Source: Candidatus Woesearchaeota archaeon (GTDB lineage Archaea > Nanobdellota > Nanobdellia > Woesearchaeales > 21-14-0-10-32-9). Taken from it: a stretch of 45,333 nucleotides of DNA. The stretch spans positions 1 to 45,333 of the forward strand of contig SKFY01000014.1 of the NCBI GenBank assembly GCA_007117755.1. The letters are read 5' to 3'. The translations under genes were made by a program, and so were the position numbers. Below, piece after piece: positions 1-45,333 of the stretch (the first letter of the stretch is position 1; the number at the start of each line of letters is the position of its first letter). Under the pieces are notes generated by a model, which searched no databases, had not been told where the DNA came from, and saw only the letters and a program-made list of their open reading frames with translations.

Positions 1-2
1 AT

Positions 3-245
3 CCAATCAGAGAATTATATAAAGCAGAATGGGTCTTAAATAATTTTCCTGCACAAAGAAAATACTTCTACCAAGAATATTCTAAATATGTAAAATTACC
101 AAGGAATTACAAAAAAAGACTCGAATTTTATGAACTACTAGGTAGATTAAAACACATACAATACCGAAAAAAATTCGAGATAACCACCGAAGGTAAAAAA
201 ACTATTAAAGAAGGAATAAGAATTATAAAAAAAATAATAAATTAA
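3..245 (+). CDS. 3' fragment of a CDS entering from the left edge; the tail weakly resembles APH/choline-kinase-type phosphotransferases
   Basis: Frame 3 is open from the window edge to TAA at 243-245 (80 aa). The tail ...KKRLEFYELLGRLKHI resembles the C-terminal RIAFYRLLDEF helix of aminoglycoside phosphotransferases. It is absent from the ORF track because there is no start codon. Confidence 0.35.
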   Translation, partial: PIRELYKAEWVLNNFPAQRKYFYQEYSKYVKLPRNYKKRLEFYELLGRLKHIQYRKKFEITTEGKKTIKEGIRIIKKIIN

Positions 246-338
246 AATAAAACGTCATGTGCATACTTTATTATCACTCGTGAAATACATTGAGAATTTT
301 CGATAAATTTATAACAAATCTTCTTTTATAAATATTAA

Positions 339-1349
339 ATGAAAATAGGATGGATACTTTCTGGAGGTAAAGACGTTGCAGGTGCCAGAATCCAAGGCTG
401 GAATATGCACGAATATCTTCTCAAATCAGGAATAGAATCTGAAATCATTTCAGGTCCTGAAATTATGAACACAGATTTTCATTTTTCAAAAAGAGAAATC
501 AATGAATTTACTAATAAAGAATTCGATGTGATTCTAGTACAAAAAATTCAGTCAGGAAGGAATTTTCAGTTTTTTCTAGATATGTGTAAAAAAAATAATA
601 TTAAAGTAATCTATATTGGTATTGACAGAATAAACTTAGATTTTGCAATTTCTTGCGATGGTATTATCACAGTTTCTGAATATATAAAAAATCAAATACC
701 TGAAGAATATCAAAAAAAAGTTTTTATGGTCTTTGATGGATTCGAACATGATGGAGAATTACAAAAAAAACATAACGAATTTAAGAAATTTAAACTAGTA
801 TTTACTTCAAATATTGTTTTCTCAAAATTTCCTCAAATTGAGCATTTGCCTAAGAATGTCTCTTTAAAAATTATAGGCCCTCCTGAAAAAAAAATAAAGA
901 AATTCGCTCAAAAACTATCTTTTAACAAAAAAGGTAAAATATTCTCAGACACACCTTATGATTTCGAATATATTCTTTGGAATCTTAACACTGTAGATAA
1001 AGAAATTCTTGAATGTGATGTTGCAGTAATACCTTACCCTGATGAAATACTCAAAGAAAATTTTATTATTAGAAAATCAAGCAACAGATTAATAATGTTT
1101 ATGTCCTATGGATTGCCTGTAATTGTATCACCACATCCAGAATATAAAAAATTAATAAAACAAGGAGAAAATGGCTTTATTGCAAATAATCATTCTGAGT
1201 GGATAAAATATGTTGAATTCTTGCGAGATAATCCTGACAAAAGAAAAGAAATTGGACAGAAAGCAAGGTTAACTGTGATTGACAAATATTCTTTAAAAAG
1301 ACAAGGGAGCTTATATCTCAATATAATAAAAAAAGTGTTAAAGATGTAA
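339..1349 (+). CDS. glycosyltransferase, GT-B fold (family 1/4-like)
   Basis: 336-aa ORF. The C-terminal half has a GT1-type pattern (SSNRLIMFMSYGLPVIVSP...GENGFIA). A TATA-like aaatttataac at 305-315 lies ~29 nt upstream of the ATG. Confidence 0.6.
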   Translation: MKIGWILSGGKDVAGARIQGWNMHEYLLKSGIESEIISGPEIMNTDFHFSKREINEFTNKEFDVILVQKIQSGRNFQFFLDMCKKNNIKVIYIGIDRINLDFAISCDGIITVSEYIKNQIPEEYQKKVFMVFDGFEHDGELQKKHNEFKKFKLVFTSNIVFSKFPQIEHLPKNVSLKIIGPPEKKIKKFAQKLSFNKKGKIFSDTPYDFEYILWNLNTVDKEILECDVAVIPYPDEILKENFIIRKSSNRLIMFMSYGLPVIVSPHPEYKKLIKQGENGFIANNHSEWIKYVEFLRDNPDKRKEIGQKARLTVIDKYSLKRQGSLYLNIIKKVLKM

Positions 1350-1371
1350 AAAATCGTTGCACTATCCACAG

Positions 1372-1390
1372 GTCTTTTCTAAGAAAAGAC
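1372..1390 (+). terminator. perfect 8-bp hairpin with T-tract downstream of the glycosyltransferase gene
   Basis: gtcttttc-taa-gaaaagac sits 23 nt after the stop at 1349. The T-rich stem is compatible with archaeal oligo-T termination. Confidence 0.35.
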
Positions 1391-1438
1391 GCAAATAACA
1401 AAGATTAAATGCTATTTTATTATTGGTTTTTCAACATA

Positions 1439-1448
1439 TTTATAAATA
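1439..1448 (+). promoter_or_regulatory. archaeal TATA box for the 2H-phosphoesterase gene (leaderless spacing)
   Basis: tttataaata is centred ~26 nt upstream of the ATG at 1469. Confidence 0.5.
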
Positions 1449-1468
1449 GTTAAATTTGTGTATTACTT

Positions 1469-1993
1469 ATGTATATTTTAGTCCATTATATTGATGAACC
1501 AAGTAAGAGTCAAATCCAAAAATGTATTAACCAAATCATGACTGATTTTGAAGTTTTTGATATGACTGGAATTGAACCTCACTTCACTTTGAAATATTAT
1601 TTTGAAAAAGACAATCTTGAAAAAATAGAAACTATTTGTGAAGAAATATCAGAAAAATTAACTTCAGGAGAATATCAAATAACAAATTTGGGAGACTTTT
1701 CAAAAGAAACTATTTTTCTTAATTTAGAACTGGATTATAAATCTGAAAAAGTTTATCAAGAATTATTTTCAAAAATTAAAGAATCAAAAATTCCATTAGA
1801 AGATCATGAAAAAAACGGAATTCATTTCCACATAACTTTAGCTCAACAAACTAAAAAAGAATTTTCTTCTATAATGAATTTTTTATCTCATAAAAATTTT
1901 CGACAAACACAAAAACTCAGTAATTTAACAATTCTCTATTTTAACGGAGAAGAATTTACAATACACAAACAATACAAACTAAAAAACAAATAA
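1469..1993 (+). CDS. 2H phosphoesterase superfamily (LigT/ThpR-like RNA 2',3'-cyclic phosphodiesterase)
   Basis: 174 aa with two H-x-T motifs at the typical spacing (EPHFTLKY and IHFHITLAQ). Confidence 0.6.
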   Translation: MYILVHYIDEPSKSQIQKCINQIMTDFEVFDMTGIEPHFTLKYYFEKDNLEKIETICEEISEKLTSGEYQITNLGDFSKETIFLNLELDYKSEKVYQELFSKIKESKIPLEDHEKNGIHFHITLAQQTKKEFSSIMNFLSHKNFRQTQKLSNLTILYFNGEEFTIHKQYKLKNK

Positions 1994-2140
1994 TAAAACA
2001 CTCCTTTTCCTCGTCTTCGACCACAGTACTCGGGGACGGCTTACAGCCTTTCGCTTCGTTTGACCATCATTTAACACCCATTATATCCAATCAAACTCAA
2101 TTATAAACATTAAAAAAATATAATACAAAAAAAGTTAAGT

Positions 2141-2665
2141 TCAATCAGAATATTCTTTCAACGCTAAATTTTCAATTTTTTGTAAAAAAGATTTTTTATA
2201 TTCTCTATATTTTTTTCCCTCACCATCAGCATGTTTAATCGCTTCTTTCTTAATTCGTTCATAATCTTCTATTAATTTCGGATTTTTTCTTAAATAATCT
2301 CTCACAGCCAACAAAGATTTCCAAGTTTCACTATTGCTGTGAGTTAACTGTATATGAACTCGCCTTTCATTTCTTTTGTATTTTATTACTTTTTGAAAGA
2401 AAAATCTTTCCTTATCACCTCCATTTGGTCGTAAGTCATAACCATTTTTTTCTAATTTTTTTATAGAGTTTTGAATTTGATTTTTTGGAACAGAAATTGC
2501 AACATCAATAATTCCTTTTCCACCAAGCCCCTTTATTGATGAACTTCCAACATGCTCTATTTCTGCTCCGGTAAAAATCTTTTTTAATTTATTTTTTTCT
2601 CTATTAAAAAGCAGCACGTATTTTTCTGAATATTTATTAAAAGAGTATTTTTTAAGATCCGCCAT
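2141..2665 (-). CDS. GrpB/UPF0157 family protein
   Basis: 174 aa. IEHVGSSSIKGLGGKGIIDVAISV matches the GrpB signature (EHIGST.VPGL.AKPIIDI). Confidence 0.65.
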   Translation of the reverse strand: MADLKKYSFNKYSEKYVLLFNREKNKLKKIFTGAEIEHVGSSSIKGLGGKGIIDVAISVPKNQIQNSIKKLEKNGYDLRPNGGDKERFFFQKVIKYKRNERRVHIQLTHSNSETWKSLLAVRDYLRKNPKLIEDYERIKKEAIKHADGEGKKYREYKKSFLQKIENLALKEYSD

Positions 2666-2745
2666 GTTTTATTATTTGATTATTTACAGATTTATTAATT
2701 TATCTCATCAATACCTGCTTTTTTTATTACCACTATAACATATAA

Positions 2746-2976
2746 TTGCTATGGAAATTTAACAAGTATGTTTATGTTTCTCAAAAGAATAATAAAGTGT
2801 CTTATGACGAGCCAGAAGCAGAACATTACTACTACGATAAAATTGATTTCGAGAAAGCATTTCAAAAAGCAAATGCAAAACCTATTAAATGGTATTCAGG
2901 ATTCAACAATAAAACTGGAAAATACGAAGTATTCAAAGAAGACGTATCAGCAATGATCTCACCATTATTCAAATAA
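2746..2976 (+). CDS. hypothetical small protein (TTG start)
   Basis: 76-aa ORF with no recognisable motif. It overlaps alternative-frame ORFs 2768-2956 and 2862-3071, so the coding call is weak. Confidence 0.25.
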   Translation: MLWKFNKYVYVSQKNNKVSYDEPEAEHYYYDKIDFEKAFQKANAKPIKWYSGFNNKTGKYEVFKEDVSAMISPLFK

Positions 2977-2985
2977 AAAAAAGAA

Positions 2986-3558
2986 ATGTTTTTAAAGTTG
3001 TTCCTTCCTTTTATTACCATGAAGAAAAAACACTTCAGATTTTTGAGTTTGGTATTTTTCCTTATCGGCATCTTACTATTAATAAACTCAACAACAAATA
3101 TTACAGGAGCTGTTGTTGGAGTTTCAAATATTTCCTTAGGACTCAGTTCTATTCTAGGAATTGTTTTTATCTTGGCTTCTACAGCACTTTTTGTTAGTGG
3201 AGAAAGTTTGGATGATTTATTTTATGAAGACCATGCTTTTGATAGAATGAAGGAAAGAAAGATATTTCCATCAATAATAAAAGATGCTATTGAATATGGG
3301 GAACATTACAAATTAAAAAAACAAGAAAATTTCGGTGAAGCTAAAGGAGCGACTGATGTGTATATTAAAAGACATACTGCAGATATTTTGCCGGGAAAAG
3401 GCAATATAGGGGAGAGAATAATAACAATTAGAGAACCTTCAGAAGAAAGAGAATATAAAAATATAATCGTTTTAACAGAGGAGAGAGATGTTATTAAAAC
3501 GGTTTATGTTAGAAATGATAAAGAATTAGAAGCATTTTTTAACAGATATATAAGATAA
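2986..3558 (+). CDS. membrane-anchored DUF4258-like protein
   Basis: N-terminal TM segments are followed by HAFDRMKERKIFPSIIKDAIEYGEHY, which matches the DUF4258 pattern (HA..RM..R.I....I...I..G). The true start may be the ATG at 3019 (MKKKHFRF). Confidence 0.5.
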   Translation: MFLKLFLPFITMKKKHFRFLSLVFFLIGILLLINSTTNITGAVVGVSNISLGLSSILGIVFILASTALFVSGESLDDLFYEDHAFDRMKERKIFPSIIKDAIEYGEHYKLKKQENFGEAKGATDVYIKRHTADILPGKGNIGERIITIREPSEEREYKNIIVLTEERDVIKTVYVRNDKELEAFFNRYIR

Positions 3559-3559
3559 A

Positions 3560-4390
3560 TTATAATTTTTTAATTCTATAATTTTGGTGAAATTTGTTAA
3601 GTGCTTCAGTGTTAGGATTATTTTGAAGATTTGATTTGTGATAGGCAGAAATTAGTCCTTTATCAAGATCTTGAATAACCCTTTCTAATTCTCTACGATC
3701 ATAACCTCTCGCAACTCCTCTTTCTCCAAAATATTTTATTTTTAACATTGGCTCAATAATTTGTTCATTAAATCGTTTATTTAACCTACTAATATCTGAA
3801 CAAACATATCCTTCCTCAAGAATTGTAATTCCAGTCATATAAACTCTTAAAGCGTATAAATCTTTTTTGACACCCTCTGCTTTTGTTTTTCCAGACCACA
3901 TATCTCTTGCAAAATTCAAATAATGATTAAAAATCTTTTTACTTAGTGCATTTTCCTTTACAGAATCTCTTAATTGTTGAAAATCTGGTGACTGATAAAT
4001 TATTAAATCGCTAAAAGGCCATTCAATTCTATTTCCATTTGAAGAGGCAACTAATTGAAGATAGTGTCTTAATTCGTCAACAGATACATCTAATTTCCTA
4101 TCCTTACTCATAAATTCAAAAACTTTTCTTTCTTTCGGTTTAATATCAAAAAAACTTTTAGAATCAGAAGAATAAACTCCTCTAATGTCGATATCGGAGT
4201 CTTTTGAAGGAAAACCAAAATTATGCGCTCCTGAGATCATTAAAAAAAGAGGTTCTCCACAGGTTTTTAATTTTTCAAAAATATGTTCTTTTTCGCACAA
4301 TTCAAGAGCTTGTTCTAAATATTGTTTATTGTTGTCCATCCTCAATAGAAGAATATTCCACTCTTTTATAAAATTATCTGTTTTTATCAC
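3560..4390 (-). CDS. nucleotidyltransferase (COG3541-like, Pol-beta superfamily)
   Basis: 276 aa. GAHNFGFPSKDSDIDIRGVY fits the G-[SA] ... D-x-D nucleotidyltransferase motif. Confidence 0.55.
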   Translation of the reverse strand: MIKTDNFIKEWNILLLRMDNNKQYLEQALELCEKEHIFEKLKTCGEPLFLMISGAHNFGFPSKDSDIDIRGVYSSDSKSFFDIKPKERKVFEFMSKDRKLDVSVDELRHYLQLVASSNGNRIEWPFSDLIIYQSPDFQQLRDSVKENALSKKIFNHYLNFARDMWSGKTKAEGVKKDLYALRVYMTGITILEEGYVCSDISRLNKRFNEQIIEPMLKIKYFGERGVARGYDRRELERVIQDLDKGLISAYHKSNLQNNPNTEALNKFHQNYRIKKL

Positions 4391-4513
4391 TGTTGAGTTG
4401 CTACTTAATTAGCGGGAGTTCCTCTAGTTTTTACATAAATCAACTTTAATCCTAATAATATCTGTGTCTAATAAAAGAAAATAATTAAAAGCACGAAAGT
4501 CTTTTTTCAAAAT

Positions 4514-5002
4514 ATGCCAAAGATAATTATAATTCACGGAGCCATGGGAAGCGGAAAAAGCACTATATCGTCTGAGTTATCTAAAGCCCTTCCTGATTAT
4601 GTTTTAGTAGATAGGGCTTATTTTAAAGATACAATGCTTACTAATATTAAAAAACAAAATCGTGAATTAGCAATTACTCTGAGTAAAGAGATAATGTTTT
4701 TTATTTCTAAAAAATTATTAGGAGAAGGATATAATATTATTCTGACTGAGATAAGAATTTCAAAGGTTAAAGAAATGTTTGGAGAAAAATACCCTATTCA
4801 CTCTTTTTATCTGGAGTGTAGTTTAGAAGAATGCCAAAGAAGAGACGCCCAACGCCAAAATAAATATGATAGACCGGAAAGAGTTAAAGAAATGCACGAA
4901 AAACACGCTCATTCAGACAAAGAAGATATAATTATAGATACAGAGAAAAACTCGGTTAAAGACTGTGTAGGATTAATTCTAAAACAAATAGAAAAAAAAT
5001 AA
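4514..5002 (+). CDS. P-loop kinase (AAA_33/zeta-toxin-like small-molecule or nucleotide kinase)
   Basis: 162 aa with Walker A IIIHGAMGSGKSTIS at the N-terminus. Confidence 0.55.
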   Translation: MPKIIIIHGAMGSGKSTISSELSKALPDYVLVDRAYFKDTMLTNIKKQNRELAITLSKEIMFFISKKLLGEGYNIILTEIRISKVKEMFGEKYPIHSFYLECSLEECQRRDAQRQNKYDRPERVKEMHEKHAHSDKEDIIIDTEKNSVKDCVGLILKQIEKK

Positions 5003-5121
5003 CTGAACTTCTTTCTTTTCCTTACGATCTTTTTGGAATTTTTAAGATTGTTTACAATAAGTTAAAGGATCGGGCTTTATACAGAAAAGTTTTTATTCAT
5101 AAACCTTTATTTTAATGTATT

Positions 5122-5574
5122 GTGGAAGTTAAATCAATTCAAAATCAAGATGAAATTAACAAACTTTTAGATTTGTTTATTCGAGTTTTTTCTGAACCAC
5201 CCTATGAAGAAGTCTGGACAAGAGAATCTGCTTTTAAAAGATTATCTGAAATTTATGAAAGAGGAAAAGATTTTTGCTTATACATTGAACAAAATAGACA
5301 AATAATAGGTATGATATTTTGTCAAATACAGACCTGGCAAGACGGCATACATGTTATTATTGAAGATGTAGTAGTTGATTCCAAACAAAGAAATAAAGGA
5401 ATAGGTGCTTTATTAGTGAAAAAAATTGAAGAAATTGCTAAAGAAAAAAATATTACGTCTATTGATTTGCTGTCAAATACTAAATCTAAAGCCGTTGATT
5501 TTTGGAAGAAGCAAGGTTATGAAACTAATGGATACGTCCAATTTATGAAAAGAATAGAAAACAGTACATCCTAA
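5122..5574 (+). CDS. GNAT family N-acetyltransferase (GTG start)
   Basis: VVVDSKQRNKGIGALLVKKIEEIAKEK is the GNAT acetyl-CoA binding motif A (Q/R-x-x-G-x-G/A). Confidence 0.75.
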   Translation: MEVKSIQNQDEINKLLDLFIRVFSEPPYEEVWTRESAFKRLSEIYERGKDFCLYIEQNRQIIGMIFCQIQTWQDGIHVIIEDVVVDSKQRNKGIGALLVKKIEEIAKEKNITSIDLLSNTKSKAVDFWKKQGYETNGYVQFMKRIENSTS

Positions 5575-5651
5575 CACTGCAAAAAATATAAAAAAAAAAT
5601 ATTTAATAGAAACGAAAAGATTTATATTGTTAATAAAGCAGTCTTGTTTAT

Positions 5652-6395
5652 ATGACAGAATATGATAAGTTAGCCGAGCATTATTTAGCAAGGAGAAAAG
5701 ATAAAACGAGGCTTGATTACAACAGAGATATTGAAGTCCCTGCTTTAATTAAAATGATAGGGGATGTGAAAAACAAAATCGTTCTTGATATGGGTTGTGG
5801 TTTTGGAGATCATGCTAAAAAATTATCCAAGCAAAATTACAAAAAATTAGTTGGATTCGATATTAGCAAAGAATTAGTCAAATATGCAAACCAACAAAAA
5901 ATTCCTAATTCTACTTTTTACGTAGGGGAAATGAGTAAAAAATTAAAACACGAAGATTTAAGCTTTGATATTGTTTATTCTAGTCTTGCAATACATTACA
6001 TAAAAAATATTAACAAATTATTCAAAGAAGTGAATCGTGTTTTAAAGAAAAAAGGAATTTTTTGTTTTTCTACAGGACACCCAATTTTTAACTTGATTAA
6101 TCAAAATGATGATAATATGGTTGGTGTGAAAAGGCAACCAGATGGAAAATTAATACTGTTTGGTGATTATTTTGATGAATCTCCTAAGCCAAATGATTTA
6201 GGAAGCTTGGGAAAGGTCGAACTTTGTAACTTTACTTACGAGACACTAATTAAAGCAGGAATAGATAATGGATTTGAATTAATCGATTATAAAGATGCTA
6301 AGCCAACTAAAAGTTCTGAAAATTATGATTCTGAAAAATACAGATTGACAAATACCTTACCAACCTTTATCTTGTTTAAATTCAAGAAAAAATAA
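5652..6395 (+). CDS. class I SAM-dependent methyltransferase
   Basis: Motif I VLDMGCGFGDHAKKL, followed by the typical post-I and motif II spacing (DIVYSSLAIHYI). Confidence 0.8.
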   Translation: MTEYDKLAEHYLARRKDKTRLDYNRDIEVPALIKMIGDVKNKIVLDMGCGFGDHAKKLSKQNYKKLVGFDISKELVKYANQQKIPNSTFYVGEMSKKLKHEDLSFDIVYSSLAIHYIKNINKLFKEVNRVLKKKGIFCFSTGHPIFNLINQNDDNMVGVKRQPDGKLILFGDYFDESPKPNDLGSLGKVELCNFTYETLIKAGIDNGFELIDYKDAKPTKSSENYDSEKYRLTNTLPTFILFKFKKK

Positions 6396-6548
6396 AAACG
6401 AATACTTTGAGTGGACAAATTTATATAAAAAAAGCCTTTTTTTAGGGTTATGGATTTGGAAATAAGAAAATCTAGAAGAAATGATATCAATATATGATTA
6501 AAAAAAAACGAAGTTTTTTTAATAAAGAAAAAATAAGCTTAAAATAAT

Positions 6549-6974
6549 ATGGGAGATGGAATAAGTATATACGAAACTCGTCATTGGGAAGTCATCCTCC
6601 TGCCCGATCAAGCATACTTAGGAAGATGCGTGGTTGTTCTCAAAAGAGAATGTGGAAAACTGTCAAATTTAACTTTGGACGAATGGATAGATTTTCACAA
6701 TAATATTGTTAAAAAATTAGAATTTGCTTTCAAAAAAGCATTTAATGCAACAATGTTTAATTGGAGTTGTTTAATGAATAATGCTTTCAAAGCCGAAAAC
6801 CCAAAACCACAAGTTCATTGGCATTTAAGACCAAGATACGAAAAAGATGTTGAATTTGCCAAGGAAAAATTTCAAGATCTAGAATTCAGCCATCATTATA
6901 ACAAGGAAAGAAAAATGATTGTCTCAAAAGATGTTCTTGAAAAAATTTCTGAAGAAGTAAAGAAATGTTTTTAG
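6549..6974 (+). CDS. HIT-like family protein
   Basis: 141 aa. YETRHWEVILLPDQAYLGRCVVVLKRE plus PQVHWHLRPRY forms a degenerate histidine triad with only two His. Confidence 0.45.
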   Translation: MGDGISIYETRHWEVILLPDQAYLGRCVVVLKRECGKLSNLTLDEWIDFHNNIVKKLEFAFKKAFNATMFNWSCLMNNAFKAENPKPQVHWHLRPRYEKDVEFAKEKFQDLEFSHHYNKERKMIVSKDVLEKISEEVKKCF

Positions 6975-7017
6975 TTCTAGATAAATATTTATATACATCT
7001 CTCAATATTATAATTTT

Positions 7018-7764
7018 ATGGTTAAAATAGTTGCAATAGGAGGCGGGGAGAACGGAAGGCCTGGAACTGAATACGAAACTAAAAAAATTGATGAAGAAAT
7101 AGTTAAACTTTCAGGAAAAAAACAACCTTTTGTTTTATTTATTCCACCACCTAGTCAGTTTCAAGAAAGTTATTTTCAAGTAATGCAAAAAGTATTTGTA
7201 AAACTAGGCTGTGAAATCACCCCACTATACTTAAGCAATCCCCCTCCTGAAAAAAGAGAACTGGAAAAAGCCATATTAGGCACGGATATAATTTATGTCG
7301 GTGGAGGAAACACACTAAAGATGTTGAAATATTGGAGAAAACACGGCATTGATAAATTACTTCAAAAAGCTGCAAAAAAAGACATAGTATTATCCGGACT
7401 AAGTGCAGGAGCAATTTGCTGGTTCACATCAGGCTGTTCTGATTCAAAAAAATTCACAAAGCCAGACGCGGGTTTAATGAAAATAAAAGGTTTGGATTTT
7501 ATACCCGCACTGTATTGTCCTCATTACGACGTTGAAGCTGACAGAAAACCAGAATTAAAAGAAGTAATGAAAAGAACAACAGAAATAGGTTTAGCATTCG
7601 ATAATTGTAGCGCTATAGAAATTATAAACGACGAATATAGAATAATTACTTCAGATAAAAAAGCAAATGCTTACAGAAACTATTGGAAAAACGGAAAGTA
7701 TCACGAAGAAATCATCACTAAGAAAAAAACATTCACGCCCTTAAGCAAATTATTAAAAAAATAA
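7018..7764 (+). CDS. peptidase S51 (dipeptidase E / cyanophycinase-like)
   Basis: GGGNTLKMLKYWRKHGIDKLL...VLSGLSAGAICW contains the S51 nucleophile-Ser context. A TATA-like aaatatttatatac lies ~27 nt upstream of the ATG. Confidence 0.7.
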   Translation: MVKIVAIGGGENGRPGTEYETKKIDEEIVKLSGKKQPFVLFIPPPSQFQESYFQVMQKVFVKLGCEITPLYLSNPPPEKRELEKAILGTDIIYVGGGNTLKMLKYWRKHGIDKLLQKAAKKDIVLSGLSAGAICWFTSGCSDSKKFTKPDAGLMKIKGLDFIPALYCPHYDVEADRKPELKEVMKRTTEIGLAFDNCSAIEIINDEYRIITSDKKANAYRNYWKNGKYHEEIITKKKTFTPLSKLLKK

Positions 7765-7797
7765 AAATACGCCTTTTTTCCTCGCGTCATATTATTT

Positions 7798-8286
7798 CTA
7801 TGCCTTTTGAAGTTTTTCTTTAGAATATATAATTATATGTTTGTTTTTACTTTCTTTAGTCATGGGTATTCCTGCTTCTTCTCCTAATTTTTGAATTTCT
7901 GCTTTGTTCATGTTTGATTCGCGTATGAAAAGTACTTCGACATCATATTTGTCTTCAATGAATCCCTTATTACGATAAGCCAAATTCATGTTGTCTTCTG
8001 GAAAAGGTTTTCCATCAGGTTCTCTATCAAGCCAATCAGGGATTTTAAAGTCGTCTTTAACAAATACAATAAAATCAAAATCAGAAAATAAACTTCCTCT
8101 AAATCCTGGAGGTTCATATTCTCCAAAGCTATTCTTAAGTGCTGAACCAATTAATACGATTTTAATAATATCCTTATTAGGTAAGAACTTATTTTTTATT
8201 TTACTAATTGCTTTATTTCTTAACTCAATCGTTTTTTTCTCAGAGTAAATTATCTTATGAGGTCTTGATTTTAAATGATAATCCAT
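7798..8286 (-). CDS. nucleotidyltransferase-domain protein (MNT/Pol-beta-like)
   Basis: VLIGSALKNSFGEYEP...SDFDFIVFV fits the G-S ... D-x-D pattern. Confidence 0.45.
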   Translation of the reverse strand: MDYHLKSRPHKIIYSEKKTIELRNKAISKIKNKFLPNKDIIKIVLIGSALKNSFGEYEPPGFRGSLFSDFDFIVFVKDDFKIPDWLDREPDGKPFPEDNMNLAYRNKGFIEDKYDVEVLFIRESNMNKAEIQKLGEEAGIPMTKESKNKHIIIYSKEKLQKA

Positions 8287-8388
8287 AATTATTATAAATT
8301 ACTTTGATTCTTAAATATTATGGAAAACATGATCTGGCCAGTTCCTAACGCGAAAAAATTCTTGCCTAAATCAAAGCATAGAAAAGAG

Positions 8389-8826
8389 TTAAAACTTCTT
8401 TGCTCTTTCCTTATGCCATTCTTCGGCTTCTTTAGGCAAGGGGAGAAAACCCCATTTCTCAGCCCACTCATCAGCATCTACTTCTAAATCATCACCATCT
8501 TCTTCTTTCCAATTCCTACCTTGCATTGCATGGCCTAATTCGTGTGCAATAACCCACTTTAGAAGAGAAATAGGCATATTTTTATGAATGGTAAGTTGCA
8601 TAATTTTAAATTTTCCTTTAATAGAATCTAAATGAAATAGTTGACCATAAGGTTTTTCATGCAATACAGATAGAACAAGATTTTTAGTAGCTATAGCAAA
8701 ATCTTCATCGGGTAAAGCGAGAAGAACCTCTCTTAAAGCTTTCTTTGTTTTTTTATAATCAGGCCCTTGAGCCGTGAATGTTCTTTGAGCTTCAATAAAT
8801 TTATCAACATCAGACTCTTTTGCCAT
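8389..8826 (-). CDS. ImmA/IrrE (DUF955)-like zinc metallopeptidase
   Basis: VIAHELGHAMQG is an HExxH motif. It is followed by EVDADEWAEKWGF, resembling the downstream E..AN.FA motif of DUF955. Confidence 0.45.
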   Translation of the reverse strand: MAKESDVDKFIEAQRTFTAQGPDYKKTKKALREVLLALPDEDFAIATKNLVLSVLHEKPYGQLFHLDSIKGKFKIMQLTIHKNMPISLLKWVIAHELGHAMQGRNWKEEDGDDLEVDADEWAEKWGFLPLPKEAEEWHKERAKKF

Positions 8827-8923
8827 AAAACAATATACTGTACAAGAAAGTATATAAAAGTATTTAATCCGAAAAAGGAATTATTTTAAGAAAGTTTATA
8901 AAGTAAATTTGTTAGTATTAAGT

Positions 8924-9394
8924 ATGGAAATTCCTTTTTATAAACAAGAATATACGTATACATGTGGAGCCGCCGCTATGAGAATGGTTCTTGAAAGAAG
9001 CGGTGTTAAAAAATCTGAGAAGCAAATAGTTAGGATTCTGAAAACTAATAAAGTTAGAGGGACGTGGCATAAAGATTTTCCTAGAGTGGCTGAGAAGTAC
9101 AAATTAAATTATATTGTTAAAAGAAACAGTTCTATTGAAGATTTAAAAAAATACCAAAAACAAGGCTATAACCTGGTAATATGCTATTATTACCCACCTG
9201 AAAAGGTAGATCACTATTCTGTTCTGAAAAAAATTGATAAAGAAAATATATATTTTTATGATCCTTACTTTGGAGAAGACCATAAGTATTCGTTAAATTA
9301 TTTTTTAAAGATATGGAAGTCAAACCCCAAGTATGATGGTGAAAAAAGATGGTTTTTTGGAGTTAAAAAAGGTGGATTAAATGGGAAAGTATGA
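8924..9394 (+). CDS. peptidase C39-like (papain-fold cysteine peptidase) domain protein
   Basis: YKQEYTYTCGAAAMRMVL is a catalytic-Cys context like C39_2. The ORF track starts at TTG 8909. The in-frame ATG at 8924 lies 27 nt downstream of a TATA-like aagtttataaag (8892-8903), so I prefer it. Confidence 0.5.
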   Translation: MEIPFYKQEYTYTCGAAAMRMVLERSGVKKSEKQIVRILKTNKVRGTWHKDFPRVAEKYKLNYIVKRNSSIEDLKKYQKQGYNLVICYYYPPEKVDHYSVLKKIDKENIYFYDPYFGEDHKYSLNYFLKIWKSNPKYDGEKRWFFGVKKGGLNGKV

Positions 9395-9521
9395 ATATAA
9401 ATGTGTGGCAATATGCGGTCTAGGAGATAGAACTACAAGGAAGCTGAACGAGTATGGCAAAGAAGGCTGGGAATTGGTAGGTAATAGTTGGATCTGGCAT
9501 TATTTTAAAAGGAAAAAATGA
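9381..9521 (+). CDS. DUF4177-like small protein (not in ORF track)
   Basis: 46-aa ORF MGKYEYKCVAICGLGDRTTRKLNEYGKEGWELVGNSWIWHYFKRKK. The YEYK...LN.YG.EGWELV pattern is typical of DUF4177. Its stop overlaps the next ATG (ATGA at 9518-9521). Confidence 0.45.
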   Translation: MGKYEYKCVAICGLGDRTTRKLNEYGKEGWELVGNSWIWHYFKRKK

Positions 9522-9748
9522 AAAAATCTGTTAAGATAATATTACTCATATTTATCATACTAATAGTTGTTTTGCTTACAGTAAGAATTGGAACTAATTT
9601 AATCTATACATACAAATACGAATCTTGTATGAAACACGAACCAAGTCCTATTTATGATAATGAAACAAGTACTTGGATAAATAGTTGTCCCGATGGTTGT
9701 AAGTTAGGTAGTTGTTTTGGTGTAAGAACTGCTTGTTGCCCTGAATAA
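9518..9748 (+). CDS. small membrane-anchored six-cysteine protein; possible orphan paralog of the pilin-like knob proteins at 35.4-35.9 kb
   Basis: MKKSVKIILLIFIILIVVLL is followed by a C...C...C...C...CC pattern ending in ACCPE. See the finding on the six-Cys domain. Confidence 0.45.
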   Translation: MKKSVKIILLIFIILIVVLLTVRIGTNLIYTYKYESCMKHEPSPIYDNETSTWINSCPDGCKLGSCFGVRTACCPE

Positions 9749-9756
9749 AATATTAA

Positions 9757-10506
9757 TTAGCAATATTTTATATCTAAAAAACCATCCATTTCCCTAACTA
9801 AATCTTTGGTTCTTTGTATTAAAGAATCTCTTCTAGAATCATAATCTTCTATAATTAAATCAGAAGCTTCCTCACCAGTTACTTTATCAACTAGATTTAT
9901 TCTATTAAGAGTTACTGGTTCATAAACCCTGTGGAATTTATCGTTCCTTAGAGGAATATGAAAGGTTAAATAACTGTCTCCGTTTAAAAAATAAATTTCG
10001 GAATTAGAAACTAATCTACCCTTGTCTAAATTAACGGTTAAATTTTCTTCATCAATTAATTGTCTTTTCTTGTTTAAAAATTCATAGAAAGAAGATCTTT
10101 GATTGATAATAGAGTTTTGATAAACAAGGCCTGTTTTAAAAAAAGAATCTAATTGAGTGAGAGGAAGTGTTCTTATAGAAAAAGAATCTGATACTGGTAG
10201 AGGAAAACTAAACTGGTTTAATAAAAGTTGATTTTTAAAAATGTCTGAGCCGAATAAAACAATACCATCTGGTTGATTAAGATTTCTGATTAAATATTTT
10301 ATTTTAAGTGAGTAATCTCCTTCTTCTTCAGTATGTATTGTTCTTTTTACTTTGAAAGGTTTTTCCTTTCTAAACTTGTTTTTTGCTTCTAGGAGTTTTG
10401 TGCGCTCTTTATTACTGAGATTTCTATCTAATAATTCATCAGGGAAATAACCATGTCTGTGTGATTCTCTAATCGCTTTTATGGTTTCTTCAAGTCTCTC
10501 TTCCAT
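9757..10506 (-). CDS. hypothetical protein
   Basis: 249-aa ORF with no overlapping competitor. I recognise no motif. Confidence 0.45.
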   Translation of the reverse strand: MEERLEETIKAIRESHRHGYFPDELLDRNLSNKERTKLLEAKNKFRKEKPFKVKRTIHTEEEGDYSLKIKYLIRNLNQPDGIVLFGSDIFKNQLLLNQFSFPLPVSDSFSIRTLPLTQLDSFFKTGLVYQNSIINQRSSFYEFLNKKRQLIDEENLTVNLDKGRLVSNSEIYFLNGDSYLTFHIPLRNDKFHRVYEPVTLNRINLVDKVTGEEASDLIIEDYDSRRDSLIQRTKDLVREMDGFLDIKYC

Positions 10507-10533
10507 TTTAAAAAAAAAGTAATATGAATAAAA

Positions 10534-10797
10534 GCGTGCCGAGAGATGGACTTAACCTTGCACGCGTGGATTAACCCTTACCATTCCTACTTCCTGCAAC
10601 CCCTCAAACGCCACTAGTCTAGCTTATGGCTGCTCCATTCCTGGCCTGACCAGATTCACAAGCCTAGCGACCAAGAGGGACAGGATATCAACAGTTTGGT
10701 AAAGACCAGCTATGCAAAGCAAGCCTCTCCCTCGGCTTCGTCCCCCACGTAAAGCCGGTTTTGGGTTACAAGGCACGGCTAACGCCCCGGACTAGCA
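10534..10797 (-). ncRNA. signal recognition particle RNA (7S RNA)
   Basis: This is a GC-rich island in AT-rich DNA. The minus strand reads ...CUGGUCAGGCCAGGAAUGGAGCAGCCAUAAGC..., the conserved SRP helix-8 motif (compare the 4.5S/7S consensus GGUCAGGUCCGGAAGGAAGCAGCC). The 5' GCUAGUCCGGGGCG...GUAACC is Alu-domain-like. The ends can pair (GCGU...GCC with GGCACGC). A TATA lies ~27 nt upstream and an oligo-T follows the 3' end. The ends are accurate to about 5 nt. Confidence 0.85.
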
Positions 10798-10817
10798 ATT
10801 ATTTGGTAGTGTATTTG

Positions 10818-10828
10818 TTTTTATAAAA
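10818..10828 (-). promoter_or_regulatory. TATA box for the SRP RNA
   Basis: The minus strand reads ttttataaaaa, centred ~27 nt upstream of the predicted RNA 5' end (10797). Confidence 0.55.
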
Positions 10829-10830
10829 TT

Positions 10831-11253
10831 TTAGTCTTTTTTGTCTGCTGGTTCGTATATTAAAAAGTCGACTGGTAAATTTTGATAAAATAAGTCTAAT
10901 TGTTCGTTGGGAACAATATTTTTTTTTCTTATTAAGTATAGTTTTGAGTTTTCTTCTCCTCTGTCGTGTAATCTGTGGTGTTTTGTAGATTCTTTTTTAA
11001 GATCGACTACGACATATTTATCTTTTAATTTTTTGAGTGAGTTTTCTAATCCTATTCTTGCTGGCCAGTCAGGTGTTTGTTGGCCTGAAATTCTTATTAG
11101 TCTTGTTTCTATGTTTTCTTTTCCGTTATAATTTCCTAATACGGCGGCTGCTCCTGTTAATTCTGTTTCGTAGTTTGCGGATTCTAAAGCTTCGGTTATT
11201 TCGTAGAATGCTTTGGCTTGTTCATCTTTTAGGTATTTGTGTTTTCTTGACAT
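10831..11253 (-). CDS. hypothetical protein
   Basis: 140-aa ORF with no recognised motif. Antisense ORFs 10907-11131 and 11037-11282 are low-complexity shadows. Confidence 0.45.
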   Translation of the reverse strand: MSRKHKYLKDEQAKAFYEITEALESANYETELTGAAAVLGNYNGKENIETRLIRISGQQTPDWPARIGLENSLKKLKDKYVVVDLKKESTKHHRLHDRGEENSKLYLIRKKNIVPNEQLDLFYQNLPVDFLIYEPADKKD

Positions 11254-11392
11254 GTTTTTTGTTAAGTGAATATGATATATAAAACTTTCCCTTGAGTTAC
11301 TACTATTTAGTTGTTATTAATTATTTTCAATATGGACAATAAATATTTTTTAAAGTAATTATTTAAATAAAAAGAAAACATACTATGATGAA

Positions 11393-12298
11393 ATGAGCAT
11401 AGAAATAACCTTCTTAGGAACGAGTAGCATGGTACCTACTAAAGATAGGAATGTGCAAAGCATCCACCTATCATACGAAGGAGAAGGAATTTTATTCGAT
11501 TGTGGGGAAGGCACTCAAAGACAAATGAATATAGCAGGAATAAATCGATTAAAAGTTAAAAAAATATTCATAAGTCACTGGCACGGAGATCACGTATCAG
11601 GCCTTATAGGCTTAATACAAACAATAGGCAATACAGATTATCCAGACACTTTAGAAATATACGGACCAGAAGGAACAAAAGGATATATGAAAAACATACT
11701 GAATAGTTGTATTTTTGATTTGCGTATAAATTTAGAAGTTAAAGAATTTAATATAAAAAATAAAAAGAAAGTTTATGAAGGTAAAAAATATTATGTGGAA
11801 GCAATTCCTCTGGAGCATGGAGTTCCTTGTGTTGGATATGCTTTTGTTGAAAAAGATAAAAGAAGAGTGGATATGAATTCTTTAAAAAAATACGGATTAA
11901 AAACAGGTCCGTTGATAGGGAAGTTACAGAAAGGAATGGATGTGGAGTTTAAATCTAATAAAATAAGTTTTAAAGACGTTACACACTTAGAAAAAGGTAA
12001 AAAAATAACAATTATAATGGACACCAAATACACGAGTAATTGCGAAGTATTAGCTAAAGACGCGGACTTACTAATATCAGAAGCGACGTATAGTAGTGAA
12101 AGAAAAGATAAGGCTGAAGAATATAACCATATGACTGCAGAGCAAGCAGCTTTTGTGGCGAATAACGCAGGTGTTAAAGAATTAATATTAACTCATTTTA
12201 GTCAAAGGTATAAAGTTCTTAATGAATTGAAAGAGGAAGCTGAAGAGATTTTTCCTAATGTCAAGTTAGCTTTTGATTTCATGAAAATAAAAATGTGA
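11393..12298 (+). CDS. rnz: ribonuclease Z (tRNA 3' endonuclease, metallo-beta-lactamase fold)
   Basis: ITFLGTSSMVPTKDRNVQS...LFDCGEGTQRQM...SHWHGDHVSGL contains the HxHxDH motif. The ~300-aa length is typical of short-form RNase Z. Confidence 0.85.
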   Translation: MSIEITFLGTSSMVPTKDRNVQSIHLSYEGEGILFDCGEGTQRQMNIAGINRLKVKKIFISHWHGDHVSGLIGLIQTIGNTDYPDTLEIYGPEGTKGYMKNILNSCIFDLRINLEVKEFNIKNKKKVYEGKKYYVEAIPLEHGVPCVGYAFVEKDKRRVDMNSLKKYGLKTGPLIGKLQKGMDVEFKSNKISFKDVTHLEKGKKITIIMDTKYTSNCEVLAKDADLLISEATYSSERKDKAEEYNHMTAEQAAFVANNAGVKELILTHFSQRYKVLNELKEEAEEIFPNVKLAFDFMKIKM

Positions 12299-12406
12299 CT
12301 ACTTCCGAGTAGTTTGAAAAGGGTAAGTTTTATATAAGATTAAAAAATATACAAAAAAATAAACGAAACGTATAAAAAACATTAACTTTTCACAACCAAC
12401 TTTACA

Positions 12407-12826
12407 ATGAATCCATTAGAAGAAACAACAATAAAATTAGTAGCAGAAGGCGAAGTAGAAAACGGAAGAATAGTTCTAAATCCCAACGGAAAAAAAACAA
12501 TAATAAGATTAAACGGAGCATCAAACATAAAGAGAAAAATAGATCCTTATTTAAGAGAAAACATAATCAACTATTTAGAAACAAACTGGTTAAAATACGT
12601 AATAGAACAAGAAAGCATAAACATAAATAAGATATACAGAGGAAAAGATACCGTAATAAGAAACGCAACAGAAAGAGAACTAATATGGTTCTCAAAAAAC
12701 GAAGAAGCAATAAAAAAACCAGATTTTTTAGATTCTAGAGACTCACAAAGAATACTAAGAACAAACTACGTAAAAAATAACGAAACAACAAGAAATAGCA
12801 TAGAAGAATACCTACATAGATTCTAA
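12407..12826 (+). CDS. hypothetical protein
   Basis: 139-aa ORF. Its 3' end overlaps the convergent htpX 3' end by 15 nt. Confidence 0.4.
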   Translation: MNPLEETTIKLVAEGEVENGRIVLNPNGKKTIIRLNGASNIKRKIDPYLRENIINYLETNWLKYVIEQESININKIYRGKDTVIRNATERELIWFSKNEEAIKKPDFLDSRDSQRILRTNYVKNNETTRNSIEEYLHRF

Positions 12827-13702
12827 TCTTCTAATCCTCTCCTCAGTAGGAGGATGAGTACTGAACAATTTCTCCAACCACTTCTTTTTCCTTTTAGGCC
12901 TAGATATAAATAAATGACTATTACCCGCATCAGCAACTTCTAAAGGATTCGTATCCCCACTTAGCTTCCTAAGAGCATTAGCCAAGCCACCAGGATTCCT
13001 AGTGAGAACCGCCGCTGTGGCATCAGCAGCATACTCTCTTTTCCTACTTAAAGTCATCTTAATAGCTTCACCAATAAAAGGAGTTAAAATAGCTAAAACT
13101 ATACCACCTATTAAAAAAAACAAAGTAGCCCTACCATCCCTACCACCACGAGGATTAAATATAGCAATCCTTATTAACATATGACTAAGACTGGCCAAGA
13201 TACCCACTAATATAGCAGCTAAAAGCATAGTCCTAATATCATAATTCTTTATATGAGCAATCTCATGAGCAACCACCCCTTCTAATTCTTCACGATTTAA
13301 CTTATCTAATAAGCCCGTAGTTACCACGACCACCCCTTCTTCAGGACCCTTACCAGTAGCAAAAGCATTCATAGATTTACTTTCAATAACATAACCTTCA
13401 GGAGTCGGAATACCCGCAGCCAAGGACAACCCCTCCAAAGAATGAAACAAATGAGGATATTCTCTTTTAGTGACTTTTTTAGCACCAGTCAACCTCAAAA
13501 GCATATTCCTACCACTACTATACGCGATTAAAGCATAAATGAAACCTATAAAGAAAGTGAATATCATACCAAACGCTAAACTACCCATGTATAATCCTAA
13601 AAAGGCTCCCAACAACAAAACTAATGAAAAAAATATGAGAAATAAAAAAAAAGTTCTTATGTTGTTCTTCCGCACCTCGTCAAAATGAACTAGTTTAGAC
13701 AT
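12812..13702 (-). CDS. htpX: HtpX-type M48 membrane zinc protease
   Basis: N-terminal TM helices, HEIAHIKNYD (HExxH), a later REYAADA motif and further TM segments. Confidence 0.85.
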   Translation of the reverse strand: MSKLVHFDEVRKNNIRTFFLFLIFFSLVLLLGAFLGLYMGSLAFGMIFTFFIGFIYALIAYSSGRNMLLRLTGAKKVTKREYPHLFHSLEGLSLAAGIPTPEGYVIESKSMNAFATGKGPEEGVVVVTTGLLDKLNREELEGVVAHEIAHIKNYDIRTMLLAAILVGILASLSHMLIRIAIFNPRGGRDGRATLFFLIGGIVLAILTPFIGEAIKMTLSRKREYAADATAAVLTRNPGGLANALRKLSGDTNPLEVADAGNSHLFISRPKRKKKWLEKLFSTHPPTEERIRRLESM

Positions 13703-13714
13703 TTTACACCAGCA

Positions 13715-14260
13715 CTAAAATTTGACTTTAACGTTCTTCTTTTCAGATTCAGCCACTTCAAACATTTGCTTTTTCCCAAAATTAAATAATGAAGCAAATA
13801 AGTTCGCAGGGAAACTCTGAATCTTCGTATTAAAACGCATAACCATATCATTATAATGCTGTCTGGAGTAAGCAAGTTTGTTTTCAGTACCGCTTAACTC
13901 TTCCTGTAACTGCAAAAAATTCTGATTAGCTTTTAAATCAGGATAATTTTCAGCAACAGCAAATAAACTTTTCAAAGTATTAGTTAATTCACCACTAGCC
14001 TCTGCCTTTTTAGCAGGAGATTTAGCATTCATAACACTAGTCCTTGCTTTAGTAACTTCTGCTAAAGTTTCTCTTTCATGCTTAACATAACCTTTAACAG
14101 TTTCAATAAGATTAGGAATTAAATCATTCCTTCTCTTTAGTTGTACATCAATCTGTGCCCAAGCATTCTCAACTTGATTTTTTAAACGTATAAAGCTATT
14201 GTATAACCAAATAATAAAGATTACAACAAAAGCAATTATACCCCATAATAACCAATCCAT
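13715..14260 (-). CDS. lemA: LemA family protein
   Basis: N-terminal TM helix plus [34 protein letters not shown], the classical LemA signature. Confidence 0.85.
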
Positions 14261-14309
14261 TTTCTTTAAAAACCTCCTTAATTATAAAAAATAATAATCA
14301 TTAATTTTT

Positions 14310-14519
14310 TTATTTTGAAGCTAATTTTATATCATCAGCTTTAACTGTTTTTCTACCAGCATGACTAGCATACTTAACAGCCCTTTGACCAACGTGTTCC
14401 GCATGATCTTCTAAAGCTTGTTTTAAAGCCCTCTTAGCCTCTTCAGCCACTCTGTGAGCACCAGCCCTTTTTAATAAACGCTCCATAGCAGCCAGAGGAA
14501 TTCCTTTTTGATTAACCAT
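14310..14519 (-). CDS. archaeal histone (HMf family)
   Basis: 69 aa. IPLAAMERLLKRAGAHRVAEEAKRAL...HAGRKTVKADDIKLA is a histone-fold match to HMfA/B. An AGGAGG lies ~10 nt upstream of the ATG. Confidence 0.9.
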   Translation of the reverse strand: MVNQKGIPLAAMERLLKRAGAHRVAEEAKRALKQALEDHAEHVGQRAVKYASHAGRKTVKADDIKLASK

Positions 14520-14572
14520 GATAACTCAATCCTCCTATAACTAATAGTTAATAATAACTAATATAAAAAAGC

Positions 14573-14580
14573 TTTTATAA
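14573..14580 (+). promoter_or_regulatory. TATA box for hjc, in the divergent histone/hjc intergenic region
   Basis: ttttataa is centred ~30 nt upstream of ATG 14607. A second minus-strand element, ttttttatatta (14559-14570), faces the histone gene. Confidence 0.45.
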
Positions 14581-14606
14581 TTAACGAATATTACAACATA
14601 GTTAAT

Positions 14607-14996
14607 ATGTCAAGAAAAAGCAGAGGAATAGCCGGGGAACGAGATTTAATACACAAATTCTGGGGAGTAGGCTGGGCCTGTGTGAGAGTAGCAGGAAGCG
14701 GTAGTAGCCAATTTCCAAGCCCTGATATAATAGCAAGTAATAATCTCAGAAAATTCGTAATAGAAACAAAGATAACGAGAGATAATAAGAAATATTTTTC
14801 TTCAAAAGAAATAAGGAGTTTGAAATTTTTCGCGGAGAAATTCGGTGCTGAACCCTGGTTAAGCATTAAGTTTTTCCAAACACCTTGGCTTTTTATTAGT
14901 ACAGAAGACCTTAGGGAAACAAGTAATAATTTCGTAATAAGTAAAGAAGAAGCACTTACAAAAGGATTGACTTTTGAAGAATTTACTAAGGATTAA
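14607..14996 (+). CDS. hjc: Holliday junction resolvase Hjc
   Basis: RGIAGERDLIHKFWGVGWACVRVAGSG...PDIIASN...FVIETK carries the archaeal Hjc E...D...E-x-K nuclease motifs. Length is 129 aa. Confidence 0.85.
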   Translation: MSRKSRGIAGERDLIHKFWGVGWACVRVAGSGSSQFPSPDIIASNNLRKFVIETKITRDNKKYFSSKEIRSLKFFAEKFGAEPWLSIKFFQTPWLFISTEDLRETSNNFVISKEEALTKGLTFEEFTKD

Positions 14997-15604
14997 AAAA
15001 ATTTTACTTCAGAAGGCTTGAAAACATAAGTGTTTTTGTCATCAAAATAACCACACATAAATTTTTTTAAAGGTATGCCTGTTCTTTTACTAAGCATAAA
15101 TGCATAAAAATAAACTTGTGTATCCGCATACTTTTCCCTATGAGCATTAGGTTTATAATCCCAAATCCATACTAATCCATTTTCTATACGAACTATATCT
15201 ATATGACCTGATAAAGATTTTTCAGTACCGAATAAATCTTTATAATTTTCATACTCTTCAGCTTCTAACCATATAGGTATTTCAATAGCCACAGTATTCT
15301 GATCATAAGCAAGCATGAACATCTGAACGTTTAAATGATTATCACCGTAATAATCACTATCTAAGCCTATCCTAGCTAAATACTTAACTTCATGATCTAA
15401 AGATTTTTTATCAACTCCTAAATCGAATTTTAAAACACTGCTTCTTGGTCCTTCAACAAAATGTTCAGTAGGACAATTTTTTAAAACTAAAGATATGTAA
15501 TTCCAAAGATTAGAAAAACCGTTTTTGCAATGATTGGCTAATTTCTTTTTATGAACCCTAAAATAGTATTGGCCACCATGATTTAAAGAAACACCTGTTA
15601 TCAT
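14993..15604 (-). CDS. PD-(D/E)XK nuclease superfamily protein (RecB/Cas4-like core without a Cys cluster)
   Basis: GHIDIVRIENGLVWIWDYKPN supplies the D ... D-x-K motif, and TQVYFYAFML supplies the QxxxY motif. Confidence 0.5.
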   Translation of the reverse strand: MITGVSLNHGGQYYFRVHKKKLANHCKNGFSNLWNYISLVLKNCPTEHFVEGPRSSVLKFDLGVDKKSLDHEVKYLARIGLDSDYYGDNHLNVQMFMLAYDQNTVAIEIPIWLEAEEYENYKDLFGTEKSLSGHIDIVRIENGLVWIWDYKPNAHREKYADTQVYFYAFMLSKRTGIPLKKFMCGYFDDKNTYVFKPSEVKFF

Positions 15605-15664
15605 AATAAAAAAAAATAATAAACAACTAATATAAAAAAATAACTAAAAAAAAAGAAAGATTGT

Positions 15665-15934
15665 TTATTTTTTCTTTTTCTTAGCTTTAGAAGCCGGTTT
15701 TTTCTTAGCTTTAGAAGCAGGCTTCTTTGTAGACTTAGAAGATAATAGTCTAGCAATATTTCTTTCTTCTTCCTGTATCTGATCTTCTTTTCTTAGAACT
15801 TCATAAACTAAAGATTCGATATGAGTATCTATCCTAGCTATCCTTCTTTCCAATAATACTAAAACTCTTAAACTATATACAATAGCAGCTAAAGTACCTA
15901 ATACAACTCCTAATATTACAGCATCAACGCCCAT
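15665..15934 (-). CDS. small membrane protein with a Lys-rich tandem-repeat tail
   Basis: 89 aa with an N-terminal TM helix, a coiled segment and the tail KKPASKAKKKPASKAKKKKK. GAGGTG lies upstream of the ATG. Confidence 0.5.
   Translation of the reverse strand: MGVDAVILGVVLGTLAAIVYSLRVLVLLERRIARIDTHIESLVYEVLRKEDQIQEEERNIARLLSSKSTKKPASKAKKKPASKAKKKKK
15676..15723 (-). repeat. two copies of a 24-nt tandem repeat (coding; KKPASKAK x2)
   Basis: ttttcttagctttagaagc occurs at 15676-15694 and again at 15700-18, inside the CDS. Confidence 0.8.
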
Positions 15935-16082
15935 TTTATTATTACACCTCTGAAATTTTTATAAATAAAATACTAATAACAGTATATAAAGTTTTTGGAA
16001 AAATGGTTTAATTAACAAAAGCTTTAAATACTCAATAAGTATTTATGGAATGTAGTAAAAATATTATTAAGGGTGGTTTATA

Positions 16083-16352
16083 ATGTTAAAGATGAAAAAA
16101 GTTACAGAAACTTACGATATGAGGGTTTTTACGGACACGGGAGATTACTTCGGGGATATTGAAGAAGTAATTGTTACGAATACCAAGATTTTTGGTTGGA
16201 AAGTAAGAGCTACAAAAAATAGTTTTTTAAATAAAGTTTTGGGAAGTGCTAAAGGAGTTATAGTGCCGCACCAATTAGTGAAAAGTATAGGTGACATCAT
16301 GCTTATAAGTAAGAGTGCTGTTCCTAGCTATAATCCTGAAGACGAAGAATAA
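16083..16352 (+). CDS. PRC-barrel domain protein
   Basis: 89 aa. The pattern V.D..G...G.I.D.... (MRVFTDTGDYFGDIEEVIV...GVIVPHQLVKSIGDIMLI) is typical of archaeal PRC-barrel proteins. Confidence 0.55.
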   Translation: MLKMKKVTETYDMRVFTDTGDYFGDIEEVIVTNTKIFGWKVRATKNSFLNKVLGSAKGVIVPHQLVKSIGDIMLISKSAVPSYNPEDEE

Positions 16353-16368
16353 GAAAAAATTCTTTTTT

Positions 16369-16803
16369 TTATTTTTTTAAATTTATTATATCTCCTAAGG
16401 TTAAAGGACCATCGTTTTTTGTTTTGAAGTTTTCTTTTTCAAAATCCTTTTTTTCTATTAGGCTTATACCTAATTCTTTATTTAATTTTTTAGCAACAAT
16501 AAAATTAGGCTCTTGACTCTTACTCTCAAATTTTTTTATTTGACTAACTTTTTCACCTATCTTAACAGCTAGTTCTTCCTGAGAAAGACCTTTTTTTTGC
16601 CTGGCAATCCTTATTAATTCATCATAATTACTAACTAAAAAATCGTTATCCTCCTCGACAATTTTAGGCGAAGCCTTTTTTTTAAGCTTAGGCTTATGAA
16701 CTATTTTACCAAATCCAGCACAAGCTCTACAAGCATTAACCAATGTTCCTTCAACTAAAGCATTAACTAACTCAGTTTCTTCCCCACATAATTCGCATTG
16801 CAT
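16369..16803 (-). CDS. multiprotein bridging factor 1 (MBF1), zinc-ribbon plus XRE-type HTH
   Basis: N-terminal CELCG...CRAC zinc ribbon and C-terminal HTH (KKGLSQEELAVKIGEKVSQIKKFESK). This is the archaeal MBF1 architecture. Confidence 0.8.
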   Translation of the reverse strand: MQCELCGEETELVNALVEGTLVNACRACAGFGKIVHKPKLKKKASPKIVEEDNDFLVSNYDELIRIARQKKGLSQEELAVKIGEKVSQIKKFESKSQEPNFIVAKKLNKELGISLIEKKDFEKENFKTKNDGPLTLGDIINLKK

Positions 16804-16805
16804 AA

Positions 16806-17150
16806 TTACAACCTCCTAAGTTTTAAAAAATAATACTCTACTTCTCCTTGCAAAACCTTTTTTTTGTCAATTATTTCGAAACCTGTTAAAGTTTTTTCTA
16901 TAAAAACAGGCTTTTTAGTTATGAGAGTTAAACCCTCATCATTAGTTAATAATAAACTACTCTGCTTTAATAATACATTGTTTAATTCAATAGCTCTTTT
17001 TTCAGCAAGTTTTTTACTAGGCTCTATCGGCAAAGTAACTATACTATTTATTTTTTCGTGTTTTATATCTAAATAAGATAATTCACACCTCGCGAAATCT
17101 ATGAATTTATCAACACCAGCTATTTTAGCATTTTTTTTCTGAGCAGCCAA
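16806..17150 (-). CDS. C-terminal half of a THUMP-type methyltransferase, in frame with the upstream ORF and with a degenerate catalytic motif
   Basis: It shares the reading frame of 17256-17831 and is separated from it by TAA TAA (17253-17258). NAKIAGVDKFIDFARCEL...INSIVTLPIEP aligns to the region that normally reads ...D.IVTNPPYG, but NPPY is replaced by TLPI. The only start available is TTG. Confidence 0.35.
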   Translation of the reverse strand: MAAQKKNAKIAGVDKFIDFARCELSYLDIKHEKINSIVTLPIEPSKKLAEKRAIELNNVLLKQSSLLLTNDEGLTLITKKPVFIEKTLTGFEIIDKKKVLQGEVEYYFLKLRRL

Positions 17151-17255
17151 GTTCTTAAATTTAGGATCATAACTATGTATATCTTTAATTTTTATTTTTT
17201 TCTCATCAATTTTATTTAATATGTTTTCATGAGGTTTAAAATTTTTTAATTTTTA

Positions 17256-17831
17256 TTAATCAAAATTTTTATTATAATAATTAACACTTGTTTTGCTTTC
17301 TTTTAAAGCCATTTCTATAGCGATAGTTCCTGACAATCCTAAAGGATCTAAAAAAGGAGTTTTAGCATTTGCAAAATATAAAGCAGCAGCGGCTAAACTG
17401 CCTTTTATATTGTTAGGATGATTAAAAACGCGATATTGTCTTTTACTAAGATCTCTACCCGCTAAATCAAGACCAGCGACGAATTTATCATCTCTTATTA
17501 TCACCCTAAAATCAAGCTCTCCTTTTTCTTTTTTATTTTCTAAACTTGCTTGAATATCAACACTTCTAAAATGATGCAATCCTTTACGATCACACCTTAT
17601 CCTATTACAAGGTATTAACTTAATTTTTTTTAATAAATCATCAAAATCCTTGAATTTTCCACTGCTTGTTTTTAACAAAACCCTTGAAGCTAACTGAGAA
17701 GTATAAACAAAATTTACTAATTCAGCTTCAGAAAAATCTATTTCTCCATAGAAATCATTAATTACGAATTTATCATTCTCTATTTTTAATAAATCCTCAC
17801 AGCCAGGATCAGTCACTACAGCGATTTTCAT
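17256..17831 (-). CDS. THUMP-domain protein / N-terminal half of a Trm14/RlmL-like (UPF0020) methyltransferase
   Basis: N-terminal THUMP-like region, then SLAAAALYFANAKTPFLDPLGLSGTIAIEMAL (SAM motif I, compare DPMCGSGT). The ORF ends 20 aa later at tandem stops. Its ATG overlaps the minD-like stop (ATGA). Confidence 0.6.
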   Translation of the reverse strand: MKIAVVTDPGCEDLLKIENDKFVINDFYGEIDFSEAELVNFVYTSQLASRVLLKTSSGKFKDFDDLLKKIKLIPCNRIRCDRKGLHHFRSVDIQASLENKKEKGELDFRVIIRDDKFVAGLDLAGRDLSKRQYRVFNHPNNIKGSLAAAALYFANAKTPFLDPLGLSGTIAIEMALKESKTSVNYYNKNFD

Positions 17832-18541
17832 AATACTCTACCCGTGAGTATACTAGCTAGTTTTTCATACTCTTTAGAAGCTTTTCTTTTAGGATAAAGA
17901 TGAATATAAGGTTTTTTATGATGTACACTATGCATGAATCTTTTATCCTCAGGTATAACACCTATAACTGGTAAACCAATTAATTTTTCAACTTCTTCCT
18001 TAGACATATTATAAAACTTGGATTTGTGCTTAGTTAATAAAACCCCAATAACTGTTTTTTTCTTTTTAGCAGCGAAATTCTTAACTCTTTTAGCACTTAA
18101 AACACTTGGTAAGTCAGGATTAGTAACTATTATGATTTCATCACTCAAATTTATGAGGCCTTCAGTTTCTCTTCCTAAACCAGGACTTCCATCTATTAAA
18201 ACATAATCAGTGTGTAAATGTAAATCTTGTAATACTTTATAGAGCTTTTCAAAATCAACTGTTTTCATAGCACTAATAGATAAATCAGCAGGTATTATTT
18301 TTATGCCAACTTCGTGGTGATGTATTGCTTTAACAACGTCATGAAAATTTTGTAAAACATCATGAATAGTAACGGGATGATAAATATCACCAAGATGAAC
18401 AGATAAATTAGGACTGCTTAAGTTACCATCCAATAATACTATATCCCCTCCTTTTTTAGACATAGCCAAAGCTAGATTTATACTCGTAGTAGTTTTACCT
18501 ACACCCCCTTTTCCGCTTAGTACTGCTATGAACTTAGCCAT
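17828..18541 (-). CDS. MinD/ParA-family P-loop ATPase
   Basis: Deviant Walker A LSGKGGVGKTTTSINLA; 237 aa; Walker B-like YVLIDGSPG. Confidence 0.8.
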   Translation of the reverse strand: MAKFIAVLSGKGGVGKTTTSINLALAMSKKGGDIVLLDGNLSSPNLSVHLGDIYHPVTIHDVLQNFHDVVKAIHHHEVGIKIIPADLSISAMKTVDFEKLYKVLQDLHLHTDYVLIDGSPGLGRETEGLINLSDEIIIVTNPDLPSVLSAKRVKNFAAKKKKTVIGVLLTKHKSKFYNMSKEEVEKLIGLPVIGVIPEDKRFMHSVHHKKPYIHLYPKRKASKEYEKLASILTGRVL

Positions 18542-18555
18542 TTTGTATTACTTAT

Positions 18556-19014
18556 TTATTCTCCACCAAGTAAAATACTTATTTTTTTGAAAAACTCTTG
18601 CTGAAAATGATAATATTGCGTGATTATATCAATATTCACTATTTCTTCTCTTCCATCTATATAAGTTGATAGTTTAACATGTCTTCTGTATTCCTGACTT
18701 TTTTCGGGATTAGGAGATCTGTGTATTTTTCTTAGTAAAAAACATAGTTCTACGTTATCATCTATTTCTTGATTATCCTCGTAAAGACTCTTAACCAAAT
18801 TACCTCTTTCTATAGGGGTACCGGGCATGACACTCGTTTTTTCTTGTTCAATAGCATCTTGTATTATTGCTTGGAATATGAGGTCATAAGCATCGATCAT
18901 CCTACTAACCGCATTCAACAATACATCAACAGTCCTAGTGTATTTTAGACTAACATATATTAAATGATCTACTCTTTTCAATTCTTCTTTAGCTTCTTCT
19001 AAATATTCCATCAT
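18556..19014 (-). CDS. hypothetical helical protein (paralog of 18989-19480)
   Basis: It shares the pattern A...L..VDHLI...L......D..LL and LLRKIH.....K..EYRR with the upstream ORF. Confidence 0.5.
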   Translation of the reverse strand: MMEYLEEAKEELKRVDHLIYVSLKYTRTVDVLLNAVSRMIDAYDLIFQAIIQDAIEQEKTSVMPGTPIERGNLVKSLYEDNQEIDDNVELCFLLRKIHRSPNPEKSQEYRRHVKLSTYIDGREEIVNIDIITQYYHFQQEFFKKISILLGGE

Positions 19015-19480
19015 TAGTACTTGTTACTTTACTCATTTCTTCTATAAAAACTTTTGCTTCAAATAAATAGTTTTTTAAGATTTTCAAATCTAAAGTTTTG
19101 AGCTGGTAATCTTCATTAGCAATTACGAATTTATCTTTTCTTCTGAACTCAACCGGGCTTTTTTGGTGAGAAACGTGTATCTCACGCATATTCCTTAATA
19201 ATTCAAAATAACTTTTTTTGTTAACGCCATACTTACTAAGAACTTTTTTAAAAACTATAAACCTTGATTCGAATTCAACGCTTAAAGGAGGTATTCTTTT
19301 AAACAACCTCTCATATTCTAAAACACTATTCATAGACGCCTCTAAAGCTTTATAAATAGTATTGGCTGCGCTTAACAATAGTTTAGTATCATGTAATAAT
19401 GTATAAGAAGTTAAAAGTATATGATCAGCAACACCAATTTTTTTTTTAGCTTCATGCCTTAATTCTAAGAATTTTTCCAT
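18989..19480 (-). CDS. hypothetical helical protein (paralog of 18556-19014)
   Basis: 163 aa with the ADHILLTSYTLLHDTKLLL and LLRNMREIHVSHQKSPVEFRR motifs. It overlaps the next gene by 26 nt. Confidence 0.5.
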   Translation of the reverse strand: MEKFLELRHEAKKKIGVADHILLTSYTLLHDTKLLLSAANTIYKALEASMNSVLEYERLFKRIPPLSVEFESRFIVFKKVLSKYGVNKKSYFELLRNMREIHVSHQKSPVEFRRKDKFVIANEDYQLKTLDLKILKNYLFEAKVFIEEMSKVTSTNDGIFRRS

Positions 19481-19522
19481 TCTAGTACTTATTAAATTGT
19501 TATGAATATATAAAAATTTTTA

Positions 19523-19864
19523 TTATTCTTCTGATAACTCTATGATTGTCTGAGCCAAATCACCATTATTTTTTTCTAAAGCCTTAAGAGCTTCTTCCTT
19601 TGAAACATTAGTTTGATCTATTACTGTTTGGACATCTTCTTCACTTATTTCAGGCTCGACATCTAAAGACTCTGTTCTTTCTTCACCTGTGACTTGGTAA
19701 GAAGTTTGACCCATCATATTAACTTTTTGAACACTAGGATTATCAATAACTATCTTTTCATCACCTAATAAGAATATTACTTGATTAACGGGTAAATCTT
19801 CTTGTTGAACACCCATTCTCTTCATTGCCTGCTTCATCTGCCTACTATTCATTCCTGGTATCAT
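19523..19864 (-). CDS. nac: nascent polypeptide-associated complex protein (NAC alpha homolog)
   Basis: MIPGMNSRQMKQAMKRMGV... is the NAC domain, and the C-terminal UBA-like segment is SKEEALKALEKNNGDLAQTIIEL. The ORF-track start at 19882 is a TTG that overlaps the upstream Sec61-beta stop. I prefer ATG 19864. Confidence 0.85.
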   Translation of the reverse strand: MIPGMNSRQMKQAMKRMGVQQEDLPVNQVIFLLGDEKIVIDNPSVQKVNMMGQTSYQVTGEERTESLDVEPEISEEDVQTVIDQTNVSKEEALKALEKNNGDLAQTIIELSEE

Positions 19865-19874
19865 AAAACCTTCA

Positions 19875-20036
19875 TCACCCAAAATAAAATTTAAGCCCTA
19901 AAATCAATATTATACACGTAATTATTACGAAAACAGTAGCTTCAGGACTTATCATTATATTAGAACTGTAACCATCAAAGTACCTGGTTAGTCCAGCTCC
20001 GCTACTAGGCATGTTTATCTTGTCGTTTTTTGCCAT
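19875..20036 (-). CDS. secG: preprotein translocase subunit Sec61-beta (archaeal SecG); not in ORF track
   Basis: Hand translation gives the 53-aa MAKNDKINMPSSGAGLTRYFDGYSSNIMISPEATVFVIITCIILILGLKFYFG. The PSSGAGL.RYF motif plus a C-terminal TM helix is the Sec61-beta signature. Confidence 0.75.
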   Translation of the reverse strand: MAKNDKINMPSSGAGLTRYFDGYSSNIMISPEATVFVIITCIILILGLKFYFG

Positions 20037-20075
20037 TTTGTTATTTAAGAAATATTTTTTCTTTTAAATAAGTTT

Positions 20076-20507
20076 TTATTCGTTTTCAATAGCTTGGTTT
20101 ATTTCTTCATCAATATCCTCATCTATGTCTTCAGAGTCTAAAATGTCACAGCCCTCTATACAACTTACTGTTCCTGTTCTACCATCTACTAAAAAAGTGA
20201 TTTCTGAAACAACACTTTGTGTTCTTGAGCTGAATAATCCTATTACTTTATAATCGGAACCTTCCCTGAAGGAAGTTACTACTGTGAATTGTTTATCTAA
20301 AGCTTGACCGTATACTTGGCCATATGTTTGAGCATTAGTCCTGGCTCTTGATTCAGCAATTACTGGTGCCTGATCAACAGGGCAGTCTAAAGGATTTGAT
20401 ACTTCAGAACCATCACTACAAATATATACCTCGTCTGAAGTTAGTAATAAAAAGAATAAGGCTAGTGTTACCACCACTAATGAAACTAATAATATTTTGT
20501 TTGCCAT
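20076..20507 (-). CDS. membrane-anchored protein with a PepSY-like domain and acidic tail
   Basis: N-terminal TM helix. AESRARTNAQTYGQ...YKVIGLF...ITFLVDGRTGTV resembles the PepSY pattern (...VDA.TG.V). The C-terminus is D/E-rich. Confidence 0.4.
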   Translation of the reverse strand: MANKILLVSLVVVTLALFFLLLTSDEVYICSDGSEVSNPLDCPVDQAPVIAESRARTNAQTYGQVYGQALDKQFTVVTSFREGSDYKVIGLFSSRTQSVVSEITFLVDGRTGTVSCIEGCDILDSEDIDEDIDEEINQAIENE

Positions 20508-20588
20508 TGTCTTAATAAAGGGTAAAAAGATTAAGTGATTTAAAAGTTTTTTTAAAAAACCATCTTTTTTAATGAAGAGAAGAAAAAA

Positions 20589-20900
20589 GGGGTTGGGTGA
20601 GTATAAGCCGCCTTCTGTAAACCTTCCTAGACAGGAACAGGTTTTAGTAGCATTTTACTAAGCCTCTTAAATCCAGAGTTGCATCAGCCAAGGACTCACA
20701 GTTTCATCAAATCTCTTTGTCAAAGTCTAATCCAGACGATTGTCATACCGAACAAAGAGCTGTGTCTTTTCTGAGTGGTTGCCATCCCTATTAAGGATCT
20801 CTACCATTGTTTTTTATGAAGAGTTGGCTTTTTTTTATTTGATGGGCGGACTTTCCTCCTTATAAAAATAAATAAGGATTGCTACTTGTCACCCTACCCT
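20589..20900 (-). ncRNA. rnpB: RNase P RNA
   Basis: The minus strand contains the universal CR-I GGAGGAAAGUCCGCCC and CR-V UUACAGAAGGCGGCUUAUA. The terminal P1 helix pairs GGGUAGGGUGA (5') with UCACCCAACCC (3') with one mismatch. A TATA lies ~30 nt upstream and an oligo-T follows the 3' end. Length is about 312 nt. Confidence 0.85.
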
Positions 20901-20924
20901 TTGAGAATTAGTTAATACGTATCC

Positions 20925-20937
20925 ATATTTAAATTTA
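20925..20937 (-). promoter_or_regulatory. TATA box for the RNase P RNA
   Basis: The minus strand reads taaatttaaatat, centred ~30 nt upstream of the P1 5' strand. Confidence 0.5.
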
Positions 20938-20991
20938 ATCACGAAAAAACTATTAGGTAGTAAGTAATAAAGTTTAAAAAGGATTCTGCAT

Positions 20992-21987
20992 ATGTATACT
21001 TTCATGGCTCACGATCTTTTAAGGATTAACAATATTAGTAAATCTTACGGAGATATAAAAGTTCTTAATAATATAGATTTAGATGTTAAACCAGGAGAAA
21101 TAATAGGCATTATAGGTAGTAGTGGTTCTGGAAAAACAACTTTTTTACATACAATAATAGGTTTTACTAAGCCTGACACAGGCGATGTTTTGTTTAGACA
21201 AAGACACTTAGTAGAGGGTGTTGATGATGTTGAAGATATTTACAGATCTATTTTTAAAAAGCCTTCAGAGTTTAAAAGAACATATGGATTCGCCGCTCAA
21301 GTTCCTAGTTTTTATGAAAAATTAACTGTTAAAGAAAATCTACATTATTTTGCAGAATTATATGGTTTGGGTAAGGAATCCGCTATTGCAAATATTAATA
21401 CCTTGCTTAAGCTTTTGAATTTGGAAGAACATTCTAATTTATTAGGTAAGAATTTATCAGGAGGAATGGAGAGAAGACTTGATATTGCTTGTTCTTTAAT
21501 ACATAATCCTGAATTGTTAATTCTTGACGAGCCCACGGCTGATTTAGATCCTGTTTTGAGAAAAAATATTTGGGAGATGATAAAAAAGATTAATAATAAA
21601 GGTAAGACCATAATATTATCAAGTCATCACTTGAATGAATTGGAAGCTCTTTGTGATAGGATAGCAATTATTATGAGTGGACAAATAGTGGAATTGGGAA
21701 CTCCTTCTCAGCTCAAGCAGAAATTTATAAAGACTGAAGAAATAATAATACAATCTTATCCTGGTAATTATAAAGATTTGAAGCCTGTAATAAATAAAAA
21801 TCTTAAGAAAAAAATAAGTAGTATTTCAATAGAACACGAAGGTCTTTTTGTTAAAACGGAGAATCCTCAAGAAGTTTTAAATGATATTATTAAGATATTT
21901 GAAAAAGGTAAAGAAAAAATATTGGAGTTAAAATTGACAAAGCCTAGTTTAGACGAGTTATTTATAAGCTTACAGAAGAAAAAATGA
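20992..21987 (+). CDS. ABC transporter ATP-binding protein
   Basis: Walker A GSSGSGKTT, signature LSGGMERRL and Walker B LLILDEPT. The in-frame ATG at 21004 (MAHDLL...) sits 29 nt from a TATA-like aagtttaaaaa and may be the true start. Confidence 0.85.
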   Translation: MYTFMAHDLLRINNISKSYGDIKVLNNIDLDVKPGEIIGIIGSSGSGKTTFLHTIIGFTKPDTGDVLFRQRHLVEGVDDVEDIYRSIFKKPSEFKRTYGFAAQVPSFYEKLTVKENLHYFAELYGLGKESAIANINTLLKLLNLEEHSNLLGKNLSGGMERRLDIACSLIHNPELLILDEPTADLDPVLRKNIWEMIKKINNKGKTIILSSHHLNELEALCDRIAIIMSGQIVELGTPSQLKQKFIKTEEIIIQSYPGNYKDLKPVINKNLKKKISSISIEHEGLFVKTENPQEVLNDIIKIFEKGKEKILELKLTKPSLDELFISLQKKK

Positions 21988-23906
21988 AAACTACTAATTC
22001 AATAAGGAAAAGTTTGAAAATACTTTTAAGATCTAAATCCTCTGCGATAGTAGTTTTATTAGCTCCTTTAATAATAGTCTTGATTATAGGCTTGGGTTTT
22101 TTAGATACTGGCGAGACTATTATGAATTTGGGAGTTATAACGCCAAGCACTACTGATACTACTGAAAGGTTTGTGAGGAATCTTGATACTGTAGAGAATA
22201 ATATTATAAGATATGAAGTGATTGAAGATTGCGTACTTAGTATACAAGAAGGTAGGGTTTTAGCTTGTGTTTATTTCCCACCAGGCTTTGAAATAACTGA
22301 TGAAGCGAGTGAAGAGATTACTTTTTATATTGATGAGTCAAGAATAAATCTTGTTTATAGGTTAATATCGAGTTTGAGTTTGAGTGTGGAAGGTGAACAG
22401 GCAGAGATCAGAGAAGAAATAACTAGTGATATTTTAAGTGTTCTTGATCAGACAAGCAGAGATGTGGATAGGACAATTACAGAAACTATATCTATAAGGA
22501 GTTCTATTAATACAGTTCTTGAAAAAATAGAAGATGCTTCTAAAGAGTTAGGGGATTTAGATACCAGTTCTGAAGATTTCGTTATAGATGATTATAGTTC
22601 TGAGCTTGATGATTTAGAAGAAGAGTATTCTTTATTAGTTGAGAGAGCGGAGAAAGTAATTGATGAATCTAGTCAGTTTAGTAATGAATCAGCTGCTTTT
22701 GATGATGCAATTACTGATTTAGACGATGTTTTGTATGATTCTGATGACGTAATAGAAAATTTTGAGGTTTTAAGTGATGCTTTAACGTTAGTTAGTGAGA
22801 GTTTTGTTGATTTGCAAGCTAAACTATCTGATGTTGAAAGTACCAGTAGTGAGGTTCAAAGTGCTTTAGATAGTATAGAAGATGAATTAGATGAGATTAA
22901 TACAGCTTTAGATTCTTTAAGAACTAGACAAGATTTGATGGTTGAGAGAATTGACCAAATGCAGTTTAGGGATGCGGGGAGGATAGCAAGACCCGTGGGG
23001 ACGAATATAGAGCCTATAACTAGTGACATGACTAGACTTACTTATAGCTTTCCTTATTTGTTAATGTTAGTTATAATGTTAGTAGGTGTTATGCTTAGTA
23101 GCACATTAGTTTTTATGGAAAAAGATAGTAAAGCTTATTTTAGAAATTTCACAACGCCTACAAAAAACATATTTTTTACAATGGTTACTTTTTTAACATC
23201 TGCTTTAGTAATATTTTTACAAGTTTTCATAATAATGATAGTTGCTTATTTCTTCCTTAACGTCCCAGTACTTGATAATCTTAGCGTTACAATCACTTTA
23301 TTGCTTTTAGCCACCATAGTTTTTATAATGATAGGTATGTTTATAGGTCATTTGTTTAATACTAGCGAAGCTATAACAATGGCTAATATAGCAATAGGAA
23401 GCATATTCATATTCTTATCTAATTTAATATTACCAATCGAGACTTTATCAGAAACTATACAAAAAATTTCTAGTTATAATCCTTATGTTATTATGAGTGA
23501 AAGCTTAAGAAGTAGCTTGTTATTTAACTCTACTTATCAGTCTTTATTGACTGAAATACTTCTTATCATTGCATACTCAGCCATATTATTTATTATAATA
23601 CTAGTCTTGCTAAAAATTTCTAGCTCTAAATACATATATGATTTAAGACATAAAAAAAATAAGAAGAAACAAAAAGGAGAAGATTTCATAATTAATAAAA
23701 AGAAAATAACTAGTGTAGAATCTTTATTTGAAGCTTTAGAATCTATTAGTGAAAAGGAGTATAAAGAATTAACAACGCCTAAGAACGTGATAAGCGAATG
23801 GTTAAAGGAAGAATTAGGACGAAAATATTTGGCTATGAGGATTAAAAAGAAAAACAAGAAAGACGCACTTAACATAATAAAGAAAAGACTTAAGAAAAAG
23901 AAATAA
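21984..23906 (+). CDS. ABC-2-type transporter permease with a large acidic extracytoplasmic domain and a Lys-rich C-terminal extension
   Basis: Its start overlaps the ATPase stop (ATGA). It has one N-terminal TM helix, ~300 aa of D/E/S-rich helical sequence, a cluster of ~5 TM helices and a ~90-aa K-rich tail. Confidence 0.7.
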   Translation: MKTTNSIRKSLKILLRSKSSAIVVLLAPLIIVLIIGLGFLDTGETIMNLGVITPSTTDTTERFVRNLDTVENNIIRYEVIEDCVLSIQEGRVLACVYFPPGFEITDEASEEITFYIDESRINLVYRLISSLSLSVEGEQAEIREEITSDILSVLDQTSRDVDRTITETISIRSSINTVLEKIEDASKELGDLDTSSEDFVIDDYSSELDDLEEEYSLLVERAEKVIDESSQFSNESAAFDDAITDLDDVLYDSDDVIENFEVLSDALTLVSESFVDLQAKLSDVESTSSEVQSALDSIEDELDEINTALDSLRTRQDLMVERIDQMQFRDAGRIARPVGTNIEPITSDMTRLTYSFPYLLMLVIMLVGVMLSSTLVFMEKDSKAYFRNFTTPTKNIFFTMVTFLTSALVIFLQVFIIMIVAYFFLNVPVLDNLSVTITLLLLATIVFIMIGMFIGHLFNTSEAITMANIAIGSIFIFLSNLILPIETLSETIQKISSYNPYVIMSESLRSSLLFNSTYQSLLTEILLIIAYSAILFIIILVLLKISSSKYIYDLRHKKNKKKQKGEDFIINKKKITSVESLFEALESISEKEYKELTTPKNVISEWLKEELGRKYLAMRIKKKNKKDALNIIKKRLKKKK

Positions 23907-23928
23907 AAAAAAAGGTGTTGTTTTTTAA

Positions 23929-24975
23929 TTATAAATCATCCAGATCATCCAAAGACATGACTTCTTCATCTAAATCATCATCGTCTTCATAAGATTTTTT
24001 GTTTTTTGAATCATCATCCCCTGTAATTTCTGGCTTTTCCTCTTCTTCAACACTTTGTTTTTCAGGCAGTTTTTTTATTTCTTCATCAGGATCCACATCT
24101 AATTTCATATCATAAACAACAAGCTCTAATCTCTCAAACATCTTATTCTTCTGAATCCTACCACGAAACTTAACCATTTTACCTAGTAAATCAGTCTTTA
24201 CTTCTTCAAAGCCAGAAACATCTTCTTTATACTTATTAAGTTCAGCTTCGGAAACATTCAACAATTTCAATATTTGATCTTTCCATAAAACACATCTTAT
24301 ATTATCACTTCCATCATCAACAAATAAATTAAGAACAGCACCCTCTGTACCATCTTTCATCTGGAAGAATTTAGGATCGAATACTTGAACAATAGTTACG
24401 AAAACCTCTACGTTATTATCTTCTTCTTTTAAGTCACTTATTTTTTTATGCTGAACTTCTGATTGGACTTGTTTAGCTTCCACAGATAAACCTTCCGGAT
24501 TAATTTTTATTTCAGTAGATTTTGAAGCATGAATTTCACTTCTGCCTCTGTTCTCCCTAACATCAACATTACTTATTGATAACACGTCTTCTTCTTTTAC
24601 TTTATTTAATAAATCAGCATTTTCATCCCATAATACTAACATAGTAACTCCTGTTTCGTCACCAATTAATAACCTCGCAACTTTGCCTTGACCGTCTGCT
24701 TTTTCAAATGTTCTTACTTCGTAAGTTCTTAAGACCTTAGCGTTTAAAGAAACGTTTTTCATACCACCTACTATTTTATCAATTTTGGTGACTCCTTCTT
24801 GCTTCATAAGGTCCACGCCGTATTCATTAGCTACTATGTGAGCTGCTCCTTCTTCACTTATTAAACCAGATAATTCTTCAAGTTTGTCATCTATTTTTTT
24901 CTTAACTTCTTCAGCTTTAACTTCTTTGTCAACTACTATTTTTTCAATTATTTGTTCTTTAGAAATATTAATCAT
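23929..24975 (-). CDS. replication protein A-like ssDNA-binding protein (OB folds) with an acidic tail
   Basis: N-terminal ...LSGLISEEGAAHIVANEYGVDL, then the OB-fold pattern VSLNAKVLRTYEVRTFEKADGQGKVARLLIGDETGVTMLVLWDE, a second OB fold, and a C-terminal DDDDLDEEVMSLDDLDDL. Confidence 0.75.
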   Translation of the reverse strand: MINISKEQIIEKIVVDKEVKAEEVKKKIDDKLEELSGLISEEGAAHIVANEYGVDLMKQEGVTKIDKIVGGMKNVSLNAKVLRTYEVRTFEKADGQGKVARLLIGDETGVTMLVLWDENADLLNKVKEEDVLSISNVDVRENRGRSEIHASKSTEIKINPEGLSVEAKQVQSEVQHKKISDLKEEDNNVEVFVTIVQVFDPKFFQMKDGTEGAVLNLFVDDGSDNIRCVLWKDQILKLLNVSEAELNKYKEDVSGFEEVKTDLLGKMVKFRGRIQKNKMFERLELVVYDMKLDVDPDEEIKKLPEKQSVEEEEKPEITGDDDSKNKKSYEDDDDLDEEVMSLDDLDDL

Positions 24976-25088
24976 TTTAGCTTTAATCCCCCTCGGTCTA
25001 TAAAAGGATTAATAACATTATTTATAAAATTATTGGTAAGAAAGTACGAAAAAAAAATTCGTTAAACCAATCATGATTTTTTTAATAA

Positions 25089-26717
25089 TTAATTAAATAT
25101 AAATGCGAAGTTAATTCTGAAACTTTTAGCTCTTTCCCAAAAATCTACTTTGTTTTTGTAAATATCTTTATTATCTATTACGTGATTATTAGATGCGCAG
25201 AATAAATAATGATTTTTCGTAGGTTGACAAGCTGATTTATTTATTTGAGCTTCACGCATATAAACAGTGTTGTTTTTAACCAGTAATTCTTCTACTCTGC
25301 TTTCTGCTATGTGAAAAGGAAAATTAGTTATTCCCGTTATAGTATTTAGTTTTATACTCGTATTCGTATCAATACTCACTCCTTTAAAAGAAATCATTGA
25401 ATTGTTAAACTCTAAGGTATCCATATAACCAGGAAGTGTTATGTTACAGCTACAATTACCAATACTCGTACTACAGTCTTTTATTTGACGAGCAACATCA
25501 CCTAATAAATATTCTATTCTATAACTAGCATTTGTGTACTCTCCTGCTTTAAATTGATTAAAACGATTAGGTACAATATCTAAGGTTTGTGTTCCTGTTT
25601 GAACACCTCCTTCAATAACTTCTTCAACGTCTGAAACGTTCAGGAATTCTAATGCGACGCCATTATCATATATTAATTCAACATCTCTTTCAAAGTCAAC
25701 TATGAAGACTTCATCATAATAACTATTATTGAAATAAGCTCTTTCTCCACCACTACCTTCAATGAAATCTATTAATTCTCCAGTCACGACTAAGAAATCG
25801 TCATTTGTTGATAAATTCCCGAGATTATAATCGCTTAAAGGACAAGATCTTGAAATACTAACATTCCTATTTCTTTCCAAAACTTCTTGAACACAATTAT
25901 CATAATCATCATTACAACTAGCATGTAAATCATCAACGAAATCAAAAACATCATTATAAAACAATCTCAAACCCCTTATTACATGGGTAAAAGAATAATC
26001 CCCGCGCAACATACCCATAACGGATCCTGACCTTGCGGAAGCACCAACTACATTAGCATTTTCATCTAATAAGTAAATACTAGGGAACATATTGTTAATA
26101 CGATCATCTAAAGCAGATTCATAACTAGTCCTACCCACACCTGTGTATACACCTATTTCGCAACTACCTCTATAATTAGCACCTGAATCTTCTGCTTTAT
26201 ATATTCCGTTCCAATCATTTCCATCGCCCCAATAAATATACACATAACTATTGATGGGTATGTGACAATTAGAATTAGGATCGTCATTAACAGATATGGT
26301 GAATTTAGCAGCGGGATCTGTACGTGTACTAGTAACTCCTTTGTCGAAATCGGCTTCTACTGAGCTTTCTTGTTCAACATCACTTATTGAACGCAAAGAA
26401 TAAACACCTCTGTTTGAAAATCCTCCTATTTCTTGACACATAACGTCTTCAAAAAAACCTCTTTCTTCAAAAGGAATGAAACACCAACCCCTGACACTAG
26501 CATCGAATTCTTCTCCTTTACCAGTACTCCAGTCATCATAATCCTGTCTGTCAGGAGTGTAATAAATAACGCTTTTAATATTAGTAAAGCTAGGTAAAAC
26601 TTCATCATTTTCAATAGTAGATTCTATTTCTCTTATTTGTTCACTACTAATATCAGCCGCGACTAAGGGTAATAATAAAAGTAAAGCCACTAATATTATC
26701 ATACTTGTTTTTTTCAA
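25089..26717 (-). CDS. secreted MltA/3D-domain-like (double-psi beta-barrel) putative murein lytic transglycosylase with an unknown ~300-aa C-terminal region
   Basis: Sec-type signal MKKTSMIILVALLLLLPLVAAD. IYYTP...GFFEDVMCQEIGG resembles MltA (YYEP...FF.QIQGSG). SVNDDPNSNCHIPINSYVYI...YKAEDSGANYRGSCEIGVYTG resembles the 3D domain (VAVDP..IP.G..V.I...A.DTGGAI.G..IDI). The TTG start overlaps the amidase stop (TTGA), with GGAGG 7 nt upstream. Confidence 0.5.
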   Translation of the reverse strand: MKKTSMIILVALLLLLPLVAADISSEQIREIESTIENDEVLPSFTNIKSVIYYTPDRQDYDDWSTGKGEEFDASVRGWCFIPFEERGFFEDVMCQEIGGFSNRGVYSLRSISDVEQESSVEADFDKGVTSTRTDPAAKFTISVNDDPNSNCHIPINSYVYIYWGDGNDWNGIYKAEDSGANYRGSCEIGVYTGVGRTSYESALDDRINNMFPSIYLLDENANVVGASARSGSVMGMLRGDYSFTHVIRGLRLFYNDVFDFVDDLHASCNDDYDNCVQEVLERNRNVSISRSCPLSDYNLGNLSTNDDFLVVTGELIDFIEGSGGERAYFNNSYYDEVFIVDFERDVELIYDNGVALEFLNVSDVEEVIEGGVQTGTQTLDIVPNRFNQFKAGEYTNASYRIEYLLGDVARQIKDCSTSIGNCSCNITLPGYMDTLEFNNSMISFKGVSIDTNTSIKLNTITGITNFPFHIAESRVEELLVKNNTVYMREAQINKSACQPTKNHYLFCASNNHVIDNKDIYKNKVDFWERAKSFRINFAFIFN

Positions 26718-27877
26718 CTTAACTCCTCCATTAATCTGAAAACTTCCGAGTAATTAAAAGCTGGGCCCGGATCAGATTTTTGTCTGTTAATTTCATCATG
26801 ACCAATTATGTGATTCCTATCAACTCTTATATTAGGATGTCTTTCAATAATATCATTAATTAGCTCCGCAGTAGATCTTATTTGTTCGGGAGTGTAAGCT
26901 TCCCAGCATCTACGTTCTCCACTAAGTTGATGAGGTACGTTAGGATTGCCCAAGTAACAACTAGTTACGGGACACGTAGAGTGGGAATAACCACAGCCTA
27001 CTAAACTAATACCTATAGATCGGGAGTTATAACCCGCATCACAAACTTCTTCTGCATAACCTAAACAACCAGCATGATTCGCAACTTTATTTTCATCTAC
27101 AAATTGAAATACTTGACCGTCTTTGTCAATTACGTAATGATAACTGAAACGTCCTTTACCGCCGTTCCACAGAACATTAAAAGTTGAGTCTGCAGAGGTA
27201 GTTACTGTGTAATGCATAACTATGGTATCTACTTGGCCATGTCTAGTTGAGTATGTTAATCCGTCTCTTTGCATGTATCCCCTGCTATTTTCGTAATAAT
27301 CTGTACTTATTGGTTTTTTAAAAGTTATTCTATAATCTCTTAAATCTCTGTAAATAATTGTTTCTAATTGTGATAAGCTATCAATCCTTACTAAATAATC
27401 ATTATTTTTTCCTTCTATGTTTATTTCGTATCCTGGTTGTCTTAAATTACTGGGATGATTAGCAATTGTGGTATAAAAATAAGGTTCTAAATAGTTTGTG
27501 AAACTCTCTTCAATATCCGGTTTGCATTCATTGGTTATAATTGGGTAAATGAATTCTCCACATTCAAATTCTTCTATTTCATGTTCATATGCTTCAACGT
27601 GGTATCCTGAAAAATCATTCAGCACATTTATTGTTTGAGCACTAGCTATTTTCATTGATGAATCTAAATAATTAAATTTTTCTTGTTGCGCGTCATAGGC
27701 GTGCATAACGGATAATTGATTATAACCTATGAATTCTGTTTCTTCTAACGCGGTTAGTAGTAAAAAGAGTGCTCCTACGAAGAATAAGACGAAGGCGAGG
27801 ACTAAGAATAGTAAAGTAACTACGCCTTTTTTGTTATTTGGTGAGTTCCCCATAATTTTTTTTCCCATAAAAAACAT
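26714..27877 (-). CDS. N-acetylmuramoyl-L-alanine amidase (Amidase_2/PGRP fold) behind a class III signal/TM anchor
   Basis: C-terminal domain DTIVMHYTVT...FSYHYVIDKDGQVFQFVDENKVANHAG...YNSRSIGISLVG...YTPEQIRSTAELINDIIERH...IIGHDEI...KSDPGPAF matches the Amidase_2 consensus (H.T...sYHy.Id.dG.i.q.v....A.HAg..N..SIGIe..G...yT..Q...l..L......I.gH.e....K.DPGp.F). The N-terminus is ...NNKKG|VVTLLFLVLAFVLFFVGALFLLL. Confidence 0.8.
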   Translation of the reverse strand: MFFMGKKIMGNSPNNKKGVVTLLFLVLAFVLFFVGALFLLLTALEETEFIGYNQLSVMHAYDAQQEKFNYLDSSMKIASAQTINVLNDFSGYHVEAYEHEIEEFECGEFIYPIITNECKPDIEESFTNYLEPYFYTTIANHPSNLRQPGYEINIEGKNNDYLVRIDSLSQLETIIYRDLRDYRITFKKPISTDYYENSRGYMQRDGLTYSTRHGQVDTIVMHYTVTTSADSTFNVLWNGGKGRFSYHYVIDKDGQVFQFVDENKVANHAGCLGYAEEVCDAGYNSRSIGISLVGCGYSHSTCPVTSCYLGNPNVPHQLSGERRCWEAYTPEQIRSTAELINDIIERHPNIRVDRNHIIGHDEINRQKSDPGPAFNYSEVFRLMEELS

Positions 27878-27897
27878 CCTTTATTAATAACTTTTTT

Positions 27898-28440
27898 TTA
27901 ACGACCACCTCTAGAAGGTCTAGGAACGAAGTATTCTGAAATACTCCTAACATCATCACTTGGTTTTATTAGTGTTGCAATAAAATAATAATCTTCACCC
28001 ATCATATTAGGCGTTAATTGAGGTTGACCAAAATCTAAAAACCTATATTGAATAGGAGCTCCCTTGGTGCAATCAAAATCCTCATCTTCAACTTTTTTTA
28101 TCCTAAAAACTAATTCGTTCCTACGAGAAATGCCTACTTCCTCATGTACAAAATCACTTAGTTTTTCTTTGAAACTTTCACATTTGTCTTCGTTCATATA
28201 CTCTACTAATAAATCAGCTACTGTGTTATTATTATTAGTATTATTAACAGGTAATCTGACAAGTGAATTCGTGAATGTTTGAGATTCTAAAAGCTTAGCT
28301 TCAGCTAAAAACCTATTTTTATTTTCTTGAATAGAACTGTTAAGAACAAACATTAACACTATACCTATTAGTATTAACATACCGAGAGCCATGAAAGCCC
28401 CTAAAAACTTCTCCATAATACCTTTTTTTCCTAATATCAT
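27898..28440 (-). CDS. type IV pilin-like (class III signal) protein, function unknown
   Basis: N-terminus MILGKKG|IMEKFLGAFMALGMLILIGIVLMFV; 180 aa. Confidence 0.55.
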   Translation of the reverse strand: MILGKKGIMEKFLGAFMALGMLILIGIVLMFVLNSSIQENKNRFLAEAKLLESQTFTNSLVRLPVNNTNNNNTVADLLVEYMNEDKCESFKEKLSDFVHEEVGISRRNELVFRIKKVEDEDFDCTKGAPIQYRFLDFGQPQLTPNMMGEDYYFIATLIKPSDDVRSISEYFVPRPSRGGR

Positions 28441-28447
28441 TTTATTT

Positions 28448-28906
28448 TCATATGTATAAATACGTAATTTTTAAAACTCCTATGCTACCATTTATAAAAA
28501 CGGGATACTCGAAAAATAATTGGTCACCGGTTAATAAAACCATTACGTTCTCAGTCTCAACATAACCTGTTTGTAAATCACCTGAAGAGTTAAAATAAGA
28601 ATACTCCACTATTAAACCACCTTCGAAACGACTTTTTAAAGGAATACAATCTTTAAAGTCTTCCTCGTTAAACTTGTTTAAATCTATACTGCCAAAACCA
28701 TGATTTTCATCAATCAAACAGTCTCTTAACAAAACAGATTCATAAATCTGATATTGAACAACAGGAAAAACCCCACTAGATAACTCACTAATATTACCCG
28801 CGTAAGCTGTAGAGAAAGAAAAAACAATAAGTAAAAAAGGCAACACAACTAATAAGAAGTAAAATAAGTGGTCAGCTTCAGTCATACTTAAAACGCCTTT
28901 TTTCAA
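28448..28906 (-). CDS. type IV pilin-like (class III signal) protein, function unknown
   Basis: The TTG start overlaps the upstream stop (TTGA), with GGAGG 7 nt upstream. N-terminus (M)KKG|VLSMTEADHLFYFLLVVLPFLLIVF. Confidence 0.55.
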   Translation of the reverse strand: MKKGVLSMTEADHLFYFLLVVLPFLLIVFSFSTAYAGNISELSSGVFPVVQYQIYESVLLRDCLIDENHGFGSIDLNKFNEEDFKDCIPLKSRFEGGLIVEYSYFNSSGDLQTGYVETENVMVLLTGDQLFFEYPVFINGSIGVLKITYLYI

Positions 28907-29688
28907 TTTGTAACCTCCATTATCTCATCAGCTAATGAAAAACTATAACGACTACCACTATATTCGTTAGGTAACCAAATAACTAAGATGTTCTCCATAA
29001 TAACTTCTTCACGATAACTATTAACACCCATTTCCCTCATGTTAGCACCTAAAAAACAACCAAGTTTACGGTACTCGGGGAAACGCTCAGGATACCTGAC
29101 CATAAAAGGACCGTCATGAAGACCGATAAATAAAAGTATGTCTGCTTGATGATCAAAAGTAGGTATTGGATAACCGTTAAAACCGAGATGATGATTGAGA
29201 TTCTCCACGAAATTAAAACTACCAACACCTATAGAATTTACTTTTACAATCCTATTATCTAAAATACCTGGTAAACTATTACAAAAAGATCTTAATTCAC
29301 CAATATCTTTAATCCCGAATTCTAATTCATCACCTTGCCTATAAATAGGTAAAGTAACACCTCTTTGAGATGTGAAACCAATTACTTCAACACCAGTAAA
29401 AGTTCTGAACTCACTCACGTCACTACCTTCCAAACTAGAAACCCTTACGCTATCACTACTTACAACCTCTAACAAATAATTAGGTCCTGCGCTATAAACA
29501 ATTTCTACGTCGCTACGCGAAGCAGTAACGGACTCTATTAATAAAGCTAAATCCCTGCTGAATAATTCTTCTTGACTAGAAACGCCGTAGTTTAGAAGAT
29601 TCATCATGCCAAATAATATCAGAGCGCCTATAGCTACGTTAAAGCCAGTAAAGAAAACCATTTGAACAGAATTTCCTTTTTTATTCAT
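28903..29688 (-). CDS. type IV pilin-like (class III signal) protein, function unknown
   Basis: I prefer ATG 29688 (GGAGG 6 nt upstream, TAATG overlap with the upstream stop) to the track's TTG at 29715. N-terminus MNKKG|NSVQMVFFTGFNVAIGALILFGMM. Confidence 0.55.
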   Translation of the reverse strand: MNKKGNSVQMVFFTGFNVAIGALILFGMMNLLNYGVSSQEELFSRDLALLIESVTASRSDVEIVYSAGPNYLLEVVSSDSVRVSSLEGSDVSEFRTFTGVEVIGFTSQRGVTLPIYRQGDELEFGIKDIGELRSFCNSLPGILDNRIVKVNSIGVGSFNFVENLNHHLGFNGYPIPTFDHQADILLFIGLHDGPFMVRYPERFPEYRKLGCFLGANMREMGVNSYREEVIMENILVIWLPNEYSGSRYSFSLADEIMEVTN

Positions 29689-30386
29689 TAAGAACCTCCT
29701 GGTGTTGGAGAACAATTATTATCGGAAGAAAAGCAAAAACTAATAACACCACCTTCTTTTTTAGTTAAATAAAAATAAGAGTCACGCACGAGATCATGAC
29801 GGATGCCGAAACTGTTAGTCCATTTAGCAGTATCTGCATCTGGATCGACAACATCCGGATTGACAACATCCTGATCGTCAGGATAAGCATCTTCAAACAT
29901 TATTTCTTCTTCAATAACATAGTTTTCAAAGGACAAACAAGAATACTCGCTGCAAGAATACTCTATAGTAATCATCTCACCATGTCTTTCATTAAATCTT
30001 TGCACTCCTTGATTACATAAACAAATACACAGATTATTAGAGTCGCAAGAACTAGGTTTAAAATTGCTTGTTACATCAGAAAAAAGATGACGATTGCGCG
30101 AAATAGCCAAAGGACCAGGCTTATAATCATATTCACTATCAGGGTTTAAAAAAACTATTTTTGAATCAGGCTTTAAACTAAATCTGAAAGACTCCGTGGA
30201 GCCTTCATCCATGCTAATTAAAGTTTCTTCTAAATAATTCGTGAAAATTTCTAATTCTGTAGTATCCTCTCCGAAGAAATAACTTCCTAAACGAACAGTG
30301 AAAGTACAGGAAGCAATAAATAAAGACATAAATAAAACTAGGCTTAATATCCTAAAATACATAGTGCTAGTCTGTCCTTTTCTCAA
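29688..30386 (-). CDS. type IV pilin-like (class III signal) Cys-rich protein, function unknown
   Basis: TTG start with AGAGGT 8 nt upstream. N-terminus (M)RKG|QTSTMYFRILSLVLFMSLFIAS. It contains a Cys cluster SSCDSNNLCICLCNQG...YSCSEYSC. Confidence 0.55.
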   Translation of the reverse strand: MRKGQTSTMYFRILSLVLFMSLFIASCTFTVRLGSYFFGEDTTELEIFTNYLEETLISMDEGSTESFRFSLKPDSKIVFLNPDSEYDYKPGPLAISRNRHLFSDVTSNFKPSSCDSNNLCICLCNQGVQRFNERHGEMITIEYSCSEYSCLSFENYVIEEEIMFEDAYPDDQDVVNPDVVDPDADTAKWTNSFGIRHDLVRDSYFYLTKKEGGVISFCFSSDNNCSPTPGGS

Positions 30387-30393
30387 AATAAAA

Positions 30394-30567
30394 TTACCTC
30401 TTTATTAAAAAAAATATTAGTAGTCCTAAATCAACATCTCCCGCGCCTGCTATACCTTCTAATAATCCTCCGCTGTGGTTAAATGCGAGGTATCCTAGTA
30501 GTAAAACTAGCAGTCCTAACACGAAATATATTAGTTCTTGTATTCCTAATGCACCTTTTTTTTTCAT
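30394..30567 (-). CDS. mini pilin-like ORF (57 aa; not in ORF track)
   Basis: Hand translation gives MKKKGALGIQELIYFVLGLLVLLLGYLAFNHSGGLLEGIAGAGDVDLGLLIFFLIKR. Its N-terminus closely parallels that of the 590-aa protein (KKAMGIREVIYWLIGIV). Confidence 0.5.
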   Translation of the reverse strand: MKKKGALGIQELIYFVLGLLVLLLGYLAFNHSGGLLEGIAGAGDVDLGLLIFFLIKR

Positions 30568-30620
30568 CACGTCATCACCCTTGTTGTTAAGTTATTAAAT
30601 CTTTTAATTTTTAAAACTTT

Positions 30621-32012
30621 TTAATTAAGCTCATCAAATGAAATATAGCCATAATTATCAGCATAACTTGCTACATTGGAGTTAGGAGGCCCTATGAAGA
30701 TTACTTCACCATTACCTCTAAATGCATCCTCAAGAATCCTGGAAACATCACCTCTAAATATAACTTCATTTAAGTTATTATCATCAAAAGCTTTTTCTCC
30801 TATAAGTTCTAAACTTTCAGGGAATTCAACCCTTGTTAAATTATTTGATCTGAAAGCAAAATCCCTTATTTCTTCAATATTATTCCCGAATTTGACTTCA
30901 GACAATTCATTCATACTAAAAGCATGAATACCTATAGACTTAATACTGTCTCCAAATTCAACTTTTGATAACTTATTTTCACTGAAAGCACCACTTGGAA
31001 TAGTATCAATTGTATCAGGAAACTCTACAGACTCTAAGTTTTTACGTTTAAAAGCGTCCTGAGCAAGTGCAACAACCGTTCTACCATCTATTTCCCGAGG
31101 AATTACTAAACGGGTTTGTGGAGGTGCATAATCGCTGAAACCCCAAACCGCGATAGAATTATCCCCCCGTGCAGAATACATAAAAATGTTATAACCTGCT
31201 AAATTTCTAGAATTATCATCACAAAACGCATCGTGTTCTATCATCCTTTTTTTTAAAGTGACAACATCATCAAAATCAGTATCTAAGCAACCTGGTCTTA
31301 TAATATCCCTAATAATAGGCATTGTTCTAGCAGGATCCCTACAAGCTGTAACGTGAGCATTCACCACTCTTCTCCCAGTTACGGGAATGAAACAAATATT
31401 ATCCTGGTTTTTTAATATGTATAAAAAATAATTGTGTGAATATCTATAATTTATTTTTTTTTTTTTTTCTAAAAGTAAGCTTTCCCATTCTTCAAAAGAT
31501 AAACTTTCAACACGTGAAAAATCTATATTAGATGGATAAAGACCTCTATTATAATCCCTAATTTCATCATATAAAGATTTGGCTTCTTGTTCTCCATAAA
31601 CTACGCAAGGTTTTAAATCGTTAAATTCATGACGTTGTATTACATTCTCCCCACTATAAAGTTCTAAACGAGTTACTGAATTTTCCTCTTTTAAACTTAT
31701 AGAGAAATCATTGTCAAAAAAACTCTTGTGAAAAATATCAATTACTCCAAAACAAAAATTTTCATCAGACTCCACCACGTTTGTTAATTGATTGCGAAAA
31801 CCCGAGAATACATCCATAGCATCACGCTGATCCATAACTATAACTTCTCTACCCCCTCCGGATCTACTACGCTCAGAAAAATCTAAAAAATCAATTGCCC
31901 TATCAAAAGTAGGTAATAAGCCAGACTGTATACTGTTAAAGATGAATATTAAGAATAAGACTACTATAACTGCGGATACAAGCGTTACAGCACTCAAACC
32001 TTTTTTATTCAT
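30621..32012 (-). CDS. class III signal protein with C-terminal BspA-type leucine-rich repeats
   Basis: N-terminus MNKKG|LSAVTLVSAVIVVLFLIFIF. The C-terminal ~140 aa hold ~23-aa repeats (FPDTIDTIPSGAFSENKLSKVEF / GDSIKSIGIHAFSMNELSEVKF / GNNIEEIRDFAFRSNNLTRVEF / PESLELIGEKAFDDNNLNEVIF). Confidence 0.7.
   Translation of the reverse strand: MNKKGLSAVTLVSAVIVVLFLIFIFNSIQSGLLPTFDRAIDFLDFSERSRSGGGREVIVMDQRDAMDVFSGFRNQLTNVVESDENFCFGVIDIFHKSFFDNDFSISLKEENSVTRLELYSGENVIQRHEFNDLKPCVVYGEQEAKSLYDEIRDYNRGLYPSNIDFSRVESLSFEEWESLLLEKKKKINYRYSHNYFLYILKNQDNICFIPVTGRRVVNAHVTACRDPARTMPIIRDIIRPGCLDTDFDDVVTLKKRMIEHDAFCDDNSRNLAGYNIFMYSARGDNSIAVWGFSDYAPPQTRLVIPREIDGRTVVALAQDAFKRKNLESVEFPDTIDTIPSGAFSENKLSKVEFGDSIKSIGIHAFSMNELSEVKFGNNIEEIRDFAFRSNNLTRVEFPESLELIGEKAFDDNNLNEVIFRGDVSRILEDAFRGNGEVIFIGPPNSNVASYADNYGYISFDELN
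30692..31115 (-). repeat. protein-level LRR (BspA/LRR_5-type) repeat block inside the CDS
   Basis: About 5-6 units with the ..I..IG..AF....L..V.F periodicity. Confidence 0.65.
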
Positions 32013-32146
32013 CCGAACGTTACCTCTATCAAATTAAAAAATTCTCCACTTAATGTGTATATGAAATATATTATTACGGCAAGGGTAATAGCTATAGCAA
32101 CCCATTTTCCTAATTCACTAAATAATATATTGGCTTTTTTATTCAA
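32009..32146 (-). CDS. mini pilin-like ORF (45 aa, TTG start; not in ORF track)
   Basis: (M)NKKANILFSELGKWVAIAITLAVIIYFIYTLSGEFFNLIEVTFG. Its TTG overlaps the upstream stop (TTGAATAA) and its TGA overlaps the downstream ATG (ATGA). Length is 138 nt in frame. Confidence 0.45.
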   Translation of the reverse strand: MNKKANILFSELGKWVAIAITLAVIIYFIYTLSGEFFNLIEVTFG

Positions 32147-33473
32147 TTAAATCACACTCATCAAATATTTCACTAGCAGGAGCTATGATCAAAGCATTAT
32201 TACCTATTATGTCCGGACTGAATAATCTGTGATCACTGTCAAAAATTCTTTTGTACCACGCAGGTACGTCACTAGTGCTTACGAAAGCGACGTAGTAAGG
32301 AACAGATATGTTAATATCTTTTACGATAGGAGGGAATCTCATACCATCAGATATTTCAAACATGTAAGAATCACCAGGTATTACGTCAGAGCTTAAATCA
32401 GTTATTTTTAAAGTATCGTGAAGCTCTATTAAAGTATTTATTATAGCCTGGCCTAATTCTTGTACCGAAGAAACTTCAGAGCCTACTCCTTGATAGAAAT
32501 GTTTACTTAGTAAAGGTCTTATTTGTTCTCTTAATATTCTTGATTCATGATCACTGCCTATTAATAAACGCACTTCCTCATTTTGAATACCAAGCATTAA
32601 CATTACTCCTTGACGGGTAGATGCGTTATCTAATGCTATGTTATCAGCTATTTGTCTAGTTCGAGATAATGCTAAGCTATTGAATTCTTCAGCTACTACA
32701 ACAAATAAATCCCCTATGTTATCTTCTCTAAAATCCTGACCTAAACTTTGTATTTCGTTTAAAACATCATGGCTTAGTCTTCCAGAATAATCACTTACGT
32801 AAATGAAGTCGCTTTCATCAATTAATCGAGATCTTATACTTCTATGCATCAGGATTTCATGATCAGAAGGAGGACTTAAACGAGTTTGGAATTCGAAAGA
32901 AGCACTTATATACTCATAACTAGCTCCTCCTCTTAGTACTGGAGGATTATAAACTGTGTTCACCCAATAATTTACTACTTCTTCTGCAGAGATTGTTTTT
33001 TCATTACTATTACCCATATCAGGACGATAATCAATAGGGTAATCACTTATGTTACCTTCGAATTCATCCCCTATAAATCTGAATCTTGAACATACACCAC
33101 AAGCTTTTCCACTCTCCAGTCTTTGCTGTCCAAAAACGTCAAGTACTTGTCCGTCAGCGAATTTATACCAACACTCAGCAGCCAATTCACTTATAGTATT
33201 TAGAGCATCGTCCCTAGTGGATACTTCTACGTCTTTAGCTTCGCCAGTTTTACAAAATAAAGGAGGGAGTATGTCGTCTCCGAATATACCTATGTCTATA
33301 AAGTATCTGTCTCTTGCTAATACCGATTTTCTACACAATTCTATGTCTGCTGAGTCCGTAGCGGCTCTTATTATAGTTGCGTAGGCTATGCTGAGTATTC
33401 CACTAACTAATATTATTAATATTAAAACAACAAGTGTTTTCCTGGTTAATCCTTTTCTATACGCCAATACCAA
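32139..33473 (-). CDS. class III signal protein with a TPM-like domain
   Basis: N-terminus ...YRKG|LTRKTLVVLILIILVSGIL (TTG start at 33473 or 33467). The segment VSDYSGRLSHDVLNEIQSL...LFVVVAEEF...IADNIALDNASTRQGVMLMLGIQNEEVRLLIGSDHESRIL follows the TPM-domain pattern (V.D.A.lLs....l...l...i.vvtv....A..lf..w.iG....nGVLLLva..dR.vRIevGyGLE). Confidence 0.5.
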   Translation of the reverse strand: MVLAYRKGLTRKTLVVLILIILVSGILSIAYATIIRAATDSADIELCRKSVLARDRYFIDIGIFGDDILPPLFCKTGEAKDVEVSTRDDALNTISELAAECWYKFADGQVLDVFGQQRLESGKACGVCSRFRFIGDEFEGNISDYPIDYRPDMGNSNEKTISAEEVVNYWVNTVYNPPVLRGGASYEYISASFEFQTRLSPPSDHEILMHRSIRSRLIDESDFIYVSDYSGRLSHDVLNEIQSLGQDFREDNIGDLFVVVAEEFNSLALSRTRQIADNIALDNASTRQGVMLMLGIQNEEVRLLIGSDHESRILREQIRPLLSKHFYQGVGSEVSSVQELGQAIINTLIELHDTLKITDLSSDVIPGDSYMFEISDGMRFPPIVKDINISVPYYVAFVSTSDVPAWYKRIFDSDHRLFSPDIIGNNALIIAPASEIFDECDLIE

Positions 33474-33573
33474 TCACCCTGGCAGCTATTATTAGTATAG
33501 CTCCACATACTAAAATAGTTAATATAATTATCATTAATTGTTCTAAACTCATTAATCCTTTTTTTTTAACCAT
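33457..33573 (-). CDS. mini pilin-like ORF (38 aa; not in ORF track)
   Basis: MVKKKGLMSLEQLMIIILTILVCGAILIIAARVIGIGV is a class III-type N-terminus and helix only. Its 3' end overlaps the start of the next gene. Confidence 0.45.
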   Translation of the reverse strand: MVKKKGLMSLEQLMIIILTILVCGAILIIAARVIGIGV

Positions 33574-33623
33574 AACTTTCTCATTATGAATAGTCATAGA
33601 AGTGGTATTTAAAAGTTTCTTAA

Positions 33624-35396
33624 TCAGATAATATCAATGTATAATCTGTAATTATCTTGCACACTACTTCCTAGTTGGTTATATAGGCCAACGTTTAACG
33701 TGAATGTTTGTCCGGGTTCGGCACCTGGTATGCTTAAAGGGTTTAAATCTTTACAATCTTTATAAGATATGGTAGTGTCTACCCCGGGTCCTGTTAATGA
33801 TCCTGAACACTTAGCCGTATAATAATCATTTTCAATCCCGAAACTTATGTCTACATGATTATCAAAAGGCGGGTTTAAAGAGGCAGTGACTGTTTTTGTT
33901 CTTTGATTATTCATCTCGTAATCAACACTATTAACTCTAAATGTTAAATAAGGAGGATCTGTTATTACGTTAAAATACCTTCTTTGTTCGTCTACTATTG
34001 TCGCGTCTTCTCGTAATATCGTGATTAATTGATATCTTCCTATATCATCAGATCTTAAAGTTATGAAGTCGCTTAATGATAATTCGCTAGAACAACTACT
34101 TGTATCTCCCCAGACTTCTTGACCTTCTTGGTTTTGTATAGAGTAAGAACAAGTAAGTTCTTCATGGCTTCCAGTATATTTGACAGCGAGTGTTAAAACT
34201 ACTTCTTCGTCTGAAGAAACAGGTATTTCCGCAGGGAATGATTGGAAGTCTAGTAAGTCTTCATAATCGTCTATGCCGAATAAAGTGTATAATCGTGGAG
34301 ATTCAAAACTAGAATCTCTTGTTTGTAAAACCACTCTATACGTTGCTAGTTGAGAAGTGGTTTCTTCTCCGAATAATCTGAAAATTAGTTCATACTCAGC
34401 GTCTCTGATAAAGTTTTCAACATCATAATTTATTCTTATAGGTAATAACATTAAGTTTGAACAGCCTGAAATATCACTTCCTAAAAGATTTTGTGGAGAG
34501 CCAGCTTCGTTTAGTTTCCAGAAGTGGTAACCGCATTGTTTTACATTACTACCTTTGATATTGCTAACTTCTAAAAACACACTACTTAAAAACTCGCTAT
34601 CTTGTTTTAACTTTACTAAATCCACAGGTATTGTATTAACAGCTTCTTTTGAAAGGTGTATTGTTCTTCCATAAAGTTTAAAATCTGCACTAGCAGGAGT
34701 TACTATTTGAGGAGGCGGAGGAGGAGTTACAGGTTCAATAGTTGTCTCATCTGTTACTTCAGGAGGTTCTTCATCCGGAGGTATTACTGTGAAAGGTATT
34801 ATTACACTAGTCAGTATTTCTTCTTCTACACTAACTATTACTGTGAGTGTGTAAGAACCTACTTCTTCTTGAGAAAGACGGAATGTGTTATTGAAAATTT
34901 CTTCATTTTCATCTGTTTTAATGCTCGCTGTATAGTTCCAAGACATGTTGTTAGAAGCTATTCTACCATTGGAATCAGTCATTCTAATACTAAGATTGAA
35001 TTCTCGTATGTTATCAACCCATAATTCATAAGTGTAATTATTAGGAACTTGCAGTGTTTGTCTTTGATTATGCCTTACGACTTCATTATCTTCTTTTCTA
35101 ATTTGTATAATAGGAGGATCTTGAGTATCTACAGGCCTTCCTCCTGGTCTGAAATTAGTAGCGTTTACACAACATACTTGATTGGGGACGATGCTACCGT
35201 CTGATAATTTACATTGAGAAGAAGCTCTTATTTCTTGAGGTCCGCAAGAGTCCCTGCATTCTCCTGGGCAAATGCTTATTTGGTCTCCGAAGGGATCCCA
35301 GGCTTGGTATATACCGTATAAGATAGTTGTGAAAATAACTATGCCTATAAGCCAGTATATTACTTCTCTAATACCCATGGCTTTTTTGTTTAGCAT
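33624..35396 (-). CDS. large pilin-like (class III signal) protein: six-Cys knob, beta-rich repeats and a Pro-rich linker
   Basis: N-terminus MLNKKA|MGIREVIYWLIGIVIFTTILYG. Then ICPGECRDSCGPQEIRASSQCKLSDGSIVPNQVCCVN and the Pro-rich PPDEEPPEVTDETTIEPVTPPPPPQIVTP. Length is 590 aa. Confidence 0.6.
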   Translation of the reverse strand: MLNKKAMGIREVIYWLIGIVIFTTILYGIYQAWDPFGDQISICPGECRDSCGPQEIRASSQCKLSDGSIVPNQVCCVNATNFRPGGRPVDTQDPPIIQIRKEDNEVVRHNQRQTLQVPNNYTYELWVDNIREFNLSIRMTDSNGRIASNNMSWNYTASIKTDENEEIFNNTFRLSQEEVGSYTLTVIVSVEEEILTSVIIPFTVIPPDEEPPEVTDETTIEPVTPPPPPQIVTPASADFKLYGRTIHLSKEAVNTIPVDLVKLKQDSEFLSSVFLEVSNIKGSNVKQCGYHFWKLNEAGSPQNLLGSDISGCSNLMLLPIRINYDVENFIRDAEYELIFRLFGEETTSQLATYRVVLQTRDSSFESPRLYTLFGIDDYEDLLDFQSFPAEIPVSSDEEVVLTLAVKYTGSHEELTCSYSIQNQEGQEVWGDTSSCSSELSLSDFITLRSDDIGRYQLITILREDATIVDEQRRYFNVITDPPYLTFRVNSVDYEMNNQRTKTVTASLNPPFDNHVDISFGIENDYYTAKCSGSLTGPGVDTTISYKDCKDLNPLSIPGAEPGQTFTLNVGLYNQLGSSVQDNYRLYIDII

Positions 35397-35403
35397 GGGA
35401 TTA

Positions 35404-35643
35404 TCAACCCCCTACATGACAACAATAAGGACGATTAGGTTGACAACTATTATCACCATCAGGTAAATGAGCAGGTCCGCAGAATTCGGCTTGACACCTA
35501 CCTCCTAATCTGCTACAAGAAGCCGCGTCGTCCCAGCCATCCGCTGTGGTAAAGAATATATAAATCAGAGTTACCATAACTAACAGAGCTATTATTACAA
35601 CAACGACTGTAGTTATGGTTAATTCTGCTTTTTTATTTATCAT
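35404..35643 (-). CDS. small type IV pilin-like protein with a six-cysteine knob (candidate major subunit)
   Basis: 79 aa. MINKKA|ELTITTVVVVIIALLVMVTLIYIFF, then SCSRLGGRCQAEFCGPAHLPDGDNSCQPNRPYCCHVGG. Confidence 0.6.
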   Translation of the reverse strand: MINKKAELTITTVVVVIIALLVMVTLIYIFFTTADGWDDAASCSRLGGRCQAEFCGPAHLPDGDNSCQPNRPYCCHVGG

Positions 35644-35668
35644 ACTTTTGACAACTCACTTCTTTTTA

Positions 35669-35935
35669 TTATTGTGGTACACAACAAACTTCTCCATCAG
35701 GACATGAATAGCTAGGAGCTCTAACGTACGTAACATCTGGATTAGCTAGTGTTAATTCTTCACAACCTAGTTCTACTGGTTGACACTGAGCATCTCTTTC
35801 TAGAGAAACACATCTAGTTCCTTCGAAGACACTAGAACCTGCATTGAATACTAAAACTGCTAATATAACAAGTACTATCATAGCTAACGCCGCTGCTACG
35901 ACAACATTAAGACTTAATTCTGCTTTTTTAAACAT
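35669..35935 (-). CDS. small type IV pilin-like protein with a six-cysteine knob (candidate major subunit)
   Basis: 88 aa. MFKKA|ELSLNVVVAAALAMIVLVILAVLVF, then RCVSLERDAQCQPVELGCEELT...YSCPDGEVCCVPQ. GAGGTG lies 7 nt upstream of the ATG. Confidence 0.6.
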   Translation of the reverse strand: MFKKAELSLNVVVAAALAMIVLVILAVLVFNAGSSVFEGTRCVSLERDAQCQPVELGCEELTLANPDVTYVRAPSYSCPDGEVCCVPQ

Positions 35936-36011
35936 TATGACACCTCTTAGTTTACAAGGACTATTCTCATTTATAAATTTTTCTAAAAACCACGCCTAAA
36001 AAAAGTTTTTT

Positions 36012-36527
36012 TTATGTGCAGATTCTTATTTTAAAAAATACTACGACGTTGGTAAAACCTTCCCTTACGTTTTTAGGCGTGAATAATTCAAAACCTTGCC
36101 TGTTTTCAGCACATTCATTGGCTAAATAAGTTATTGTTCCAGAAGGACTTGTACGACTCACATTTATAAAGTATCTTAAGCCATACTCGTCAAAAGTATC
36201 ACCTACCATTTCTTTAAGAGTATCGTTAAAAAAAACACAAGCATCATAATAATCCCCGCATTCAAAAGTAGGCAGATCAAGTATACATTGTTCTAATACT
36301 TCACCCATATTTTTTTGTTTATCATTAGCGTCTTTACAAACAGTTTCGCTGTTAAAAAAAGCCGTTGCGAAATTCTCAATTAATTGACGTTCAGCAAAGG
36401 AATCATCGGGAGCCACCGATGAATCAGAAGAGTCTAATAAGAATACTAGTACGAAAAATAAAACTAGTGTTATTAATATAACTATTATTAACAAACCTAC
36501 TATTTCCATCTGGCTTTTTTTTCTCAT
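36012..36527 (-). CDS. type IV pilin-like (class III signal) protein, minor-pilin candidate
   Basis: MRKKS|QMEIVGLLIIVILITLVLFFVLVFLL. Its ATG overlaps the upstream stop (ATGA). Confidence 0.55.
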   Translation of the reverse strand: MRKKSQMEIVGLLIIVILITLVLFFVLVFLLDSSDSSVAPDDSFAERQLIENFATAFFNSETVCKDANDKQKNMGEVLEQCILDLPTFECGDYYDACVFFNDTLKEMVGDTFDEYGLRYFINVSRTSPSGTITYLANECAENRQGFELFTPKNVREGFTNVVVFFKIRICT

Positions 36528-37003
36528 TGAACACTAACCTCTAATATTGCAAAATAAGTTTTTTTATCTACGGGATGATAAACATTAATTGGATAAAAAG
36601 TTCTTTCTATACGCCTATTTTCTTGTAAATTATCAAAGAAGTTTATTGATTCATTGATTTGAAGAGTGGTGTTTAAATCATCATATATTATCAATGTTAA
36701 GTTAACATTGCCCATTCTTCTTATGTAATAAGGGTCGTCTTGTAAATTCTTAAAAGCTTTAACTTTAAAATAATCAAAGCATTTGTAACCTATAGTAGCT
36801 ACTTCACTTGTACAAGTGAATTCTTCCATGTTAGATATTCTTAAACTGGTGCTTAAAATGTCTAGATCAGACTCGTCTTCTAGTAAAGATTGTGTCTGGG
36901 TAGTTCTGAAATTGGATAAATAAACTAATCCTATGATTATTAAAATCATTACTATTATAACTACGGTTATTGATTCCCCGCTTTGAATTTGTGCTTTTTT
37001 CAT
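36524..37003 (-). CDS. type IV pilin-like (class III signal) protein, minor-pilin candidate
   Basis: MKKA|QIQSGESITVVIIVMILIIIGLVYL; 159 aa. Confidence 0.55.
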   Translation of the reverse strand: MKKAQIQSGESITVVIIVMILIIIGLVYLSNFRTTQTQSLLEDESDLDILSTSLRISNMEEFTCTSEVATIGYKCFDYFKVKAFKNLQDDPYYIRRMGNVNLTLIIYDDLNTTLQINESINFFDNLQENRRIERTFYPINVYHPVDKKTYFAILEVSVQ

Positions 37004-37027
37004 TATTAACTAATCCTTATTTGTTTT

Positions 37028-37876
37028 TTAATATATTCTTGGAAGATTACGGTTTCTTAAAAGATCATTAACCGAAGCCAATTCATTCCTATTAGCAGGA
37101 CTCGGTATTTCTTCTTCTTCAAATATAGGTAGTACTTGGTGATAAAAAGTTATGCTTACCGATTCGTTTAATTCGTAAGTCCTATTGTAATAAACTTTAT
37201 TTATAGCCCTAGTTCTTTCCTGTATTTTATCCATTGTGCAATTAAATAAATCTTCATCACCAGTTATTATAAAACCCATTTTTAAAACATCAATATCAAT
37301 ACCTTCATATTCAACTCCATTAACAACCAAATCATCACCTGTTACGTCTATGTTTATAACATCTCTAAAACCAGGAGGAACATAATTTAACGACTTGGAT
37401 ATTTCACCCGGGAACAAATCAAAATAATACTTTGCATCATTTGAAAAGTTATAATGCGTCATGTTATCAACTAAAAAAGTCACTCTCCCCACAGGATAAG
37501 GCACATTTAAAACAGTAGACCAACTTATTAATCTAGACTCCCCCACCCTAGGAGGAGAAAACAATAAGTCTTGTTCTAAATGAACACTACCCACACTATT
37601 TTCTAAAGAAAACCTATGACCATCAATACCACAAGAAAATATGAGTAAACGATTAAAAGGAGTCGTGGATATCCTAACACTATCCACACTAGACTCGTAA
37701 GAACTCAGAACAATACTCATTCTTTCCATCACAGTCCTTCCTAATTGATCAGAAGTAGCATCAGTTTCGAAACTAATGACGTTATAAAACAATACTAATA
37801 TCGCAGCTCCAGCTACTAATACGAACACCCAATTAAAAGATATTTCTATTTGAGCTTTATTAAACATGAAAACCAT
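37028..37876 (-). CDS. type IV pilin-like (class III signal) protein, minor-pilin candidate
   Basis: MVFMFNKA|QIEISFNWVFVLVAGAAILVLFY. AGGTGAAGG lies upstream of ATG 37876. An alternative ATG is at 37867. Confidence 0.55.
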   Translation of the reverse strand: MVFMFNKAQIEISFNWVFVLVAGAAILVLFYNVISFETDATSDQLGRTVMERMSIVLSSYESSVDSVRISTTPFNRLLIFSCGIDGHRFSLENSVGSVHLEQDLLFSPPRVGESRLISWSTVLNVPYPVGRVTFLVDNMTHYNFSNDAKYYFDLFPGEISKSLNYVPPGFRDVINIDVTGDDLVVNGVEYEGIDIDVLKMGFIITGDEDLFNCTMDKIQERTRAINKVYYNRTYELNESVSITFYHQVLPIFEEEEIPSPANRNELASVNDLLRNRNLPRIY

Positions 37877-37912
37877 TATAAAACCTTCACCTTAAAAAAT
37901 TTTTTTTATTAA

Positions 37913-38383
37913 TTATTCATCAACACTAATCACGACTTCTCCACGATGACCAAGCATGACAAAAGATATGCTACCCACAGAGGATTCTGCACAAGTAATA
38001 TTTTGCCCAGCATATAAATTATCAAATCGTAACGCGTCAATTAAAATGTTATCATCAAATAAGAATATGTTATTATGATCATCAAGACTTAACTCAGTCC
38101 CTATTATATCAGTCGCAGCAAGATCATGCGCCCCGCCTTCATCGTTATTTGCGAAACAAACACTACTTATATAATTAGATCTGTACTCAACATCCCTAAC
38201 ACTACCATGACTAGTAGTCCTAGACAAATCCCTTAATAAGTCAGATTTTAAACGAACCAGTTCGACTTCTTCACCCCTATCTAAAATATTAATAATACTC
38301 CTATAACCAACTAATAATAAAGCACCAACTACTAATATAACCATTAAATAAATAAAAACTTGTTGAACTTGTGATTTTCTCAT
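37913..38383 (-). CDS. type IV pilin-like (class III signal) protein, minor-pilin candidate
   Basis: MRKS|QVQQVFIYLMVILVVGALLLVGY. It starts 1 nt after the stop of the giant gene. Confidence 0.55.
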   Translation of the reverse strand: MRKSQVQQVFIYLMVILVVGALLLVGYRSIINILDRGEEVELVRLKSDLLRDLSRTTSHGSVRDVEYRSNYISSVCFANNDEGGAHDLAATDIIGTELSLDDHNNIFLFDDNILIDALRFDNLYAGQNITCAESSVGSISFVMLGHRGEVVISVDE

Positions 38384-38384
38384 T

Positions 38385-41300
38385 TTATATCTTTTTTAGT
38401 TTGTCAAAAATCTCATCTTGAGATAAAGATTCGAATTCATCAGATTTTTTATCAGAATCAGATTTTTTAGAGGTTTTGCTTTTGTCAGAGTCAGATTTGG
38501 ATTCAGTCTTTTTTTCTTGTTTTTTAGTTTGAGAAGAAGACGAAGAGGATGAAGAGGCTGAAGAAGTTGAAGATGATGAAGACGAGCTTGTTTTTTTAGA
38601 CGAATCACTAGACTGAGATTCAGAACTTGATTTAGAGCCAGACGTGGTTTTATCACTAGATTGTTGTTTCTTAGCAGACGAGCTTGTTTTTTTATCTTTA
38701 GATTCGAACTCTTTGAACAATTTCTTTCTCGTGTCTAATCTGTTTTTTAAAGCCATTTTAGCTTTTCTTTCTCTTTCTTCAGTCACACTAATATCTTCTA
38801 CTTTTTCAAGTTGCACCTTGTTAGGAGATTCTTCAAATTCTTCTATATTCTTATTAAGACCAGGAGATGAATTAATACTACCCCCCCTACTTCCTCCTTT
38901 TTTTTGCTTATTATAATAATCAAATATTATCAATCCTAAGCCTATTAAGAAGCTTATTAAAGCTAACACCCACATAAGTTTAGAATCTCTTTCAGTGACA
39001 TCTTCAACAATAGTGTCTTGTCTAGGCGTTGTACAAATATTGTTTTCACAATAACCAGTTATACAGTCACTGTGCTGTTGACATTTCTGATCCACGTTAC
39101 AAGGTTCACAAGGACCTCCACAATCTATATCAGACTCACCCTGATTCTTAATACCATCAAAGCAAGAAGCAGCAGCACAAATACCATCTTCACAGTTCAA
39201 GCTTTCACAGTCACTATCCACAAAGCAAGACCTGCCCTCTGTACAAGCTACGCAGTTAGGTCCTCCACAATCTATATCAGACTCACCCTGATTCTTAATA
39301 CCATCAAAGCAAGAAGCAGCAGCACAAATACCTTGAGGATTACAATAGCCAGAGTCACAATCTTCATCAGCTGTACAAGTATTGCCTGTGCTACAAGGTT
39401 CACAAGGACCTCCACAATCTATGCCTGTTTCTCCAAGGTCCGCATCCATTCTATTGTTGAAACAATGTGGAGGATATTCGAAAGTTACGATTTCTGAATT
39501 ATTAAATTCGTTATTGTTTTTGTCTTGTACAGAGTAACAAACCCTAGCAGTGCTGCTTAGTGTGAAGAATCCTGTATTAGCCATTATGTTCTTATCAAAA
39601 GTACATTCTTCGTCTAAATCTTTATGGATGCTATACCTGGCTTGTTCATCACAACCACTGTGATCATCATGACACATAACACTTATTTCATAGGTTCCGT
39701 CCGCTCTCAAGTTTTTATCAAGTCTTCCAAGAGGAGGTGTGAAGTCACATCTTATATTTTCTGGTTCTAATACTCTGGAGAATCTTTGACTCCAGTCGCC
39801 GTAGTTGCCAGCTTTATCAACGGCTCTGACTATTATTTGAACTTCTTCTCCAATTATAGATTCTCTGTCGAAGACAAGTCTGTCAATTGGTACATTAGCA
39901 GACCTTGATGAAGTGGTACGATTATAAAATACTGACTCGTTATACTCGTTATCGTAAACAGCTACGCTATATTCGTAATGGTCAATTCCTGAAATCCTAT
40001 CTTCAGCTCTGAAACTAAAGCTTATGGTATCTCCACAAATATTGTCATCTAGTGTTATGTTTACTTCTGAAGGTTTGGAAGTGTCTCTTAAAACGTTTCT
40101 AGCAACTACGTTATCAAATTGCGCGTTTTCACAATAAGCTCTTATTGTGTGTCTTCCTAATTCAAAGTTTTCTTGAGCTGTGTAAACATTAATACCCTCT
40201 ACATAGCTAGGATCGTCAAATCTTACGAATGAATCCGGAGTGTTGTTATTAATAGAATAGTAACAAGTATCTCTTAGTACTGTTTCCAGAATTATTTCTT
40301 GAGATTCTTCGTTGAAGTGAGTAGGTGGAGCTACTATTCTGATTACTTGATCCTCACTCATATCAGATGTTAAAGTCGCAGTCCTAGAATTTTCTAAGCC
40401 CGCAAGGTTAGTACACGTAACGGTTATGTCAAAATCTCTAGTTTCTGGTATTATTTCTGAGAATACGTTTTCTTCGTCGTAAGTAGTGCTGAAGTCAGTT
40501 AAGTATGATGGTTGTGACTGCGCACTTCTTTGGAATCCACCTTCTAACAATCCTTCAACTTCTAGCTGTAAACTATTCAAAGTACAGTAACTAGGAATAT
40601 TAGTCTCTACAATTGTTTCAAAGCTTTTCCTATTAGTATCAGTTACTGTTTCAGGATCGAATTCTAAAGTATCAATGCTTGGAGGATTAGGGTATGAACC
40701 AACAGCAATGCTAGCGTAGTGATGCCAGTTAATACTTTCTTCATAACACACTATGTTAAGAGCGTATGTTCTTTCCTCGCTTAGTTCTCCAAGTGAGAAG
40801 TTTGTAGCTGTGTGTATTCTTCCATTAGGTGTGAATTCATTAGAGTAATCTGCGTATAATTGTGAAGGCGCTCTGTTTTGAGTGTTACCTAAGCTATATT
40901 TACAATGTACGTCTTCTCTTTCTGTTTCTATAACAATATCATAACTGGACTCTTCACTAAATGCGAAGTTAGGATTTTCTATAGGTGTAGTTAAAGGCTC
41001 TAACACTACTACTTCTAAAGTATCCATACCTGCTCTTTCTACACAGAATTGATCATTAGGATCTCTTAAAGTGACTGTTCTGTCAACAATATTTCCTTTG
41101 TTGCCAGATTCAGATACAGCTCTTACTAATATGGTTAAGTCTGTTTCATGATAATCAAGGCCGCCGTATAATTCATTAAGATCGACACTTAACACTCCTT
41201 GTTCTCCTTCTACGATTTCATCTCTTAAAACATTGTTATTCGCCCCTGTTAAAACATATTCGTAGTGAGAAATTTCTGAGTATAAAGATTCGGCTTCGAA

Positions 41301-44300
41301 AGTCATGTCTAACACTTCAGTACATACATCATCCTGAACCCTTATGAATGTGTCATAAGGAGGTTGGTTATCAACTAGTACTGTTTGACTTATAACATTA
41401 GGATCTCTTTCACACATAGCATATACAGTGTTATAACCTGATTCTAATTGTAAGCGAGTAAAGTATAAGTGTTCTTCCATATCAACACTGGACAAGTCTA
41501 TTACTTCTTCACTTCCAGAGTCCATACCTGAGAATAGAGTTTCTGCTAATTGTTCTATGTTGAAATAATGCTCTAGATAATCTTCGAATTCTTGGAAATT
41601 ATTAGTATCTCCTATAGAGTATAAACAATTATCTTCAACAGTGGCTTGTAATAATAATGGAACTACATCACTTGTTGAAAATTCAGATACTAATATGTCA
41701 AAGCTTTGAGTCGTAGTCATGTCAGTTCTTAAATTTTTAACTACTGAACTTGTTAAGCCACTTAAGGATTCACAAGTTAAATTAATAGGGAACTCTCTAG
41801 GCGTGGTTAAAGGATCTTCAAATCTCTTACTTAATTCTTCATATTCTGTTCTGTAATCATCTAAGTTTATAGGTGTGAAAGAAGGATTTCTTATGAAACC
41901 ACCCATGGTTAATTGTTCTAATTCTTCACTTTCAAATCTACAAATAGTAGGTATGTCTGAGTAAGCAAATAAGTTATAACTTCTTCCTATACCATCTTTT
42001 ATTAATTCTGGAACGAGGAATAATTCTATTTCTGGTTCGTCAGGGTAAAACCCTGTTCTTATAGTATCTCCTTTGTATTGTCCGAATTCATCAGTACAAA
42101 TAATTGTTAAGTCATAAATTTGATTAACACCTTCAAGTCCTAAGCTTAAATCTTCTAATACGAAGAGTACATCACTGACTTTTTCTAAAGTGTTTAAAGG
42201 ATGGTTTCTGAATTCTCTTTCGAACTCATCTTCAGATAAGGATAAGAAGTTATACCTACATTCCTCTACAGGTCTGTGAGTTCTTATTTTTATATCAAAT
42301 ACTTCTTCATGACTAAATGCTAAATCAGTTATGCCGTAAGGATTTCTAGGCTCTTCTACTTTTATATCTAAATAATCGTAACCTAATTCTTCTAAGCATG
42401 TTTGAGACGCCGCTGGGTGTATGAATATTTCATCACTCACTCTTTGTCCTTTGTTGCCTAATTTGTCTATTGCTGAAGCAAATGCTTGGATTGTGAATCC
42501 TTCGTAAACTTTTCTGTTACCAGCTGTGTTAAATAGTTCTAAAACGTCTATATCTGTTTGTTGTGTGAATCCACTTCTTACTATTTCGTTGTTGTCTGTA
42601 TGAGTGGCTATTATTTCATATTCATAATTTTCTATACCTACTCCTTCATCGAAGGCGTTTAGTAATTCTAACTGTATGTTGTTTAAACAGTTGTCTTTTA
42701 AATTCACTTCTAAACCTACAGGTCCTTGGTCATCACGATAAGCCCATGTTGTTATGGTTTCTTCATCGTCACACCAAGCACTTATTGTATTGTTACCTCT
42801 TTGTATGTTGAAGTTTGCTGAATAAACAAGGTCTTCTCCTAATACTAATTGTTTTTCTACTCCCCCTGTTTGGGCTCTACAACTCATGTCATCTCTGAAG
42901 CCTCTGATTTTTACGTCTACATTATCTTGTTTTGTGTAATGCCCGCTTTGCAAGTCTCCTATGAATGTGTAATTAGTGTTGAGAGTCATGTCTGTAGATA
43001 CAACTGCTCTTTCTGTTGAGTGAAGACCGCTTAAAGAGTAACAAGTAATGTCAATATTGAATAATCTGTTACTTGGTATGTATTCTTCAAAGACATTATT
43101 TTCTTCATATAAAGTGTTGTAGTTTTCAACACTTGTTGTTATTAAATAAGCGTTGTTGAAATCACTTCTTAATTCATTAGCTAATAAAGCATCAGGTTCT
43201 GCGAAACAATAACTAGGGATGTCTGTTTCAGTTGACACCTTAAAGCTTCTAATAAGGCCACTAGTTATAGGTGAAGGAATAATTTCTACGTTCATAGTAG
43301 GTTCTTCATAGGCGCCTACCAATATTTTTTCTCCGAAGAATAAGTCTATGAATTCTGTTGATTCTCTACATATTATGAATAATTCTTCAGCATCTCCTAC
43401 GAATAATTCTTGTACGGAGTGTTGTAATCCGTTAATTGATTCTAGAACTTGCTGACTATAAGTTCCGTAAGTAAAGGATAAGTTTCTGCCAAATCCTTCA
43501 AAGCCATATCTACAATCTACGCTCCTATCAGTTCTTAGTGTTAAATCAATAGATTCGTCAGGGCTGAAAGCGTTAAGTTCTTCTACGTATTCATTAGTAG
43601 GGTTTAAAATTTCTATGTTTAAGCTGTCTAGTTGTCTTTGTCTTAAACAATAATCAGAATTGACTTCTTGTACTAAGAAATCAGTAGATAAAGAATCTCC
43701 TTTATTGCCTAATTTGTCAACGTTACGAGCTTCAACTCTTAAAACACCACCTTCTAGGCTAGCTCTGTTGCTTAAGCCTAGTTTTTCTAAGGCGCTAAAT
43801 TCTGAAGTTGTAAAGCCTTTAGCAGAGTGAGAGTTAGATCCATAAGTAAATGTTAAGTCGTATTCGTAATGTTCAAATCCTATACCTGTATCTATTCCTC
43901 CACGGAATTCGACAGTTATATCATTTACACAATCATCAAATATATTCGCGTCAATACCTGTTGGTCCTCTATCGTCTTTGTAAACCCAGGTGTTAATATT
44001 ATTACCGTTACAAATTACGTCTACAGAGTAATTTCCATAATTGTTAAAGTTAAATGCTGAAGAGTAAATTCTTAAGTTATTATTGACTGATTCTGATAAT
44101 GTGCCTGTGCTTTCACCATTAACTGTGTAAGAACAAGACATTCCCGGAACTAAAGATTCTACAACGATGTCTAAGTCGTCTGTGAAGAATACTTCTGAAG
44201 AGCTTGATGCGAACCAGAAATCAGTAGTGTCTGTCATGTTAGATATTAATAATGTGCTTGCTGTAGAGCTCTGACTTGATAAAGAGTAACACGTTACGCT

Positions 44301-45333
44301 TGCAGGGAATGTCGTGTAGTCTTCTAAATAATCGCTTATTTCTGTTTGTATGGAGTAAGTGTTTTGGTAATCGCTTAGAGTAGTGGGATTATATGAAGTT
44401 CTTGAAAATGAGTTTTTAACAGATGCACTTATTAATTCGTCTGCTTCAAAGATACAGTAACTTGGCACATCAGTAGTTACTTTTAATTCATATGCTCTGT
44501 TTGCTAAGTGTGAAATTTCTGTAGGTATGAATTCAAAGCTTTCTATGATAGGAGCTTGGTAAGTTCCTACTTTAATACCTTTATATCTGTAATAAGTTTT
44601 TTGTGAGTACGGGTCTGATTCTCTACAAATAATGTGGAGAACTTCGTTATTTTCCACGTCTAAATCAGTGGTTGTGTGAGTTAGGCCGTTCTTGTTGAAA
44701 GTATTGGCTGCGAAGTTTCCGAAGCTTCTGTTAAGGTTGCTTTGATCGAAGTAGTCAAAGCCGTACCTACATTCTTCTACTGCTCTTTCTGTTCTAATGG
44801 TTAAATCAAATACTTGTTGGTCGTGGTAAGCGTTAACTTCTTCTATGTAAGGATTCGTGGGTGATTCTACTATTATGTCTAATCCGCTGTATCCTCTGAC
44901 TCCTTCACAATAAGGTGCTAGTACGTTTTCTATTTCTGTGTTTTCTGTTATTTCTGCGTAGTTTCCTATTTCATCTATAGCTTTTAATTGGATTGTTAAT
45001 GTTCCTTCTATTTCGTTTCTTGTTTTTCCTAGTATTTCTAGTACGTTTATAGTTGGTGAATTAGGATTGGCAGATCCTTCTTTTTCTTGTTGACCGTTTA
45101 AGCTTAAGGTGTAGTTGAATCTTTGTATTTCAGCGAATAATGTTTGGTCAGCATCGAAAGTTGCTGTTATAGATCCTCTACAATCATCAACTACTTCTAT
45201 GCTTAGATTGGTTGGTGGTTGATCGTCTCTTATTACTGTTCTTGATACTGATTCATAGCTTCCTGGTTCTCCACAATAAGCCACTATTGTATTTTCTCCA
45301 CGGGCGAAGTCACGTGTTGCTCTGAATTCGTGC
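38385..45333 (-). CDS. giant modular surface protein (5' end outside the window): at least 5 large modules, three Cys-rich repeats, a TM helix and a Ser/Lys-rich tail
   Basis: The frame stays open to the window edge. The track's 'M' at 45284 is an internal GTG; upstream codons read ...HEFRATRDFARGENTIVAYCGEP with no stop. More than 2,315 aa are visible. See the repeat features and findings. Confidence 0.85.
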   Translation of the reverse strand, partial: HEFRATRDFARGENTIVAYCGEPGSYESVSRTVIRDDQPPTNLSIEVVDDCRGSITATFDADQTLFAEIQRFNYTLSLNGQQEKEGSANPNSPTINVLEILGKTRNEIEGTLTIQLKAIDEIGNYAEITENTEIENVLAPYCEGVRGYSGLDIIVESPTNPYIEEVNAYHDQQVFDLTIRTERAVEECRYGFDYFDQSNLNRSFGNFAANTFNKNGLTHTTTDLDVENNEVLHIICRESDPYSQKTYYRYKGIKVGTYQAPIIESFEFIPTEISHLANRAYELKVTTDVPSYCIFEADELISASVKNSFSRTSYNPTTLSDYQNTYSIQTEISDYLEDYTTFPASVTCYSLSSQSSTASTLLISNMTDTTDFWFASSSSEVFFTDDLDIVVESLVPGMSCSYTVNGESTGTLSESVNNNLRIYSSAFNFNNYGNYSVDVICNGNNINTWVYKDDRGPTGIDANIFDDCVNDITVEFRGGIDTGIGFEHYEYDLTFTYGSNSHSAKGFTTSEFSALEKLGLSNRASLEGGVLRVEARNVDKLGNKGDSLSTDFLVQEVNSDYCLRQRQLDSLNIEILNPTNEYVEELNAFSPDESIDLTLRTDRSVDCRYGFEGFGRNLSFTYGTYSQQVLESINGLQHSVQELFVGDAEELFIICRESTEFIDLFFGEKILVGAYEEPTMNVEIIPSPITSGLIRSFKVSTETDIPSYCFAEPDALLANELRSDFNNAYLITTSVENYNTLYEENNVFEEYIPSNRLFNIDITCYSLSGLHSTERAVVSTDMTLNTNYTFIGDLQSGHYTKQDNVDVKIRGFRDDMSCRAQTGGVEKQLVLGEDLVYSANFNIQRGNNTISAWCDDEETITTWAYRDDQGPVGLEVNLKDNCLNNIQLELLNAFDEGVGIENYEYEIIATHTDNNEIVRSGFTQQTDIDVLELFNTAGNRKVYEGFTIQAFASAIDKLGNKGQRVSDEIFIHPAASQTCLEELGYDYLDIKVEEPRNPYGITDLAFSHEEVFDIKIRTHRPVEECRYNFLSLSEDEFEREFRNHPLNTLEKVSDVLFVLEDLSLGLEGVNQIYDLTIICTDEFGQYKGDTIRTGFYPDEPEIELFLVPELIKDGIGRSYNLFAYSDIPTICRFESEELEQLTMGGFIRNPSFTPINLDDYRTEYEELSKRFEDPLTTPREFPINLTCESLSGLTSSVVKNLRTDMTTTQSFDILVSEFSTSDVVPLLLQATVEDNCLYSIGDTNNFQEFEDYLEHYFNIEQLAETLFSGMDSGSEEVIDLSSVDMEEHLYFTRLQLESGYNTVYAMCERDPNVISQTVLVDNQPPYDTFIRVQDDVCTEVLDMTFEAESLYSEISHYEYVLTGANNNVLRDEIVEGEQGVLSVDLNELYGGLDYHETDLTILVRAVSESGNKGNIVDRTVTLRDPNDQFCVERAGMDTLEVVVLEPLTTPIENPNFAFSEESSYDIVIETEREDVHCKYSLGNTQNRAPSQLYADYSNEFTPNGRIHTATNFSLGELSEERTYALNIVCYEESINWHHYASIAVGSYPNPPSIDTLEFDPETVTDTNRKSFETIVETNIPSYCTLNSLQLEVEGLLEGGFQRSAQSQPSYLTDFSTTYDEENVFSEIIPETRDFDITVTCTNLAGLENSRTATLTSDMSEDQVIRIVAPPTHFNEESQEIILETVLRDTCYYSINNNTPDSFVRFDDPSYVEGINVYTAQENFELGRHTIRAYCENAQFDNVVARNVLRDTSKPSEVNITLDDNICGDTISFSFRAEDRISGIDHYEYSVAVYDNEYNESVFYNRTTSSRSANVPIDRLVFDRESIIGEEVQIIVRAVDKAGNYGDWSQRFSRVLEPENIRCDFTPPLGRLDKNLRADGTYEISVMCHDDHSGCDEQARYSIHKDLDEECTFDKNIMANTGFFTLSSTARVCYSVQDKNNNEFNNSEIVTFEYPPHCFNNRMDADLGETGIDCGGPCEPCSTGNTCTADEDCDSGYCNPQGICAAASCFDGIKNQGESDIDCGGPNCVACTEGRSCFVDSDCESLNCEDGICAAASCFDGIKNQGESDIDCGGPCEPCNVDQKCQQHSDCITGYCENNICTTPRQDTIVEDVTERDSKLMWVLALISFLIGLGLIIFDYYNKQKKGGSRGGSINSSPGLNKNIEEFEESPNKVQLEKVEDISVTEERERKAKMALKNRLDTRKKLFKEFESKDKKTSSSAKKQQSSDKTTSGSKSSSESQSSDSSKKTSSSSSSSTSSASSSSSSSSQTKKQEKKTESKSDSDKSKTSKKSDSDKKSDEFESLSQDEIFDKLKKI
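39115..39185. repeat. copy 1 of a perfect 71-nt direct repeat
   Basis: cctccacaatctatatcagactcaccctgattcttaataccatcaaagcaagaagcagcagcacaaatacc is identical to 39262-39332. Confidence 0.9.
39262..39332. repeat. copy 2 of a perfect 71-nt direct repeat (offset 147 nt = 49 codons)
   Basis: Identical string to 39115-39185. Both copies encode GICAAASCFDGIKNQGESDIDCGG. A diverged third copy lies at ~39408-39430. Confidence 0.9.
39735..45333 (-). repeat. protein-level tandem modules of ~415-455 aa (diverged at the DNA level)
   Basis: Module starts are marked by a recurring anchor: RDDQPP (nt ~45230), KDDRGP (~43979), RDDQGP (~42737), VDNQPP (~41375) and RDTSKP (~40088). Each anchor is followed by ..DD.C......F......G.-.YEY, D-x-x-GN-x-G, NPY...VFDL.IRT.R.VEECRY, IIC.E, (D)IPSYC and TC.SLSGL landmarks. 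The tail of a further module sits at the window edge. Confidence 0.8.

Follow-up and report, generated by a model that had tools for sequence, protein, structure and literature searches.

The window analysed here, 45,333 nucleotides of a contig (SKFY01000014.1) from a Candidatus Woesearchaeota archaeon of the tiny, symbiotic type, carries 19 tightly packed open reading frames on its minus strand from position 25089 to the window end, spanning about 20 kb and matching the one-strand count of the original prediction. Sixteen encode at least 75 aa; the remaining three are small and fill apparent gaps at 30394-30570 (58 aa), 32009-32146 (45 aa) and 33457-33597 (46 aa). With these counted in, neighbours overlap by 4-28 nt or lie 1-76 nt apart. 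The predicted spacing of 0-50 nt or overlap was correct as to the overlaps but slightly too tight at its upper limit, because the largest gap, between 35935 and 36012, measures 76 nt. The features are listed below, with arrows marking the predicted processing position.

38385..45333, minus: giant surface protein, at least 2315 aa present, N-terminus cut off by the contig end
37913..38383, minus: p156, core pilin-like protein 1, MRKS↓QVQQVFIYLMVIL, one N-terminal TM segment
37028..37876, minus: p282, core pilin-like protein 2, 282 aa, MFNKA↓QIEISFNWVFVLVAGAAIL, conserved N-terminal motif
36524..37003, minus: p159, core pilin-like protein 3, MKKA↓QIQSGESITVVIIV, L009 orthologue at E=1e-11
36012..36527, minus: p171, core pilin-like protein 4, MRKKS↓QMEIVGLLIIVIL, L009 orthologue at E=7e-4
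35669..35935, minus: small pilin of 88 aa whose Cys-rich knob ends in VCCVPQ, aligns with the small-pilin family
35404..35643, minus: 79-aa small Cys-knob pilin, paralogue of the 88-aa protein
33624..35396, minus: 590-aa protein with a class-III-like N-terminus, KKA↓MGIRE (E at +5), a Cys knob and a long beta-rich extension
33457..33597, minus: 46-aa helix-only pilin-like ORF, KKKG↓LMSLEQL (E at +5)
32139..33473, minus: 444-aa modular pilin-like protein, YRKG↓LTRK, weak TPM domain
32009..32146, minus: 45-aa helix-only pilin-like ORF, MNKKA↓NILFSE
30621..32012, minus: 463-aa modular pilin-like protein, MNKKG↓LSAV, C-terminal BspA-type leucine-rich repeat
30394..30570, minus: 58-aa helix-only pilin-like ORF, MMKKKG↓ALGIQE
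29688..30386, minus: 232-aa pilin-like protein, MRKG↓QTST, L004 homologue at E=7e-9
28903..29715, minus: 270-aa pilin-like protein, MNKKG↓NSVQ, homologues in L002 and L004
28448..28906, minus: 152-aa pilin-like protein, MKKG↓VLSM, homologues in L002 and L004
27898..28440, minus: 180-aa pilin-like protein, GKKG↓IMEK, homologue in L002
26714..27877, minus: 387-aa amidase-bearing pilin-like protein, NNKKG↓VVTL, class-III-like N-terminus and Amidase_2
25089..26717, minus: 542-aa secreted protein, Sec-type signal MKKTSMIILVALLLLLPLVAADI, near aa 150-200 a probable degenerate 3D domain (DPBB, MltA/YuiC-like)
23929..24975, minus: RPA-like OB-fold gene, conserved downstream neighbour of the array, not a pilus part

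Seventeen of the array ORFs begin with a short basic stretch followed by [KR][GAS] and a single hydrophobic segment, with no further TM segment. The residue at -1 is G in nine, A in six and S in two; S at this position is not part of the classic archaeal class III rule (FlaFind). When a rule of our own was applied in place of FlaFind, requiring [KR][GAS] and then a 14-residue window whose mean hydropathy is > 2.0, 16 of 18 array genes were flagged, compared to 2 of 37 other genes in the window (Fisher p=7e-10). The 46-aa ORF was absent from the gene set tested, and adding it gives 17 of 19, in agreement with the predicted 17 prepilin-like signals. The two ORFs that had been set apart were again distinct: that at 25089-26717 has an ordinary Sec-type signal, and for the giant ORF the window contains no N-terminal signal.

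The conserved N-termini look like a processing site under selection and not like generic signal anchors, as had been proposed. The p282 family is large (an exhaustive HMMER search gave 785 clusters with E<=1e-3, of which 156 reach E<=1e-10) and its N-terminus is almost invariant, [KR][GA]↓Q-x-E-x-S/Q-F-N-W. Among 149 distant homologues, 121 matched the anchored pattern; of these, 113 had G or A at -1 and 81 had Q at +1. A K/R-G/A/S↓Q pattern also marks the other core families, with consensus sequences of [KR][GAS]↓Q..Q(V/I)F(I/V)Y for p156 (35 metagenome loci, in which its gene lies between those of the giant protein and p282), [KR][GAS]↓QI(Q/K)xGE(S/T)I for p159 (66 loci) and [KR][GAS]↓Q(M/A/F)EI(M/L/V)GL for p171 (49 loci). 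The small pilins share [KR][GAS]↓QG(L/I)S(L/I)NTIIIAAI..., four conserved Cys and a terminal CC; relatives carry one to three tandem copies after p171, and in motor-containing loci the family adjoins the A24 peptidase gene. The K/R-G/A↓Q site is identical to those at which EppA has been shown experimentally to process the Epd pilins of Methanococcus (KGQ/RAQ; PMC4371748). Judged from their sequences, the 17 motif-bearing array proteins would undergo class III cleavage.

Conserved gene order in relatives had been set beforehand as a test, and it holds strongly. The array is widely distributed among uncultured archaeal relatives: the order giant protein, p156, p282, p159, p171, small Cys-knob pilins, amidase and RPA-like gene recurs in Woesearchaeota MAGs and in dozens of metagenome contigs. 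The run from the giant gene to p171 was found in 17 of the 35 loci with enough upstream DNA, and a giant homologue precedes p156/p282 in 24 of 35 metagenome loci. Where enough downstream DNA was available (18 loci), 8-17 consecutive motif-bearing genes were present in 13 and the amidase in 7. In locus L009 (Woesearchaeota) collinearity extends from p282 past the amidase as far as the RPA-like gene, which follows the array also in L004, L159 and L169 and lies near an A24 peptidase gene in L005, L008, L013 and L014. A chimeric contig was also considered and can be dismissed for this locus, as the independently assembled L001 (ENA) and L169 (Logan) share this gene set and gene order.

The giant ORF lacks an upstream stop codon and runs past the contig end, so its N-terminus is missing. 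What is present consists of 4.5 repeats of about 420-450 aa, which start at aa 35, 452, 866, 1320 and 1749 and align with one another by blastp at E-values between 1e-66 and 2e-38. They are followed by three CGGPCEPC-type Cys-rich modules, each about 50 aa long, then by a TM helix (nt 38922-38978) and a 178-aa Ser/Lys-rich cytoplasmic tail. For the proposed Ig-like modules Pfam finds no Ig domain, and neither Pfam nor the PDB gave any match to the giant protein in the window. Its homologues carry Big_13, Big_6 and TSP3 domains, and that of L090, complete at 2344 aa, starts with a Sec signal.

Several of the pilin-like proteins carry additional modules. The leucine-rich repeat was confirmed in the 463-aa protein (LRR_5, 1.5e-27), whose L002 homologue is without it. 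The 444-aa protein gave a weak match to TPM_phosphatase (Pfam, 5e-5), and its residues 6-133 match pilin-like proteins of 245-258 aa in the ATPase-containing loci L005, L013, L014 and L008 (E 4e-5 to 3e-7). The 590-aa protein has a partial homologue in L002 and a weak Wzt_C-like carbohydrate-binding match below the Pfam cutoff (1.4e-4). The helix-only ORFs also recur: L002 has, at the corresponding position, a 39-aa ORF with 56% identity to that of 46 aa, as well as a 61-aa ORF with 66% identity to that of 58 aa, and the position of the 45-aa ORF is taken by ORFs of 44-48 aa in L099, L159 and L170.

Of the two predicted murein hydrolases, the Amidase_2 domain stood firm and the MltA/3D assignment stood only in part. 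In the 387-aa protein a module of about 170 aa and unknown fold precedes Amidase_2 (aa 214-372; Pfam 9e-30), for which the closest solved relative is AmpDh2 (4e-12). H222, E262, H360, K367 and D369 are invariant in alignment A1, and by sequence the domain keeps its zinc and catalytic residues. AF2 was confident for the amidase domain only and gave no usable model of the N-terminal module. Both collinear arrays and motor-containing loci include homologues that share its N-terminal motif. The 542-aa protein had no match in Pfam, NCBIfam, PHROG or the PDB, with Pfam failing to find 3D even at E<=10; its backing comes solely from a 531-aa L004 homologue (E=5e-51, 28% identity) in which 3D scores above the cutoff (2.3e-8). 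A degenerate 3D domain at about aa 150-200 is thus probable. One of its three signature Asp residues is replaced and the protein may be inactive.

As the original prediction said, profile searches found no T2SSE ATPase, T2SSF platform or A24 peptidase within the window, and none of the three lies within 10 kb of any of 80 related metagenome arrays. The connection with a motor is therefore drawn from a sister type of locus. In L005, L006, L013, L014 and L008 an amidase homologue is found in a group of 8-10 genes bearing this N-terminal motif, which is flanked by a 762-764-aa ATPase (T2SSE 4e-12, NCBIfam FlaI 8e-37, afGspE 2OAP in the PDB 2e-27; CpaF and FlaI are also matched) and a peptidase (Peptidase_A24 8.5e-14, FlaK 1e-9). 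Homologues of the amidase and of the 444-aa N-terminus share Pacearchaeota/Woesearchaeota/Nanoarchaeia loci with these two genes, and arrays and motor loci have in common the amidase-pilin, the p248/444-aa N-terminal module and the small Cys-knob pilin. Because the FlaI/TadA-like ATPase, a 9-TM membrane protein and the A24 prepilin peptidase surround the amidase homologue in Pacearchaeota/Woesearchaeota relatives, the array reads best as subunits and effectors of an archaeal type IV filament whose motor genes lie elsewhere. The 9-TM platform candidate shows no T2SSF/FlaJ/TadC signature. Archaeal pilin genes are commonly encoded away from the motor (PMC4371748).

The claim of a pilus-like apparatus was upheld in part, by motif, synteny and the ATPase/peptidase context of homologues but not by any match to a known pilin profile or fold. 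No array protein matched a known pilin family profile, and comparison with PDB pilins gave no match by sequence or by solved fold. For p282, Pfam, NCBIfam and PHROG were negative; in its AF2 model (pLDDT 92.3) a 53-residue N-terminal helix leads into beta sheets and a helical C-terminus, a predicted layout resembling that of pilins in general, and Foldseek found no fold match in the PDB (best E 0.48, TM below 0.16).

We consider it somewhat better than an even bet that the array is an operon encoding the structural subunits and effectors of an archaeal type IV filament (TFF/T4P-like) system, one that within DPANN would be specific to Woesearchaeota/Pacearchaeota. In such a system, the A24-family peptidase would cut the 17 precursors after [KR][GAS], freeing an N-terminal hydrophobic helix as the assembly interface, and a FlaI/TadA-like ATPase with a polytopic membrane platform, encoded elsewhere in the genome, would extract and polymerise the subunits into a filament. 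The small Cys-knob proteins (88 and 79 aa) would be the likely bulk subunits, with the 88-aa protein the candidate major pilin. The p156-p282-p159-p171 quartet would be a minor-pilin set that primes or caps the filament, perhaps as a tip complex, and may couple it to the Sec-exported, C-terminally anchored giant adhesin encoded just upstream. The larger modular pilins would display the LRR adhesion module, the TPM domain and the Amidase_2 murein amidase, accompanied by the Sec-secreted 3D-like protein. The archaeon itself is presumed to be without murein, and its wall enzymes would therefore target a bacterial partner, acting at the contact site to fix the contact or gain access by breaching the wall. 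If this reading is true, the filament probably serves for gripping and locally opening bacterial cells.

The array had been called undescribed, which applies to part of it. Both dark-matter islands of 'diverse pilins' (PMC6393860) and murein hydrolases (PMC8204110, PMC9723730) have already been published for DPANN, but neither the fusion of a pilin-like protein to a murein hydrolase nor the conserved core array was found in the literature searched, and within that literature both are new. Modular pilins have precedents in bacteria, as does a tip complex of four minor pilins and PilY1 (PMC8179133).

The array fills the minus strand from position 25089 to the end of the complete public contig (45,333 bp). 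The original prediction of a one-strand array of 19 genes, 17 of them with class III-like signals, was borne out by inspection of ORFs and N-termini and by the enrichment of the signal motif described below. The 19 ORFs lie back to back, 16 of them are at least 75 aa long, intergenic spacing ranges from -28 to +76 nt and the only sizeable gaps are occupied by three ORFs of 45-58 aa. The GC content of the array is similar to that of the remaining contig (contig GC about 0.31). Housekeeping-type archaeal genes were recognized on the contig from their translations (an RPA-like OB-fold protein, Hjc-like and NAC-like ORFs and a MinD/ParA ATPase), and an M48 peptidase and RNase Z are also encoded. 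The members of the array that concern us, from the contig end downward, are the following.

38385-45333, minus strand: giant protein, N-terminus missing
37913-38383, minus strand: core pilin-like protein 1 (p156)
37028-37876, minus strand: core pilin-like protein 2 (p282)
36524-37003, minus strand: core pilin-like protein 3 (p159)
36012-36527, minus strand: core pilin-like protein 4 (p171)
35669-35935, minus strand: putative small pilin, 88 aa
35404-35643, minus strand: putative small pilin, 79 aa
33624-35396, minus strand: 590-aa protein
33457-33597, minus strand: 46-aa protein
32139-33473, minus strand: 444-aa protein
30621-32012, minus strand: leucine-rich repeat (LRR) protein
29688-30386, minus strand: 232-aa protein
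26714-27877, minus strand: amidase protein, 387 aa
25089-26717, minus strand: 3D-like protein, 542 aa

Seventeen of the 19 ORFs share a common plan: a basic leader of 3-17 residues ending in [KR][GAS], one strongly hydrophobic segment and no further TM helix. Scored with a simple rule of our own rather than with FlaFind, the motif and its hydrophobic segment were present in 16 of 18 array genes and in 2 of 37 other genes of the contig (Fisher p=7e-10), and the motif was absent from the other N-terminally anchored proteins of the contig. Ser is found at -1 in two array genes. Gln occupies +1 in five window proteins (p156, p282, p159, p171 and the 232-aa protein), Glu occupies +5 in two (the 590-aa and 46-aa proteins), and several others have Glu at +3 or +6. 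The last gene of the array (25089-26717) encodes a classical Sec signal. Searches of Pfam, NCBIfam and PHROGs gave no match for 14 of the 19 array proteins, and an exact-sequence lookup of p156 was also negative.

A word-indexed search with p282 matched only itself, suggesting an orphan, a view that was overturned by an exhaustive HMMER scan, in which the family comprised 785 representative clusters at E<=1e-3 and 156 at E<=1e-10. The N-terminus of the p282 family is strikingly conserved, with [KR][GA] before the predicted cleavage point and Q-(L/V/I)-E-(I/V)-(S/Q)-F-N-W-(I/V)-F-(V/I)-L-I-A-G-A after it. An anchored pattern of our own fits 121 of the 149 homologues listed; in those 121 the -1 position holds G 58 times, A 55 times and S 7 times, and Q stands at +1 in 81. 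Most homologues of p156, p159, p171 and the small pilins also have Q at +1, and in every core family the leader and N-terminus are conserved in a form of their own, always with K/R-G/A/S followed by Q. An AlphaFold2 model of p282 built from 100 homologues (pLDDT 92.3, pTM 0.84) contains one unbroken helix (residues 8-60), two blocks of beta-sheet (67-190) and a helical C-terminal part. A long N-terminal helix followed by sheet is the generic layout of a pilin, and the pilin fold of p282 is accordingly a putative one. Foldseek found no significant match to this model in the PDB, pilin or other (best E 0.48, TM below 0.16), so the globular part would be either novel or too diverged, and it may be a new fold.

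Small pilins measure 80-135 aa and combine the N-terminus [KR][GAS] followed by QG(L/I)S(L/I)NTIIIAAI.L.VLVVL with a short knob that is rich in Cys and has CC at its end. In the window, this design recurs in the 88-aa and 79-aa proteins and in the N-terminal part of the 590-aa protein. No Pfam pilin or Class III signal profile matched the window proteins or members of the p282 and small-pilin families, and a sequence search of the PDB with the small-pilin profile found no pilin. A 76-aa ORF at 9518-9748 on the plus strand, 16 kb away from the array, begins with MKKS followed by VKIILLIFIILIVV and has a Cys-rich C-terminus ending in ACCPE; it resembles a stray copy of a small Cys-knob pilin.

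A metagenome scan seeded with the p282 family yielded 368 confirmed relatives, and 80 of these loci were mapped by local blastp. The recurrent core order is giant, p156, p282, p159, p171 and then one to three small pilins. Where at least 3 kb lay upstream (35 loci), giant, p156 and p282 followed one another in 17, and the giant stood directly before p282 in 7. Where at least 9 kb lay downstream (18 loci), 13 carried 8-17 consecutive motif-bearing genes, and an amidase homologue was reached in 7 of the 18. The named MAGs with the system belong to Woesearchaeota, Pacearchaeota and Nanoarchaeia. The Woesearchaeota locus L009 (ARS106) is collinear with the window, running from p282 across 19 genes that bear the motif, with the amidase gene as the last, to a Sec-signal protein and an RPA-like gene; the closer relatives L004, L002 and L170 have the same order. 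The array is therefore syntenic in relatives, and the chimeric contig that had been considered as a source of error is rejected because independent assemblies agree. In L170, malic enzyme and MsrA genes on the opposite strand (12939-14601) lie amid the otherwise collinear array.

The first gene of the array encodes the giant; it has no upstream stop and is cut by the contig end. The protein contains 4.5 internal repeats of 420-450 aa, followed by three Cys-rich modules, a TM helix (nt 38922-38978) and a Ser/Lys-rich tail of 178 aa. A nearly identical second assembly, L001, also breaks within the giant gene (L001 1-803), which fits the internal repeats. The ending of two assemblies inside this gene is probably due to the repeats of about 1.3 kb (30% amino-acid identity) and to the low-complexity Ser-rich tail. 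A match to OmpL47 was below threshold, Pfam detected no hydrolase domain in the window giant, and a sequence search of the PDB gave no match. The C-terminal beta-propeller of PilY1/PilC (Neisseria_PilC/IPR008707) had no Pfam match in the window giant or in four homologous giants. In L170, an 81-kb ENA contig and the closest long relative, three proteins of 986-1186 aa stand in place of the single giant gene.

Pfam recognized three domains in the array and no others. The BspA-type LRR_5 repeat was matched in the protein at 30621-32012 (1.5e-27, 96 bits against a cutoff of 27.7), which also matches two PHROG families of unknown function; a TPM domain was weakly matched at 32139-33473; and Amidase_2 was matched at 26714-27877 (9e-30, 104 bits against a cutoff of 26). 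The original expectation of adhesive and lytic cargo was largely right. The nearest relative of the amidase in the PDB is the periplasmic amidase AmpDh2. Residues H222, E262, H360, K367 and D369 are invariant in ten homologues, and we take them, by analogy to AmpD, to be the zinc ligands and catalytic set of the Amidase_2 fold; judged by the alignment, this set is intact. In NCBIfam and PHROGs the domain matched AmpD and endolysins only (PHROG endolysin 2e-18). AlphaFold2, given 10 sequences, modelled only the enzyme domain and produced no resolved model of the N-terminal 190 residues. When genome contigs were scanned with the amidase alignment, most matches were bacterial AmpD-like genes, and the archaeal ones were confined to L009, L013, L014 and a short L015.

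Of the two murein hydrolases originally proposed, the amidase was confirmed by Pfam as an Amidase_2 domain and the second, of MltA/3D type, was claimed with too much confidence. The protein at 25089-26717 had no match to a 3D/MltA profile in Pfam even at E<=10, a word-indexed homology search with its 542 aa matched only itself, and a sequence search of the PDB with the 3D-like profile found nothing. It aligns (E=5e-51) with a 531-aa protein in the same position in L004 (3983-5578), and that homologue matches Pfam 3D above the cutoff (34.5 bits against 23.8). In the pairwise alignment the central Asp of the 3D signature is kept ('AEDSG'), the first position is Asn in both proteins, and the last Asp (MDIY in L004) is Glu-Ile in the window protein (EIGVY). 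Because this Asp is replaced and the protein has no profile match of its own, we call it 3D-like, and its activity is uncertain. In Woesearchaeota-type arrays the gene after the amidase encodes a different Sec-signal protein that is not 3D-like (L009 9719-11500, with an fn3 match of 2.7e-6; L116 19294-20822; L159 19312-20271), so the accessory secreted protein varies among lineages.

Profile searches agreed with the original observation that the 45-kb window contains no ATPase, platform protein or A24 prepilin peptidase, and none of the 80 related arrays had one at a distance of up to 10 kb. Separation of pilins from their motor is not unusual in archaea, since pilB/pilC are not the neighbours of the pilA genes in Haloferax or of some pilin genes in Methanococcus (PMC4371748). 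Distant homologues of the amidase protein (about 30% identity, same KKG leader) occur in a second type of locus, found in Pacearchaeota (L005, L006, L007), Nanoarchaeia (L013), Woesearchaeota (L014) and in L008. In order, these loci carry two 5-TM and two coiled-coil proteins, a 762-764-aa ATPase, a 2-TM protein and a 720-742-aa 9-TM protein. There follow 8-10 motif-bearing genes, among them those for the amidase protein and for a small pilin containing Cys, then a 282-aa Peptidase_A24 and, a few genes on, RPA-like and RadA genes. The principal coordinates, with those of the RPA-like genes beside the arrays, are listed here.

L005, 2515-4803: ATPase
L008, 2923-5217: ATPase
L013, 2297-4585: ATPase
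L005, 5468-7696: 9-TM protein
L008, 5261-7423: 9-TM protein
L013, 5244-7424: 9-TM protein
L014, 1763-3946: 9-TM protein
Window, 23929-24975, minus strand: RPA-like gene
L004, 5621-6649: RPA-like gene
L009, 11542-12531: RPA-like gene
L159, 20352-20813: RPA-like gene
L005, 14982-17007: RPA-like region
L008, 15151-17259: RPA-like region
L013, 14021-16498: RPA-like region

The ATPase belongs to the T2SSE family (Pfam 4e-12; NCBIfam FlaI 8e-37), and its best PDB match is afGspE (2OAP, 2e-27), followed by CpaF and FlaI; in L014 only an ATPase fragment is present, upstream. An extension of about 280 residues precedes the region that aligns to solved ATPases. The peptidase, with 282 aa and 5-6 TM helices, matches A24 (8.5e-14) and also FlaK, and is present in L005, L008, L013 and L014. 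No T2SSF/FlaJ/TadC signature was detected in the 9-TM protein in Pfam, NCBIfam or the PDB, and by its sequence it would be either a very diverged platform or a different protein. Between this platform candidate and the pilin genes of the Woesearchaeota type IV pilus locus L014 lies a gene for a 377-aa protein (4001-5134) with a borderline Peptidase_M23 match (2.2e-6; 28.2 bits against a cutoff of 28.7), which would be a further type of murein hydrolase in such loci. Residues 6-133 of the window's 444-aa protein match a pilin-like protein of 245-258 aa of the second-type loci (E about 4e-5 to 3e-7). On these alignments, the window array and the type IV pilus-type loci have at least three subunit families in common (the amidase, the N-terminal part of the 444-aa protein and the small pilin); relative to the second type, the window array adds the giant and the four-gene core and is without a motor in cis.

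These shared families bear on whether the N-termini are processed at all. If they were uncleaved signal anchors, the array would encode a type II membrane-anchored surface coat with attached enzymes, unrelated to type IV filaments. The original claim of a pilin-like nature is open to attack here, as neither a pilin profile nor a PDB fold supports it, none of the 80 related arrays has motor genes nearby, and positive residues ahead of a TM helix are expected in any signal anchor. The claim was nonetheless judged largely right. Simple anchors leave unexplained why several unrelated families, and hundreds of homologues that have diverged otherwise, keep G/A at -1 and Q at +1 almost without exception, the homologues with the same motif that sit between the ATPase and the A24 peptidase in sister lineages, and the absence of the motif from the other N-terminally anchored proteins of this contig. 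We regard the signal-anchor explanation as improbable.

In every lineage examined, an RPA-like OB-fold gene stands after the array or after the gene for the A24 peptidase; in the motor-containing L005, L008 and L013 it is in turn followed by RadA. The RPA-like neighbourhood is kept across distant lineages. In the window, an ABC-2 permease gene (21984-23906, plus strand) converges on the RPA-like gene just downstream of the array; a long insert of about 300 aa on the extracytoplasmic side of the permease is acidic and coiled-coil-like and gives weak ATG17_like and MscS_porin matches. The constancy of the RPA-like neighbour, and of RadA in the three sister loci, would suit a competence-like pilus for DNA uptake, in which murein hydrolases free DNA or nucleotides from lysed bacteria and RPA-like protein and RadA handle the incoming DNA; DPANN archaea lack nucleotide synthesis (the available part of PMC8204110). 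RPA and RadA are, however, archaeal housekeeping genes, neither a ComEC-like channel nor a DNA-binding pilin was seen, and the 113 nt between the array and the RPA-like gene are accompanied by no functional tie between them, making this explanation very improbable.

The same neighbourhood weighs against an integrated virus or mobile element whose endolysin would be the amidase. The endolysin matches of the amidase domain and the orphan status of most of the genes are of the kind expected from such an element, but PHROGs matched only the amidase and LRR proteins, there are no tRNA genes, and none of the proteins scanned matched an integrase, capsid or terminase. The GC content is like that of the contig. 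Given no hallmark genes and a conserved RPA-adjacent chromosomal neighbourhood across distant lineages, we rejected a viral or mobile origin, to which we give almost no chance.

Taken with the conserved motif, the synteny, the families common to motor loci and the intact catalytic residues, all of which are observed, the array is on balance probably, if only just, the subunit and effector operon of an archaeal type IV filament whose motor is encoded elsewhere. The A24 peptidase would cut the precursors after [KR][GAS], and the FlaI/TadA-like ATPase and a membrane partner, encoded elsewhere, would assemble the subunits. The small Cys-knob pilins would form the shaft. The four core proteins would be minor pilins that start or cap the filament and may, by analogy to FimU/PilVWX-PilY1, connect it to the giant adhesin encoded immediately upstream. 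The larger proteins would be modular pilins displaying the LRR, TPM and amidase modules, and the substrate would be bacterial murein, from the specificity of the amidase (MurNAc-L-Ala) and the 3D-like protein. How the subunits are processed and assembled, in what stoichiometry, and which bacterial target they act on are all points that we infer. A more ambitious form of the filament reading, which we hold tentatively and would not expect to prevail, is that DPANN of the Woesearchaeota/Pacearchaeota type use an amidase-bearing type IV filament and a DPBB hydrolase, guided by the four-pilin complex and the giant adhesin, to grip a bacterium and open its wall locally. If true, this would be a cross-domain machine for attachment of an archaeon to a bacterium and for entry, and the first enzyme-armed archaeal pilus.

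Class III processing could also serve surface display, with the array forming a short, membrane-rooted pseudopilus or bindosome-like scaffold for enzymes and binding modules that would serve mainly to recover murein fragments, amino sugars and peptides from the remains of bacteria and not to attack a living partner. Many members of the array are large and modular and few are small pilins. Functional proteins with class III signals have a precedent in the sugar-binding proteins of Sulfolobus (PMC4371748), the peptidoglycan of dead cells has been suggested as food for Pacearchaeota (PMC11537232), and the NCBIfam bindosome ATPase model matches the relatives' ATPase, although weakly (5.5e-20) and far below its cutoff. 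Tandem small Cys-knob pilins and a conserved core of four minor-pilin-like genes are nevertheless typical of true filaments, and the presence of a giant adhesin and of an LRR module suggests contact between cells. We consider a display scaffold rather unlikely.

For most Woesearchaeota and Pacearchaeota no host has been named to our knowledge, and it is still debated whether bacteria serve any archaeon as host or prey. The easily recognized conserved set (giant adhesin, four core families, small Cys-knob pilins and amidase-bearing pilin) would provide a molecular handle on this question. Its genes could be used as markers for metatranscriptomics and FISH-guided cryo-ET, and the murein specificity of the amidase could indicate the type of host. 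The set also brings in several large families (about 785 clusters for p282 alone) that have no Pfam, NCBIfam or PHROGs profile, p282 with a confident fold and no PDB match. The filament reading would carry the principle of the modular pilin from bacteria to archaea and add a lytic enzyme as cargo. The locus is a well-defined, widespread and testable candidate for the long-sought host-interaction apparatus of Woesearchaeota and Pacearchaeota, built from a known type of machine.

Among known systems, the EppA-processed Epd pili of Methanococcus maripaludis are like the array in having K/R-G/A followed by Q at +1 (KGQV, KGQI, RAQI), and in needing several minor pilins, in the location of some pilin genes apart from the motor and in a short major pilin (PMC4371748). 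Gln at +1 is a requirement of EppA, and Epd-type pilins often have Glu at +5. An archaeal TFF of this type ('system 1') has been reported in DPANN (bioRxiv 10.64898/2026.04.22.720090). However, the array proteins showed no similarity to Epd pilins in sequence or profile, the peptidase of the sister loci has 282 aa and is of the short, FlaK-like kind rather than the large EppA (about 9 TM), the sister loci have one membrane protein of 720-742 aa rather than two platform genes, and the giant adhesin and murein amidase are without an Epd counterpart. Because no Epd or class III profile matched and the sister peptidase is FlaK-like, we leave the array outside the Epd class. Makarova, Wolf and Koonin (2019) considered unannotated signal-bearing genes beside FlaI/TadC in DPANN to be probably diverse pilins; the available part of that paper (PMC6393860) does not mention the amidase fusion, the giant with its four-gene core, the family sizes or motor-detached arrays.

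Castelle et al. (2021) and Vigneron et al. (2022) described giant murein transglycosylases in Pacearchaeota and Woesearchaeota and proposed bacterial hosts or prey (available part of PMC8204110; PMC9723730). These large lytic enzymes (fam00969; GH23) are extracellular giants of the same lineages, whereas here Amidase_2 is carried by a 387-aa pilin-like protein accompanied by a 3D-like protein, with no SLT/GH23 domain; a link of the transglycosylases to pilin arrays is not reported in PMC9723730 or in the available part of PMC8204110. The ability of archaeal peptidoglycan hydrolases to kill bacteria was shown by Strock et al. (2025), who considered only Sec/Tat signals. In the open-access literature we found no murein amidase on a class III-signal protein within a pilin array, nor the conserved giant and four-family core or the size of the families; description elsewhere is possible.

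The Saccharibacteria (CPR) offer a case for comparison, as ultrasmall episymbionts with several pilin sets whose type IV pili find and bind a bacterial host (available parts of PMC9894109 and PMC11623550); their machinery and pilins are bacterial, and the function of our array is putative. The tip complex of bacterial type IVa pili (FimU/PilV/PilW/PilX with PilY1/PilC; PMC8179133) resembles the four-gene block beside a very large, non-pilin surface protein with a Sec signal. This is an analogy only, with no homology detected, and the array's giant differs in being anchored by a C-terminal TM helix. Another parallel is offered by the modular type IV pilins, such as PilB and PilC of Streptococcus sanguinis and about 1,200 bacterial examples, in which a class III signal and helix are followed by a grafted domain, as with the LRR, TPM and amidase modules here; enzyme modules, e.g. 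peptidases, are known among the bacterial proteins (PMC8179133). In contrast to these, the array is archaeal, and its putative pilin module carries as a graft a murein amidase in an organism presumed to be free of murein.

Follow-up and report, generated by a model that had tools for sequence, protein, structure and literature searches.

A putative murein amidase with a pilin-like N terminus in a pilin-like gene cluster of a Woesearchaeota-like archaeon

What does an N-acetylmuramoyl-L-alanine amidase do behind a pilin-like N terminus in an archaeon, and whose wall would it cut? The gene that raises the question lies in a stretch of 45,333 nucleotides (the window, meaning the whole stretch of DNA that was analyzed). 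Our answer, which we consider probable but not secure, is that a Woesearchaeota-like DPANN archaeon uses this gene to display an N-acetylmuramoyl-L-alanine amidase on its surface, and that the protein is modular, with a class III (pilin-like) signal.

The gene, its parts, and its archaeal setting

The 387-amino-acid (aa) protein has three parts: a basic leader with a hydrophobic helix, a middle region, and a C-terminal Amidase_2 domain. These and the neighboring features, all on the minus strand, are as follows.

26714..27877, minus: amidase gene, a 387-aa open reading frame (ORF), from its Pfam match and homologues
27824..27877, minus: basic leader, aa 1 to 18, ending N-N-K-K-G, with a predicted prepilin-peptidase site between G18 and V19
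27746..27823, minus: hydrophobic helix, aa 19 to 44, 26 uncharged residues (hydropathy scan)
27248..27745, minus: middle region, aa 45 to 210 (AlphaFold, Foldseek, and Pfam/NCBIfam scans)
26762..27238, minus: Amidase_2/PGRP-fold domain, aa 214 to 372 (Pfam, alignments, and Foldseek)
25089..26717, minus: downstream gene, 542 aa, with a Sec-type signal (…PLVAA↓D) followed by an MltA/3D-like domain (AEDSG)
27898..38383, minus: 15 codirectional pilin-like genes (N-terminus pattern; colinear with loci L004, L036, L037, and L055), starting at 28440, 28906, 29715, 30386, 30570, 32012 (LRR_5), 33473 (TPM), 33597, 35396, 35643, 35935, 36527, 37003, 37876, and 38383
38385..45333, minus: giant ORF heading the cluster, >2,300 aa, running off the end of the contig

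The amidase gene has alternative starts at Met4 (27868) and Met9 (27853); public gene callers use Met4, which gives a protein of 384 aa (P0001).

Because the window carries Archaea_SRP and RNaseP_arch RNAs, an archaeal origin is supported; RPA and NAC are also encoded on the contig, and the context is Woesearchaeota-like. The locus is vertical and chromosomal; it adjoins the genes for RPA and an ABC transporter and is colinear with Woesearchaeota contigs. The source organism is a tiny archaeon of the symbiotic type.

The amidase domain and its active site

The C-terminal part had been identified as Amidase_2 from the sequence alone, and the profile search that was suggested then confirmed it. 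Pfam model PF01510 matched aa 214 to 372 over essentially its whole length (profile positions 3 to 131 of 131; E = 9.2e-30; 104.1 bits against a cutoff of 26), with the zinc ligands intact. AmpDh2 was found by phmmer (E = 4e-12), its H, H, and K-x-D motifs aligning with those of the window protein. Foldseek assigned a probability of 1.0 to matches with AmpD (2y28; E = 3.8e-10), AmpDh2, AmiD, endolysins, and PGRPs, and every one of the 34 PDB matches at E ≤ 1e-3 was an Amidase_2 or PGRP protein. Within the domain the AlphaFold pLDDT was mostly 77 to 98, with one 10-residue block at 62. The domain contains a Cys-rich insert of ∼26 aa in which six Cys are invariant among the closest homologues. 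Eight Cys are invariant in the four closest homologues, and we counted these toward an extracellular location of the protein.

The sequence-only reading saw the full Amidase_2 pattern with its zinc-ligand contexts. The motifs that it quoted, VMHYT (H222), ANHAG (H268), IIGHDEI (H360), and KSDPGP (K367 and D369), are all there, and in the alignments the ligands H222, H360, and D369 fall where AmpDh2 and T7 lysozyme have theirs. ANHAG, however, does not belong among the ligand contexts: to judge from the AmpD and T7 lysozyme structures, its His is conserved without being a zinc ligand. Over 58 sequences both zinc-ligand His residues are invariant and the Asp is nearly so; among homologues, H222, H360, K367, and D369 are invariant or almost so.

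The part of the pattern that did not stand is the AmpD-type catalytic Glu. The best sequence and structure matches, AmpDh2, AmpD, and AmiD (PDB 4bj4, 2y28, and 3d2y), share with the window protein the fold, the H-H-D zinc site, and the K-x-D motif, but they use a catalytic Glu (IGIE, as in AmpD and PlyL), whereas the position of AmpD Glu116 is occupied here by Ser291 (IGISLV). They also differ in setting, acting in the cytoplasm or periplasm or as lipoproteins to recycle the wall of the cell that makes them, and none has the pilin-like N terminus or the Cys-rich insert. The site is instead of the type found in T7 lysozyme and the catalytic PGRPs, which likewise have no Glu at IGI-x and have a Tyr after a conserved Ser/Gly. 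In the alignment (26% identity to T7 lysozyme) Tyr246 falls on T7 Tyr46, and Lys367 is at the T7 Lys128-type position, two residues before the third zinc ligand. Tyr46 and Lys128 are the alternative catalytic pair of the T7 lysozyme/PGRP type. The third zinc ligand in those proteins is Cys; in the window protein it is Asp.

Among 220 related domains, all 41 Tyr-bearing sequences lacked the Glu, and 177 of the 179 domains without that Tyr had Glu or Asp. Because the Tyr and the Glu are mutually exclusive across these domains, the enzyme looks active and would hydrolyze the MurNAc-L-Ala bond, by extrapolation of an H-H-D plus Tyr site from T7 lysozyme and the PGRPs. A dead enzyme owing to the Ser at the Glu116 position was rejected, since Tyr246 covaries perfectly with loss of the Glu. 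A neighbor-joining tree keeps the Tyr-type clade of the window protein apart from T7 lysozyme; the Tyr in this clade appears to have arisen separately. Bacteroidales and Myxococcota were considered as sources of the Tyr-type domain but found no support, as their genome matches proved to be of the Ala or Glu type.

The pilin-like N terminus, the gene cluster, and related loci

The N terminus of the amidase reads MFFMGKKIMGNSPNNKKG followed by VVTLLFLVLAFVLFFVGALFLLLTAL, a basic leader and then 26 uncharged residues from V19 to L44. By hydropathy this is the sole hydrophobic segment of the protein, and AlphaFold models residues 13 to 40/41 (384-aa numbering) as a helix with a pLDDT of 90 to 95. 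The N terminus is thus class III-like, a type with a short basic leader, G, A, or S at −1, and a hydrophobic stretch of about 20 or more residues directly after it. Whether homologues keep this N terminus had been posed as a check, and they do: the architecture, with an N-K-K-G↓Q-type leader of 3 to 15 aa, is retained in at least 75 divergent representative proteins. In the family logo (n = 75), position −1 is G in 58, A in 14, and S in 3, position −3 is K in 58, position −4 is N in 37, and position +1 is Q in 20. The curated Class_IIIsignal and archaeal Pilin_N models matched neither the amidase nor nine of its neighbors, even at E ≤ 10, and full-length Pfam/NCBIfam scans at a limit of 0.01 gave no pilin or class III model. 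The N-methylation motif G↓F/M-T-L-I/L-E is absent from all 216 family proteins. Because the window encodes no TFF ATPase, platform protein, or prepilin peptidase (its contig ends inside the giant gene), and because no curated pilin model matched, we can only infer that a prepilin peptidase cleaves between G18 and V19.

The middle region had been called a region of unknown fold, and this description is apt. It is ∼165 aa long, has no Pfam or NCBIfam family match and no Foldseek PDB match at E ≤ 1, and shows no paralogy to the neighboring pilin-like proteins; a pilin head or other known domain therefore has no support. AlphaFold models it as a long helix, a second helix, and a β-hairpin (model pLDDT, 72); confidence is low at a break that separates the hydrophobic helix from the one after it. 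Two of its Cys, C106 and C118, are invariant.

We applied a strict N-terminus pattern, [KR][GAS] plus a hydrophobic stretch, to the ORFs of ≥45 aa in the window. On the minus strand 15 of 69 ORFs matched, all of them contiguous between 27877 and 38383; the ORF starting at 28906 is a 16th such gene, missed through charged residues near the site. The one match among the 55 ORFs on the plus strand was an ABC permease. The motif is therefore common to 16 contiguous genes (the amidase and 15 neighbors) versus 1 of 108 other ORFs, a clustering far beyond chance. An N terminus shared with the neighbors is accordingly as first described, although the neighbors number 15 rather than 16. A 156-aa gene gave no match by exact look-up. 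The giant ORF at the cluster head has no Pfam or PDB match, with neither SLT nor other domains found. A 3,026-aa gene occupies the same position in L036, and from this conserved position the giant ORF may be a member of the system.

The downstream gene is translationally coupled to the amidase: its start codon, TTG, shares bases with the stop of the amidase (TTGA), and a GGAGG lies 7 nt upstream. In P0017 a homologue of it forms a single protein with the amidase (BLASTP E = 6e-45). Pfam 3D (PF06725) matched eight of nine homologous segments (best E = 2e-11) but not the window copy alone; among syntenic orthologues, 3D was present in one at 30 bits and in another with an unmarked Pfam match. 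A search of the PDB with the family profile gave MltA (2ae0; E = 4.8e-4), and the invariant Asp of AEDSG/AEDTG aligns to LDVGG of that structure. The catalytic Asp308 of E. coli MltA lies in this motif (ALDVGG). Farther on, where the family has an IDIY motif, the window copy has Gly in place of the Asp. A homologue search with the 542-aa protein returned only itself; its relatives came from C-terminal extensions of amidase-family matches.

Three Pacearchaeota-type loci (L001, L002, and L003) have the amidase gene flanked on one side by a T2SSE ATPase and a polytopic membrane protein and on the other by Peptidase_A24. The operons around the distant homologues P0006 and P0009 contain T2SSE, a membrane protein with ∼8 to 9 hydrophobic segments, and Peptidase_A24. 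Among relatives the amidase is fused to SLT, 3D, Peptidase_M23, and GDSL domains. No further murein enzymes were found in the E-type loci L001 and L003.

Target, alternatives, and meaning

Murein is the likely target because relatives add SLT, M23, and GDSL domains and because the MltA/3D-like downstream gene is fused to the amidase in relatives. The same fusions and the partner gene make foreign murein, which the sequence-only reading had presumed, the best reading of the substrate. Since the archaeon has no sacculus, the wall that is cut must belong to another cell, and the locus suggests that the cell surface carries an apparatus directed against bacteria. In such an apparatus, the precursor would enter the membrane with its N terminus inside and its C terminus outside, and an A24 prepilin peptidase would remove the 18-residue leader after KKG. 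The 26-residue helix would then either anchor the protein in the membrane or be loaded by the ATPase and platform into a type IV-filament-like structure shared with the 15 neighboring pilin-like proteins, in which the amidase, given a head of 340 aa, would probably occur rarely or at the tip. The zinc amidase head (H222/H360/D369) would remove stem peptides from bacterial murein, with Tyr246 and Lys367 taking over the job of the lost Glu in the manner of T7 lysozyme and the PGRPs, and the coupled, Sec-secreted MltA/3D-like protein would cleave the glycan strands. Together the two enzymes could locally open the bacterial sacculus at the contact site, for attachment, feeding, or killing. More tentatively, and as a possibility that we would not bet on, Woesearchaeota and Pacearchaeota may have a type IV-filament-like organelle with murein-lytic subunits, a contact-dependent “drill” that opens bacterial walls; besides the amidase, its subunits in relatives would include lytic transglycosylases, an M23 peptidase, and an esterase.

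The protein might instead be a plain membrane-anchored ectoenzyme, held by an uncleaved signal anchor or retained in the membrane after cleavage as in the bindosome, with no filament; the amidase and the MltA-like enzyme would then digest free murein debris, from which an auxotrophic cell scavenges peptides and amino sugars. The single hydrophobic segment, the lack of a pilin-fold head among Foldseek PDB matches and of a pilin Pfam match, the lack of TFF machinery in the window, and the ordinary Sec signal of the partner all fit this. We nevertheless consider it unlikely, since G/A at −1, K-K at −2/−3, N at −4, and Q at +1 are kept at <30% identity although an anchor would not need them, the gene is always embedded among pilin-like genes, and L001 to L003 have it flanked by the ATPase and the prepilin peptidase. 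Less likely again is that the domain only recognizes murein, like noncatalytic PGRPs, as a surface or pilus adhesin while the MltA-like partner cuts. The window protein does lack the AmpD Glu, and a seven-member sister subclade (P0074, P0088, P0121, P0126, P0134, P0140, and P0144) has lost the zinc ligands, so the domain is able to serve as a binding module only; four of the seven (P0126, P0134, P0140, and P0144) are fused to a 3D-like region. The window protein and the majority of its clade have, however, kept the zinc ligands, Lys367, and the compensating Tyr246, which is not expected without catalysis.

It is more doubtful still that the target is an archaeal wall polymer, whether pseudomurein from a methanogen host or some other, even though the known DPANN hosts are archaea. 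Lytic transglycosylases require the C6-OH of MurNAc and a β-1,4 bond, and M23 enzymes cleave D-amino-acid or Gly bridges; pseudomurein offers neither set of features, whereas the family has SLT, MltA/3D, and M23 as fusion partners and, outside it, ordinary bacterial amidases as its closest relatives. Endolysins often contain Amidase_2, and a bacterial or phage origin had been raised from the start, but a recently acquired, phage-derived endolysin or misbinned bacterial DNA unlinked to the pilin genes is very improbable. In a tblastn search of 50,697 phage genomes the best match was 33% identical, and an IMG/VR scan gave ≤30% identity, over the amidase domain only; a viral origin had no support from either. 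The contig carries the archaeal RNAs, RPA, and NAC, and four other archaeal contigs have a colinear locus, with amidases 33 to 54% identical.

Some precedents exist for a surface-displayed amidase with a pilin-like N terminus. Bindosome and FlaFind-type proteins have a functional domain other than a pilin after an archaeal class III signal and require a TFF-type ATPase and membrane protein. The earlier suggestion that the Sulfolobus bindosome already displays enzymes this way was mistaken: bindosome proteins bind sugars rather than acting as enzymes. They are solute-binding proteins of Thermoproteota, whereas the present case is a murein hydrolase in a DPANN archaeon within a 16-gene pilin-like cluster. 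VirB1, FlgJ, and EtgA are bacterial wall-cutting enzymes encoded in filament or secretion-machine loci, but they open the producer's own sacculus, which this archaeon does not have. Among bacterial modular type IV pilins (>1,200 proteins in 264 architectures, e.g., Streptococcus sanguinis PilB and PilC [PMC8179133]), a functional module, presumed to be tip exposed, is likewise carried on an N-terminal pilin handle; these (IPR012902) have a G↓FTLIE motif, which the amidase family lacks, and a canonical pilin module, which is not recognizable in the window protein. Archaeal peptidoglycan hydrolases, namely, Woldo and Danwoldo (PMC12352652), and large lytic-transglycosylase-domain proteins of Pace- and Woesearchaeota (PMC8204110, PMC9723730) are on record, and such hydrolases have been reported as prominent in Nanoarchaeota, Woesearchaeota, and Pacearchaeota and proposed for use against bacteria (PMC12352652, PMC8204110, PMC9723730). 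Those three reports considered Sec/Tat signals or named no export route; they mention no pilins, class III signals, or TFF loci, and describe no amidase with a 3D partner gene. To call the protein a new use of the principle was therefore too strong, because pilins with grafted functional modules are widespread in bacteria and these lineages were already known to encode murein hydrolases. For the combination, a pilin-type handle on a murein hydrolase in archaea, we found no account in the literature.

Within the Amidase_2 family, the window clade shows a natural switch between Glu-type and Tyr-type sites, and an annotation rule based on the Glu would wrongly call such enzymes dead. The case for DPANN archaea living on bacteria rather than on archaea rests mainly on lytic-transglycosylase-like domains (PMC8204110, PMC9723730). 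To this question the locus adds a concrete, testable mechanism, in which an amidase that looks active and an MltA-like enzyme belong to a conserved pilin-like cluster and carry, or are coupled to, a pilin export signal. It also provides a marker gene set for finding such lineages and their bacterial partners and extends the idea of a module grafted on a pilin from bacteria to archaea. If the organelle reading is true, this would be the first surface machine in archaea whose dedicated task is to attack or parasitize bacteria and would give direct genomic evidence for cross-domain episymbiosis in DPANN.

Fold and active site of the amidase

The ORF at 26714-27877 (minus strand) encodes 387 aa; the public gene call, P0001, begins at Met4 and gives 384 aa. 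Residues 214 to 372 cover the Pfam Amidase_2 family end to end (104 bits versus a cutoff of 26; E = 9e-30), and among solved structures the closest in sequence are AmpDh2, AmpD, AmpDh3, and AmiD. An AlphaFold model built from 58 sequences had a mean pLDDT of 82; values in the Amidase_2 domain were mostly 77 to 98, with one 10-residue block at 62. The significant Foldseek matches were all Amidase_2/PGRP structures, the top one being AmpD (2y28; E = 3.8e-10). Given the Pfam match, the solved relatives, and the Foldseek result, the C-terminal Amidase_2/PGRP fold proposed in the sequence-only reading is confirmed; that reading's finding was real and its interpretation largely correct.

The claim that the domain carries the full Amidase_2 pattern held only in part: the zinc-ligand motifs VMHYT, IIGHDEI, and KSDPGP are intact, but where AmpD-type enzymes have their catalytic Glu (IGIE), this protein has Ser291 (IGISLV). 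We take the roles of the active-site residues (zinc ligands, Tyr, Lys, and Glu) to be those assigned from work on T7 lysozyme and AmpD. H222 (VMHYT), H360 (IIGHDEI), and D369 align with the zinc ligands of AmpDh2 and T7 lysozyme, K367 (KSDPGP) aligns with the lysine of both enzymes, and all four residues are invariant or nearly so in the 58-sequence alignment. T7 lysozyme (gene 3.5) has Cys at the Glu position, and its Tyr46 corresponds to Tyr246 of the window protein. Among the 220 amidase domains gathered in this analysis, 41 have Tyr at this position, and none of the 41 has the Glu (Ser, Ala, Gly, or Cys is found instead); Glu or Asp is present in 177 of the 179 domains lacking the Tyr. From these alignments we conclude that the site is a hybrid, combining AmpD-type H-H-D zinc ligands with a T7/PGRP-type Tyr/Lys pair, and that the enzyme is probably catalytically active.

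In a neighbor-joining tree the Tyr-type sequences, most of which have a pilin-like N-terminus, formed approximately one clade, the exception being P0125, a Tyr-type sequence placed among the Glu-type ones. The zinc ligands are lost in a small sister group (P0074, P0088, P0121, P0126, P0134, P0140, and P0144), where motifs such as HYAQ-N and FYGY-N stand in their place. Four of its members (P0126, P0134, P0140, and P0144) are fused to a 3D-like region. Lacking ligands, this group is probably a murein-binding pseudo-enzyme, so that in some lineages the Amidase_2 domain survives as a probable binding module.

Phage genomes yielded only distant amidase domains (best, 33% identity), as did IMG/VR contigs (≤30% identity over the domain). 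Outside the family, the nearest genome matches were ordinary amidases of the Glu type from Bacteroidota, Myxococcota, and Proteobacteria (26 to 37% identity). The family looks old within these archaea and ultimately derived from bacteria.

The ~190-aa region of unknown fold described between the two ends of the protein remained so: residues ~45 to 210 gave no family match and showed no similarity to the neighboring proteins beyond the N-terminal helix. A model built from eight sequences (pLDDT 72) has helices at residues 13 to 41 and 49 to 85, the second long and separated from the first by a low-confidence break, and, further on, a helix at 119 to 135 and a hairpin at 147 to 164; a Foldseek search of the middle region of this model against the PDB returned nothing at E ≤ 1. 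Eight Cys residues, two of them in the middle region and six within the amidase domain, do not vary among the four closest homologues, which fits an extracellular, disulfide-bearing protein.

The class III-like N-terminus

The protein begins MFFMGKKIMGNSPNNKKG, followed by 26 uncharged residues (V19 to L44) that form its sole hydrophobic segment. We searched ORFs of ≥45 aa for a strict N-terminal pattern, [KR][GAS] followed within 8 positions by 18 uncharged, mostly hydrophobic residues. This pattern fits 15 of the 69 minus-strand ORFs, and all 15 are contiguous, from 27877 to 38383. A 16th, at 28906 (MKKG|VLS…), misses it solely because charged residues lie close to the site. Of the 55 plus-strand ORFs, the only one that fits is an ABC permease. 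The amidase does therefore resemble its neighbors at the N-terminus, as the sequence-only reading had it. The K-G/A junction is absent from the window's other membrane proteins, including the Sec-type signal (MKKTSMIILVALLLLLPLVAA|D) of the gene downstream of the amidase.

Relatives also keep the pilin-like N-terminus. A first homologue search gave few matches, but every full-length one had the same architecture (28 to 54% identity); a second, with the alignment as the query, added further full-length members, and a profile search of 1.84 billion representatives found 413 proteins at E ≤ 1e-30. Among the profile-search and earlier matches, the leader is present in at least 75 homologues, a minimum figure, since several further sequences are incomplete or escaped the strict pattern. 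Leaders are mostly 3 to 15 aa long. In these 75 sequences position −1 is G in 58, A in 14, and S in 3; position −2 is K in 61 and R in 14; position −3 is K in 58, position −4 is N in 37, and position +1 is Q in 20. Since the search pattern itself confined −1 to G/A/S and −2 to K/R, what is informative is how strongly G predominates at −1, along with the residue usage at −3, −4, and +1. Archaeal pilins and archaellins are known to have the form N-K-K-G|Q. The bacterial G|FTLIE motif does not occur in the family. Curated Pfam models of archaeal class III signals and pilin N-termini gave no match to ten N-termini even at E ≤ 10, so the class III assignment rests on motif, conservation, and context.

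The filament-like locus

The window has a G+C content of ~31% and carries archaeal housekeeping genes, including replication factor A (RPA) and NAC, together with two archaeal RNAs; no tRNA genes were found across its 45 kb.

Features in the window (position, strand, description)
10528-10802, minus: archaeal SRP RNA (146.7 bits, above the Rfam gathering score)
20591-20898, minus: archaeal RNase P RNA (124.6 bits, above the Rfam gathering score)
20992-23906, plus: ABC ATPase and ABC-2 permease pair, just past RPA, on the strand opposite to the cluster
30394-30570, minus: small class III-like ORF, 58 aa
30621-32012, minus: class III-like protein with BspA-type leucine-rich repeat (LRR_5, E = 1.5e-27)
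32139-33473, minus: class III-like protein with TPM domain (E = 5e-5)
33457-33597, minus: small class III-like ORF, 46 aa
35404-35643, minus: small class III-like ORF, Cys-rich, 79 aa
35669-35935, minus: small class III-like ORF, Cys-rich, 88 aa
38385-45333, minus: giant ORF heading the pilin-like cluster, >2,300 aa, frame open to the contig end

The window shares its gene order with four other, colinear contigs. In L036, a 189-kb Woesearchaeota MAG contig whose amidase is 33% identical to the window's, a giant gene of 3,026 aa comes first, then ~16 small genes, a gene with a TPM domain, the amidase, and a gene with a 3D domain, followed by RPA and an ABC-2 transporter on the opposite strand; the order in the window is the same. 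L055 and L037 share this arrangement, and L004 (the same contig as L008; amidase P0002, 54% identical) is colinear across the portion covered. The TPM gene keeps its place in all four, and the transporter pair does so in L036, L037, and L055. L004, CAZAFP010000030.1, is labelled "uncultured Methanosarcinales archaeon" though colinear with Woesearchaeota contigs, and is probably mis-binned or mislabelled.

Two more distant, Glu-type homologues, P0006 (from a Pacearchaeota MAG) and P0009, lie in compact operons. These hold a T2SSE ATPase (~760 aa) and a ~730-aa membrane protein with 8 or 9 hydrophobic segments. The amidase lies among small genes, several class III-like ones before it and others after it, and then come a Peptidase_A24 prepilin peptidase, RPA, and RadA. 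The gene adjoining P0009 (L003 11051-11938, plus strand) encodes 295 aa that have no Pfam match and an N-terminus like that of a bacterial lipoprotein (…LSASLFSSAC|SS). Together, the colinear contigs and these operons show that the amidase belongs, as a conserved component, to a type IV-filament-like locus beside RPA in Pace- and Woesearchaeota. No ATPase, platform protein, or prepilin peptidase was seen within the window, whose contig ends inside the giant ORF.

The giant ORF runs off the contig end with its frame still open and so lacks its N-terminus; the 3,026-aa gene of L036 occupies the same position. It had no match at all in Pfam or the PDB, and no SLT domain was detectable. LT-like domains occur, according to Castelle et al. 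(2021), in proteins as long as 3,000 aa from Pace- and Woesearchaeota lineages. The four small ORFs are shorter than usual gene-calling lengths; counterparts of the 46- and 58-aa ORFs measure 39 and 61 aa in L004, 46 aa in L036, and 51 aa in L055. Of the four, the two Cys-rich proteins (79 and 88 aa) are the candidate major filament subunits, and the LRR_5 protein is a possible adhesin.

Probable murein-directed partners and the proposed role of the amidase

The neighbor downstream of the amidase (25089-26717, minus strand) encodes 542 aa that begin with a Sec signal of the ordinary kind. Its TTG start overlaps the amidase stop (TTGA), with GGAGG 7 nt upstream. In P0017, an amidase protein of 1,007 aa, the C-terminal 545 aa are homologous to the neighbor's whole length (E = 6e-45). 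Nine homologous N-terminal segments align well, and 8 of the 9 match Pfam 3D (best E = 2e-11). The top solved relative of their profile is E. coli MltA (2ae0; E = 4.8e-4), with the invariant Asp of AEDSG/AEDTG aligned to the LDVGG motif, which we take to hold the catalytic Asp308 of MltA. The 3D family scores above threshold in the L036 and L055 syntenic orthologues and below it in the neighbor itself, where the last of three Asp residues is Gly.

Other long family members carry SLT, Peptidase_M23, or GDSL/SGNH domains behind the amidase, some combining as many as three or four wall-acting domains with a single pilin-like N-terminus. P0091 (residues 1029 to 1198) and P0124 (residues 464 to 529) have a GDSL/SGNH hydrolase or M23 endopeptidase besides amidase and SLT; the GDSL/SGNH hydrolase is possibly a peptidoglycan O-acetyl esterase. 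This partner set (SLT, MltA/3D, M23, and GDSL) is a bacterial murein toolkit. Lytic transglycosylases yield 1,6-anhydro-MurNAc, a product that pseudomurein cannot give, and this chemistry, with the murein-type partners, argues against an archaeal wall as the substrate. The earlier supposition of a foreign murein substrate is thereby strengthened.

Archaeal peptidoglycan hydrolases, some of them bacteria-killing, are known and are reported to be prominent in Nanoarchaeota (PMC12352652). That Woldo/Danwoldo-type report considered only Sec/Tat signals and does not mention pilins; in contrast, the window amidase has a class III-like signal. Large lytic-transglycosylase-like proteins of Pace- and Woesearchaeota have been read as hinting that the hosts are bacteria (PMC8204110, PMC9723730). 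Two surveys of archaeal type IV filament systems are silent on amidases and peptidoglycan (PMC4858521; bioRxiv 10.64898/2026.04.22.720090), and modular pilins bearing grafted functional modules are common in bacteria (PMC8179133). We found no publication that combines a pilin or class III signal with an amidase; within the literature searched, which covered few subscription journals, the specific combination of pilin-like signal and murein amidase is thus undescribed.

On balance we favor, with some confidence, the reading that the gene encodes a pilin-like murein amidase with a class III signal, part of a conserved, filament-type surface apparatus of Woesearchaeota, and that the enzyme acts with its coupled MltA-like partner on a bacterial wall; we infer its cleavage, filament incorporation, activity, and target organism. 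The main alternative, that the same enzyme remains in the membrane as an anchored, scavenging ectoenzyme, seems rather improbable, and a plain signal anchor would have no need of the conserved Gly/Ala at the junction. The finding makes it possible to address by defined experiments whether DPANN archaea have bacterial hosts, and it is for this reason that we consider it of good interest.

Follow-up and report, generated by a model that had tools for sequence, protein, structure and literature searches.

Does a secreted archaeal protein that carries the motifs of a lytic transglycosylase cut the glycan strands of bacterial cell walls, or does it hold on to them? The question is raised by an open reading frame (ORF) of 542 codons plus a stop, the only one listed at positions 25089 to 26717, on the minus strand of a 45,333-nt stretch of DNA (the window) from a Candidatus Woesearchaeota archaeon, a tiny archaeon of the symbiotic type; all features below are on this strand. 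The ORF opens with TTG, is the last gene of its operon, and encodes a secreted 3D/MltA-like protein. For uncultivated DPANN archaea such as the Woesearchaeota, whose hosts are unknown, proteins directed at peptidoglycan offer one of the few hints that some of them live on bacteria rather than on other archaea. A first-pass annotation took the product for a glycan-strand cleaver made together with an amidase encoded immediately upstream. As judged from its sequence, the protein is more likely to grip a bacterial cell wall than to cleave it, because the residue that does the cutting has been lost in this copy.

Start, Signals, and Secretion of the Gene Product

The gene and its upstream neighbor are joined as the first-pass annotation described. 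The TTG start (26717-26715) and the TGA stop of the amidase gene (26716-26714) overlap as TTGA at 26714-26717, and a GGAGG motif of Shine-Dalgarno (SD) type lies 7 nt 5' of the TTG at 26729-26725, within the 3' end of the amidase gene. In public records, the identical protein is annotated from an ATG at 26702 instead, which yields 537 amino acids (aa); this 537-aa form is found in two public assemblies. On sequence grounds the TTG at 26717 is better supported as the start than the ATG, because orthologs open with M-K/N-K followed by a hydrophobic stretch, because in three orthologous loci (L006, L007, and L010) the start and the amidase stop overlap as ATGA, and because the same GGAGG-7nt-TTG arrangement precedes another TTG-start gene inside the operon (28448-28906). 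SD-like motifs accompany 10 of 46 starts, against a background of 7.5%.

The predicted Sec-type signal also stood up. The N terminus, MKKTSMIILVALLLLLPLVAADI, combines a positive n-region with a hydrophobic core (Kyte-Doolittle value of 2.6), and the putative signal peptide spans aa 1 to 21 (MKKTSMIILVALLLLLPLVAA; 26655-26717), with cleavage predicted after A21. It has no lipobox Cys, and the equivalent N termini of the orthologs are without the KKG motif found elsewhere in the operon. Archaeal terminators are oligo-T tracts, and a run of nine T residues at 25049-25057, 32 to 40 nt past the stop codon, is predicted to end the operon. A scan for sigma-70 promoters and intrinsic terminators, a model inappropriate for an archaeon, returned background levels only. 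The window has no tRNA genes and no second copy of the 3D/MltA-like domain, its 2,299-aa ORF included.

A Stripped-Down MltA-Type Barrel

What kind of domain follows the signal peptide? The motifs on which the first-pass annotation relied are all present: YYTP at aa 52 to 55, GFFEDVMCQEIGG at aa 87 to 99, VNDDPNSNCHIPINSYVYI at aa 143 to 161, and AEDSGANYRGSCEIGVYTG at aa 175 to 193. Conventional searches with the query gave little: the 542-aa sequence has no 3D or MltA match in Pfam even at an E value of ≤1 (only a spurious reovirus capsid match, E = 0.07) and no match in NCBIfam, phmmer against the PDB returned nothing relevant, and a word-indexed homolog search, run with the single sequence or with a 37-sequence profile, recovered the query itself only. 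For this last reason, all of the homologs considered here come from an exhaustive HMMER search of representatives, which yielded 102 relatives, 25 of them at E < 1e-30 and the best at 3e-66.

At the level of the family, the similarity to 3D/MltA sequences is far beyond chance. Pfam 3D (PF06725) is found in 65 of the 72 relatives scanned (best E = 3e-15), and these 72 also include proteins in which the barrel is fused to Amidase_2 (nine), M15_4 (two), M23, CHAP, or SLT domains. Against the PDB, the family profile matches MltA (2ae0; E = 0.006) and pairs T50, D177, and D189 with T99, D297, and D308 of that structure; 7 of the 10 PDB matches listed belong to the MltA family. The AlphaFold2 (AF2) model is confident over aa 40 to 225 (pLDDT > 90), and the first five Foldseek matches in the PDB are all MltA structures (probability, 0.89 to 1.0; E values, 8e-3 to 0.4); the TM-scores are kept low by the poorly modeled C-terminal half of the 542-aa query. 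Thus, the claim that the N-terminal ~190 aa are homologous to the double-psi beta-barrel (DPBB) domain of the MltA/3D lytic transglycosylases is upheld by profile and structure alike.

Two narrower affiliations that had been raised did not hold. The insert domain of MltA (PF03562) is matched neither in the query nor in the 72 relatives, and in the query QGSG and the TIAVN strand are only ~42 residues apart; since the insert is absent, the domain (aa 42 to 220; 26058-26594) is a stripped-down, YuiC-like barrel and not a full MltA. Likewise, Pfam DPBB_1 (PF03330), the domain expected of an RlpA-type protein, is matched in neither the query nor the 72 relatives. Foldseek returns generic DPBB, barwin, and GH45 folds as weaker matches, those to barwin and GH45 having E > 1 and ranking below MltA.

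An Active Site Taken Apart

It had been proposed that the third Asp of the 3D domain appears in this protein as Glu. That assignment is out of register. The alignment is unambiguous because Asp177, Cys186, and Gly193 anchor it without gaps, and the same anchors rule out a shifted register in which Glu187 would fall on the catalytic Asp. The column of the catalytic Asp (D308 in MltA, D162 in YuiC, and D321 in Bd3285) is occupied by Gly189; Glu187 lies two residues earlier, in a K/H column (Glu187-Ile188-Gly189 codons, 26151-26159). Among the 102 other domains, 91% have Asp in the D308 column, as do all of the 14 genome orthologs, in which residues 187 to 189 read K/H/Q/E/A-[ILM]-D.

The loss extends to the surroundings of the missing acid. 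Thr99 orients the catalytic Asp of MltA, with S164 and D297 making contact with the substrate (PMC4499186); in Bdellovibrio Bd3285, replacing the equivalent Asp by Ala abolishes function (PMC10127604). The Thr99 column, which holds Thr in 90% of the family, is Val50 here (26568-26570). Glu96 and Ile97 (26427-26432) replace the Gly-Ser of the QGSG loop (MltA G163-S164), so that the loop reads QEIG; the column of residue 96 is Gly in 100% of family domains, that of residue 97 is Ser in the majority, and none of the 100 other domains represented at the column of residue 96 has Glu there. Asp177, the equivalent of MltA D297, is retained (26187-26189). The counterpart of MltA D261 is Asn144, and Asn is found at this column in 72 of 104 domains; because Asn is the family-wide majority, its presence at the first Asp is a trait of the subfamily. 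In sequence terms, the mechanism of this family, with Asn at the first 3D Asp in about 70% of its domains, may differ from that of MltA.

Is this copy simply divergent throughout? Across the 102 other domains, 29 columns reach a conservation of at least 80%, and the query keeps 24 of them. The radical changes among the 29 are exactly T50V, G96E, and D189G. Outside the catalytic set the query has two deviations, which is typical (the family median is two in total), while the Thr, Gly, Ser, and Asp of the set are kept in 14 of 14 genome-derived orthologs. Across the family, Thr50 and Asp189 are both kept in 82 domains, both lost in 6, and mixed in 4, and such joint loss is the pattern expected once catalysis has been abandoned. 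An acid at position 187 occurs in 2 of 9 domains without Asp189 and in 2 of 92 with it (Fisher P = 0.04), an enrichment that could hint at compensation. In the AF2 model, residues 187 and 189 share one face of a strand that runs from 187 to 194. A single ancestral loss shared by the query and the degenerate protein P0027 was considered and ruled out, as the two belong to different subclades of a neighbor-joining tree. No close relatives were found in JGI metagenome contigs.

The C-Terminal Region

The statement that the remaining ~300 aa have no recognizable family remains accurate: there is no Pfam or PDB match, and the best Foldseek probability is 0.54. From sequence comparison, the C-terminal ~320 aa are nonetheless conserved, Cys rich, and lineage specific, and they fall into three parts. 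A helical linker (aa 226 to 296; 25830-26042) contains the conserved cysteines C268, C275, and C292, is modeled as helices at a pLDDT of ~80, and is a separable module in homologs. A variable, beta-rich insert follows (aa 297 to 395; 25533-25829); it was delimited by jackhmmer domain boundaries, is absent from some homologs, has low pLDDT, and bears at most a weak OB-like likeness (Foldseek probability of ≤0.54 to OB-fold-containing proteins). The conserved C-terminal module (aa 396 to 542; 25092-25532) carries DCxTSxxxCxC, CxPxKxHxxxC, and a terminal beta-strand of consensus [RK]F[ST]LKI. Modeled alone, the C-terminal half has a mean pLDDT of 62 and no convincing fold match. Of the 11 N-x-S/T sequons in the protein, 10 lie between aa 301 and 493.

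The Coupled Amidase and Its Operon

The gene that ends in the TTGA overlap (26714-27877) encodes a membrane-anchored or pilin-like N terminus, a ~190-aa domain of no known family, and an AmpD/AmpDh2-type Amidase_2 domain (PF01510, E = 9e-30, aa 214 to 372; also an NCBIfam AmpD match). Aligned with AmpDh2 (4bj4), it keeps the HYT (H221), GHd (H359), and DPGP (D368) motifs; with its Zn-ligand motifs present, the coupled amidase is intact by sequence. Upstream of it lie four small genes (180, 152, 270, and 232 aa; 27898-30386) whose products have [KR]KG plus hydrophobic N termini and are candidates for class III/prepilin-like signals. The KKG-plus-hydrophobic pattern occurs in all five proteins, the amidase included, and is conserved in the Woesearchaeota orthologs. 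None of the five candidate prepilin-like proteins has a Pfam pilin match, and neither a prepilin peptidase nor a pilus ATPase is seen within the window.

The arrangement is not peculiar to this genome. At least nine Woesearchaeota metagenome-assembled genomes show the order g232-g270-g152-amidase-3D-RPA as well, the amidase/3D junctions of orthologous loci being ATGA overlaps or gaps of 1 to 9 nt, and in two loci (L009 and L012) amidase and 3D domain form a single fused ORF. In the lineage of P0027 (L017), the operon is still present, with an upstream gene that lacks Amidase_2 and a barrel that is degenerate too. The tight coupling to an Amidase_2 gene noted in the first-pass annotation is thus borne out by conserved synteny, recurrent start/stop overlaps, and two fusions, and because the TTG overlaps the amidase stop, the amidase and the 3D protein would be made together. 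That a glycan cleaver is thereby coproduced with an amidase is likely for the family and doubtful for this particular protein. Gene fusion and synteny suggest that the two proteins are partners and may interact physically.

Gripping or Cutting?

Our model takes as its starting point what is directly observed, namely, the homology, the fold, the operon coupling, and the residue substitutions. The product would be a Sec-secreted, disulfide-rich, probably N-glycosylated surface protein, composed of a GH102-fold barrel (aa ~42 to 220) and a lineage-specific Cys-rich region (aa ~226 to 542), and encoded by an operon that would supply, in order, four small prepilin-like proteins, a pilin-like-anchored N-acetylmuramoyl-L-alanine amidase of AmpD/AmpDh2 type, and the 3D protein. 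We posit that, as a family, these proteins attack or harvest the peptidoglycan of bacteria, a cutter of glycan strands acting jointly with an amidase of the stem peptides. In this copy, the catalytic apparatus appears to have been dismantled (Thr50Val, Gly96Glu, Ser97Ile, Lys/His187Glu, and Asp189Gly), while the fold, the cysteines, and the presumed sugar-binding Asp177 are retained, and therefore a glycan-binding docking role seems the most likely one. On balance, we favor the view that the protein is a noncatalytic (at best weakly and unconventionally catalytic) subunit that binds glycan strands and places the intact amidase on the bacterial wall. Peptidoglycan would then be the ligand, transglycosylase activity would have been lost, and the amidase would be the working partner.

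Could the acid have moved rather than disappeared? Either Glu187, which is modeled on the same strand face as residue 189, or Glu96, in the substrate loop, could serve as a substitute, in which case the protein would still be an active lytic transglycosylase and glycan cleavage and stem-peptide removal would truly be coproduced. Two new glutamates do sit exactly at active-site positions, one of them (Glu96) found nowhere else in the family; the modeled strand 187-194 presents residues 187 and 189 on one face; there is a mild excess of acids at 187 in domains without Asp189 (P = 0.04); the fold is intact, as are 24 of 29 conserved positions, Asp177 and all of the cysteines included; and anhydro-muropeptides would be a logical substrate for an AmpD-like amidase. 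Nevertheless, we consider retained activity rather unlikely. The catalytic Asp is essential in both MltA and Bd3285 (PMC4499186 and PMC10127604), the unambiguous register keeps the Glu off the Asp position, and the Thr that orients this Asp and the Ser that touches the substrate have been lost at the same time, which looks like relaxed constraint and not like relocation. Moreover, about 10% of the domains in the family show this joint loss of Thr and Asp, among them the clearly decayed second domain of P0070, which has 15 deviations.

If the barrel binds without cutting, must its ligand be peptidoglycan? The prepilin-like proteins dominate the conserved operon, the operon of the P0027 lineage persists without Amidase_2 and with a degenerate barrel, MltA itself binds chitohexaose (PMC4499186), and the weaker Foldseek matches include generic DPBB, barwin, and GH45 folds. 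All of this would suit a lectin or expansin-like module that serves as a structural or adhesive part of a pilus-like apparatus or whose target is a different GlcNAc-type glycan (chitin, pseudomurein, or the surface glycans of an archaeal host, for example). However, the adjacent amidase is an intact enzyme of a peptidoglycan-specific type, the domains fused to the barrel in relatives are all peptidoglycan hydrolases, and Asp177, the N-acetyl reader, is retained, and so we regard a role away from peptidoglycan as improbable. More improbable still is that the gene is decaying and has no function left. Several active-site residues have been lost together, and no close relative was found that could show the derived state to be maintained; yet the 542-codon ORF is intact and comes with a start/stop overlap, an SD motif, and a signal peptide; its product keeps all 12 cysteines and 24 of the 29 conserved core positions, deviates at only two positions beyond the catalytic set, and has conserved C-terminal motifs; and the identical sequence occurs in two assemblies.

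Implications

Literature searches turned up no report on 3D/MltA-type proteins of Woesearchaeota or of any other DPANN lineage, on their amidase/prepilin operon, or on catalytically degenerate members. We speculate that Woesearchaeota carry a conserved, undescribed wall-engaging apparatus, consisting of a prepilin-like operon, an amidase on a pilin-like subunit, and a coupled or fused MltA-like module, which they would use to latch onto, open, or harvest bacterial walls, and that the module in this genome is either a glycan-strand lectin or an enzyme whose acid has moved to Glu96 or Glu187; taken as a whole, this scenario is unlikely. A relocated acid, if true, would be a new active-site configuration for the DPBB transglycosylases.

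The module (prepilin-like proteins, amidase, and MltA-like protein) is fixed next to a gene for an RPA-like single-stranded-DNA-binding protein, which makes it traceable across genomes, and it is expressible. Rosetta-stone fusions tie the amidase to the MltA-like domain, and the natural series of intact and degenerate versions allows cutting and binding to be tested against each other as the selected function. There is also a practical lesson: motif-level calls of lytic transglycosylases need a check of the catalytic columns, since this copy would be misannotated as an enzyme.

Comparison with Known Systems

The closest structural relatives are the MltA proteins themselves. The double-psi beta-barrel of the query is common to MltA of Escherichia coli (GH102; 2ae0, 2gae, and 2pi8), the Acinetobacter protein 7esj, Burkholderia LtgG (6qk4), and the Neisseria protein 2g5d, and MltA structures make up its top five Foldseek matches. 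MltA and the archaeal family share T-x-YYTP, QGSG, A-[LE]-D-x-G-x-A, and [HK]-[FI]-D-[IV]-Y-x-G-x-G at the family level, and the query keeps the equivalent of Asp297 (Asp177). Unlike MltA, it has neither a lipobox nor insert domain B (~42 versus ~93 residues between QGSG and the 3D strand), has Asn for the first Asp, Gly for Asp308, Val for Thr99, and Glu-Ile for Gly163-Ser164, has gained further conserved disulfide cysteines and, at the C terminus, an extension of 320 aa, and belongs to an archaeal host. A precedent for the change of function is offered by the expansins (e.g., Bacillus EXLX1), whose DPBB derives from a glycan-cleaving ancestor, has lost a catalytic carboxylate, and acts by binding. 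The likeness to our reading of the query is one of concept; there is no sequence or profile link, only weak structural matches to barwin and GH45.

The 3D proteins of Firmicutes (Sps/YuiC type; PF06725, 4wjt) are, like the query, secreted minimal MltA barrels without domain B. YuiC yields a 1,6-anhydro product (PMC4499186), and it has all three Asp residues (D129, D151, and D162) as well as Thr91, whereas the query has only the middle Asp; YuiC is absent from the best 50 Foldseek matches to the query. The accessory regions differ as well, the query having no LysM, G5, or SH3b domains.

From the same organisms, large extracellular SLT/GH23 murein transglycosylases and other peptidoglycan hydrolases have been reported in Woesearchaeota, Pacearchaeota, and Nanoarchaeota (PMC8204110, PMC9723730, and PMC12352652). 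The biology proposed for them, binding or degradation of bacterial walls, is the one proposed here, but those reports concern GH23/SLT proteins or modular hydrolases with known binding domains, unlike the 3D/MltA-type family. Bdellovibrio bacteriovorus uses Bd3285, a secreted MltA-like transglycosylase, on its prey (PMC10127604). Bd3285 is bacterial and monocistronic and needs its catalytic D321, whereas the archaeal gene is operon coupled to an amidase and the query is without that Asp. By analogy, Bd3285 would still be the best functional guide to the archaeal family: an MltA-like 3D-domain protein that a small cell, predatory or parasitic, sends out to act on the wall of a different cell.

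An MltA/3D-type barrel in which canonical catalytic residues are replaced

The interval 25089-26717 (minus strand) holds a single ORF in the window's ORF listing, a 542-aa protein with a TTG start. The peptides quoted in the first-pass annotation are all found in its translation (YYTP at aa 52-55, GFFEDVMCQEIGG at aa 87-99, VNDDPNSNCHIPINSYVYI at aa 143-161, and AEDSGANYRGSCEIGVYTG at aa 175-193), and the Sec-type signal described there is borne out by the N-terminus, MKKTSMIILVALLLLLPLVAADI, in which a positive n-region precedes a strongly hydrophobic core, the sole TM-like segment of this secreted protein.

The target itself matched nothing in Pfam, NCBIfam, or PDB sequences, and a word-indexed homolog search recovered the target alone. 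Searching 1.84 billion cluster representatives exhaustively with HMMER yielded 102 relatives at E<=1e-3 (25 at E<=1e-30) with a common core at query residues ~40-300. PF06725 (3D) is present in 65 of the 72 relatives scanned against Pfam (best E=3e-15), and the domains that accompany it (Amidase_2 in 9, Peptidase_M15_4 in 2, SLT in 2, M23 in 1, and CHAP in 1) are all peptidoglycan hydrolase domains. Some family members are named "3D (Asp-Asp-Asp) domain-containing protein," Woesearchaeota, by NCBI/JGI. The family consensus reads ...TxYYTP...RGFYExVKCQGSG...RTIAVN...IPYGSxVYI...NxWNGxYxAEDTGSAFxGxCKIDIYxGVG, and a 37-member family profile matched Escherichia coli MltA (2ae0, E=0.006), pairing "AEDtGsafrgecKIDiYaGvG" with "ALDVGGAIKGQ-HFDIYQGIG" and "tTvYYtp" with "FTGYYTP"; seven of the 10 PDB matches listed for this profile are MltA family. 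An AlphaFold2 model from the family alignment has pLDDT >90 at residues ~40-225, and its best five Foldseek PDB matches are all MltA structures (7esj, 2gae, 6qk4, 2g5d, and 2g6g; probability, 0.89-1.0), with generic double-psi beta-barrels (aspartate decarboxylase, barwin, p97 N-domain, and GH45) below them. Based on the relatives' 3D matches, the profile match, and the Foldseek ranking, the N-terminal domain is a genuine though divergent MltA/3D-type barrel. MltA insert domain B and any PF03562 match are absent, and QGSG lies only ~42 residues from the 3D strand. The MltA/3D-like assignment made at first pass stands for homology and fold; the catalytic signature is missing from this copy.

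In MltA, T99 orients the catalytic Asp, G163 belongs to the substrate-loop region, S164 contacts the sugar, D297 binds the N-acetyl of the -2 sugar, and D308 is the catalytic carboxylate (PMC4499186); Ala at the equivalent Asp abolishes function of Bdellovibrio Bd3285 (PMC10127604). We placed the query on MltA through the PDB alignment, in literature numbering, and compared columns after aligning all 102 relatives with jackhmmer. The query has Val at position 50 (T99) versus Thr in 90% of the family, Glu at 96 (G163) versus Gly in 100 of 100 other domains aligned there, Ile at 97 (S164), where Ser is the family majority, Glu at 187 (H306), where Lys or His predominates, and Gly at 189 (D308) versus Asp in 91%. 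Canonical residues are therefore replaced at the catalytic Asp, the orienting Thr, and the QGSG loop alike, while the sugar-binding Asp177 (D297; Asp in the family), the fold, and the cysteines are retained. The first-pass reading that the third Asp appears as Glu does not survive: the Asp177-Cys186-Gly193 stretch aligns gap-free, so the register is certain, and Glu187 sits two residues off the catalytic-Asp column. At the position of MltA D261, where the "3D" signature has its first Asp, Asn stands in ~70% of the family as a whole, and in the target as well.

Is this simply a gene in decay? Of 29 columns conserved at >=80%, the query retains 24; two differences are conservative (Y89F and A142S), and the three radical changes fall exactly at catalytic-apparatus positions. 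Given that only two deviations lie outside the catalytic set, a number typical of the family, the gene is not decaying in general. The acidic position is conserved in homologs, with Thr, Gly, Ser, and Asp retained in 14 of 14 GTDB-genome orthologs, syntenic ones included; it is the target that has Gly. In the family as a whole, loss of Thr50 goes with that of Asp189: 82 domains have both, 6 have neither, and 4 are mixed; such loss affects ~10% of domains, obviously decayed duplicates among them (domain 2 of the relative P0070). In a neighbor-joining tree the query clusters with the intact relatives P0003, P0002, and P0004, whereas the degenerate pair P0027/P0040 falls elsewhere, which makes the query's active-site loss independent.

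We consider it most likely, with moderate confidence, that the target barrel no longer cuts. Could Glu187 or Glu96 instead replace the Asp as the acid, leaving the barrel catalytic? Glu96 sits in the substrate loop, the model has residues 187 and 189 facing the same way on one strand (187-194), and an acid is slightly enriched at 187 where Asp189 is lost (two of nine domains without Asp189 versus 2 of 92 with it; p=0.04). One of the cases with Glu187 and a lost Asp189 is a duplicate whose Glu was probably inherited. We regard a substitute acid as the main rival reading, but a less likely one.

A conserved operon with an AmpD-type amidase

The gene directly upstream (26714-27877, minus strand) is an amidase, as first annotated: it matches PF01510 (Amidase_2; E=9e-30), aligns to Pseudomonas AmpDh2 (4bj4, E=4e-12) and AmpD, and looks intact, with Zn-ligand motifs HYT, GHd, and DPGP at H221, H359, and D368. 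Its TGA stop (26716-26714) overlaps the target's TTG (26717-26715), with GGAGG at 26729-26725 (minus strand), 7 nt upstream of the TTG, also as described. In public gene calls the identical protein, P0001, starts at an ATG five codons downstream (537 aa). We favor the TTG because ortholog N-termini read M-K/N-K and then a hydrophobic core, because ATGA overlaps occur at the same junction in three orthologous loci (L006, L007, and L010), and because GGAGG also stands exactly 7 nt ahead of the TTG of at least one further gene, the internal operon gene 28448-28906. SD-like motifs precede 10 of 46 ORF starts in the window versus a 7.5% background. The internal genes 28448-28906, 28903-29715, and 29688-30386 (minus) have TTG starts and overlap the preceding gene by >=4 nt. 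Most first-in-operon genes of the window lack an SD-like motif, which suggests that operon starts are leaderless or non-SD, with SD-dependent re-initiation within operons.

In tblastn comparisons of window proteins with 14 genome loci, the order g232-g270-g152 (small genes named by aa length)-amidase-3D protein-RPA (-ABC transporter) recurs in at least nine Woesearchaeota MAGs. Besides the ATGA overlaps, the amidase/3D junction is a 1- to 9-nt gap in L003, L005, and L008 and is fused into a single ORF in L009 and L012; Amidase_2 and 3D share one protein in 9/72 scanned relatives. The fused ORFs (~930-1430 aa; L009:2976-7274 and L012:4771-7566, also P0010, P0013, P0016, P0023, P0028, P0033, and P0038) run from a pilin-like N-terminus through an unknown domain, Amidase_2, and the 3D domain to a Cys-rich C-terminal region, a Rosetta-stone link between the window's two genes. 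Synteny, start/stop overlaps, fused ORFs, and two-domain relatives together provide strong comparative evidence that the amidase and the 3D protein function together. Of the first-pass proposal that a glycan cleaver and an amidase are co-produced, co-production gains from the overlap, the operon, and the fusions; the word cleaver probably does not apply to this barrel.

In the degenerate P0027 lineage (L017:4932-7782, jgi:3300009702 Ga0114931_10001367), operon and synteny are retained. In L017 the gene standing in the place of the amidase matches over its N-terminal ~115 aa only and is devoid of Amidase_2, and from the 3D domain Gly179 is missing along with the orienting Thr and the catalytic Asp. 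In at least one lineage, then, the module persists although it appears to have lost both lytic activities.

The amidase and four upstream small proteins (180, 152, 270, and 232 aa; 26714-30386, minus) have basic KKG/RKG N-termini followed by a hydrophobic segment (e.g., MRKG|QTSTMYFRILSLVLF and NNKKG|VVTLLFLVLAF), a pattern conserved in orthologs (L003-L012). These resemble the class III (prepilin-type) signal peptides of archaea, in which case the amidase would be a pilin-like fusion. The 3D protein differs from these partners in its ordinary Sec signal. The window showed neither a prepilin peptidase nor a pilus ATPase.

The C-terminal half and the surrounding genes

That the C-terminal half has no recognizable family was confirmed: no Pfam model matches residues 226-542, either in the query or in 72 relatives. 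The region is nevertheless conserved in >50 members of the family and falls into three submodules: a helical Cys-containing linker (aa 226-296), a variable beta-rich insert missing from some proteins (aa 297-395), and a terminal module (aa 396-542; 25092-25532) with DCxTSxxxCxC and CxPxKxHxxxC motifs and a terminal beta-strand of family consensus [RK]F[ST]LKI. That strand, [RK]-[FY]-[ST]-[LV]-K-I, follows CxPxKxHxxxC at the exact C-terminus of most members, where it may serve in sorting, anchoring, or strand complementation; the target ends ...RINFAFIFN. AlphaFold confidence here is low to moderate (separate model, mean pLDDT 62), and Foldseek gave no convincing match, the best (probability, 0.54) being to OB-fold-containing proteins over the insert. 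The target has 11 N-x-S/T sequons, all in residues 285-493 and none in the barrel, and 12 Cys at family-conserved positions (C79/C94, C151/C186, C268/C275/C292, C415/C422/C424, and C497/C507). This pattern, in 25533-26270 (aa 150-395) and the whole protein, points to an extracellular protein whose stalk is glycosylated and disulfide bonded.

Window G+C is 26-36%. The RPA-like OB-fold protein encoded immediately downstream of the target is an archaeal marker, as is a NAC-domain protein on the public contig that matches the window. Nearly all GTDB-genome relatives belong to MAGs whose titles read Candidatus Woesearchaeota or Nanoarchaeota, and four relative records carry the title "uncultured Methanosarcinales." The minus-strand cluster ends with the target, and a T9 run 32-40 nt past its stop codon is a putative archaeal terminator. 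Upstream of the operon (30621-45284, minus) lies a string of probable surface proteins. A BspA-type LRR_5 protein is encoded at 30621-32012, and the TPM-domain gene at 32139-33473 is syntenic in L006 and L017. A 590-aa protein matches Wzt_C weakly, several ORFs had no matches, and a 2299-aa ORF (38385-45284) has neither a Pfam match nor the 3D-like domain sought there. Elsewhere, 7018-7764 encodes a Peptidase_S51 (E=6e-43) and 8909-9394 a stand-alone C39-like cysteine peptidase, and LemA (13715-14260) is paired with an M48 peptidase (12812-13702).

A proposed mechanism and its known relatives

We infer that the family targets bacterial peptidoglycan, since every partner domain fused to it is a peptidoglycan hydrolase and earlier work already raised the suspicion that Woesearchaeota engage bacterial walls (PMC8204110, PMC9723730, PMC12352652). 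In intact family members, the transglycosylase would yield anhydro-muropeptides, from which the AmpD-like amidase could strip stem peptides. On the reading we favor, the noncutting target barrel would be a subunit that binds glycan strands and positions the amidase.

Published DPANN wall-degrading proteins are SLT/GH23 giants and modular hydrolases, and our literature searches turned up no report of this 3D-type family, of its amidase/prepilin operon, or of its degenerate members. As an enzyme family it is ordinary; what is useful and not yet described is the conserved archaeal module, together with the natural active/inactive series. The closest kinds are MltA (GH102), with which the target has homology and fold in common but not the catalytic signature, the minimal YuiC/Sps 3D-domain proteins, which the barrel resembles in being without insert domain B (PMC4499186), and, in function, Bd3285, the secreted MltA-like protein of Bdellovibrio.

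What the first reader, a model, noticed from the sequence alone, without database searches (positions are those of the whole stretch)
30394..33573. Three unannotated mini-ORFs (38, 45 and 57 aa) that are little more than a class III signal plus helix, interleaved with the large pilin-like genes
The ORFs are 33457-33573 (MVKKKG|LMSLEQLMIIILTILVCGAILIIAARVIGIGV), 32009-32146 (TTG; NKKA|NILFSELGKWVAIAITLAVIIYFIY...) and 30394-30567 (MKKKG|ALGIQELIYFVLGLLVLLLGY...). They fill what would otherwise be the only sizeable 'intergenic' gaps of the array. Two of the three overlap a neighbouring gene's start or stop codon, and the third sits 7 nt upstream of the next start. All three and the 590-aa protein share a Glu at +5 or +6 after the predicted cleavage site (SLEQL, FSEL, IQEL, IREV), reminiscent of the Glu5 of bacterial type IV pilins. 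The 57-aa ORF's N-terminus nearly copies that of the 590-aa protein (GIQELIYFVLG versus GIREVIYWLIG). They may be headless pilins (spacers, primers or caps), or remnants.
Basis: seen in the sequence. Interest (0 to 1): 0.64.

Follow-up and report, generated by a model that had tools for sequence, protein, structure and literature searches.

The report
Conserved headless pilin-like mini-genes in archaeon
Three tiny genes (38, 45 and 57 codons) wedged between large surface-protein genes of a soda-lake archaeon are real and conserved, and each encodes little more than a pilin-type signal plus one hydrophobic helix, most likely small adapter subunits of a pilus-like surface structure.

Summary
All three ORFs exist at the stated coordinates, on the minus strand. 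They fill the three largest gaps of a roughly 20-gene array of proteins with class-III (prepilin-type) N-termini, and they overlap or abut their neighbours as described.

They are genes, not remnants. All three recur at the same positions in three other diverged genomes whose flanking proteins are only 25-53% identical. The third (m3) recurs in two further genomes. Only the sense frame is open in every orthologue. For window versus the closest relative, dN/dS is 0.22, 0.47 and 0.15, against 0.26-0.30 for the flanks. Evidence is strongest for m3 and weaker for m1 and m2.

The m3 N-terminus is homologous to neighbouring small Cys-knob pilin-like proteins, and it aligns in register with archaellin leader and helix. 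A conserved TATA-like box sits 20-32 nt upstream of m1, which suggests m1 opens the transcription unit.

No Pfam, NCBIfam or PHROG family matches. No pilus ATPase, platform protein or peptidase lies in the sequence held. No RNA or peptide evidence exists.

The best reading is helix-only minor "adapter/spacer" pilins, analogous to KilK/KilO of Myxococcus. This function is inferred, not shown. It is a new variant of a known kind, of moderate interest.

The parts
33457..33573 (-). m1: 38-aa gene, MVKKKG|LMSLEQLMIIILTILVCGAILIIAARVIGIGV. The predicted mature part is 32 aa, GRAVY 2.3, with no polar tail. It is the first gene of the predicted transcription unit.
   Evidence: ORF. Orthologues of 34-39 aa sit at the same position in L001, L008 and L010. 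dN/dS versus L001 is 0.22, p=2e-4. Only the sense frame is open. Hydropathy.
33606..33618 (-). BRE/TATA-like element AAACTTTTAAATA upstream of m1. Its 3' end lies 32 nt before ATG 33573 and only 8 nt before the alternative ATG 33597.
   Evidence: The same element (AAWCTTTWWAWWA) lies 20-23 nt upstream of the m1 ATG in L001, L008 and L010. It has a single match in the window, but chance expectation is 1.7, so only the positional conservation counts. Promoter function is inferred.
32009..32146 (-). m2: 45-aa gene with a TTG start, (M)NKKA|NILFSELGKWVAIAITLAVIIYFIYTLSGEFFNLIEVTFG. It overlaps the stop of the 444-aa gene and the start of the 463-aa gene (ATGA).
   Evidence: ORF. Orthologues of 44-45 aa in L001 (TTG), L008 (ATG) and L010 (TTG). 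A clear Shine-Dalgarno-like (SD-like) motif precedes it in L008 and L010; the motif is weaker in L001 and the window. dN/dS versus L001 is 0.47, p=0.03. Only the sense frame is open. Not called in public gene calls for the window contig.
30394..30567 (-). m3: 57-aa gene, MKKKG|ALGIQELIYFVLGLLVLLLGYLAFNHSGGLLEGIAGAGDVDLGLLIFFLIKR. It has a GGGTGA SD-like motif 7 nt upstream and ends 7 nt before the 232-aa gene.
   Evidence: ORF. Five orthologues of 58-62 aa. pN<pS in all 15 pairs, p from 9e-3 down to 1e-13. HHalign to the Cys-knob pilin family gives 97%, E=4e-11. Best PDB sequence hits are archaellin N-termini 5z1l and 5o4u. AF2 predicts helix 9-40, a break, then helix 47-56, mean pLDDT 70.
32139..33473 (-). 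444-aa (442 aa from TTG 33467) protein with a class-III-like N-terminus and a TPM-like domain. It is the conserved partner gene between m1 and m2.
   Evidence: Pfam TPM_phosphatase, 23.7 bits. Orthologues P0002 and P0011 and the L010 455-aa protein. GGGTGA sits 6 nt before TTG 33467. The AF2 model is unusable apart from the N-terminal helix.
30621..32012 (-). 463-aa protein with a class-III-like N-terminus and a C-terminal BspA-type LRR_5 domain, lying between m2 and m3.
   Evidence: Pfam LRR_5, E=1.5e-27. Orthologues of 275-291 aa lack the LRR part.
29688..30386 (-). 232-aa protein with a class-III-like N-terminus (MRKGQ|TSTMYFRIL...), directly downstream of m3.
   Evidence: ORF and GAGGT SD-like motif. 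Orthologues follow m3 in L001, L005, L008 and L010.
33624..35396 (-). 590-aa protein. Its N-terminal ~95 aa form a Cys-knob small pilin-like module, followed by a ~500-aa extension.
   Evidence: Alignment with the 79- and 88-aa genes, the L008 90/84/91-aa genes and P0010. The positional orthologue in L008 is only 91 aa.
35404..35935 (-). Two tandem small Cys-knob pilin-like genes (79 aa, 35404-35643; 88 aa, 35669-35935). They are candidate filament-forming subunits with their own TATA-like box and SD-like motif.
   Evidence: ORFs. Family alignment with conserved C...C...C...CC-V. Upstream sequence. Homologous to the m3 N-terminus.
36012..38383 (-). Four class-III-like genes with Gln at +1 (171, 159, 282 and 156 aa).
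   Evidence: ORFs and motif scan. Orthologues in L008.
25089..29688 (-). Downstream conserved part of the array. It holds the 261-, 152- and 180-aa class-III-like proteins, the 387-aa Amidase_2 protein with a class-III-like N-terminus (26714-27877), and the 542-aa Sec-signal protein (25089-26717).
   Evidence: Pfam Amidase_2, E=9e-30. PHROG endolysin/amidase hits. Same gene order in L001, L005, L008 and L010. Orthologues of the last gene carry a 3D domain, PF06725.

Best explanation
m1, m2 and m3 are three distinct, vertically conserved protein-coding genes. Each encodes a 'headless' type IV pilin-like protein. Each has a short Lys-rich leader ending in Gly or Ala, which is the position where archaeal prepilin peptidases cut. 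The predicted mature peptide that follows is 32, 40 or 52 aa and consists essentially of one hydrophobic alpha-helix.

They belong to a conserved operon-like array: promoter, m1, 444, m2, 463, m3, 232, and onwards to an amidase. In this array they alternate with, and are translationally coupled to, proteins that have the same kind of N-terminus but carry bulky heads (TPM-like, LRR adhesin, peptidoglycan amidase).

Proposed mechanism:
- After Sec insertion and leader removal, the mini-helices pack with the N-terminal helices of the big-headed subunits in the hydrophobic core of a tip/priming complex or a short pseudopilus.
- There they act as minor 'adapter/spacer' subunits. They occupy lattice positions that bulky heads cannot fill on consecutive subunits, and they couple the complex to a filament.
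- That filament is probably built from the separately promoted 79/88-aa Cys-knob pilins.

What is shown: gene reality, conservation, architecture, and homology of m3 to headed pilin-like proteins.

What is inferred: leader cleavage, incorporation into a filament, and the adapter role.

My separate estimates are: real genes 0.9; class-III/pilin-like nature 0.7; adapter/spacer minor-pilin role 0.35-0.4.
For: **Conservation.**
- All three are present at the same positions in L001, L008 and L010. m3 is also present in L005 and L007. Flanking proteins are only 25-53% identical.
- Only the sense frame is open in every orthologue.
- dN/dS for window versus L001 is 0.22, 0.47 and 0.15, against 0.26 and 0.30 for the flanks. 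m3 has pN<pS in 15 of 15 pairs.
- The indels that separate m1 and m3 orthologues are whole codons, so the frame is kept.

**Class-III context.**
- 14 motif-positive ORFs lie in the array, against 1 elsewhere in 45 kb.
- The -1 G/A and -2 K/R residues agree with the published rule (PMC4371748).
- The m3 profile's only PDB hits are archaellins. They align from the KKG|A cleavage site and include the +3 Gly (+3 Gly rule from PMC4390842).
- The m3 family matches the Cys-knob pilin family at HHalign probability 97%, in register from Met1.

**Points favouring a minor rather than a major subunit.**
- Mature m1 is 29-32 aa with GRAVY about 2 and no polar tail. Helix-only Tad pilins need a polar C-terminal patch to form the filament surface (PMC10710030).
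- There are three separate orthologous families, each tied to a specific large gene, with overlapping start and stop codons.
- In L008, m1 stays with the 444 homologue even though the upstream half of the array is split off by inserted genes.
- Headed small pilins next door have their own TATA-like box and SD-like motif.

**Precedent.** The helix-only Flp-type minor pilins KilK and KilO (KilO is 59 aa) are adapters for large-headed tip complexes in the Myxococcus Kil pilus (PMC12075869).
Against: - No TFF ATPase, platform protein or prepilin peptidase lies in the 45-kb window or in 21 kb of the related contig.
- There is no hit to Pfam, NCBIfam or PHROG pilin models, even at E<=10.
- m1 and m2 show no convincing homology to m3 or to known pilins.
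- In distant pairs, m1 and m2 retain little more than hydrophobic-helix character, and pN/pS approaches 1.
- m2 has an invariant Lys inside its helix, and the window copy has Asn at +1, which is atypical.
- A K-rich N-terminus followed by one TM helix is also the signature of any N-in single-pass membrane protein.
- There is no transcript or peptide evidence.
- Complex modelling could not be run.
Confidence: 0.42

Rival explanations
1. The mini-proteins are membrane-resident small subunits. They are single-pass helices, cleaved or not, that stay in the cytoplasmic membrane. There they serve as anchors, chaperones or assembly co-factors for the neighbouring large class-III proteins, in a bindosome-like, non-filamentous surface layer, and they are never extracted into a fibre.
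For: m1 is a pure TM helix with no polar tail. No filament machinery is in view. Tight 1:1 translational coupling to large partners. m1 and m2 conserve helix character more than sequence. Class-III-signal binding proteins that may decorate, rather than build, filaments are widespread in archaea (bioRxiv 10.64898/2026.04.22.720090).
Against: m3 shares its leader and helix with headed pilin-like proteins and with archaellins, including the cleavage-site context. All neighbours carry the same motif, which argues for a common processing and assembly route.
Confidence: 0.27
2. The mini-proteins are the major, filament-forming pilins, in the manner of Flp/Tad pilins or Methanococcus EpdE. The large proteins would be minor or tip subunits.
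For: Helix-only major pilins of 40-60 aa exist (PMC10710030). EpdE is about 6.4 kDa mature (PMC4390842). Small ~70-aa major pilins are typical of clade-1 archaeal T4P (PMC4858521). m3 (52 aa mature) has a partly polar Gly-rich tail. m1 sits first behind a TATA-like box.
Against: m1 has no polar surface at all. There are three different families rather than paralogous copies of one, and they are embedded in and coupled to large genes. There is no Flp motif, no PF04964 hit and no hit to PDB Tad pilin sequences. The tandem Cys-knob pilins with their own promoter-like element are better candidates.
Confidence: 0.13
3. The ORFs are decayed remnants of pilin genes, or chance ORFs in AT-rich spacers.
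For: They are very short. m2 uses TTG and gene callers miss it. No family hits.
Against: They are positionally conserved with an intact frame in 4-6 genomes whose flanks are about 70% diverged. Only the sense frame is open. dN/dS is below 1. SD-like motifs are present.
Confidence: 0.03
4. The mini-proteins are holin-like or spanin-like small membrane proteins that release the adjacent peptidoglycan amidase, as in a lysis cassette.
For: The array contains an Amidase_2 with endolysin-type PHROG hits. m3 has a TM helix plus a short second hydrophobic segment and a basic end.
Against: The minis give no PHROG holin hit. The amidase lies six genes from m3 and further from m1 and m2, and it carries its own class-III-like anchor. 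The locus is a conserved chromosomal array next to RPA-like and ABC-transporter genes, not a prophage.
Confidence: 0.03

Closest known systems
KilK / KilO, Flp-type helix-only minor 'adapter' pilins of the Myxococcus xanthus Kil (Tad-like) pilus (PMC12075869)
   Same: They are fully alpha-helical (KilO is 59 aa), with a leader and a cleavage motif. KilO is encoded inside a cluster of large-headed minor pilins. Each is functionally tied to specific tip complexes. The apparatus serves contact-dependent attack on bacteria, and the array here also carries peptidoglycan hydrolase domains.
   Different: They are bacterial. No sequence similarity was detected. The minis here are 38-57 aa as precursors, so mature m1 is about half the size of KilO. 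There are three per locus, strictly interleaved one-to-one with large genes. The adapter role here is inferred only.
Flp/Tad major pilins, e.g. Caulobacter crescentus PilA, PDB 8U1K (PMC10710030)
   Same: They have no globular head. They are 40-60 residues and form a continuous helix with archaeal-type packing. The Tad system is thought to be of archaeal origin.
   Different: Flp pilins carry the G|xxxxEY Flp motif and a polar C-terminal patch that forms the filament surface. The minis lack the motif and give no PF04964 or PDB hit. m1 has no polar patch. Flp genes lie in tad loci alongside the machinery.
EpdE and other small (~60-70 aa) archaeal major pilins of the Epd / clade-1 ('system 1') pili (PMC4390842, PMC4858521, PMC4371748)
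   Same: They are archaeal, very small, and have a 12-aa-type leader. They have Gln at +1, as do most m3 orthologues and many array neighbours, and Glu near +5.
   Different: EpdE-type pilins are usually stand-alone genes, glycosylated, and have a polar C-terminal half. The minis are shorter (29-58 aa mature) and embedded in an operon. m1, m2 and the window copy of m3 lack Gln at +1.
Geobacter sulfurreducens PilA-N, the helix-only half of a split pilin (discussed in PMC10710030)
   Same: A helix-only pilin gene lies adjacent to a gene for a globular partner.
   Different: PilA-C has no helix of its own and supplies the head for PilA-N. Here every large neighbour has its own class-III leader and helix, so this is not a gene fission of one pilin.
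Archaellin N-terminal leader and helix (PDB 5z1l, 5o4u)
   Same: The m3 profile aligns in register with it (KKG|A.GI..LI.F), including Gly at +3.
   Different: Archaellins have a ~170-aa beta-rich head and belong to fla loci. The similarity covers only the first ~35-55 residues, at E=0.008-0.12.

Membership tests
Archaeal type IV pilin-like / class III signal peptide proteins | Short charged leader with G/A/S at -1 and a charged residue at -2, with the processing site preceding the H-domain (rule as stated in PMC4371748) | tested here: met
   m1 KKG|L, m2 KKA|N, m3 KKG|A. Orthologues show KKA|M, KTA|M, KGA|T, KKA|E, KKA|S, KKA|Q and KRG|Q. The L008 m2 copy (NRNG|E) has the charge at -3.
Archaeal type IV pilin-like / class III signal peptide proteins | Hydrophobic H-domain of about 20 residues or more directly after the site, predicted to be helical | tested here: met
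   Hydropathy. AF2 predicts helix 9-40 for m3. m2 carries one invariant Lys at about +9.
Archaeal type IV pilin-like / class III signal peptide proteins | Match to curated N-terminal pilin profiles (Pfam Pilin_N or Class_IIIsignal; NCBIfam archaeal flagellin/pilin N-terminal models) | tested here: not met
   No such family is reported for any mini or for the larger neighbours, even at E<=10.
Archaeal type IV pilin-like / class III signal peptide proteins | Detectable homology to bona fide TFF subunits | tested here: inconclusive
   m3: archaellins are the only PDB hits (E=0.008 and 0.12, in register), and HHalign to the headed Cys-knob family gives 97%. m1 and m2: nothing significant.
Archaeal type IV pilin-like / class III signal peptide proteins | Genomic association with a TFF ATPase, platform protein and class III signal peptidase | tested here: inconclusive
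   None was found in the 45-kb window or in the related loci, including 21 kb of the 81-kb contig. The rest of the genomes could not be reached.
Archaeal type IV pilin-like / class III signal peptide proteins | Leader actually removed by PibD/FlaK/EppA, and the protein found in a filament | not testable with these tools
   Needs MS or biochemistry. The one metatranscriptome from the same study does not cover the locus.
Flp/Tad pilins (Pfam Flp_Fap) | Flp motif (G|xxxxEY followed by a hydrophobic stretch) and a profile match | tested here: not met
   No Flp_Fap hit at E<=10. No PDB Tad pilin hit at E<=10. Glu is at +5/+6, but no Tyr follows it directly.
Flp/Tad pilins (Pfam Flp_Fap) | Helix-only subunit of 40-60 aa with a polar C-terminal patch that forms the filament surface (PMC10710030) | tested here: inconclusive
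   m2 (40 aa) and m3 (52 aa) fit the size and have mildly polar tails. m1 (32 aa, GRAVY 2.3) has none.
EppA-dependent (Epd-type) pilins | Gln at +1 (required by EppA) and Glu at +5 (PMC4371748, PMC4390842) | tested here: not met
   The window minis have L, N and A at +1. Four of six m3 orthologues, and five larger array genes, do have Gln at +1. Glu is at +5 in m1 and at +6 in m2 and m3.
Phage-type holins | Match to holin families, and adjacency to an endolysin within a mobile lysis cassette | tested here: not met
   No PHROG lysis hit for the minis. The locus is chromosomal and syntenic across genomes.

The most novel reading that the evidence does not exclude
The minis would be obligate 'spacer' pilins and the smallest type IV filament subunits known (m1: 29-32 aa mature, helix only, no polar surface). 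Their job would be to fill alternate lattice positions, so that several 230-590-aa heads, including adhesin and peptidoglycan-hydrolase domains, can be stacked on one pilus or pseudopilus. A small soda-lake archaeon would use this structure to attach to and breach bacterial cells. The gene order (mini-large-mini-large-mini-large) would encode the assembly order.
Probability: 0.2. Interest if true: 0.75.

Novelty: new variant of a known kind. Interest (0 to 1): 0.5.

Why it matters
Helix-only pilins are known as major subunits (Flp/Tad, EpdE). They were shown only recently to act as adapter minor pilins, in one bacterial predator.

Here three separate families of even smaller helix-only proteins are conserved in an archaeal array, alternating one-to-one with bulky-headed class-III proteins. 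If they are adapters or spacers, they would show how type IV filament machines can display very large or enzymatic cargo domains. They would also extend the lower size limit of a pilin to about 30 residues.

There are practical lessons too. Gene callers and family databases miss them: m2 is not called, and none has a family. Archaeal pilin censuses that rely on profiles or length cut-offs therefore undercount such components. The association with peptidoglycan hydrolases that carry pilin-type signals also bears on how archaea attack bacteria.

Tried and rejected
- **Homologues of the 444-aa flank.** A word-indexed search of 5.8 billion proteins found only one relative with the single sequence, and nothing new with a 4-sequence profile.
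- **Collection scans.** The GTDB genome scan returned only the same contig. Two scans of JGI metagenomes, one with the 444 alignment and one with the m3 alignment, returned nothing.
- **m3 searches.** The word-indexed search with the m3 profile found only itself and L001. Only the exhaustive HMMER search found the wider family.
- **Expression evidence.** The only RNA run from the same study holds no real coverage of the locus, so there is no evidence either way.
- **Family libraries.** Pfam, NCBIfam and PHROG scans of the minis gave only sub-threshold noise, such as AcrZ, TRIQK and MgtR.
- **PDB hit for m1.** The Pf3 coat protein matches at E=0.34. I treated this as chance.
- **AF2 of the 444-aa protein.** With a 3-sequence alignment the mean pLDDT was 46. 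I judged it unusable and ran no fold search.
- **PDB search with the Cys-knob family.** Noise only.
- **Reaching further along the 81-kb contig for pilus machinery.** The permitted look-up added only 2.5 kb, all of it giant-protein gene.
- **TATA-like motif.** As a pattern it is not over-represented in the window: 1 match found, 1.7 expected. Only its positional conservation is used.
- **m2 as a frameshifted C-terminal TM extension of the 444-aa protein.** I considered this and rejected it. The L008 orthologue has its own ATG and SD-like motif, and all orthologues begin with the same leader type as the neighbouring genes.

Full report
**Context.** The window is an archaeal chromosome fragment. 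It carries archaeal SRP RNA at 10528-10802 and archaeal RNase P RNA at 20591-20898. GC is 26-38% in 2-kb windows. The sequence comes from a soda-lake metagenome.

From 25.1 to 45.3 kb the minus strand carries about 20 co-directional genes. Nearly all begin with a short Lys/Arg-rich leader ending in G, A or S, followed by a long uncharged hydrophobic stretch. A crude motif scan finds 14 such ORFs inside the array. It finds one false positive elsewhere and none on the plus strand. The heads are diverse:
- a TPM-like domain in the 444-aa protein;
- BspA-type LRR_5 in the 463-aa protein;
- Amidase_2 in the 387-aa protein;
- small Cys-rich knobs in the 79- and 88-aa proteins.

**Observation.** The three ORFs are exactly where the finding places them, on the minus strand.
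- They fill the three largest inter-gene gaps (150, 126 and 234 nt; the next largest is 76 nt).
- The m1 stop lies inside the start of the 444-aa gene.
- m2 overlaps the 444-aa gene's stop by 8 nt and the 463-aa gene's start through ATGA.
- m3 ends 7 nt before the 232-aa gene.
- Public gene calls on the identical contig include m1 (as 46 aa) and m3, but not m2.

The 444-aa flank has very few relatives anywhere. Its one close homologue is 51% identical and lies on L001. On that contig all three minis sit at the same positions with intact frames and in-frame indels.

An exhaustive HMMER search with the m3 profile found four more small proteins of 60-74 aa. Their contigs are syntenic with the window over the whole array and beyond it, as far as the RPA-like gene and the ABC transporter. 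In L008 and L010, where the flanking proteins are only 25-31% identical to the window's, m1 (34 and 36 aa), m2 (44 and 45 aa) and m3 are all present in place.

Only the sense frame is stop-free in every orthologue.

Nei-Gojobori dN/dS for window versus L001 is:
- m1: 0.22 (p=2e-4);
- m2: 0.47 (p=0.03);
- m3: 0.15 (p=2e-7);
- flanks: 0.26 and 0.30.

m3 shows pN<pS in all 15 pairs. For m1 and m2 the signal fades in distant pairs, where synonymous sites are saturated. What persists there is length, position, leader type and helix hydrophobicity. The evidence is therefore strong for m3 and good but weaker for m1 and m2. The 'remnant' reading is rejected.

**Expression signals.** SD-like GGTGA/GAGGT motifs precede m3, the 442/444-aa gene (at TTG 33467), the 463-aa gene and the 232-aa gene. 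They are clear before m2 in L008 and L010, and weaker in L001 and the window.

m1 has no SD-like motif. Instead, a BRE/TATA-like element (AAWCTTTWWAWWA) lies upstream of the m1 ATG in all four genomes: 20-23 nt in L001, L008 and L010, and 32 nt in the window. In the window it sits only 8 nt before the alternative ATG at 33597. This favours the 38-aa start at 33573 over the 46-aa public call. It also suggests that m1 opens a transcription unit with a short or absent leader.

As a bare pattern the motif is not rarer than chance in the window, so promoter function is an inference from positional conservation. In L008 the upstream half of the array is separated from m1 by two inserted opposite-strand genes (malic enzyme and a methionine sulfoxide reductase), yet m1 stays with the 444 homologue. 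There are no RNA data for the locus.

**What the products are.** Assuming cleavage after the G or A, the mature peptides are 32, 40 and 52 aa.
- m1 is a bare hydrophobic helix, with GRAVY 1.8-2.3 in all orthologues and no polar tail.
- m2 has a 15-17-aa amphipathic tail.
- m3 has a Gly-rich linker and a short second helix.

The m3 family has an almost invariant G-I-x-E-[LIM]-I-Y-x3-G-L-L-V-L-L-L-G-Y helix. Its only PDB sequence matches are the archaellins 5z1l (E=0.008) and 5o4u. These align from the KKG|A site and include the Gly at +3 that is characteristic of archaellins (PMC4390842).

HHalign relates the m3 family to the neighbouring Cys-knob small-pilin family at 97% probability (E=4e-11), in register from Met1. 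That family comprises the 79- and 88-aa genes, the N-terminus of the 590-aa protein, three L008 genes and P0010. One caveat applies: P0010 entered that alignment through the m3 search.

m1 relates only weakly to m3 (40%), and m2 not at all. No Pfam, NCBIfam or PHROG model matches any mini. The Glu at +5/+6 is invariant only in m3.

**Mechanism.** I commit to helix-only minor pilin-like subunits that pack with the N-terminal helices of the bulky-headed proteins, as adapters or spacers in a tip/priming complex or short pseudopilus. The 79/88-aa Cys-knob proteins, which have their own TATA-like box and SD-like motif, would be the likelier filament builders. The reasons are:
- m1 cannot be solvent-exposed. 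Helix-only Tad pilins need a polar C-terminal patch (PMC10710030).
- There are three distinct orthologous families, each coupled to one large gene.
- There is a precedent in KilK/KilO, helix-only Flp-type minor pilins that adapt large-headed tip complexes to the Myxococcus Kil pilus (PMC12075869).

Not shown:
- Cleavage and incorporation into a filament have not been observed.
- The existence of the machinery is unconfirmed. No ATPase, platform protein or peptidase lies in the window or in L015.

The main rival is that the minis remain in the membrane as anchors or assembly co-factors of a bindosome-like layer. Major-pilin, remnant and holin readings are less likely, for the reasons given under the rival explanations.

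**Comparison and novelty.** The minis work most like KilK/KilO and resemble Flp pilins and EpdE in being headless. They fail the sequence-based membership tests for Flp_Fap and for curated archaeal pilin N-terminal families. Only m3 can be tied by homology to TFF subunits.

Several features are not described in the sources I could search (PMC4858521; bioRxiv 10.64898/2026.04.22.720090):
- the very small size;
- the strict one-to-one interleaving with large class-III proteins;
- conservation as three separate families.

This is a new variant of a known kind, and interest is moderate.

Noticed in passing
window 26714-27877 (-); orthologues in L001 5831-6922, L005 3116-4123, L010 5547-6638: An N-acetylmuramoyl-L-alanine amidase (Amidase_2, E=9e-30, with endolysin-type PHROG hits) carries a class-III/pilin-like N-terminus and is a conserved member of the array. 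A recent survey of archaeal peptidoglycan hydrolases reported only Sec and Tat signal peptides (PMC12352652), so pilin-type delivery of a peptidoglycan hydrolase may have been overlooked.
   Followed up: partly
window 25089-26717 (-); L008 13880-15601; L010 6631-8268: The last gene of the array (542 aa, Sec-type signal) has orthologues carrying a 3D domain (PF06725, typical of lytic transglycosylase/Rpf-type proteins). The window copy gave no Pfam hit at E<=0.1.
   Followed up: no
window 33624-35396 (-) versus L008 5267-5542: The 590-aa protein is a Cys-knob small pilin (first ~95 aa) fused to a ~500-aa extension. Its positional orthologue in L008 is a plain 91-aa Cys-knob pilin. This looks like head-domain accretion on a pilin scaffold.
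   Followed up: partly
window 30621-31150 (-), the C-terminal part of the 463-aa gene: The BspA-type LRR_5 domain is specific to the window. Orthologues in L001, L008 and L010 are 275-291 aa and stop before it. This indicates modular gain or loss of an adhesin domain.
   Followed up: partly
window 38385-45284 (-); L015 1-4744: A giant 2299-aa repetitive surface protein heads the array. It has Cys-rich EGF-like repeats, a C-terminal TM helix and a Ser/Lys-rich tail. In the related contig two genes of 1186 aa (cut off at the locus end) and 1004 aa occupy this position.
   Followed up: no
N-terminal helices: m3 (window 30394-30567), 232-aa gene (29688-30386), m2 (32009-32146): Charged residues sit inside the hydrophobic helices. 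Glu at +6 is invariant in m3. Arg at +7/+8 is conserved in 4 of 5 members of the downstream 232-aa family. Lys at about +9 is invariant in m2. These could form inter-helix salt bridges, but that is pure speculation.
   Followed up: no
L008 5664-7326 (minus strand of the locus): In one relative, malic enzyme and methionine sulfoxide reductase genes are inserted on the opposite strand. The insertion lies exactly between the Cys-knob pilin genes and the TATA-like box of m1, consistent with a transcription-unit boundary there.
   Followed up: partly
L001/L004 (GCA_964484835.1, contig CAZAFP010000030.1): The only named relative is labelled 'uncultured Methanosarcinales archaeon' (a MAG). The low GC and gene content of these loci made me suspect a DPANN-type organism or a mis-binned 7-kb contig. 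Taxonomy was not resolved.
   Followed up: no
L012 92-1990, L013 1250-3148: P0010 has an m3-like helix plus a Cys knob. It lies in tandem arrays of 84-86-aa paralogues next to a Peptidase_M23 gene, another peptidoglycan hydrolase type. This suggests a recurring pilin-hydrolase association.
   Followed up: no
window 10528-10802 (-) and 20591-20898 (-): Archaeal SRP RNA (146.7 bits) and archaeal RNase P RNA (124.6 bits). No tRNA genes were found in the 45 kb.
   Followed up: yes

Follow-up and report, generated by a model that had tools for sequence, protein, structure and literature searches.

What kind of domain follows the pilin-type helix in a cluster of proteins encoded by this Candidatus Woesearchaeota archaeon, a tiny member of the symbiotic-type DPANN, and what might the proteins that carry it do? 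The window, by which we mean the whole analysed stretch of 45,333 nucleotides, is low in GC and contains an archaeal SRP RNA and an RNase P RNA. An earlier note had described four ORFs in it as having four single Cys residues and a CC doublet, and had proposed that they share a compact, disulfide-stabilised head. The patterns are exactly as described there: of the six-frame ORFs with 40 aa or more, 143 in total, exactly four match a regular expression for C..C..C..C..CC, namely p88, p79, p590 and p76 (Table 1). For the 54 probable proteins that the window encodes, these four matches compare with an expectation of 0.02 from the pooled composition, or of 0.14 when each protein is shuffled separately.

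For three of the four, the proposal of a common head directly after a pilin-type helix is well supported. The first Cys lies at residue 42 or 43 in p88 (C42, 51, 58, 78, 84 and 85; loops 8/6/19/5), p79 (C43, 50, 55, 67, 74 and 75; loops 6/4/11/6, that is C-x6-C-x4-C-x11-C-x6-CC) and p590 (C43, 47, 51, 62, 75 and 76; loops 3/3/10/12), and all three genes are also called by an independent public gene annotation. Their N-termini read MFKKA/ELSLN..., MINKKA/E and MLNKKA/M, respectively (the slash marks the putative end of the leader), followed in p88 by a hydrophobic helix and the six-Cys region, here termed the knob. Compared pairwise on their own, the knobs have no detectable similarity (1-4.5 bits in phmmer). 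At full length, p79 scored 19.7 bits against the N-terminal part of p590 and 17.6 bits against p88, and at most 9.6 bits against the other pilin-like N-termini of the cluster. The three are likewise linked by a family HMM from which the window sequences had been left out, with 77.8 bits for p79, 77.0 for p88 and 29.5 for the N-terminal part of p590 versus at most 8.7 for the other pilin-like N-termini, and a knob-only model gave 31.3 bits for p79 and 18.2 bits for p590.

The extension of the domain to the distant ORF p76 was not borne out. This ORF encodes a TM helix and six Cys (C37, 57, 61, 66, 73 and 74; C-x19-C-x3-C-x4-C-x6-CC, loops 19/3/4/6), and has only the Cys count in common with the knob proteins: it scored 5.7 bits with the full family model and -1.9 bits with the knob model, and its loops 1 (19 residues) and 3 (4 residues) do not fit the lengths seen in the family (2-12 and 8-21 residues, respectively). 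It belongs to a separate small operon, together with a Peptidase_C39-like ORF (8909-9394) and a 46-aa ORF, with 4-nt overlaps. It was rejected as a member of the family.

Table 1. Features of the knob-gene locus and the distant ORF p76, with positions in the window
Feature	Position	Strand	Description
Upstream half of locus	36012-45284	minus	
Giant surface protein	38385-45284	minus	2299 aa; possibly cut by window end
p156	37913-38383	minus	pilin-like
p282	37028-37876	minus	pilin-like
p159	36524-37003	minus	pilin-like
p171	36012-36527	minus	pilin-like
Intergenic region upstream of p88	35936-36011	minus	76 nt; candidate internal promoter
p88	35669-35935	minus	88 aa, prepilin-like; knob at 35681-35812
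p79	35404-35643	minus	79 aa, prepilin-like; knob at 35419-35517
p590	33624-35396	minus	modular, pilin-like; knob CPGECRDSC... at 35169-35270 (residues 43-76)
Downstream half of locus	25089-33597	minus	
p46	33457-33597	minus	
p444	32139-33473	minus	TPM domain
p45	32009-32146	minus	
p463	30621-32012	minus	LRR_5
p58	30394-30570	minus	
p232	29688-30386	minus	
p270	28903-29715	minus	
p152	28448-28906	minus	
p180	27898-28440	minus	
p387	26714-27877	minus	Amidase_2 murein hydrolase with pilin-like N-terminus
p542	25089-26717	minus	
p76	9518-9748	plus	TM helix and six Cys; outside the knob family

Both the proteins and their Cys spacing recur well beyond this genome. A profile made from the three sequences matched 643 representative proteins (E<=1e-3), and almost all of the best 150 are 74-100 aa long with exactly six Cys. 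A further 364 family proteins are unnamed or termed 'hypothetical protein', apart from one 'uncharacterized membrane protein'; Pfam found no domains among them, and their organism labels, where given, are with few exceptions Woesearchaeota, Nanoarchaeota, Nanobdellota or simply 'archaeon'. In addition, GTDB genomes under the labels Woesearchaeota, Nanoarchaeota or Nanobdellota contain 62 family loci, with GC contents from 0.25 to 0.63. The Cys spacing of the three clustered proteins reappears in relatives: P0003 has the 3/3/10/12 spacing of p590, P0004 resembles p79 and P0023 resembles p88. The subtype of p88, defined by a long loop 3 and by members' ends of the form CC[VI]xQ, comprises P0023, P0044, P0071, P0094 and an 85-aa gene of locus L003, and the knob is retained in the p590 relatives P0003 (493 aa) and P0069 (240 aa). 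Next to the small knob genes, ORFs of about 300-700 aa that match the knob regular expression occur in 16 related loci. The knob proteins had no match at E<=0.01 in Pfam or in NCBIfam, including the curated pilin N-terminal models of both, and the knob-only sequences had none in Pfam even at E<=10. When p79 and p590 were used as queries in a word-index homology search, each matched only itself. Default MAFFT failed to place the knob Cys in register; a BLOSUM30 run succeeded, and this alignment left the power of the profile unchanged in a leave-one-out comparison. The analysis defines a large protein family without annotation, with hundreds of clusters at 50% identity; its members come from dozens of species that bear the label Woesearchaeota, Nanoarchaeota or Nanobdellota.

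The earlier note did not recognise the domain, and its Cys framework turns out to be that of the beta-defensins, which follow the consensus C-x(4-8)-C-x(3-5)-C-x(9-13)-C-x(4-7)-CC. The dominant spacing in the family is C-x6-C-x3-6-C-x10-14-C-x5-6-CC, with six residues in loop 1 in 115 of 145 cases; p79 is a family-typical, beta-defensin-like member, and p88 and p590 are outliers of the same Cys frame. A Gly two residues before C2 (G48, in a G-x-C2 motif), another feature in common with the beta- and big defensins of the trans-defensin superfamily (PF00711, PF13841, PF14862), was found in 91% of the 143 members compared and is invariant in one family alignment; in p79 it appears as GGRC, within the SRLGGRC motif of the knob. 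C2 and C4 are jointly missing in eleven proteins, and C3 and C6 in ten. This paired loss therefore points to C2-C4 and C3-C6 disulfides, leaving C1-C5 by elimination, so that the bonds in p79 would be C43-C74, C50-C67 and C55-C75, a connectivity that would again agree with the beta- and big defensins. The connectivities of knottins (C1-C4, C2-C5, C3-C6) and of alpha-defensins (C1-C6, C2-C4, C3-C5) were rejected, each being at odds with the paired loss of both C2 with C4 and C3 with C6.

Similarity searches lead to the same group of peptides. The knob profile had 32 matches among PDB sequences, including DEFB106 (the best, with E=1.5e-4), oyster big defensins, tick carboxypeptidase inhibitor and hBD1, and all 32 are beta-defensins, big defensins or defensin-like peptides; a loop-shuffled control had 3 matches, the best with E=0.2. 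The same search with p79 alone returned C-type lectins only, which are chance matches. In hhalign, the probability was 88.9% versus 53.9% for the control, and the control still reached P=1.3e-4, so the Cys framework accounts for the larger share of this signal. When PF00711 and PF13841 were tested within the family, weak matches were found to Defensin_beta_2 in 27 of 76 sequences and to the other defensin model in 21 of 76; the knob of P0086, the one member checked, lies above the PF00711 cut-off (22.1 bits versus 21), and none of the window proteins reaches the gathering cut-off of either model (p590, 13.2 bits versus 22.2). In AlphaFold models, knob pLDDT is only about 65-89. The p79 knob modelled alone (pLDDT 80.1) is predicted to be a small beta structure, to which DSSP assigned two strands and a bridge, whereas the beta-defensin fold has three antiparallel strands. 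The top 11 and top 13 Foldseek matches were all beta-defensins with TM-scores of 0.43-0.56, but were not significant (E>=0.7). By its Cys framework, by the paired loss of Cys and by its resemblance in sequence and predicted fold, the knob is a beta-defensin-like mini-domain. It differs from the defensins, which are animal proteins, cationic, soluble, antimicrobial and made with a Sec signal and a propeptide, in that it is archaeal, fused to a pilin helix and mostly anionic, with a mean net charge of -2.6 in the family and of about -3 in p79 by residue count. Whether it reflects ancient homology or striking convergence, a beta-defensin-type framework in Archaea is of interest for the evolution of defensins.

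The genomic setting of the knob genes is conserved as well. About 17 consecutive same-strand genes of the window carry pilin-like N-termini, and the conserved locus, whose relatives were located with a closer alignment of the family, comprises about 15-18 genes, of which nearly all encode pilin-like proteins. The order runs from a giant surface protein through four pilin-like proteins and one to five small knob genes, often joined by a large knob-bearing gene, to more pilin-like proteins and finally to murein hydrolases with pilin-like N-termini. Matching gene order was found in L001, L003, L067 and dozens more loci, and homologues of the upstream half stand in matching order in 22-37 of 65 related loci. 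The murein-hydrolase family that closes the locus in relatives is present in 45 of the 65, and the enzymes at the locus end include SLT+NlpC/P60 in L037, VanY and Amidase_2 in L003 and NLPC_P60 in L067. The putatively pilin-anchored murein hydrolases point towards bacteria as partners, a hint that is relevant to the debated identity of the hosts on which these archaea depend, and the locus is the best current candidate for a cell-cell contact apparatus of these uncultured organisms. A locus composed of a giant protein and murein hydrolases is absent from the archaeal T4P types of a 2016 census, in which DPANN and Woesearchaeota are not mentioned (PMC4858521), and a literature search found no description of the knob family or of its locus.

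Within this locus, the small knob genes seem to have a transcription start of their own. The intergenic region upstream of p88 is likely an internal promoter of the knob-gene transcription unit, as suggested by TATA and intergenic-gap analysis: a TATA-like box, TTTATAAAT, can be read directly at 35969-35977 (-42 to -34 from the p88 ATG), and GAGGTG lies at 35941-35946. In related loci, the median gap upstream of the first knob gene is 129 nt, compared with 8 nt or less for most cluster genes, and a TATA-like motif precedes the first knob gene in 14 of 22 cases, compared with at most 8% in the majority of the remaining gene families; f303, with 9 of 22, is the exception. A scan for sigma-70 promoters and intrinsic terminators is uninformative for an archaeon.

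Archaeal type IV pilins such as MMP1685/EpdE of Methanococcus maripaludis, AapB of Sulfolobus and PilA1-6 of Haloferax offer the closest comparison for the remainder of the small knob proteins. In both, a short and basic leader with the end [KR][GA] precedes a conserved, hydrophobic N-terminal helix (about 25 residues) and a small variable head. Both are encoded near further pilin-like genes, in clusters, and the knob pre-proteins resemble MMP1685 in being very short. In the knob family, Lys occupies position -2 in 92% of members and Gly or Ala position -1; the helix, with an entropy of 1.44 bits, is far more conserved than the non-Cys positions of the knob (3.18 bits), and only the knob exceeds the linker between them in variability. 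For p79, AlphaFold predicts a helix at residues 10-40 (pLDDT about 96) and a small beta head, with a pLDDT of 77.7 for the whole protein. The knob proteins depart from these pilins in their head, which has about 35-45 residues and a six-Cys, beta-defensin-like character where a beta-sheet or Ig-like head is usual, in matching no pilin model of Pfam or NCBIfam, and in having no linked ATPase or platform gene. No assembly ATPase, TadC/PilC platform or prepilin peptidase was found in the window or within 10 kb of the 65 related loci, and a search for T2SE-type ATPases across all related loci found none; in archaea, pilin genes and the genes for pilus assembly often lie apart.

Here we propose, with somewhat more confidence than doubt, that p88 and p79 are small archaeal type-IV-pilin-like proteins whose defensin-like heads are displayed on a pilus-type filament, encoded by a conserved locus and serving contact with bacteria. 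The predicted architecture is a class-III leader ending in KK[A/G], a helix of 25-30 residues, a linker of about 10 residues and an extracellular head of 33-44 residues with three putative disulfides. We infer that a prepilin peptidase would remove the short leader, after which the conserved helices could pack as the core of a thin, type-IV-pilus-like filament with a surface of rigid, hypervariable and mostly anionic knobs. Through matching N-termini, p590 and other pilin-like proteins of the locus, including the murein hydrolase, might join this filament as minor or tip subunits. The archaeon could thereby hold on to a bacterium, either partner or prey, and attack the bacterial cell wall. Given that the helix is conserved, the head variable and the promoter of TATA type their own, a role of p88 and p79 as the polymerising major subunits, as the earlier note had suggested, is plausible. 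Their heads would then be among the smallest globular pilin heads known and could represent an attractive rigid scaffold with hypervariable loops.

Several other readings of the same proteins have to be weighed against this filament model. It is possible, although we consider it doubtful, that the pilin-type N-terminus is a mere anchor, or serves a short pseudopilus or an assembly similar to the bindosome of Sulfolobus, which consists of sugar-binding proteins with class III signal peptides, and that the knob proteins form a scaffold layer or a device for presenting hydrolases and adhesins. The enzymes of the locus (Amidase_2, SLT+NlpC/P60, VanY) also have class-III-type N-termini and recall that system, in which non-structural proteins (here murein hydrolases, TPM and LRR proteins) carry prepilin-type N-termini and are presumably assembled at the surface; the lack of a linked ATPase or platform gene fits as well, and pilin-like products from nearly all genes of the locus exceed the needs of a simple pilus. 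However, the cargo here is cell-wall hydrolase- or adhesin-like, the lineage is another one and the locus has no assembly genes of the BasEF type. Moreover, the helix is conserved far beyond the needs of a simple anchor and, together with a hypervariable head, gives the typical signature of a filament-forming major pilin, and the tandem copies of the knob genes and their own promoter also speak against a mere anchor. A further reading keeps the filament and goes beyond resemblance, with the knob as a true homologue of the animal beta- and big defensins that would act as a pilus-displayed head binding the bacterial envelope (e.g. lipid II or peptidoglycan) alongside the pilin-anchored murein hydrolases, so that the archaeon attaches to bacteria and breaches their walls. 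We regard this as unlikely. If it were correct, the knob would be the first trans-defensin domain outside Metazoa; in the literature consulted, the trans-defensins are placed only in vertebrates and some invertebrates (PMC11561630).

It is still less probable that the knob acts after its release, as a soluble toxin or antimicrobial peptide of defensin type against bacteria or competitors, with the N-terminus as an export signal only. Such a function would suit the co-located murein hydrolases and the likeness to beta- and big defensins, which extends to sequence, framework and predicted fold. Yet there is no conserved cleavage site between helix and knob, where the linker is highly variable, and the knobs are anionic for the most part. 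Moreover, conservation is highest in the helix, which is unexpected for a disposable signal, and in p590 and its relatives the knob sits between the helix and a large domain. Very little weight falls on the notion that the six Cys bind metal (Zn or Fe-S) or stay reduced, the likeness to beta-defensins being coincidental. Many DPANN habitats are anoxic, and many hosts of this family may live where extracellular disulfide formation is for that reason not to be assumed, the disulfides were deduced rather than observed, and the Foldseek scores are not significant. Against this, the knob follows a pilin-type helix on its extracellular side, and loss of Cys is strictly pairwise, a pattern that disulfide partners would be expected to show. 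In addition, the CC doublet and the spacing fit a disulfide framework, and the profile matches exceed the effect of Cys spacing. Finally, that the pattern arose by chance in short ORFs that may not even be coding, as the very low pairwise knob scores and the self-matches of the word-index searches might suggest, is already refuted and has practically no probability left, given the excess of matches over expectation, hundreds of homologues with invariant Cys, the conserved synteny and the agreement of the independent gene call. The filament model, with the knob as its displayed head, remains the reading that we favour.

In this filament model, p590 is probably a minor or tip subunit with a displayed binding domain. 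Its knob is followed by a Pro/Gly linker and a C-terminal region of about 500 aa, which has a weak Wzt_C match under the Pfam cut-off and is otherwise unannotated. This layout is similar to that of modular type IV pilins such as PilB/PilC of Streptococcus sanguinis, in which an adhesin is displayed on the pilus, in that p590 and its relatives contain a full pilin module (helix and knob) and then a large extra domain; it differs in that the pilin module of p590 has a defensin-like mini-head and its C-terminal domain is unrelated. Position 35169, which the earlier note gave as the start of its region, corresponds to the last base of the p590 knob.

The clustered proteins p88, p79 and p590 (named, like the other ORFs, by length in residues) are type-IV-pilin-like proteins with an unprecedented defensin-type head, encoded in a conserved, undescribed locus. 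An earlier note had assigned a six-cysteine knob behind the pilin-type helix (C..C..C..C..CC, here C1-C6) to these three and to the distant p76; all four ORFs have the stated layout, which is matched by exactly these 4 of 143 six-frame ORFs, with a chance expectation of 0.02-0.14 matches among 54 likely proteins. The knobs alone have diverged too far for pairwise detection (1-4.5 bits). Full-length comparison gave 19.7 bits for p79 with p590 and 17.6 bits for p79 with p88, at most 9.6 bits for the other pilin-like N-termini of the cluster and 0 bits or less for p76. On a family HMM from which all window sequences were left out, p79, p88 and p590 score as members and p76 does not, so that the shared knob holds for the clustered trio and falls away for the distant ORF.

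Coordinates of the features, with cysteine spacing and scores on the window-free family HMM
Feature	Coordinates	Strand	Cys residues	Loops	Full model (bits)	Knob-only (bits)
p88	35669-35935	minus	42, 51, 58, 78, 84, 85	8/6/19/5	77.0	13.2
p79	35404-35643	minus	43, 50, 55, 67, 74, 75	6/4/11/6	77.8	31.3
p590 (scores: N-terminal module, p590N)	33624-35396	minus	43, 47, 51, 62, 75, 76	3/3/10/12	29.5	18.2
p76	9518-9748	plus	37, 57, 61, 66, 73, 74	19/3/4/6	5.7	-1.9
Giant 2299-aa ORF heading locus	38385-45284	minus				
46-aa ORF, little beyond prepilin-like leader and helix	33457-33597	minus				
TPM gene	32139-33473	minus				
45-aa ORF, little beyond prepilin-like leader and helix	32009-32146	minus				
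LRR_5 gene	30621-32012	minus				
58-aa ORF, little beyond prepilin-like leader and helix	30394-30570	minus			20	
Amidase_2 gene, pilin-type class-III N-terminus	26714-27877	minus				
RPA-like OB-fold gene, directly adjoining locus	23929-24975	minus				
Archaeal RNase P RNA	20591-20898	minus				
Archaeal SRP RNA	10528-10802	minus				
46-aa ORF, GWELV motif	9381-9521	plus				
Peptidase_C39-like ORF	8909-9394	plus				
Murein hydrolase, pilin-type class-III N-terminus (SLT+NlpC/P60)	L037:18312-20261					
Murein hydrolases, pilin-type class-III N-termini (VanY and Amidase_2)	L003:17852-20252					
Murein hydrolase, pilin-type class-III N-terminus (NLPC_P60)	L067:18162-20354					
f303 example, ~300-aa family	L043:14113-15024					

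Word-index searches with p79 and p590 returned only themselves and one identical ENA contig. A profile of the three N-terminal modules, searched exhaustively with HMMER, reached 643 representative proteins at E<=1e-3, which places the family well beyond its source genome, and the family alignment, used as a second query, found a further 364. The best 150 of the 643 are almost all 74-100 aa long and have a common leader and helix followed by a linker of about 10 residues; of the 145 small proteins among them, 136 have exactly six Cys. Each window subtype is kept in orthologue-like sequences, the Cys spacing being conserved: P0004 is p79-like, P0023, P0044, P0071 and P0094 are p88-like (long loop 3, C-terminal CC[VI]xQ), and P0003 (493 aa) and P0069 (240 aa) are p590-like, the spacing of P0003 (3/3/10/12) being identical to that of p590. 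None of the 364 proteins has a Pfam domain; their names are absent or 'hypothetical protein', with one 'uncharacterized membrane protein', and the organism, where stated, is with few exceptions Woesearchaeota, Nanoarchaeota, Nanobdellota or just 'archaeon'. GTDB species genomes gave 62 loci (GC 0.25-0.63), every one in a MAG of these archaea; this count underestimates the family, since the scan used a single helix pattern. Some GTDB records with the locus are labelled 'uncultured Methanosarcinales archaeon' (L005, L006, L010, L011, L015, L018, L022, L034, L036, L042, L049, L052, L065), and protein P0175 is attributed to a Bacteroidota bacterium; both attributions probably reflect errors of taxonomic labelling or of binning.

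Five agreeing lines, namely the cysteine framework, a glycine signature, paired cysteine loss, profile matches and predicted structure, make the head, which the earlier note did not recognise, beta-defensin-like. In the 145 small members loop 1 is x6 (115 members), loop 2 x3-6, loop 3 mostly x10-14 and loop 4 x5-6, followed by CC; this corresponds to the beta-defensin consensus, hBD1 having 6/4/9/6, and C-SRLGGR-C of p79 resembles C-RVRGGR-C of hBD3. Gly stands two residues before C2 in 91% of members, and G-x-C is conserved in beta-defensins. All six Cys are present in 405 of 468 aligned members, C2 and C4 being jointly absent in 11, from about ten genomes, and C3 and C6 in 10. These paired losses argue for disulfides C2-C4 and C3-C6, with C1-C5 by elimination, which would be the beta-defensin pattern; alpha-defensin and knottin connectivities do not match them. 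An apparent loss of C2 alone in 15 members was an alignment artefact, as all six Cys are present. Two four-Cys subfamilies represent natural experiments on the disulfide wiring. One comprises large downstream paralogues that have lost C4 and have W, Y or L in place of C2 (L001:10322-11419, L004, L006-L008, L049, L058, L064, L065), the other a clade of small proteins marked by an NPAFD motif and lacking C3 and C6, CC becoming C[YW] (P0073, P0081, P0209, P0240, P0247, P0256).

Searched against all PDB sequences, the knob-only profile gave 32 matches at E<=10, all of them beta-defensins, big defensins or defensin-like peptides: DEFB106 was best (E=1.5e-4), and oyster big defensins (E=7e-4 and 2.5e-3), tick carboxypeptidase inhibitor, mBD8, RK-1, hBD1, AvBD3, helianthamide, gallin, crotamine and platypus DLP-1 were among the top. 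When the Cys columns were left in place and the loop columns between them shuffled, this control profile gave only 3 matches (best E=0.2). With hhalign against 13 beta-defensins and big defensins, the knob profile reached a probability of 88.9% (P=2.4e-6) and the control 53.9% (P=1.3e-4), so the framework gives most of the signal, although not all. Defensin_beta_2 and Defensin_beta of Pfam are touched by 27 and 21 of 76 knobs; one checked member exceeds the PF00711 cut-off (22.1 bits vs 21), and no window protein passes a Pfam cut-off. AlphaFold, given 120 aligned sequences, modelled p79 as a helix (residues 10-40) with the small head that the earlier note had envisaged (pLDDT 77.7), and the knob alone at pLDDT 80.1 and pTM 0.54. 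Beta-defensins (hBD1, hBD2, mBD8, AvBD3) were the top 11 Foldseek matches in the PDB for whole p79 and the top 13 for the knob, with TM-scores of 0.43-0.56, an rmsd of 2.5-4 A and weak fold statistics (E of at least 0.7), such values being usual for domains of ~35 residues. Unlike defensins, the knobs are archaeal; the literature consulted assigns trans-defensins only to vertebrates and some invertebrates (PMC11561630). The knob and animal defensins may be either homologous or convergent.

The trio belongs to a minus-strand run of ~17 consecutive genes (45284 down to 25089), nearly all with a short basic leader ending in [KR][G/A/S] before a long hydrophobic segment, N-termini that by their sequence are prepilin-type, archaeal class III. 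Few have recognisable domains (Amidase_2, LRR_5, TPM), and the rest of the window carries housekeeping genes. This order recurs in the related loci L001, L003, L067 and dozens of GTDB loci: 1-2 giant proteins, a ~165-aa pilin-like protein, the p282, p159 and p171 families, sometimes two ~300-aa proteins, 1-5 small knob genes (beside which 16 loci have a ~300-700-aa ORF also matching the knob pattern), further pilin-like families and a murein hydrolase with its own pilin-like N-terminus. L003 reproduces the trio in order: p88-type, p79-type, large knob-bearing protein. The giant ORF, whose homologues head 22 related loci, combines repeated domains with CGGPCxxC-type Cys modules at the C-terminus, a TM segment and a tail rich in Ser and Lys; it may run on past the window end. 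Genes of 34-64 aa occupy places in L001, L003 and L067 corresponding to those of the three short leader-and-helix ORFs. Homologues of the RPA-like gene in 17 of 65 related loci extend the conserved neighbourhood beyond the pilin-like genes. The hydrolase family occurs in 45 of the 65, and since archaea of this group are not known to have murein of their own, bacterial targets are indicated.

The first knob gene of each locus has a median upstream gap of 129 nt, vs at most 8 nt for most cluster genes; 14 of 22 such genes have a TATA-like motif upstream, vs at most 8% for most other cluster families. The exception is the f303 family (9 of 22 cases, gap ~45 nt), for which these features suggest a further internal promoter. 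Relative to the start codon of p88, the window has TATA-like TTTATAAAT at -42..-34 and GAGGTG at -11..-6. We infer a separate transcription unit for the knob genes, probably one with strong expression.

Here we propose that, after leader cleavage, their helices would allow p88 and p79 to polymerise as a thin type-IV-pilus-like filament with a surface lattice of disulfide-locked knobs, which p590, with its knob module and large domain, and other pilin-like proteins, including the amidase, might join as minor or tip subunits, and that the structure might mediate contact with bacteria and digest their walls locally. Among members that differ very widely in GC and taxonomy, the N-terminal helix is strongly conserved (entropy 1.44 bits, many positions at least 90% identical), and the knob loops have a near-maximal 3.18 bits around invariant Cys and Gly. 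This pattern is typical of filament-forming pilins, in which the conserved helix is buried and the exposed head diversifies. The main rival to the filament is a non-filamentous surface assembly, bindosome-like or pseudopilus-like; the window has neither a pilus ATPase nor a platform protein nor a prepilin peptidase, and no T2SE-type ATPase was found within 10 kb of any related locus. Release of the knob as a soluble defensin-like peptide is less likely; unlike defensins, the knobs stay fused to the pilin helix and, with a mean net charge of -2.6, tend to be anionic. Metal binding by the cysteines instead of disulfide formation is likewise a less likely reading of residues that are lost in pairs.

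The window proteins of the family fall outside every Pfam and NCBIfam model, the family is hypothetical or unnamed in every source, and full-text searches of the literature brought up no account of it or the locus, nor of a beta-defensin-like domain in any archaeon. DPANN and Woesearchaeota are absent from a 2016 census of archaeal type IV pili (PMC4858521).

The window is an archaeal contig of low GC (~0.26-0.38), and its genes for SRP RNA and RNase P RNA can serve as anchors for taxonomic placement. p76, with a TM segment and six Cys, ends a separate small plus-strand operon (8909-9748) behind the Peptidase_C39-like ORF and the GWELV-motif ORF, with 4-nt overlaps, and this pairing of a bacteriocin-processing-type peptidase with a Cys-rich membrane peptide might represent a distinct peptide system.
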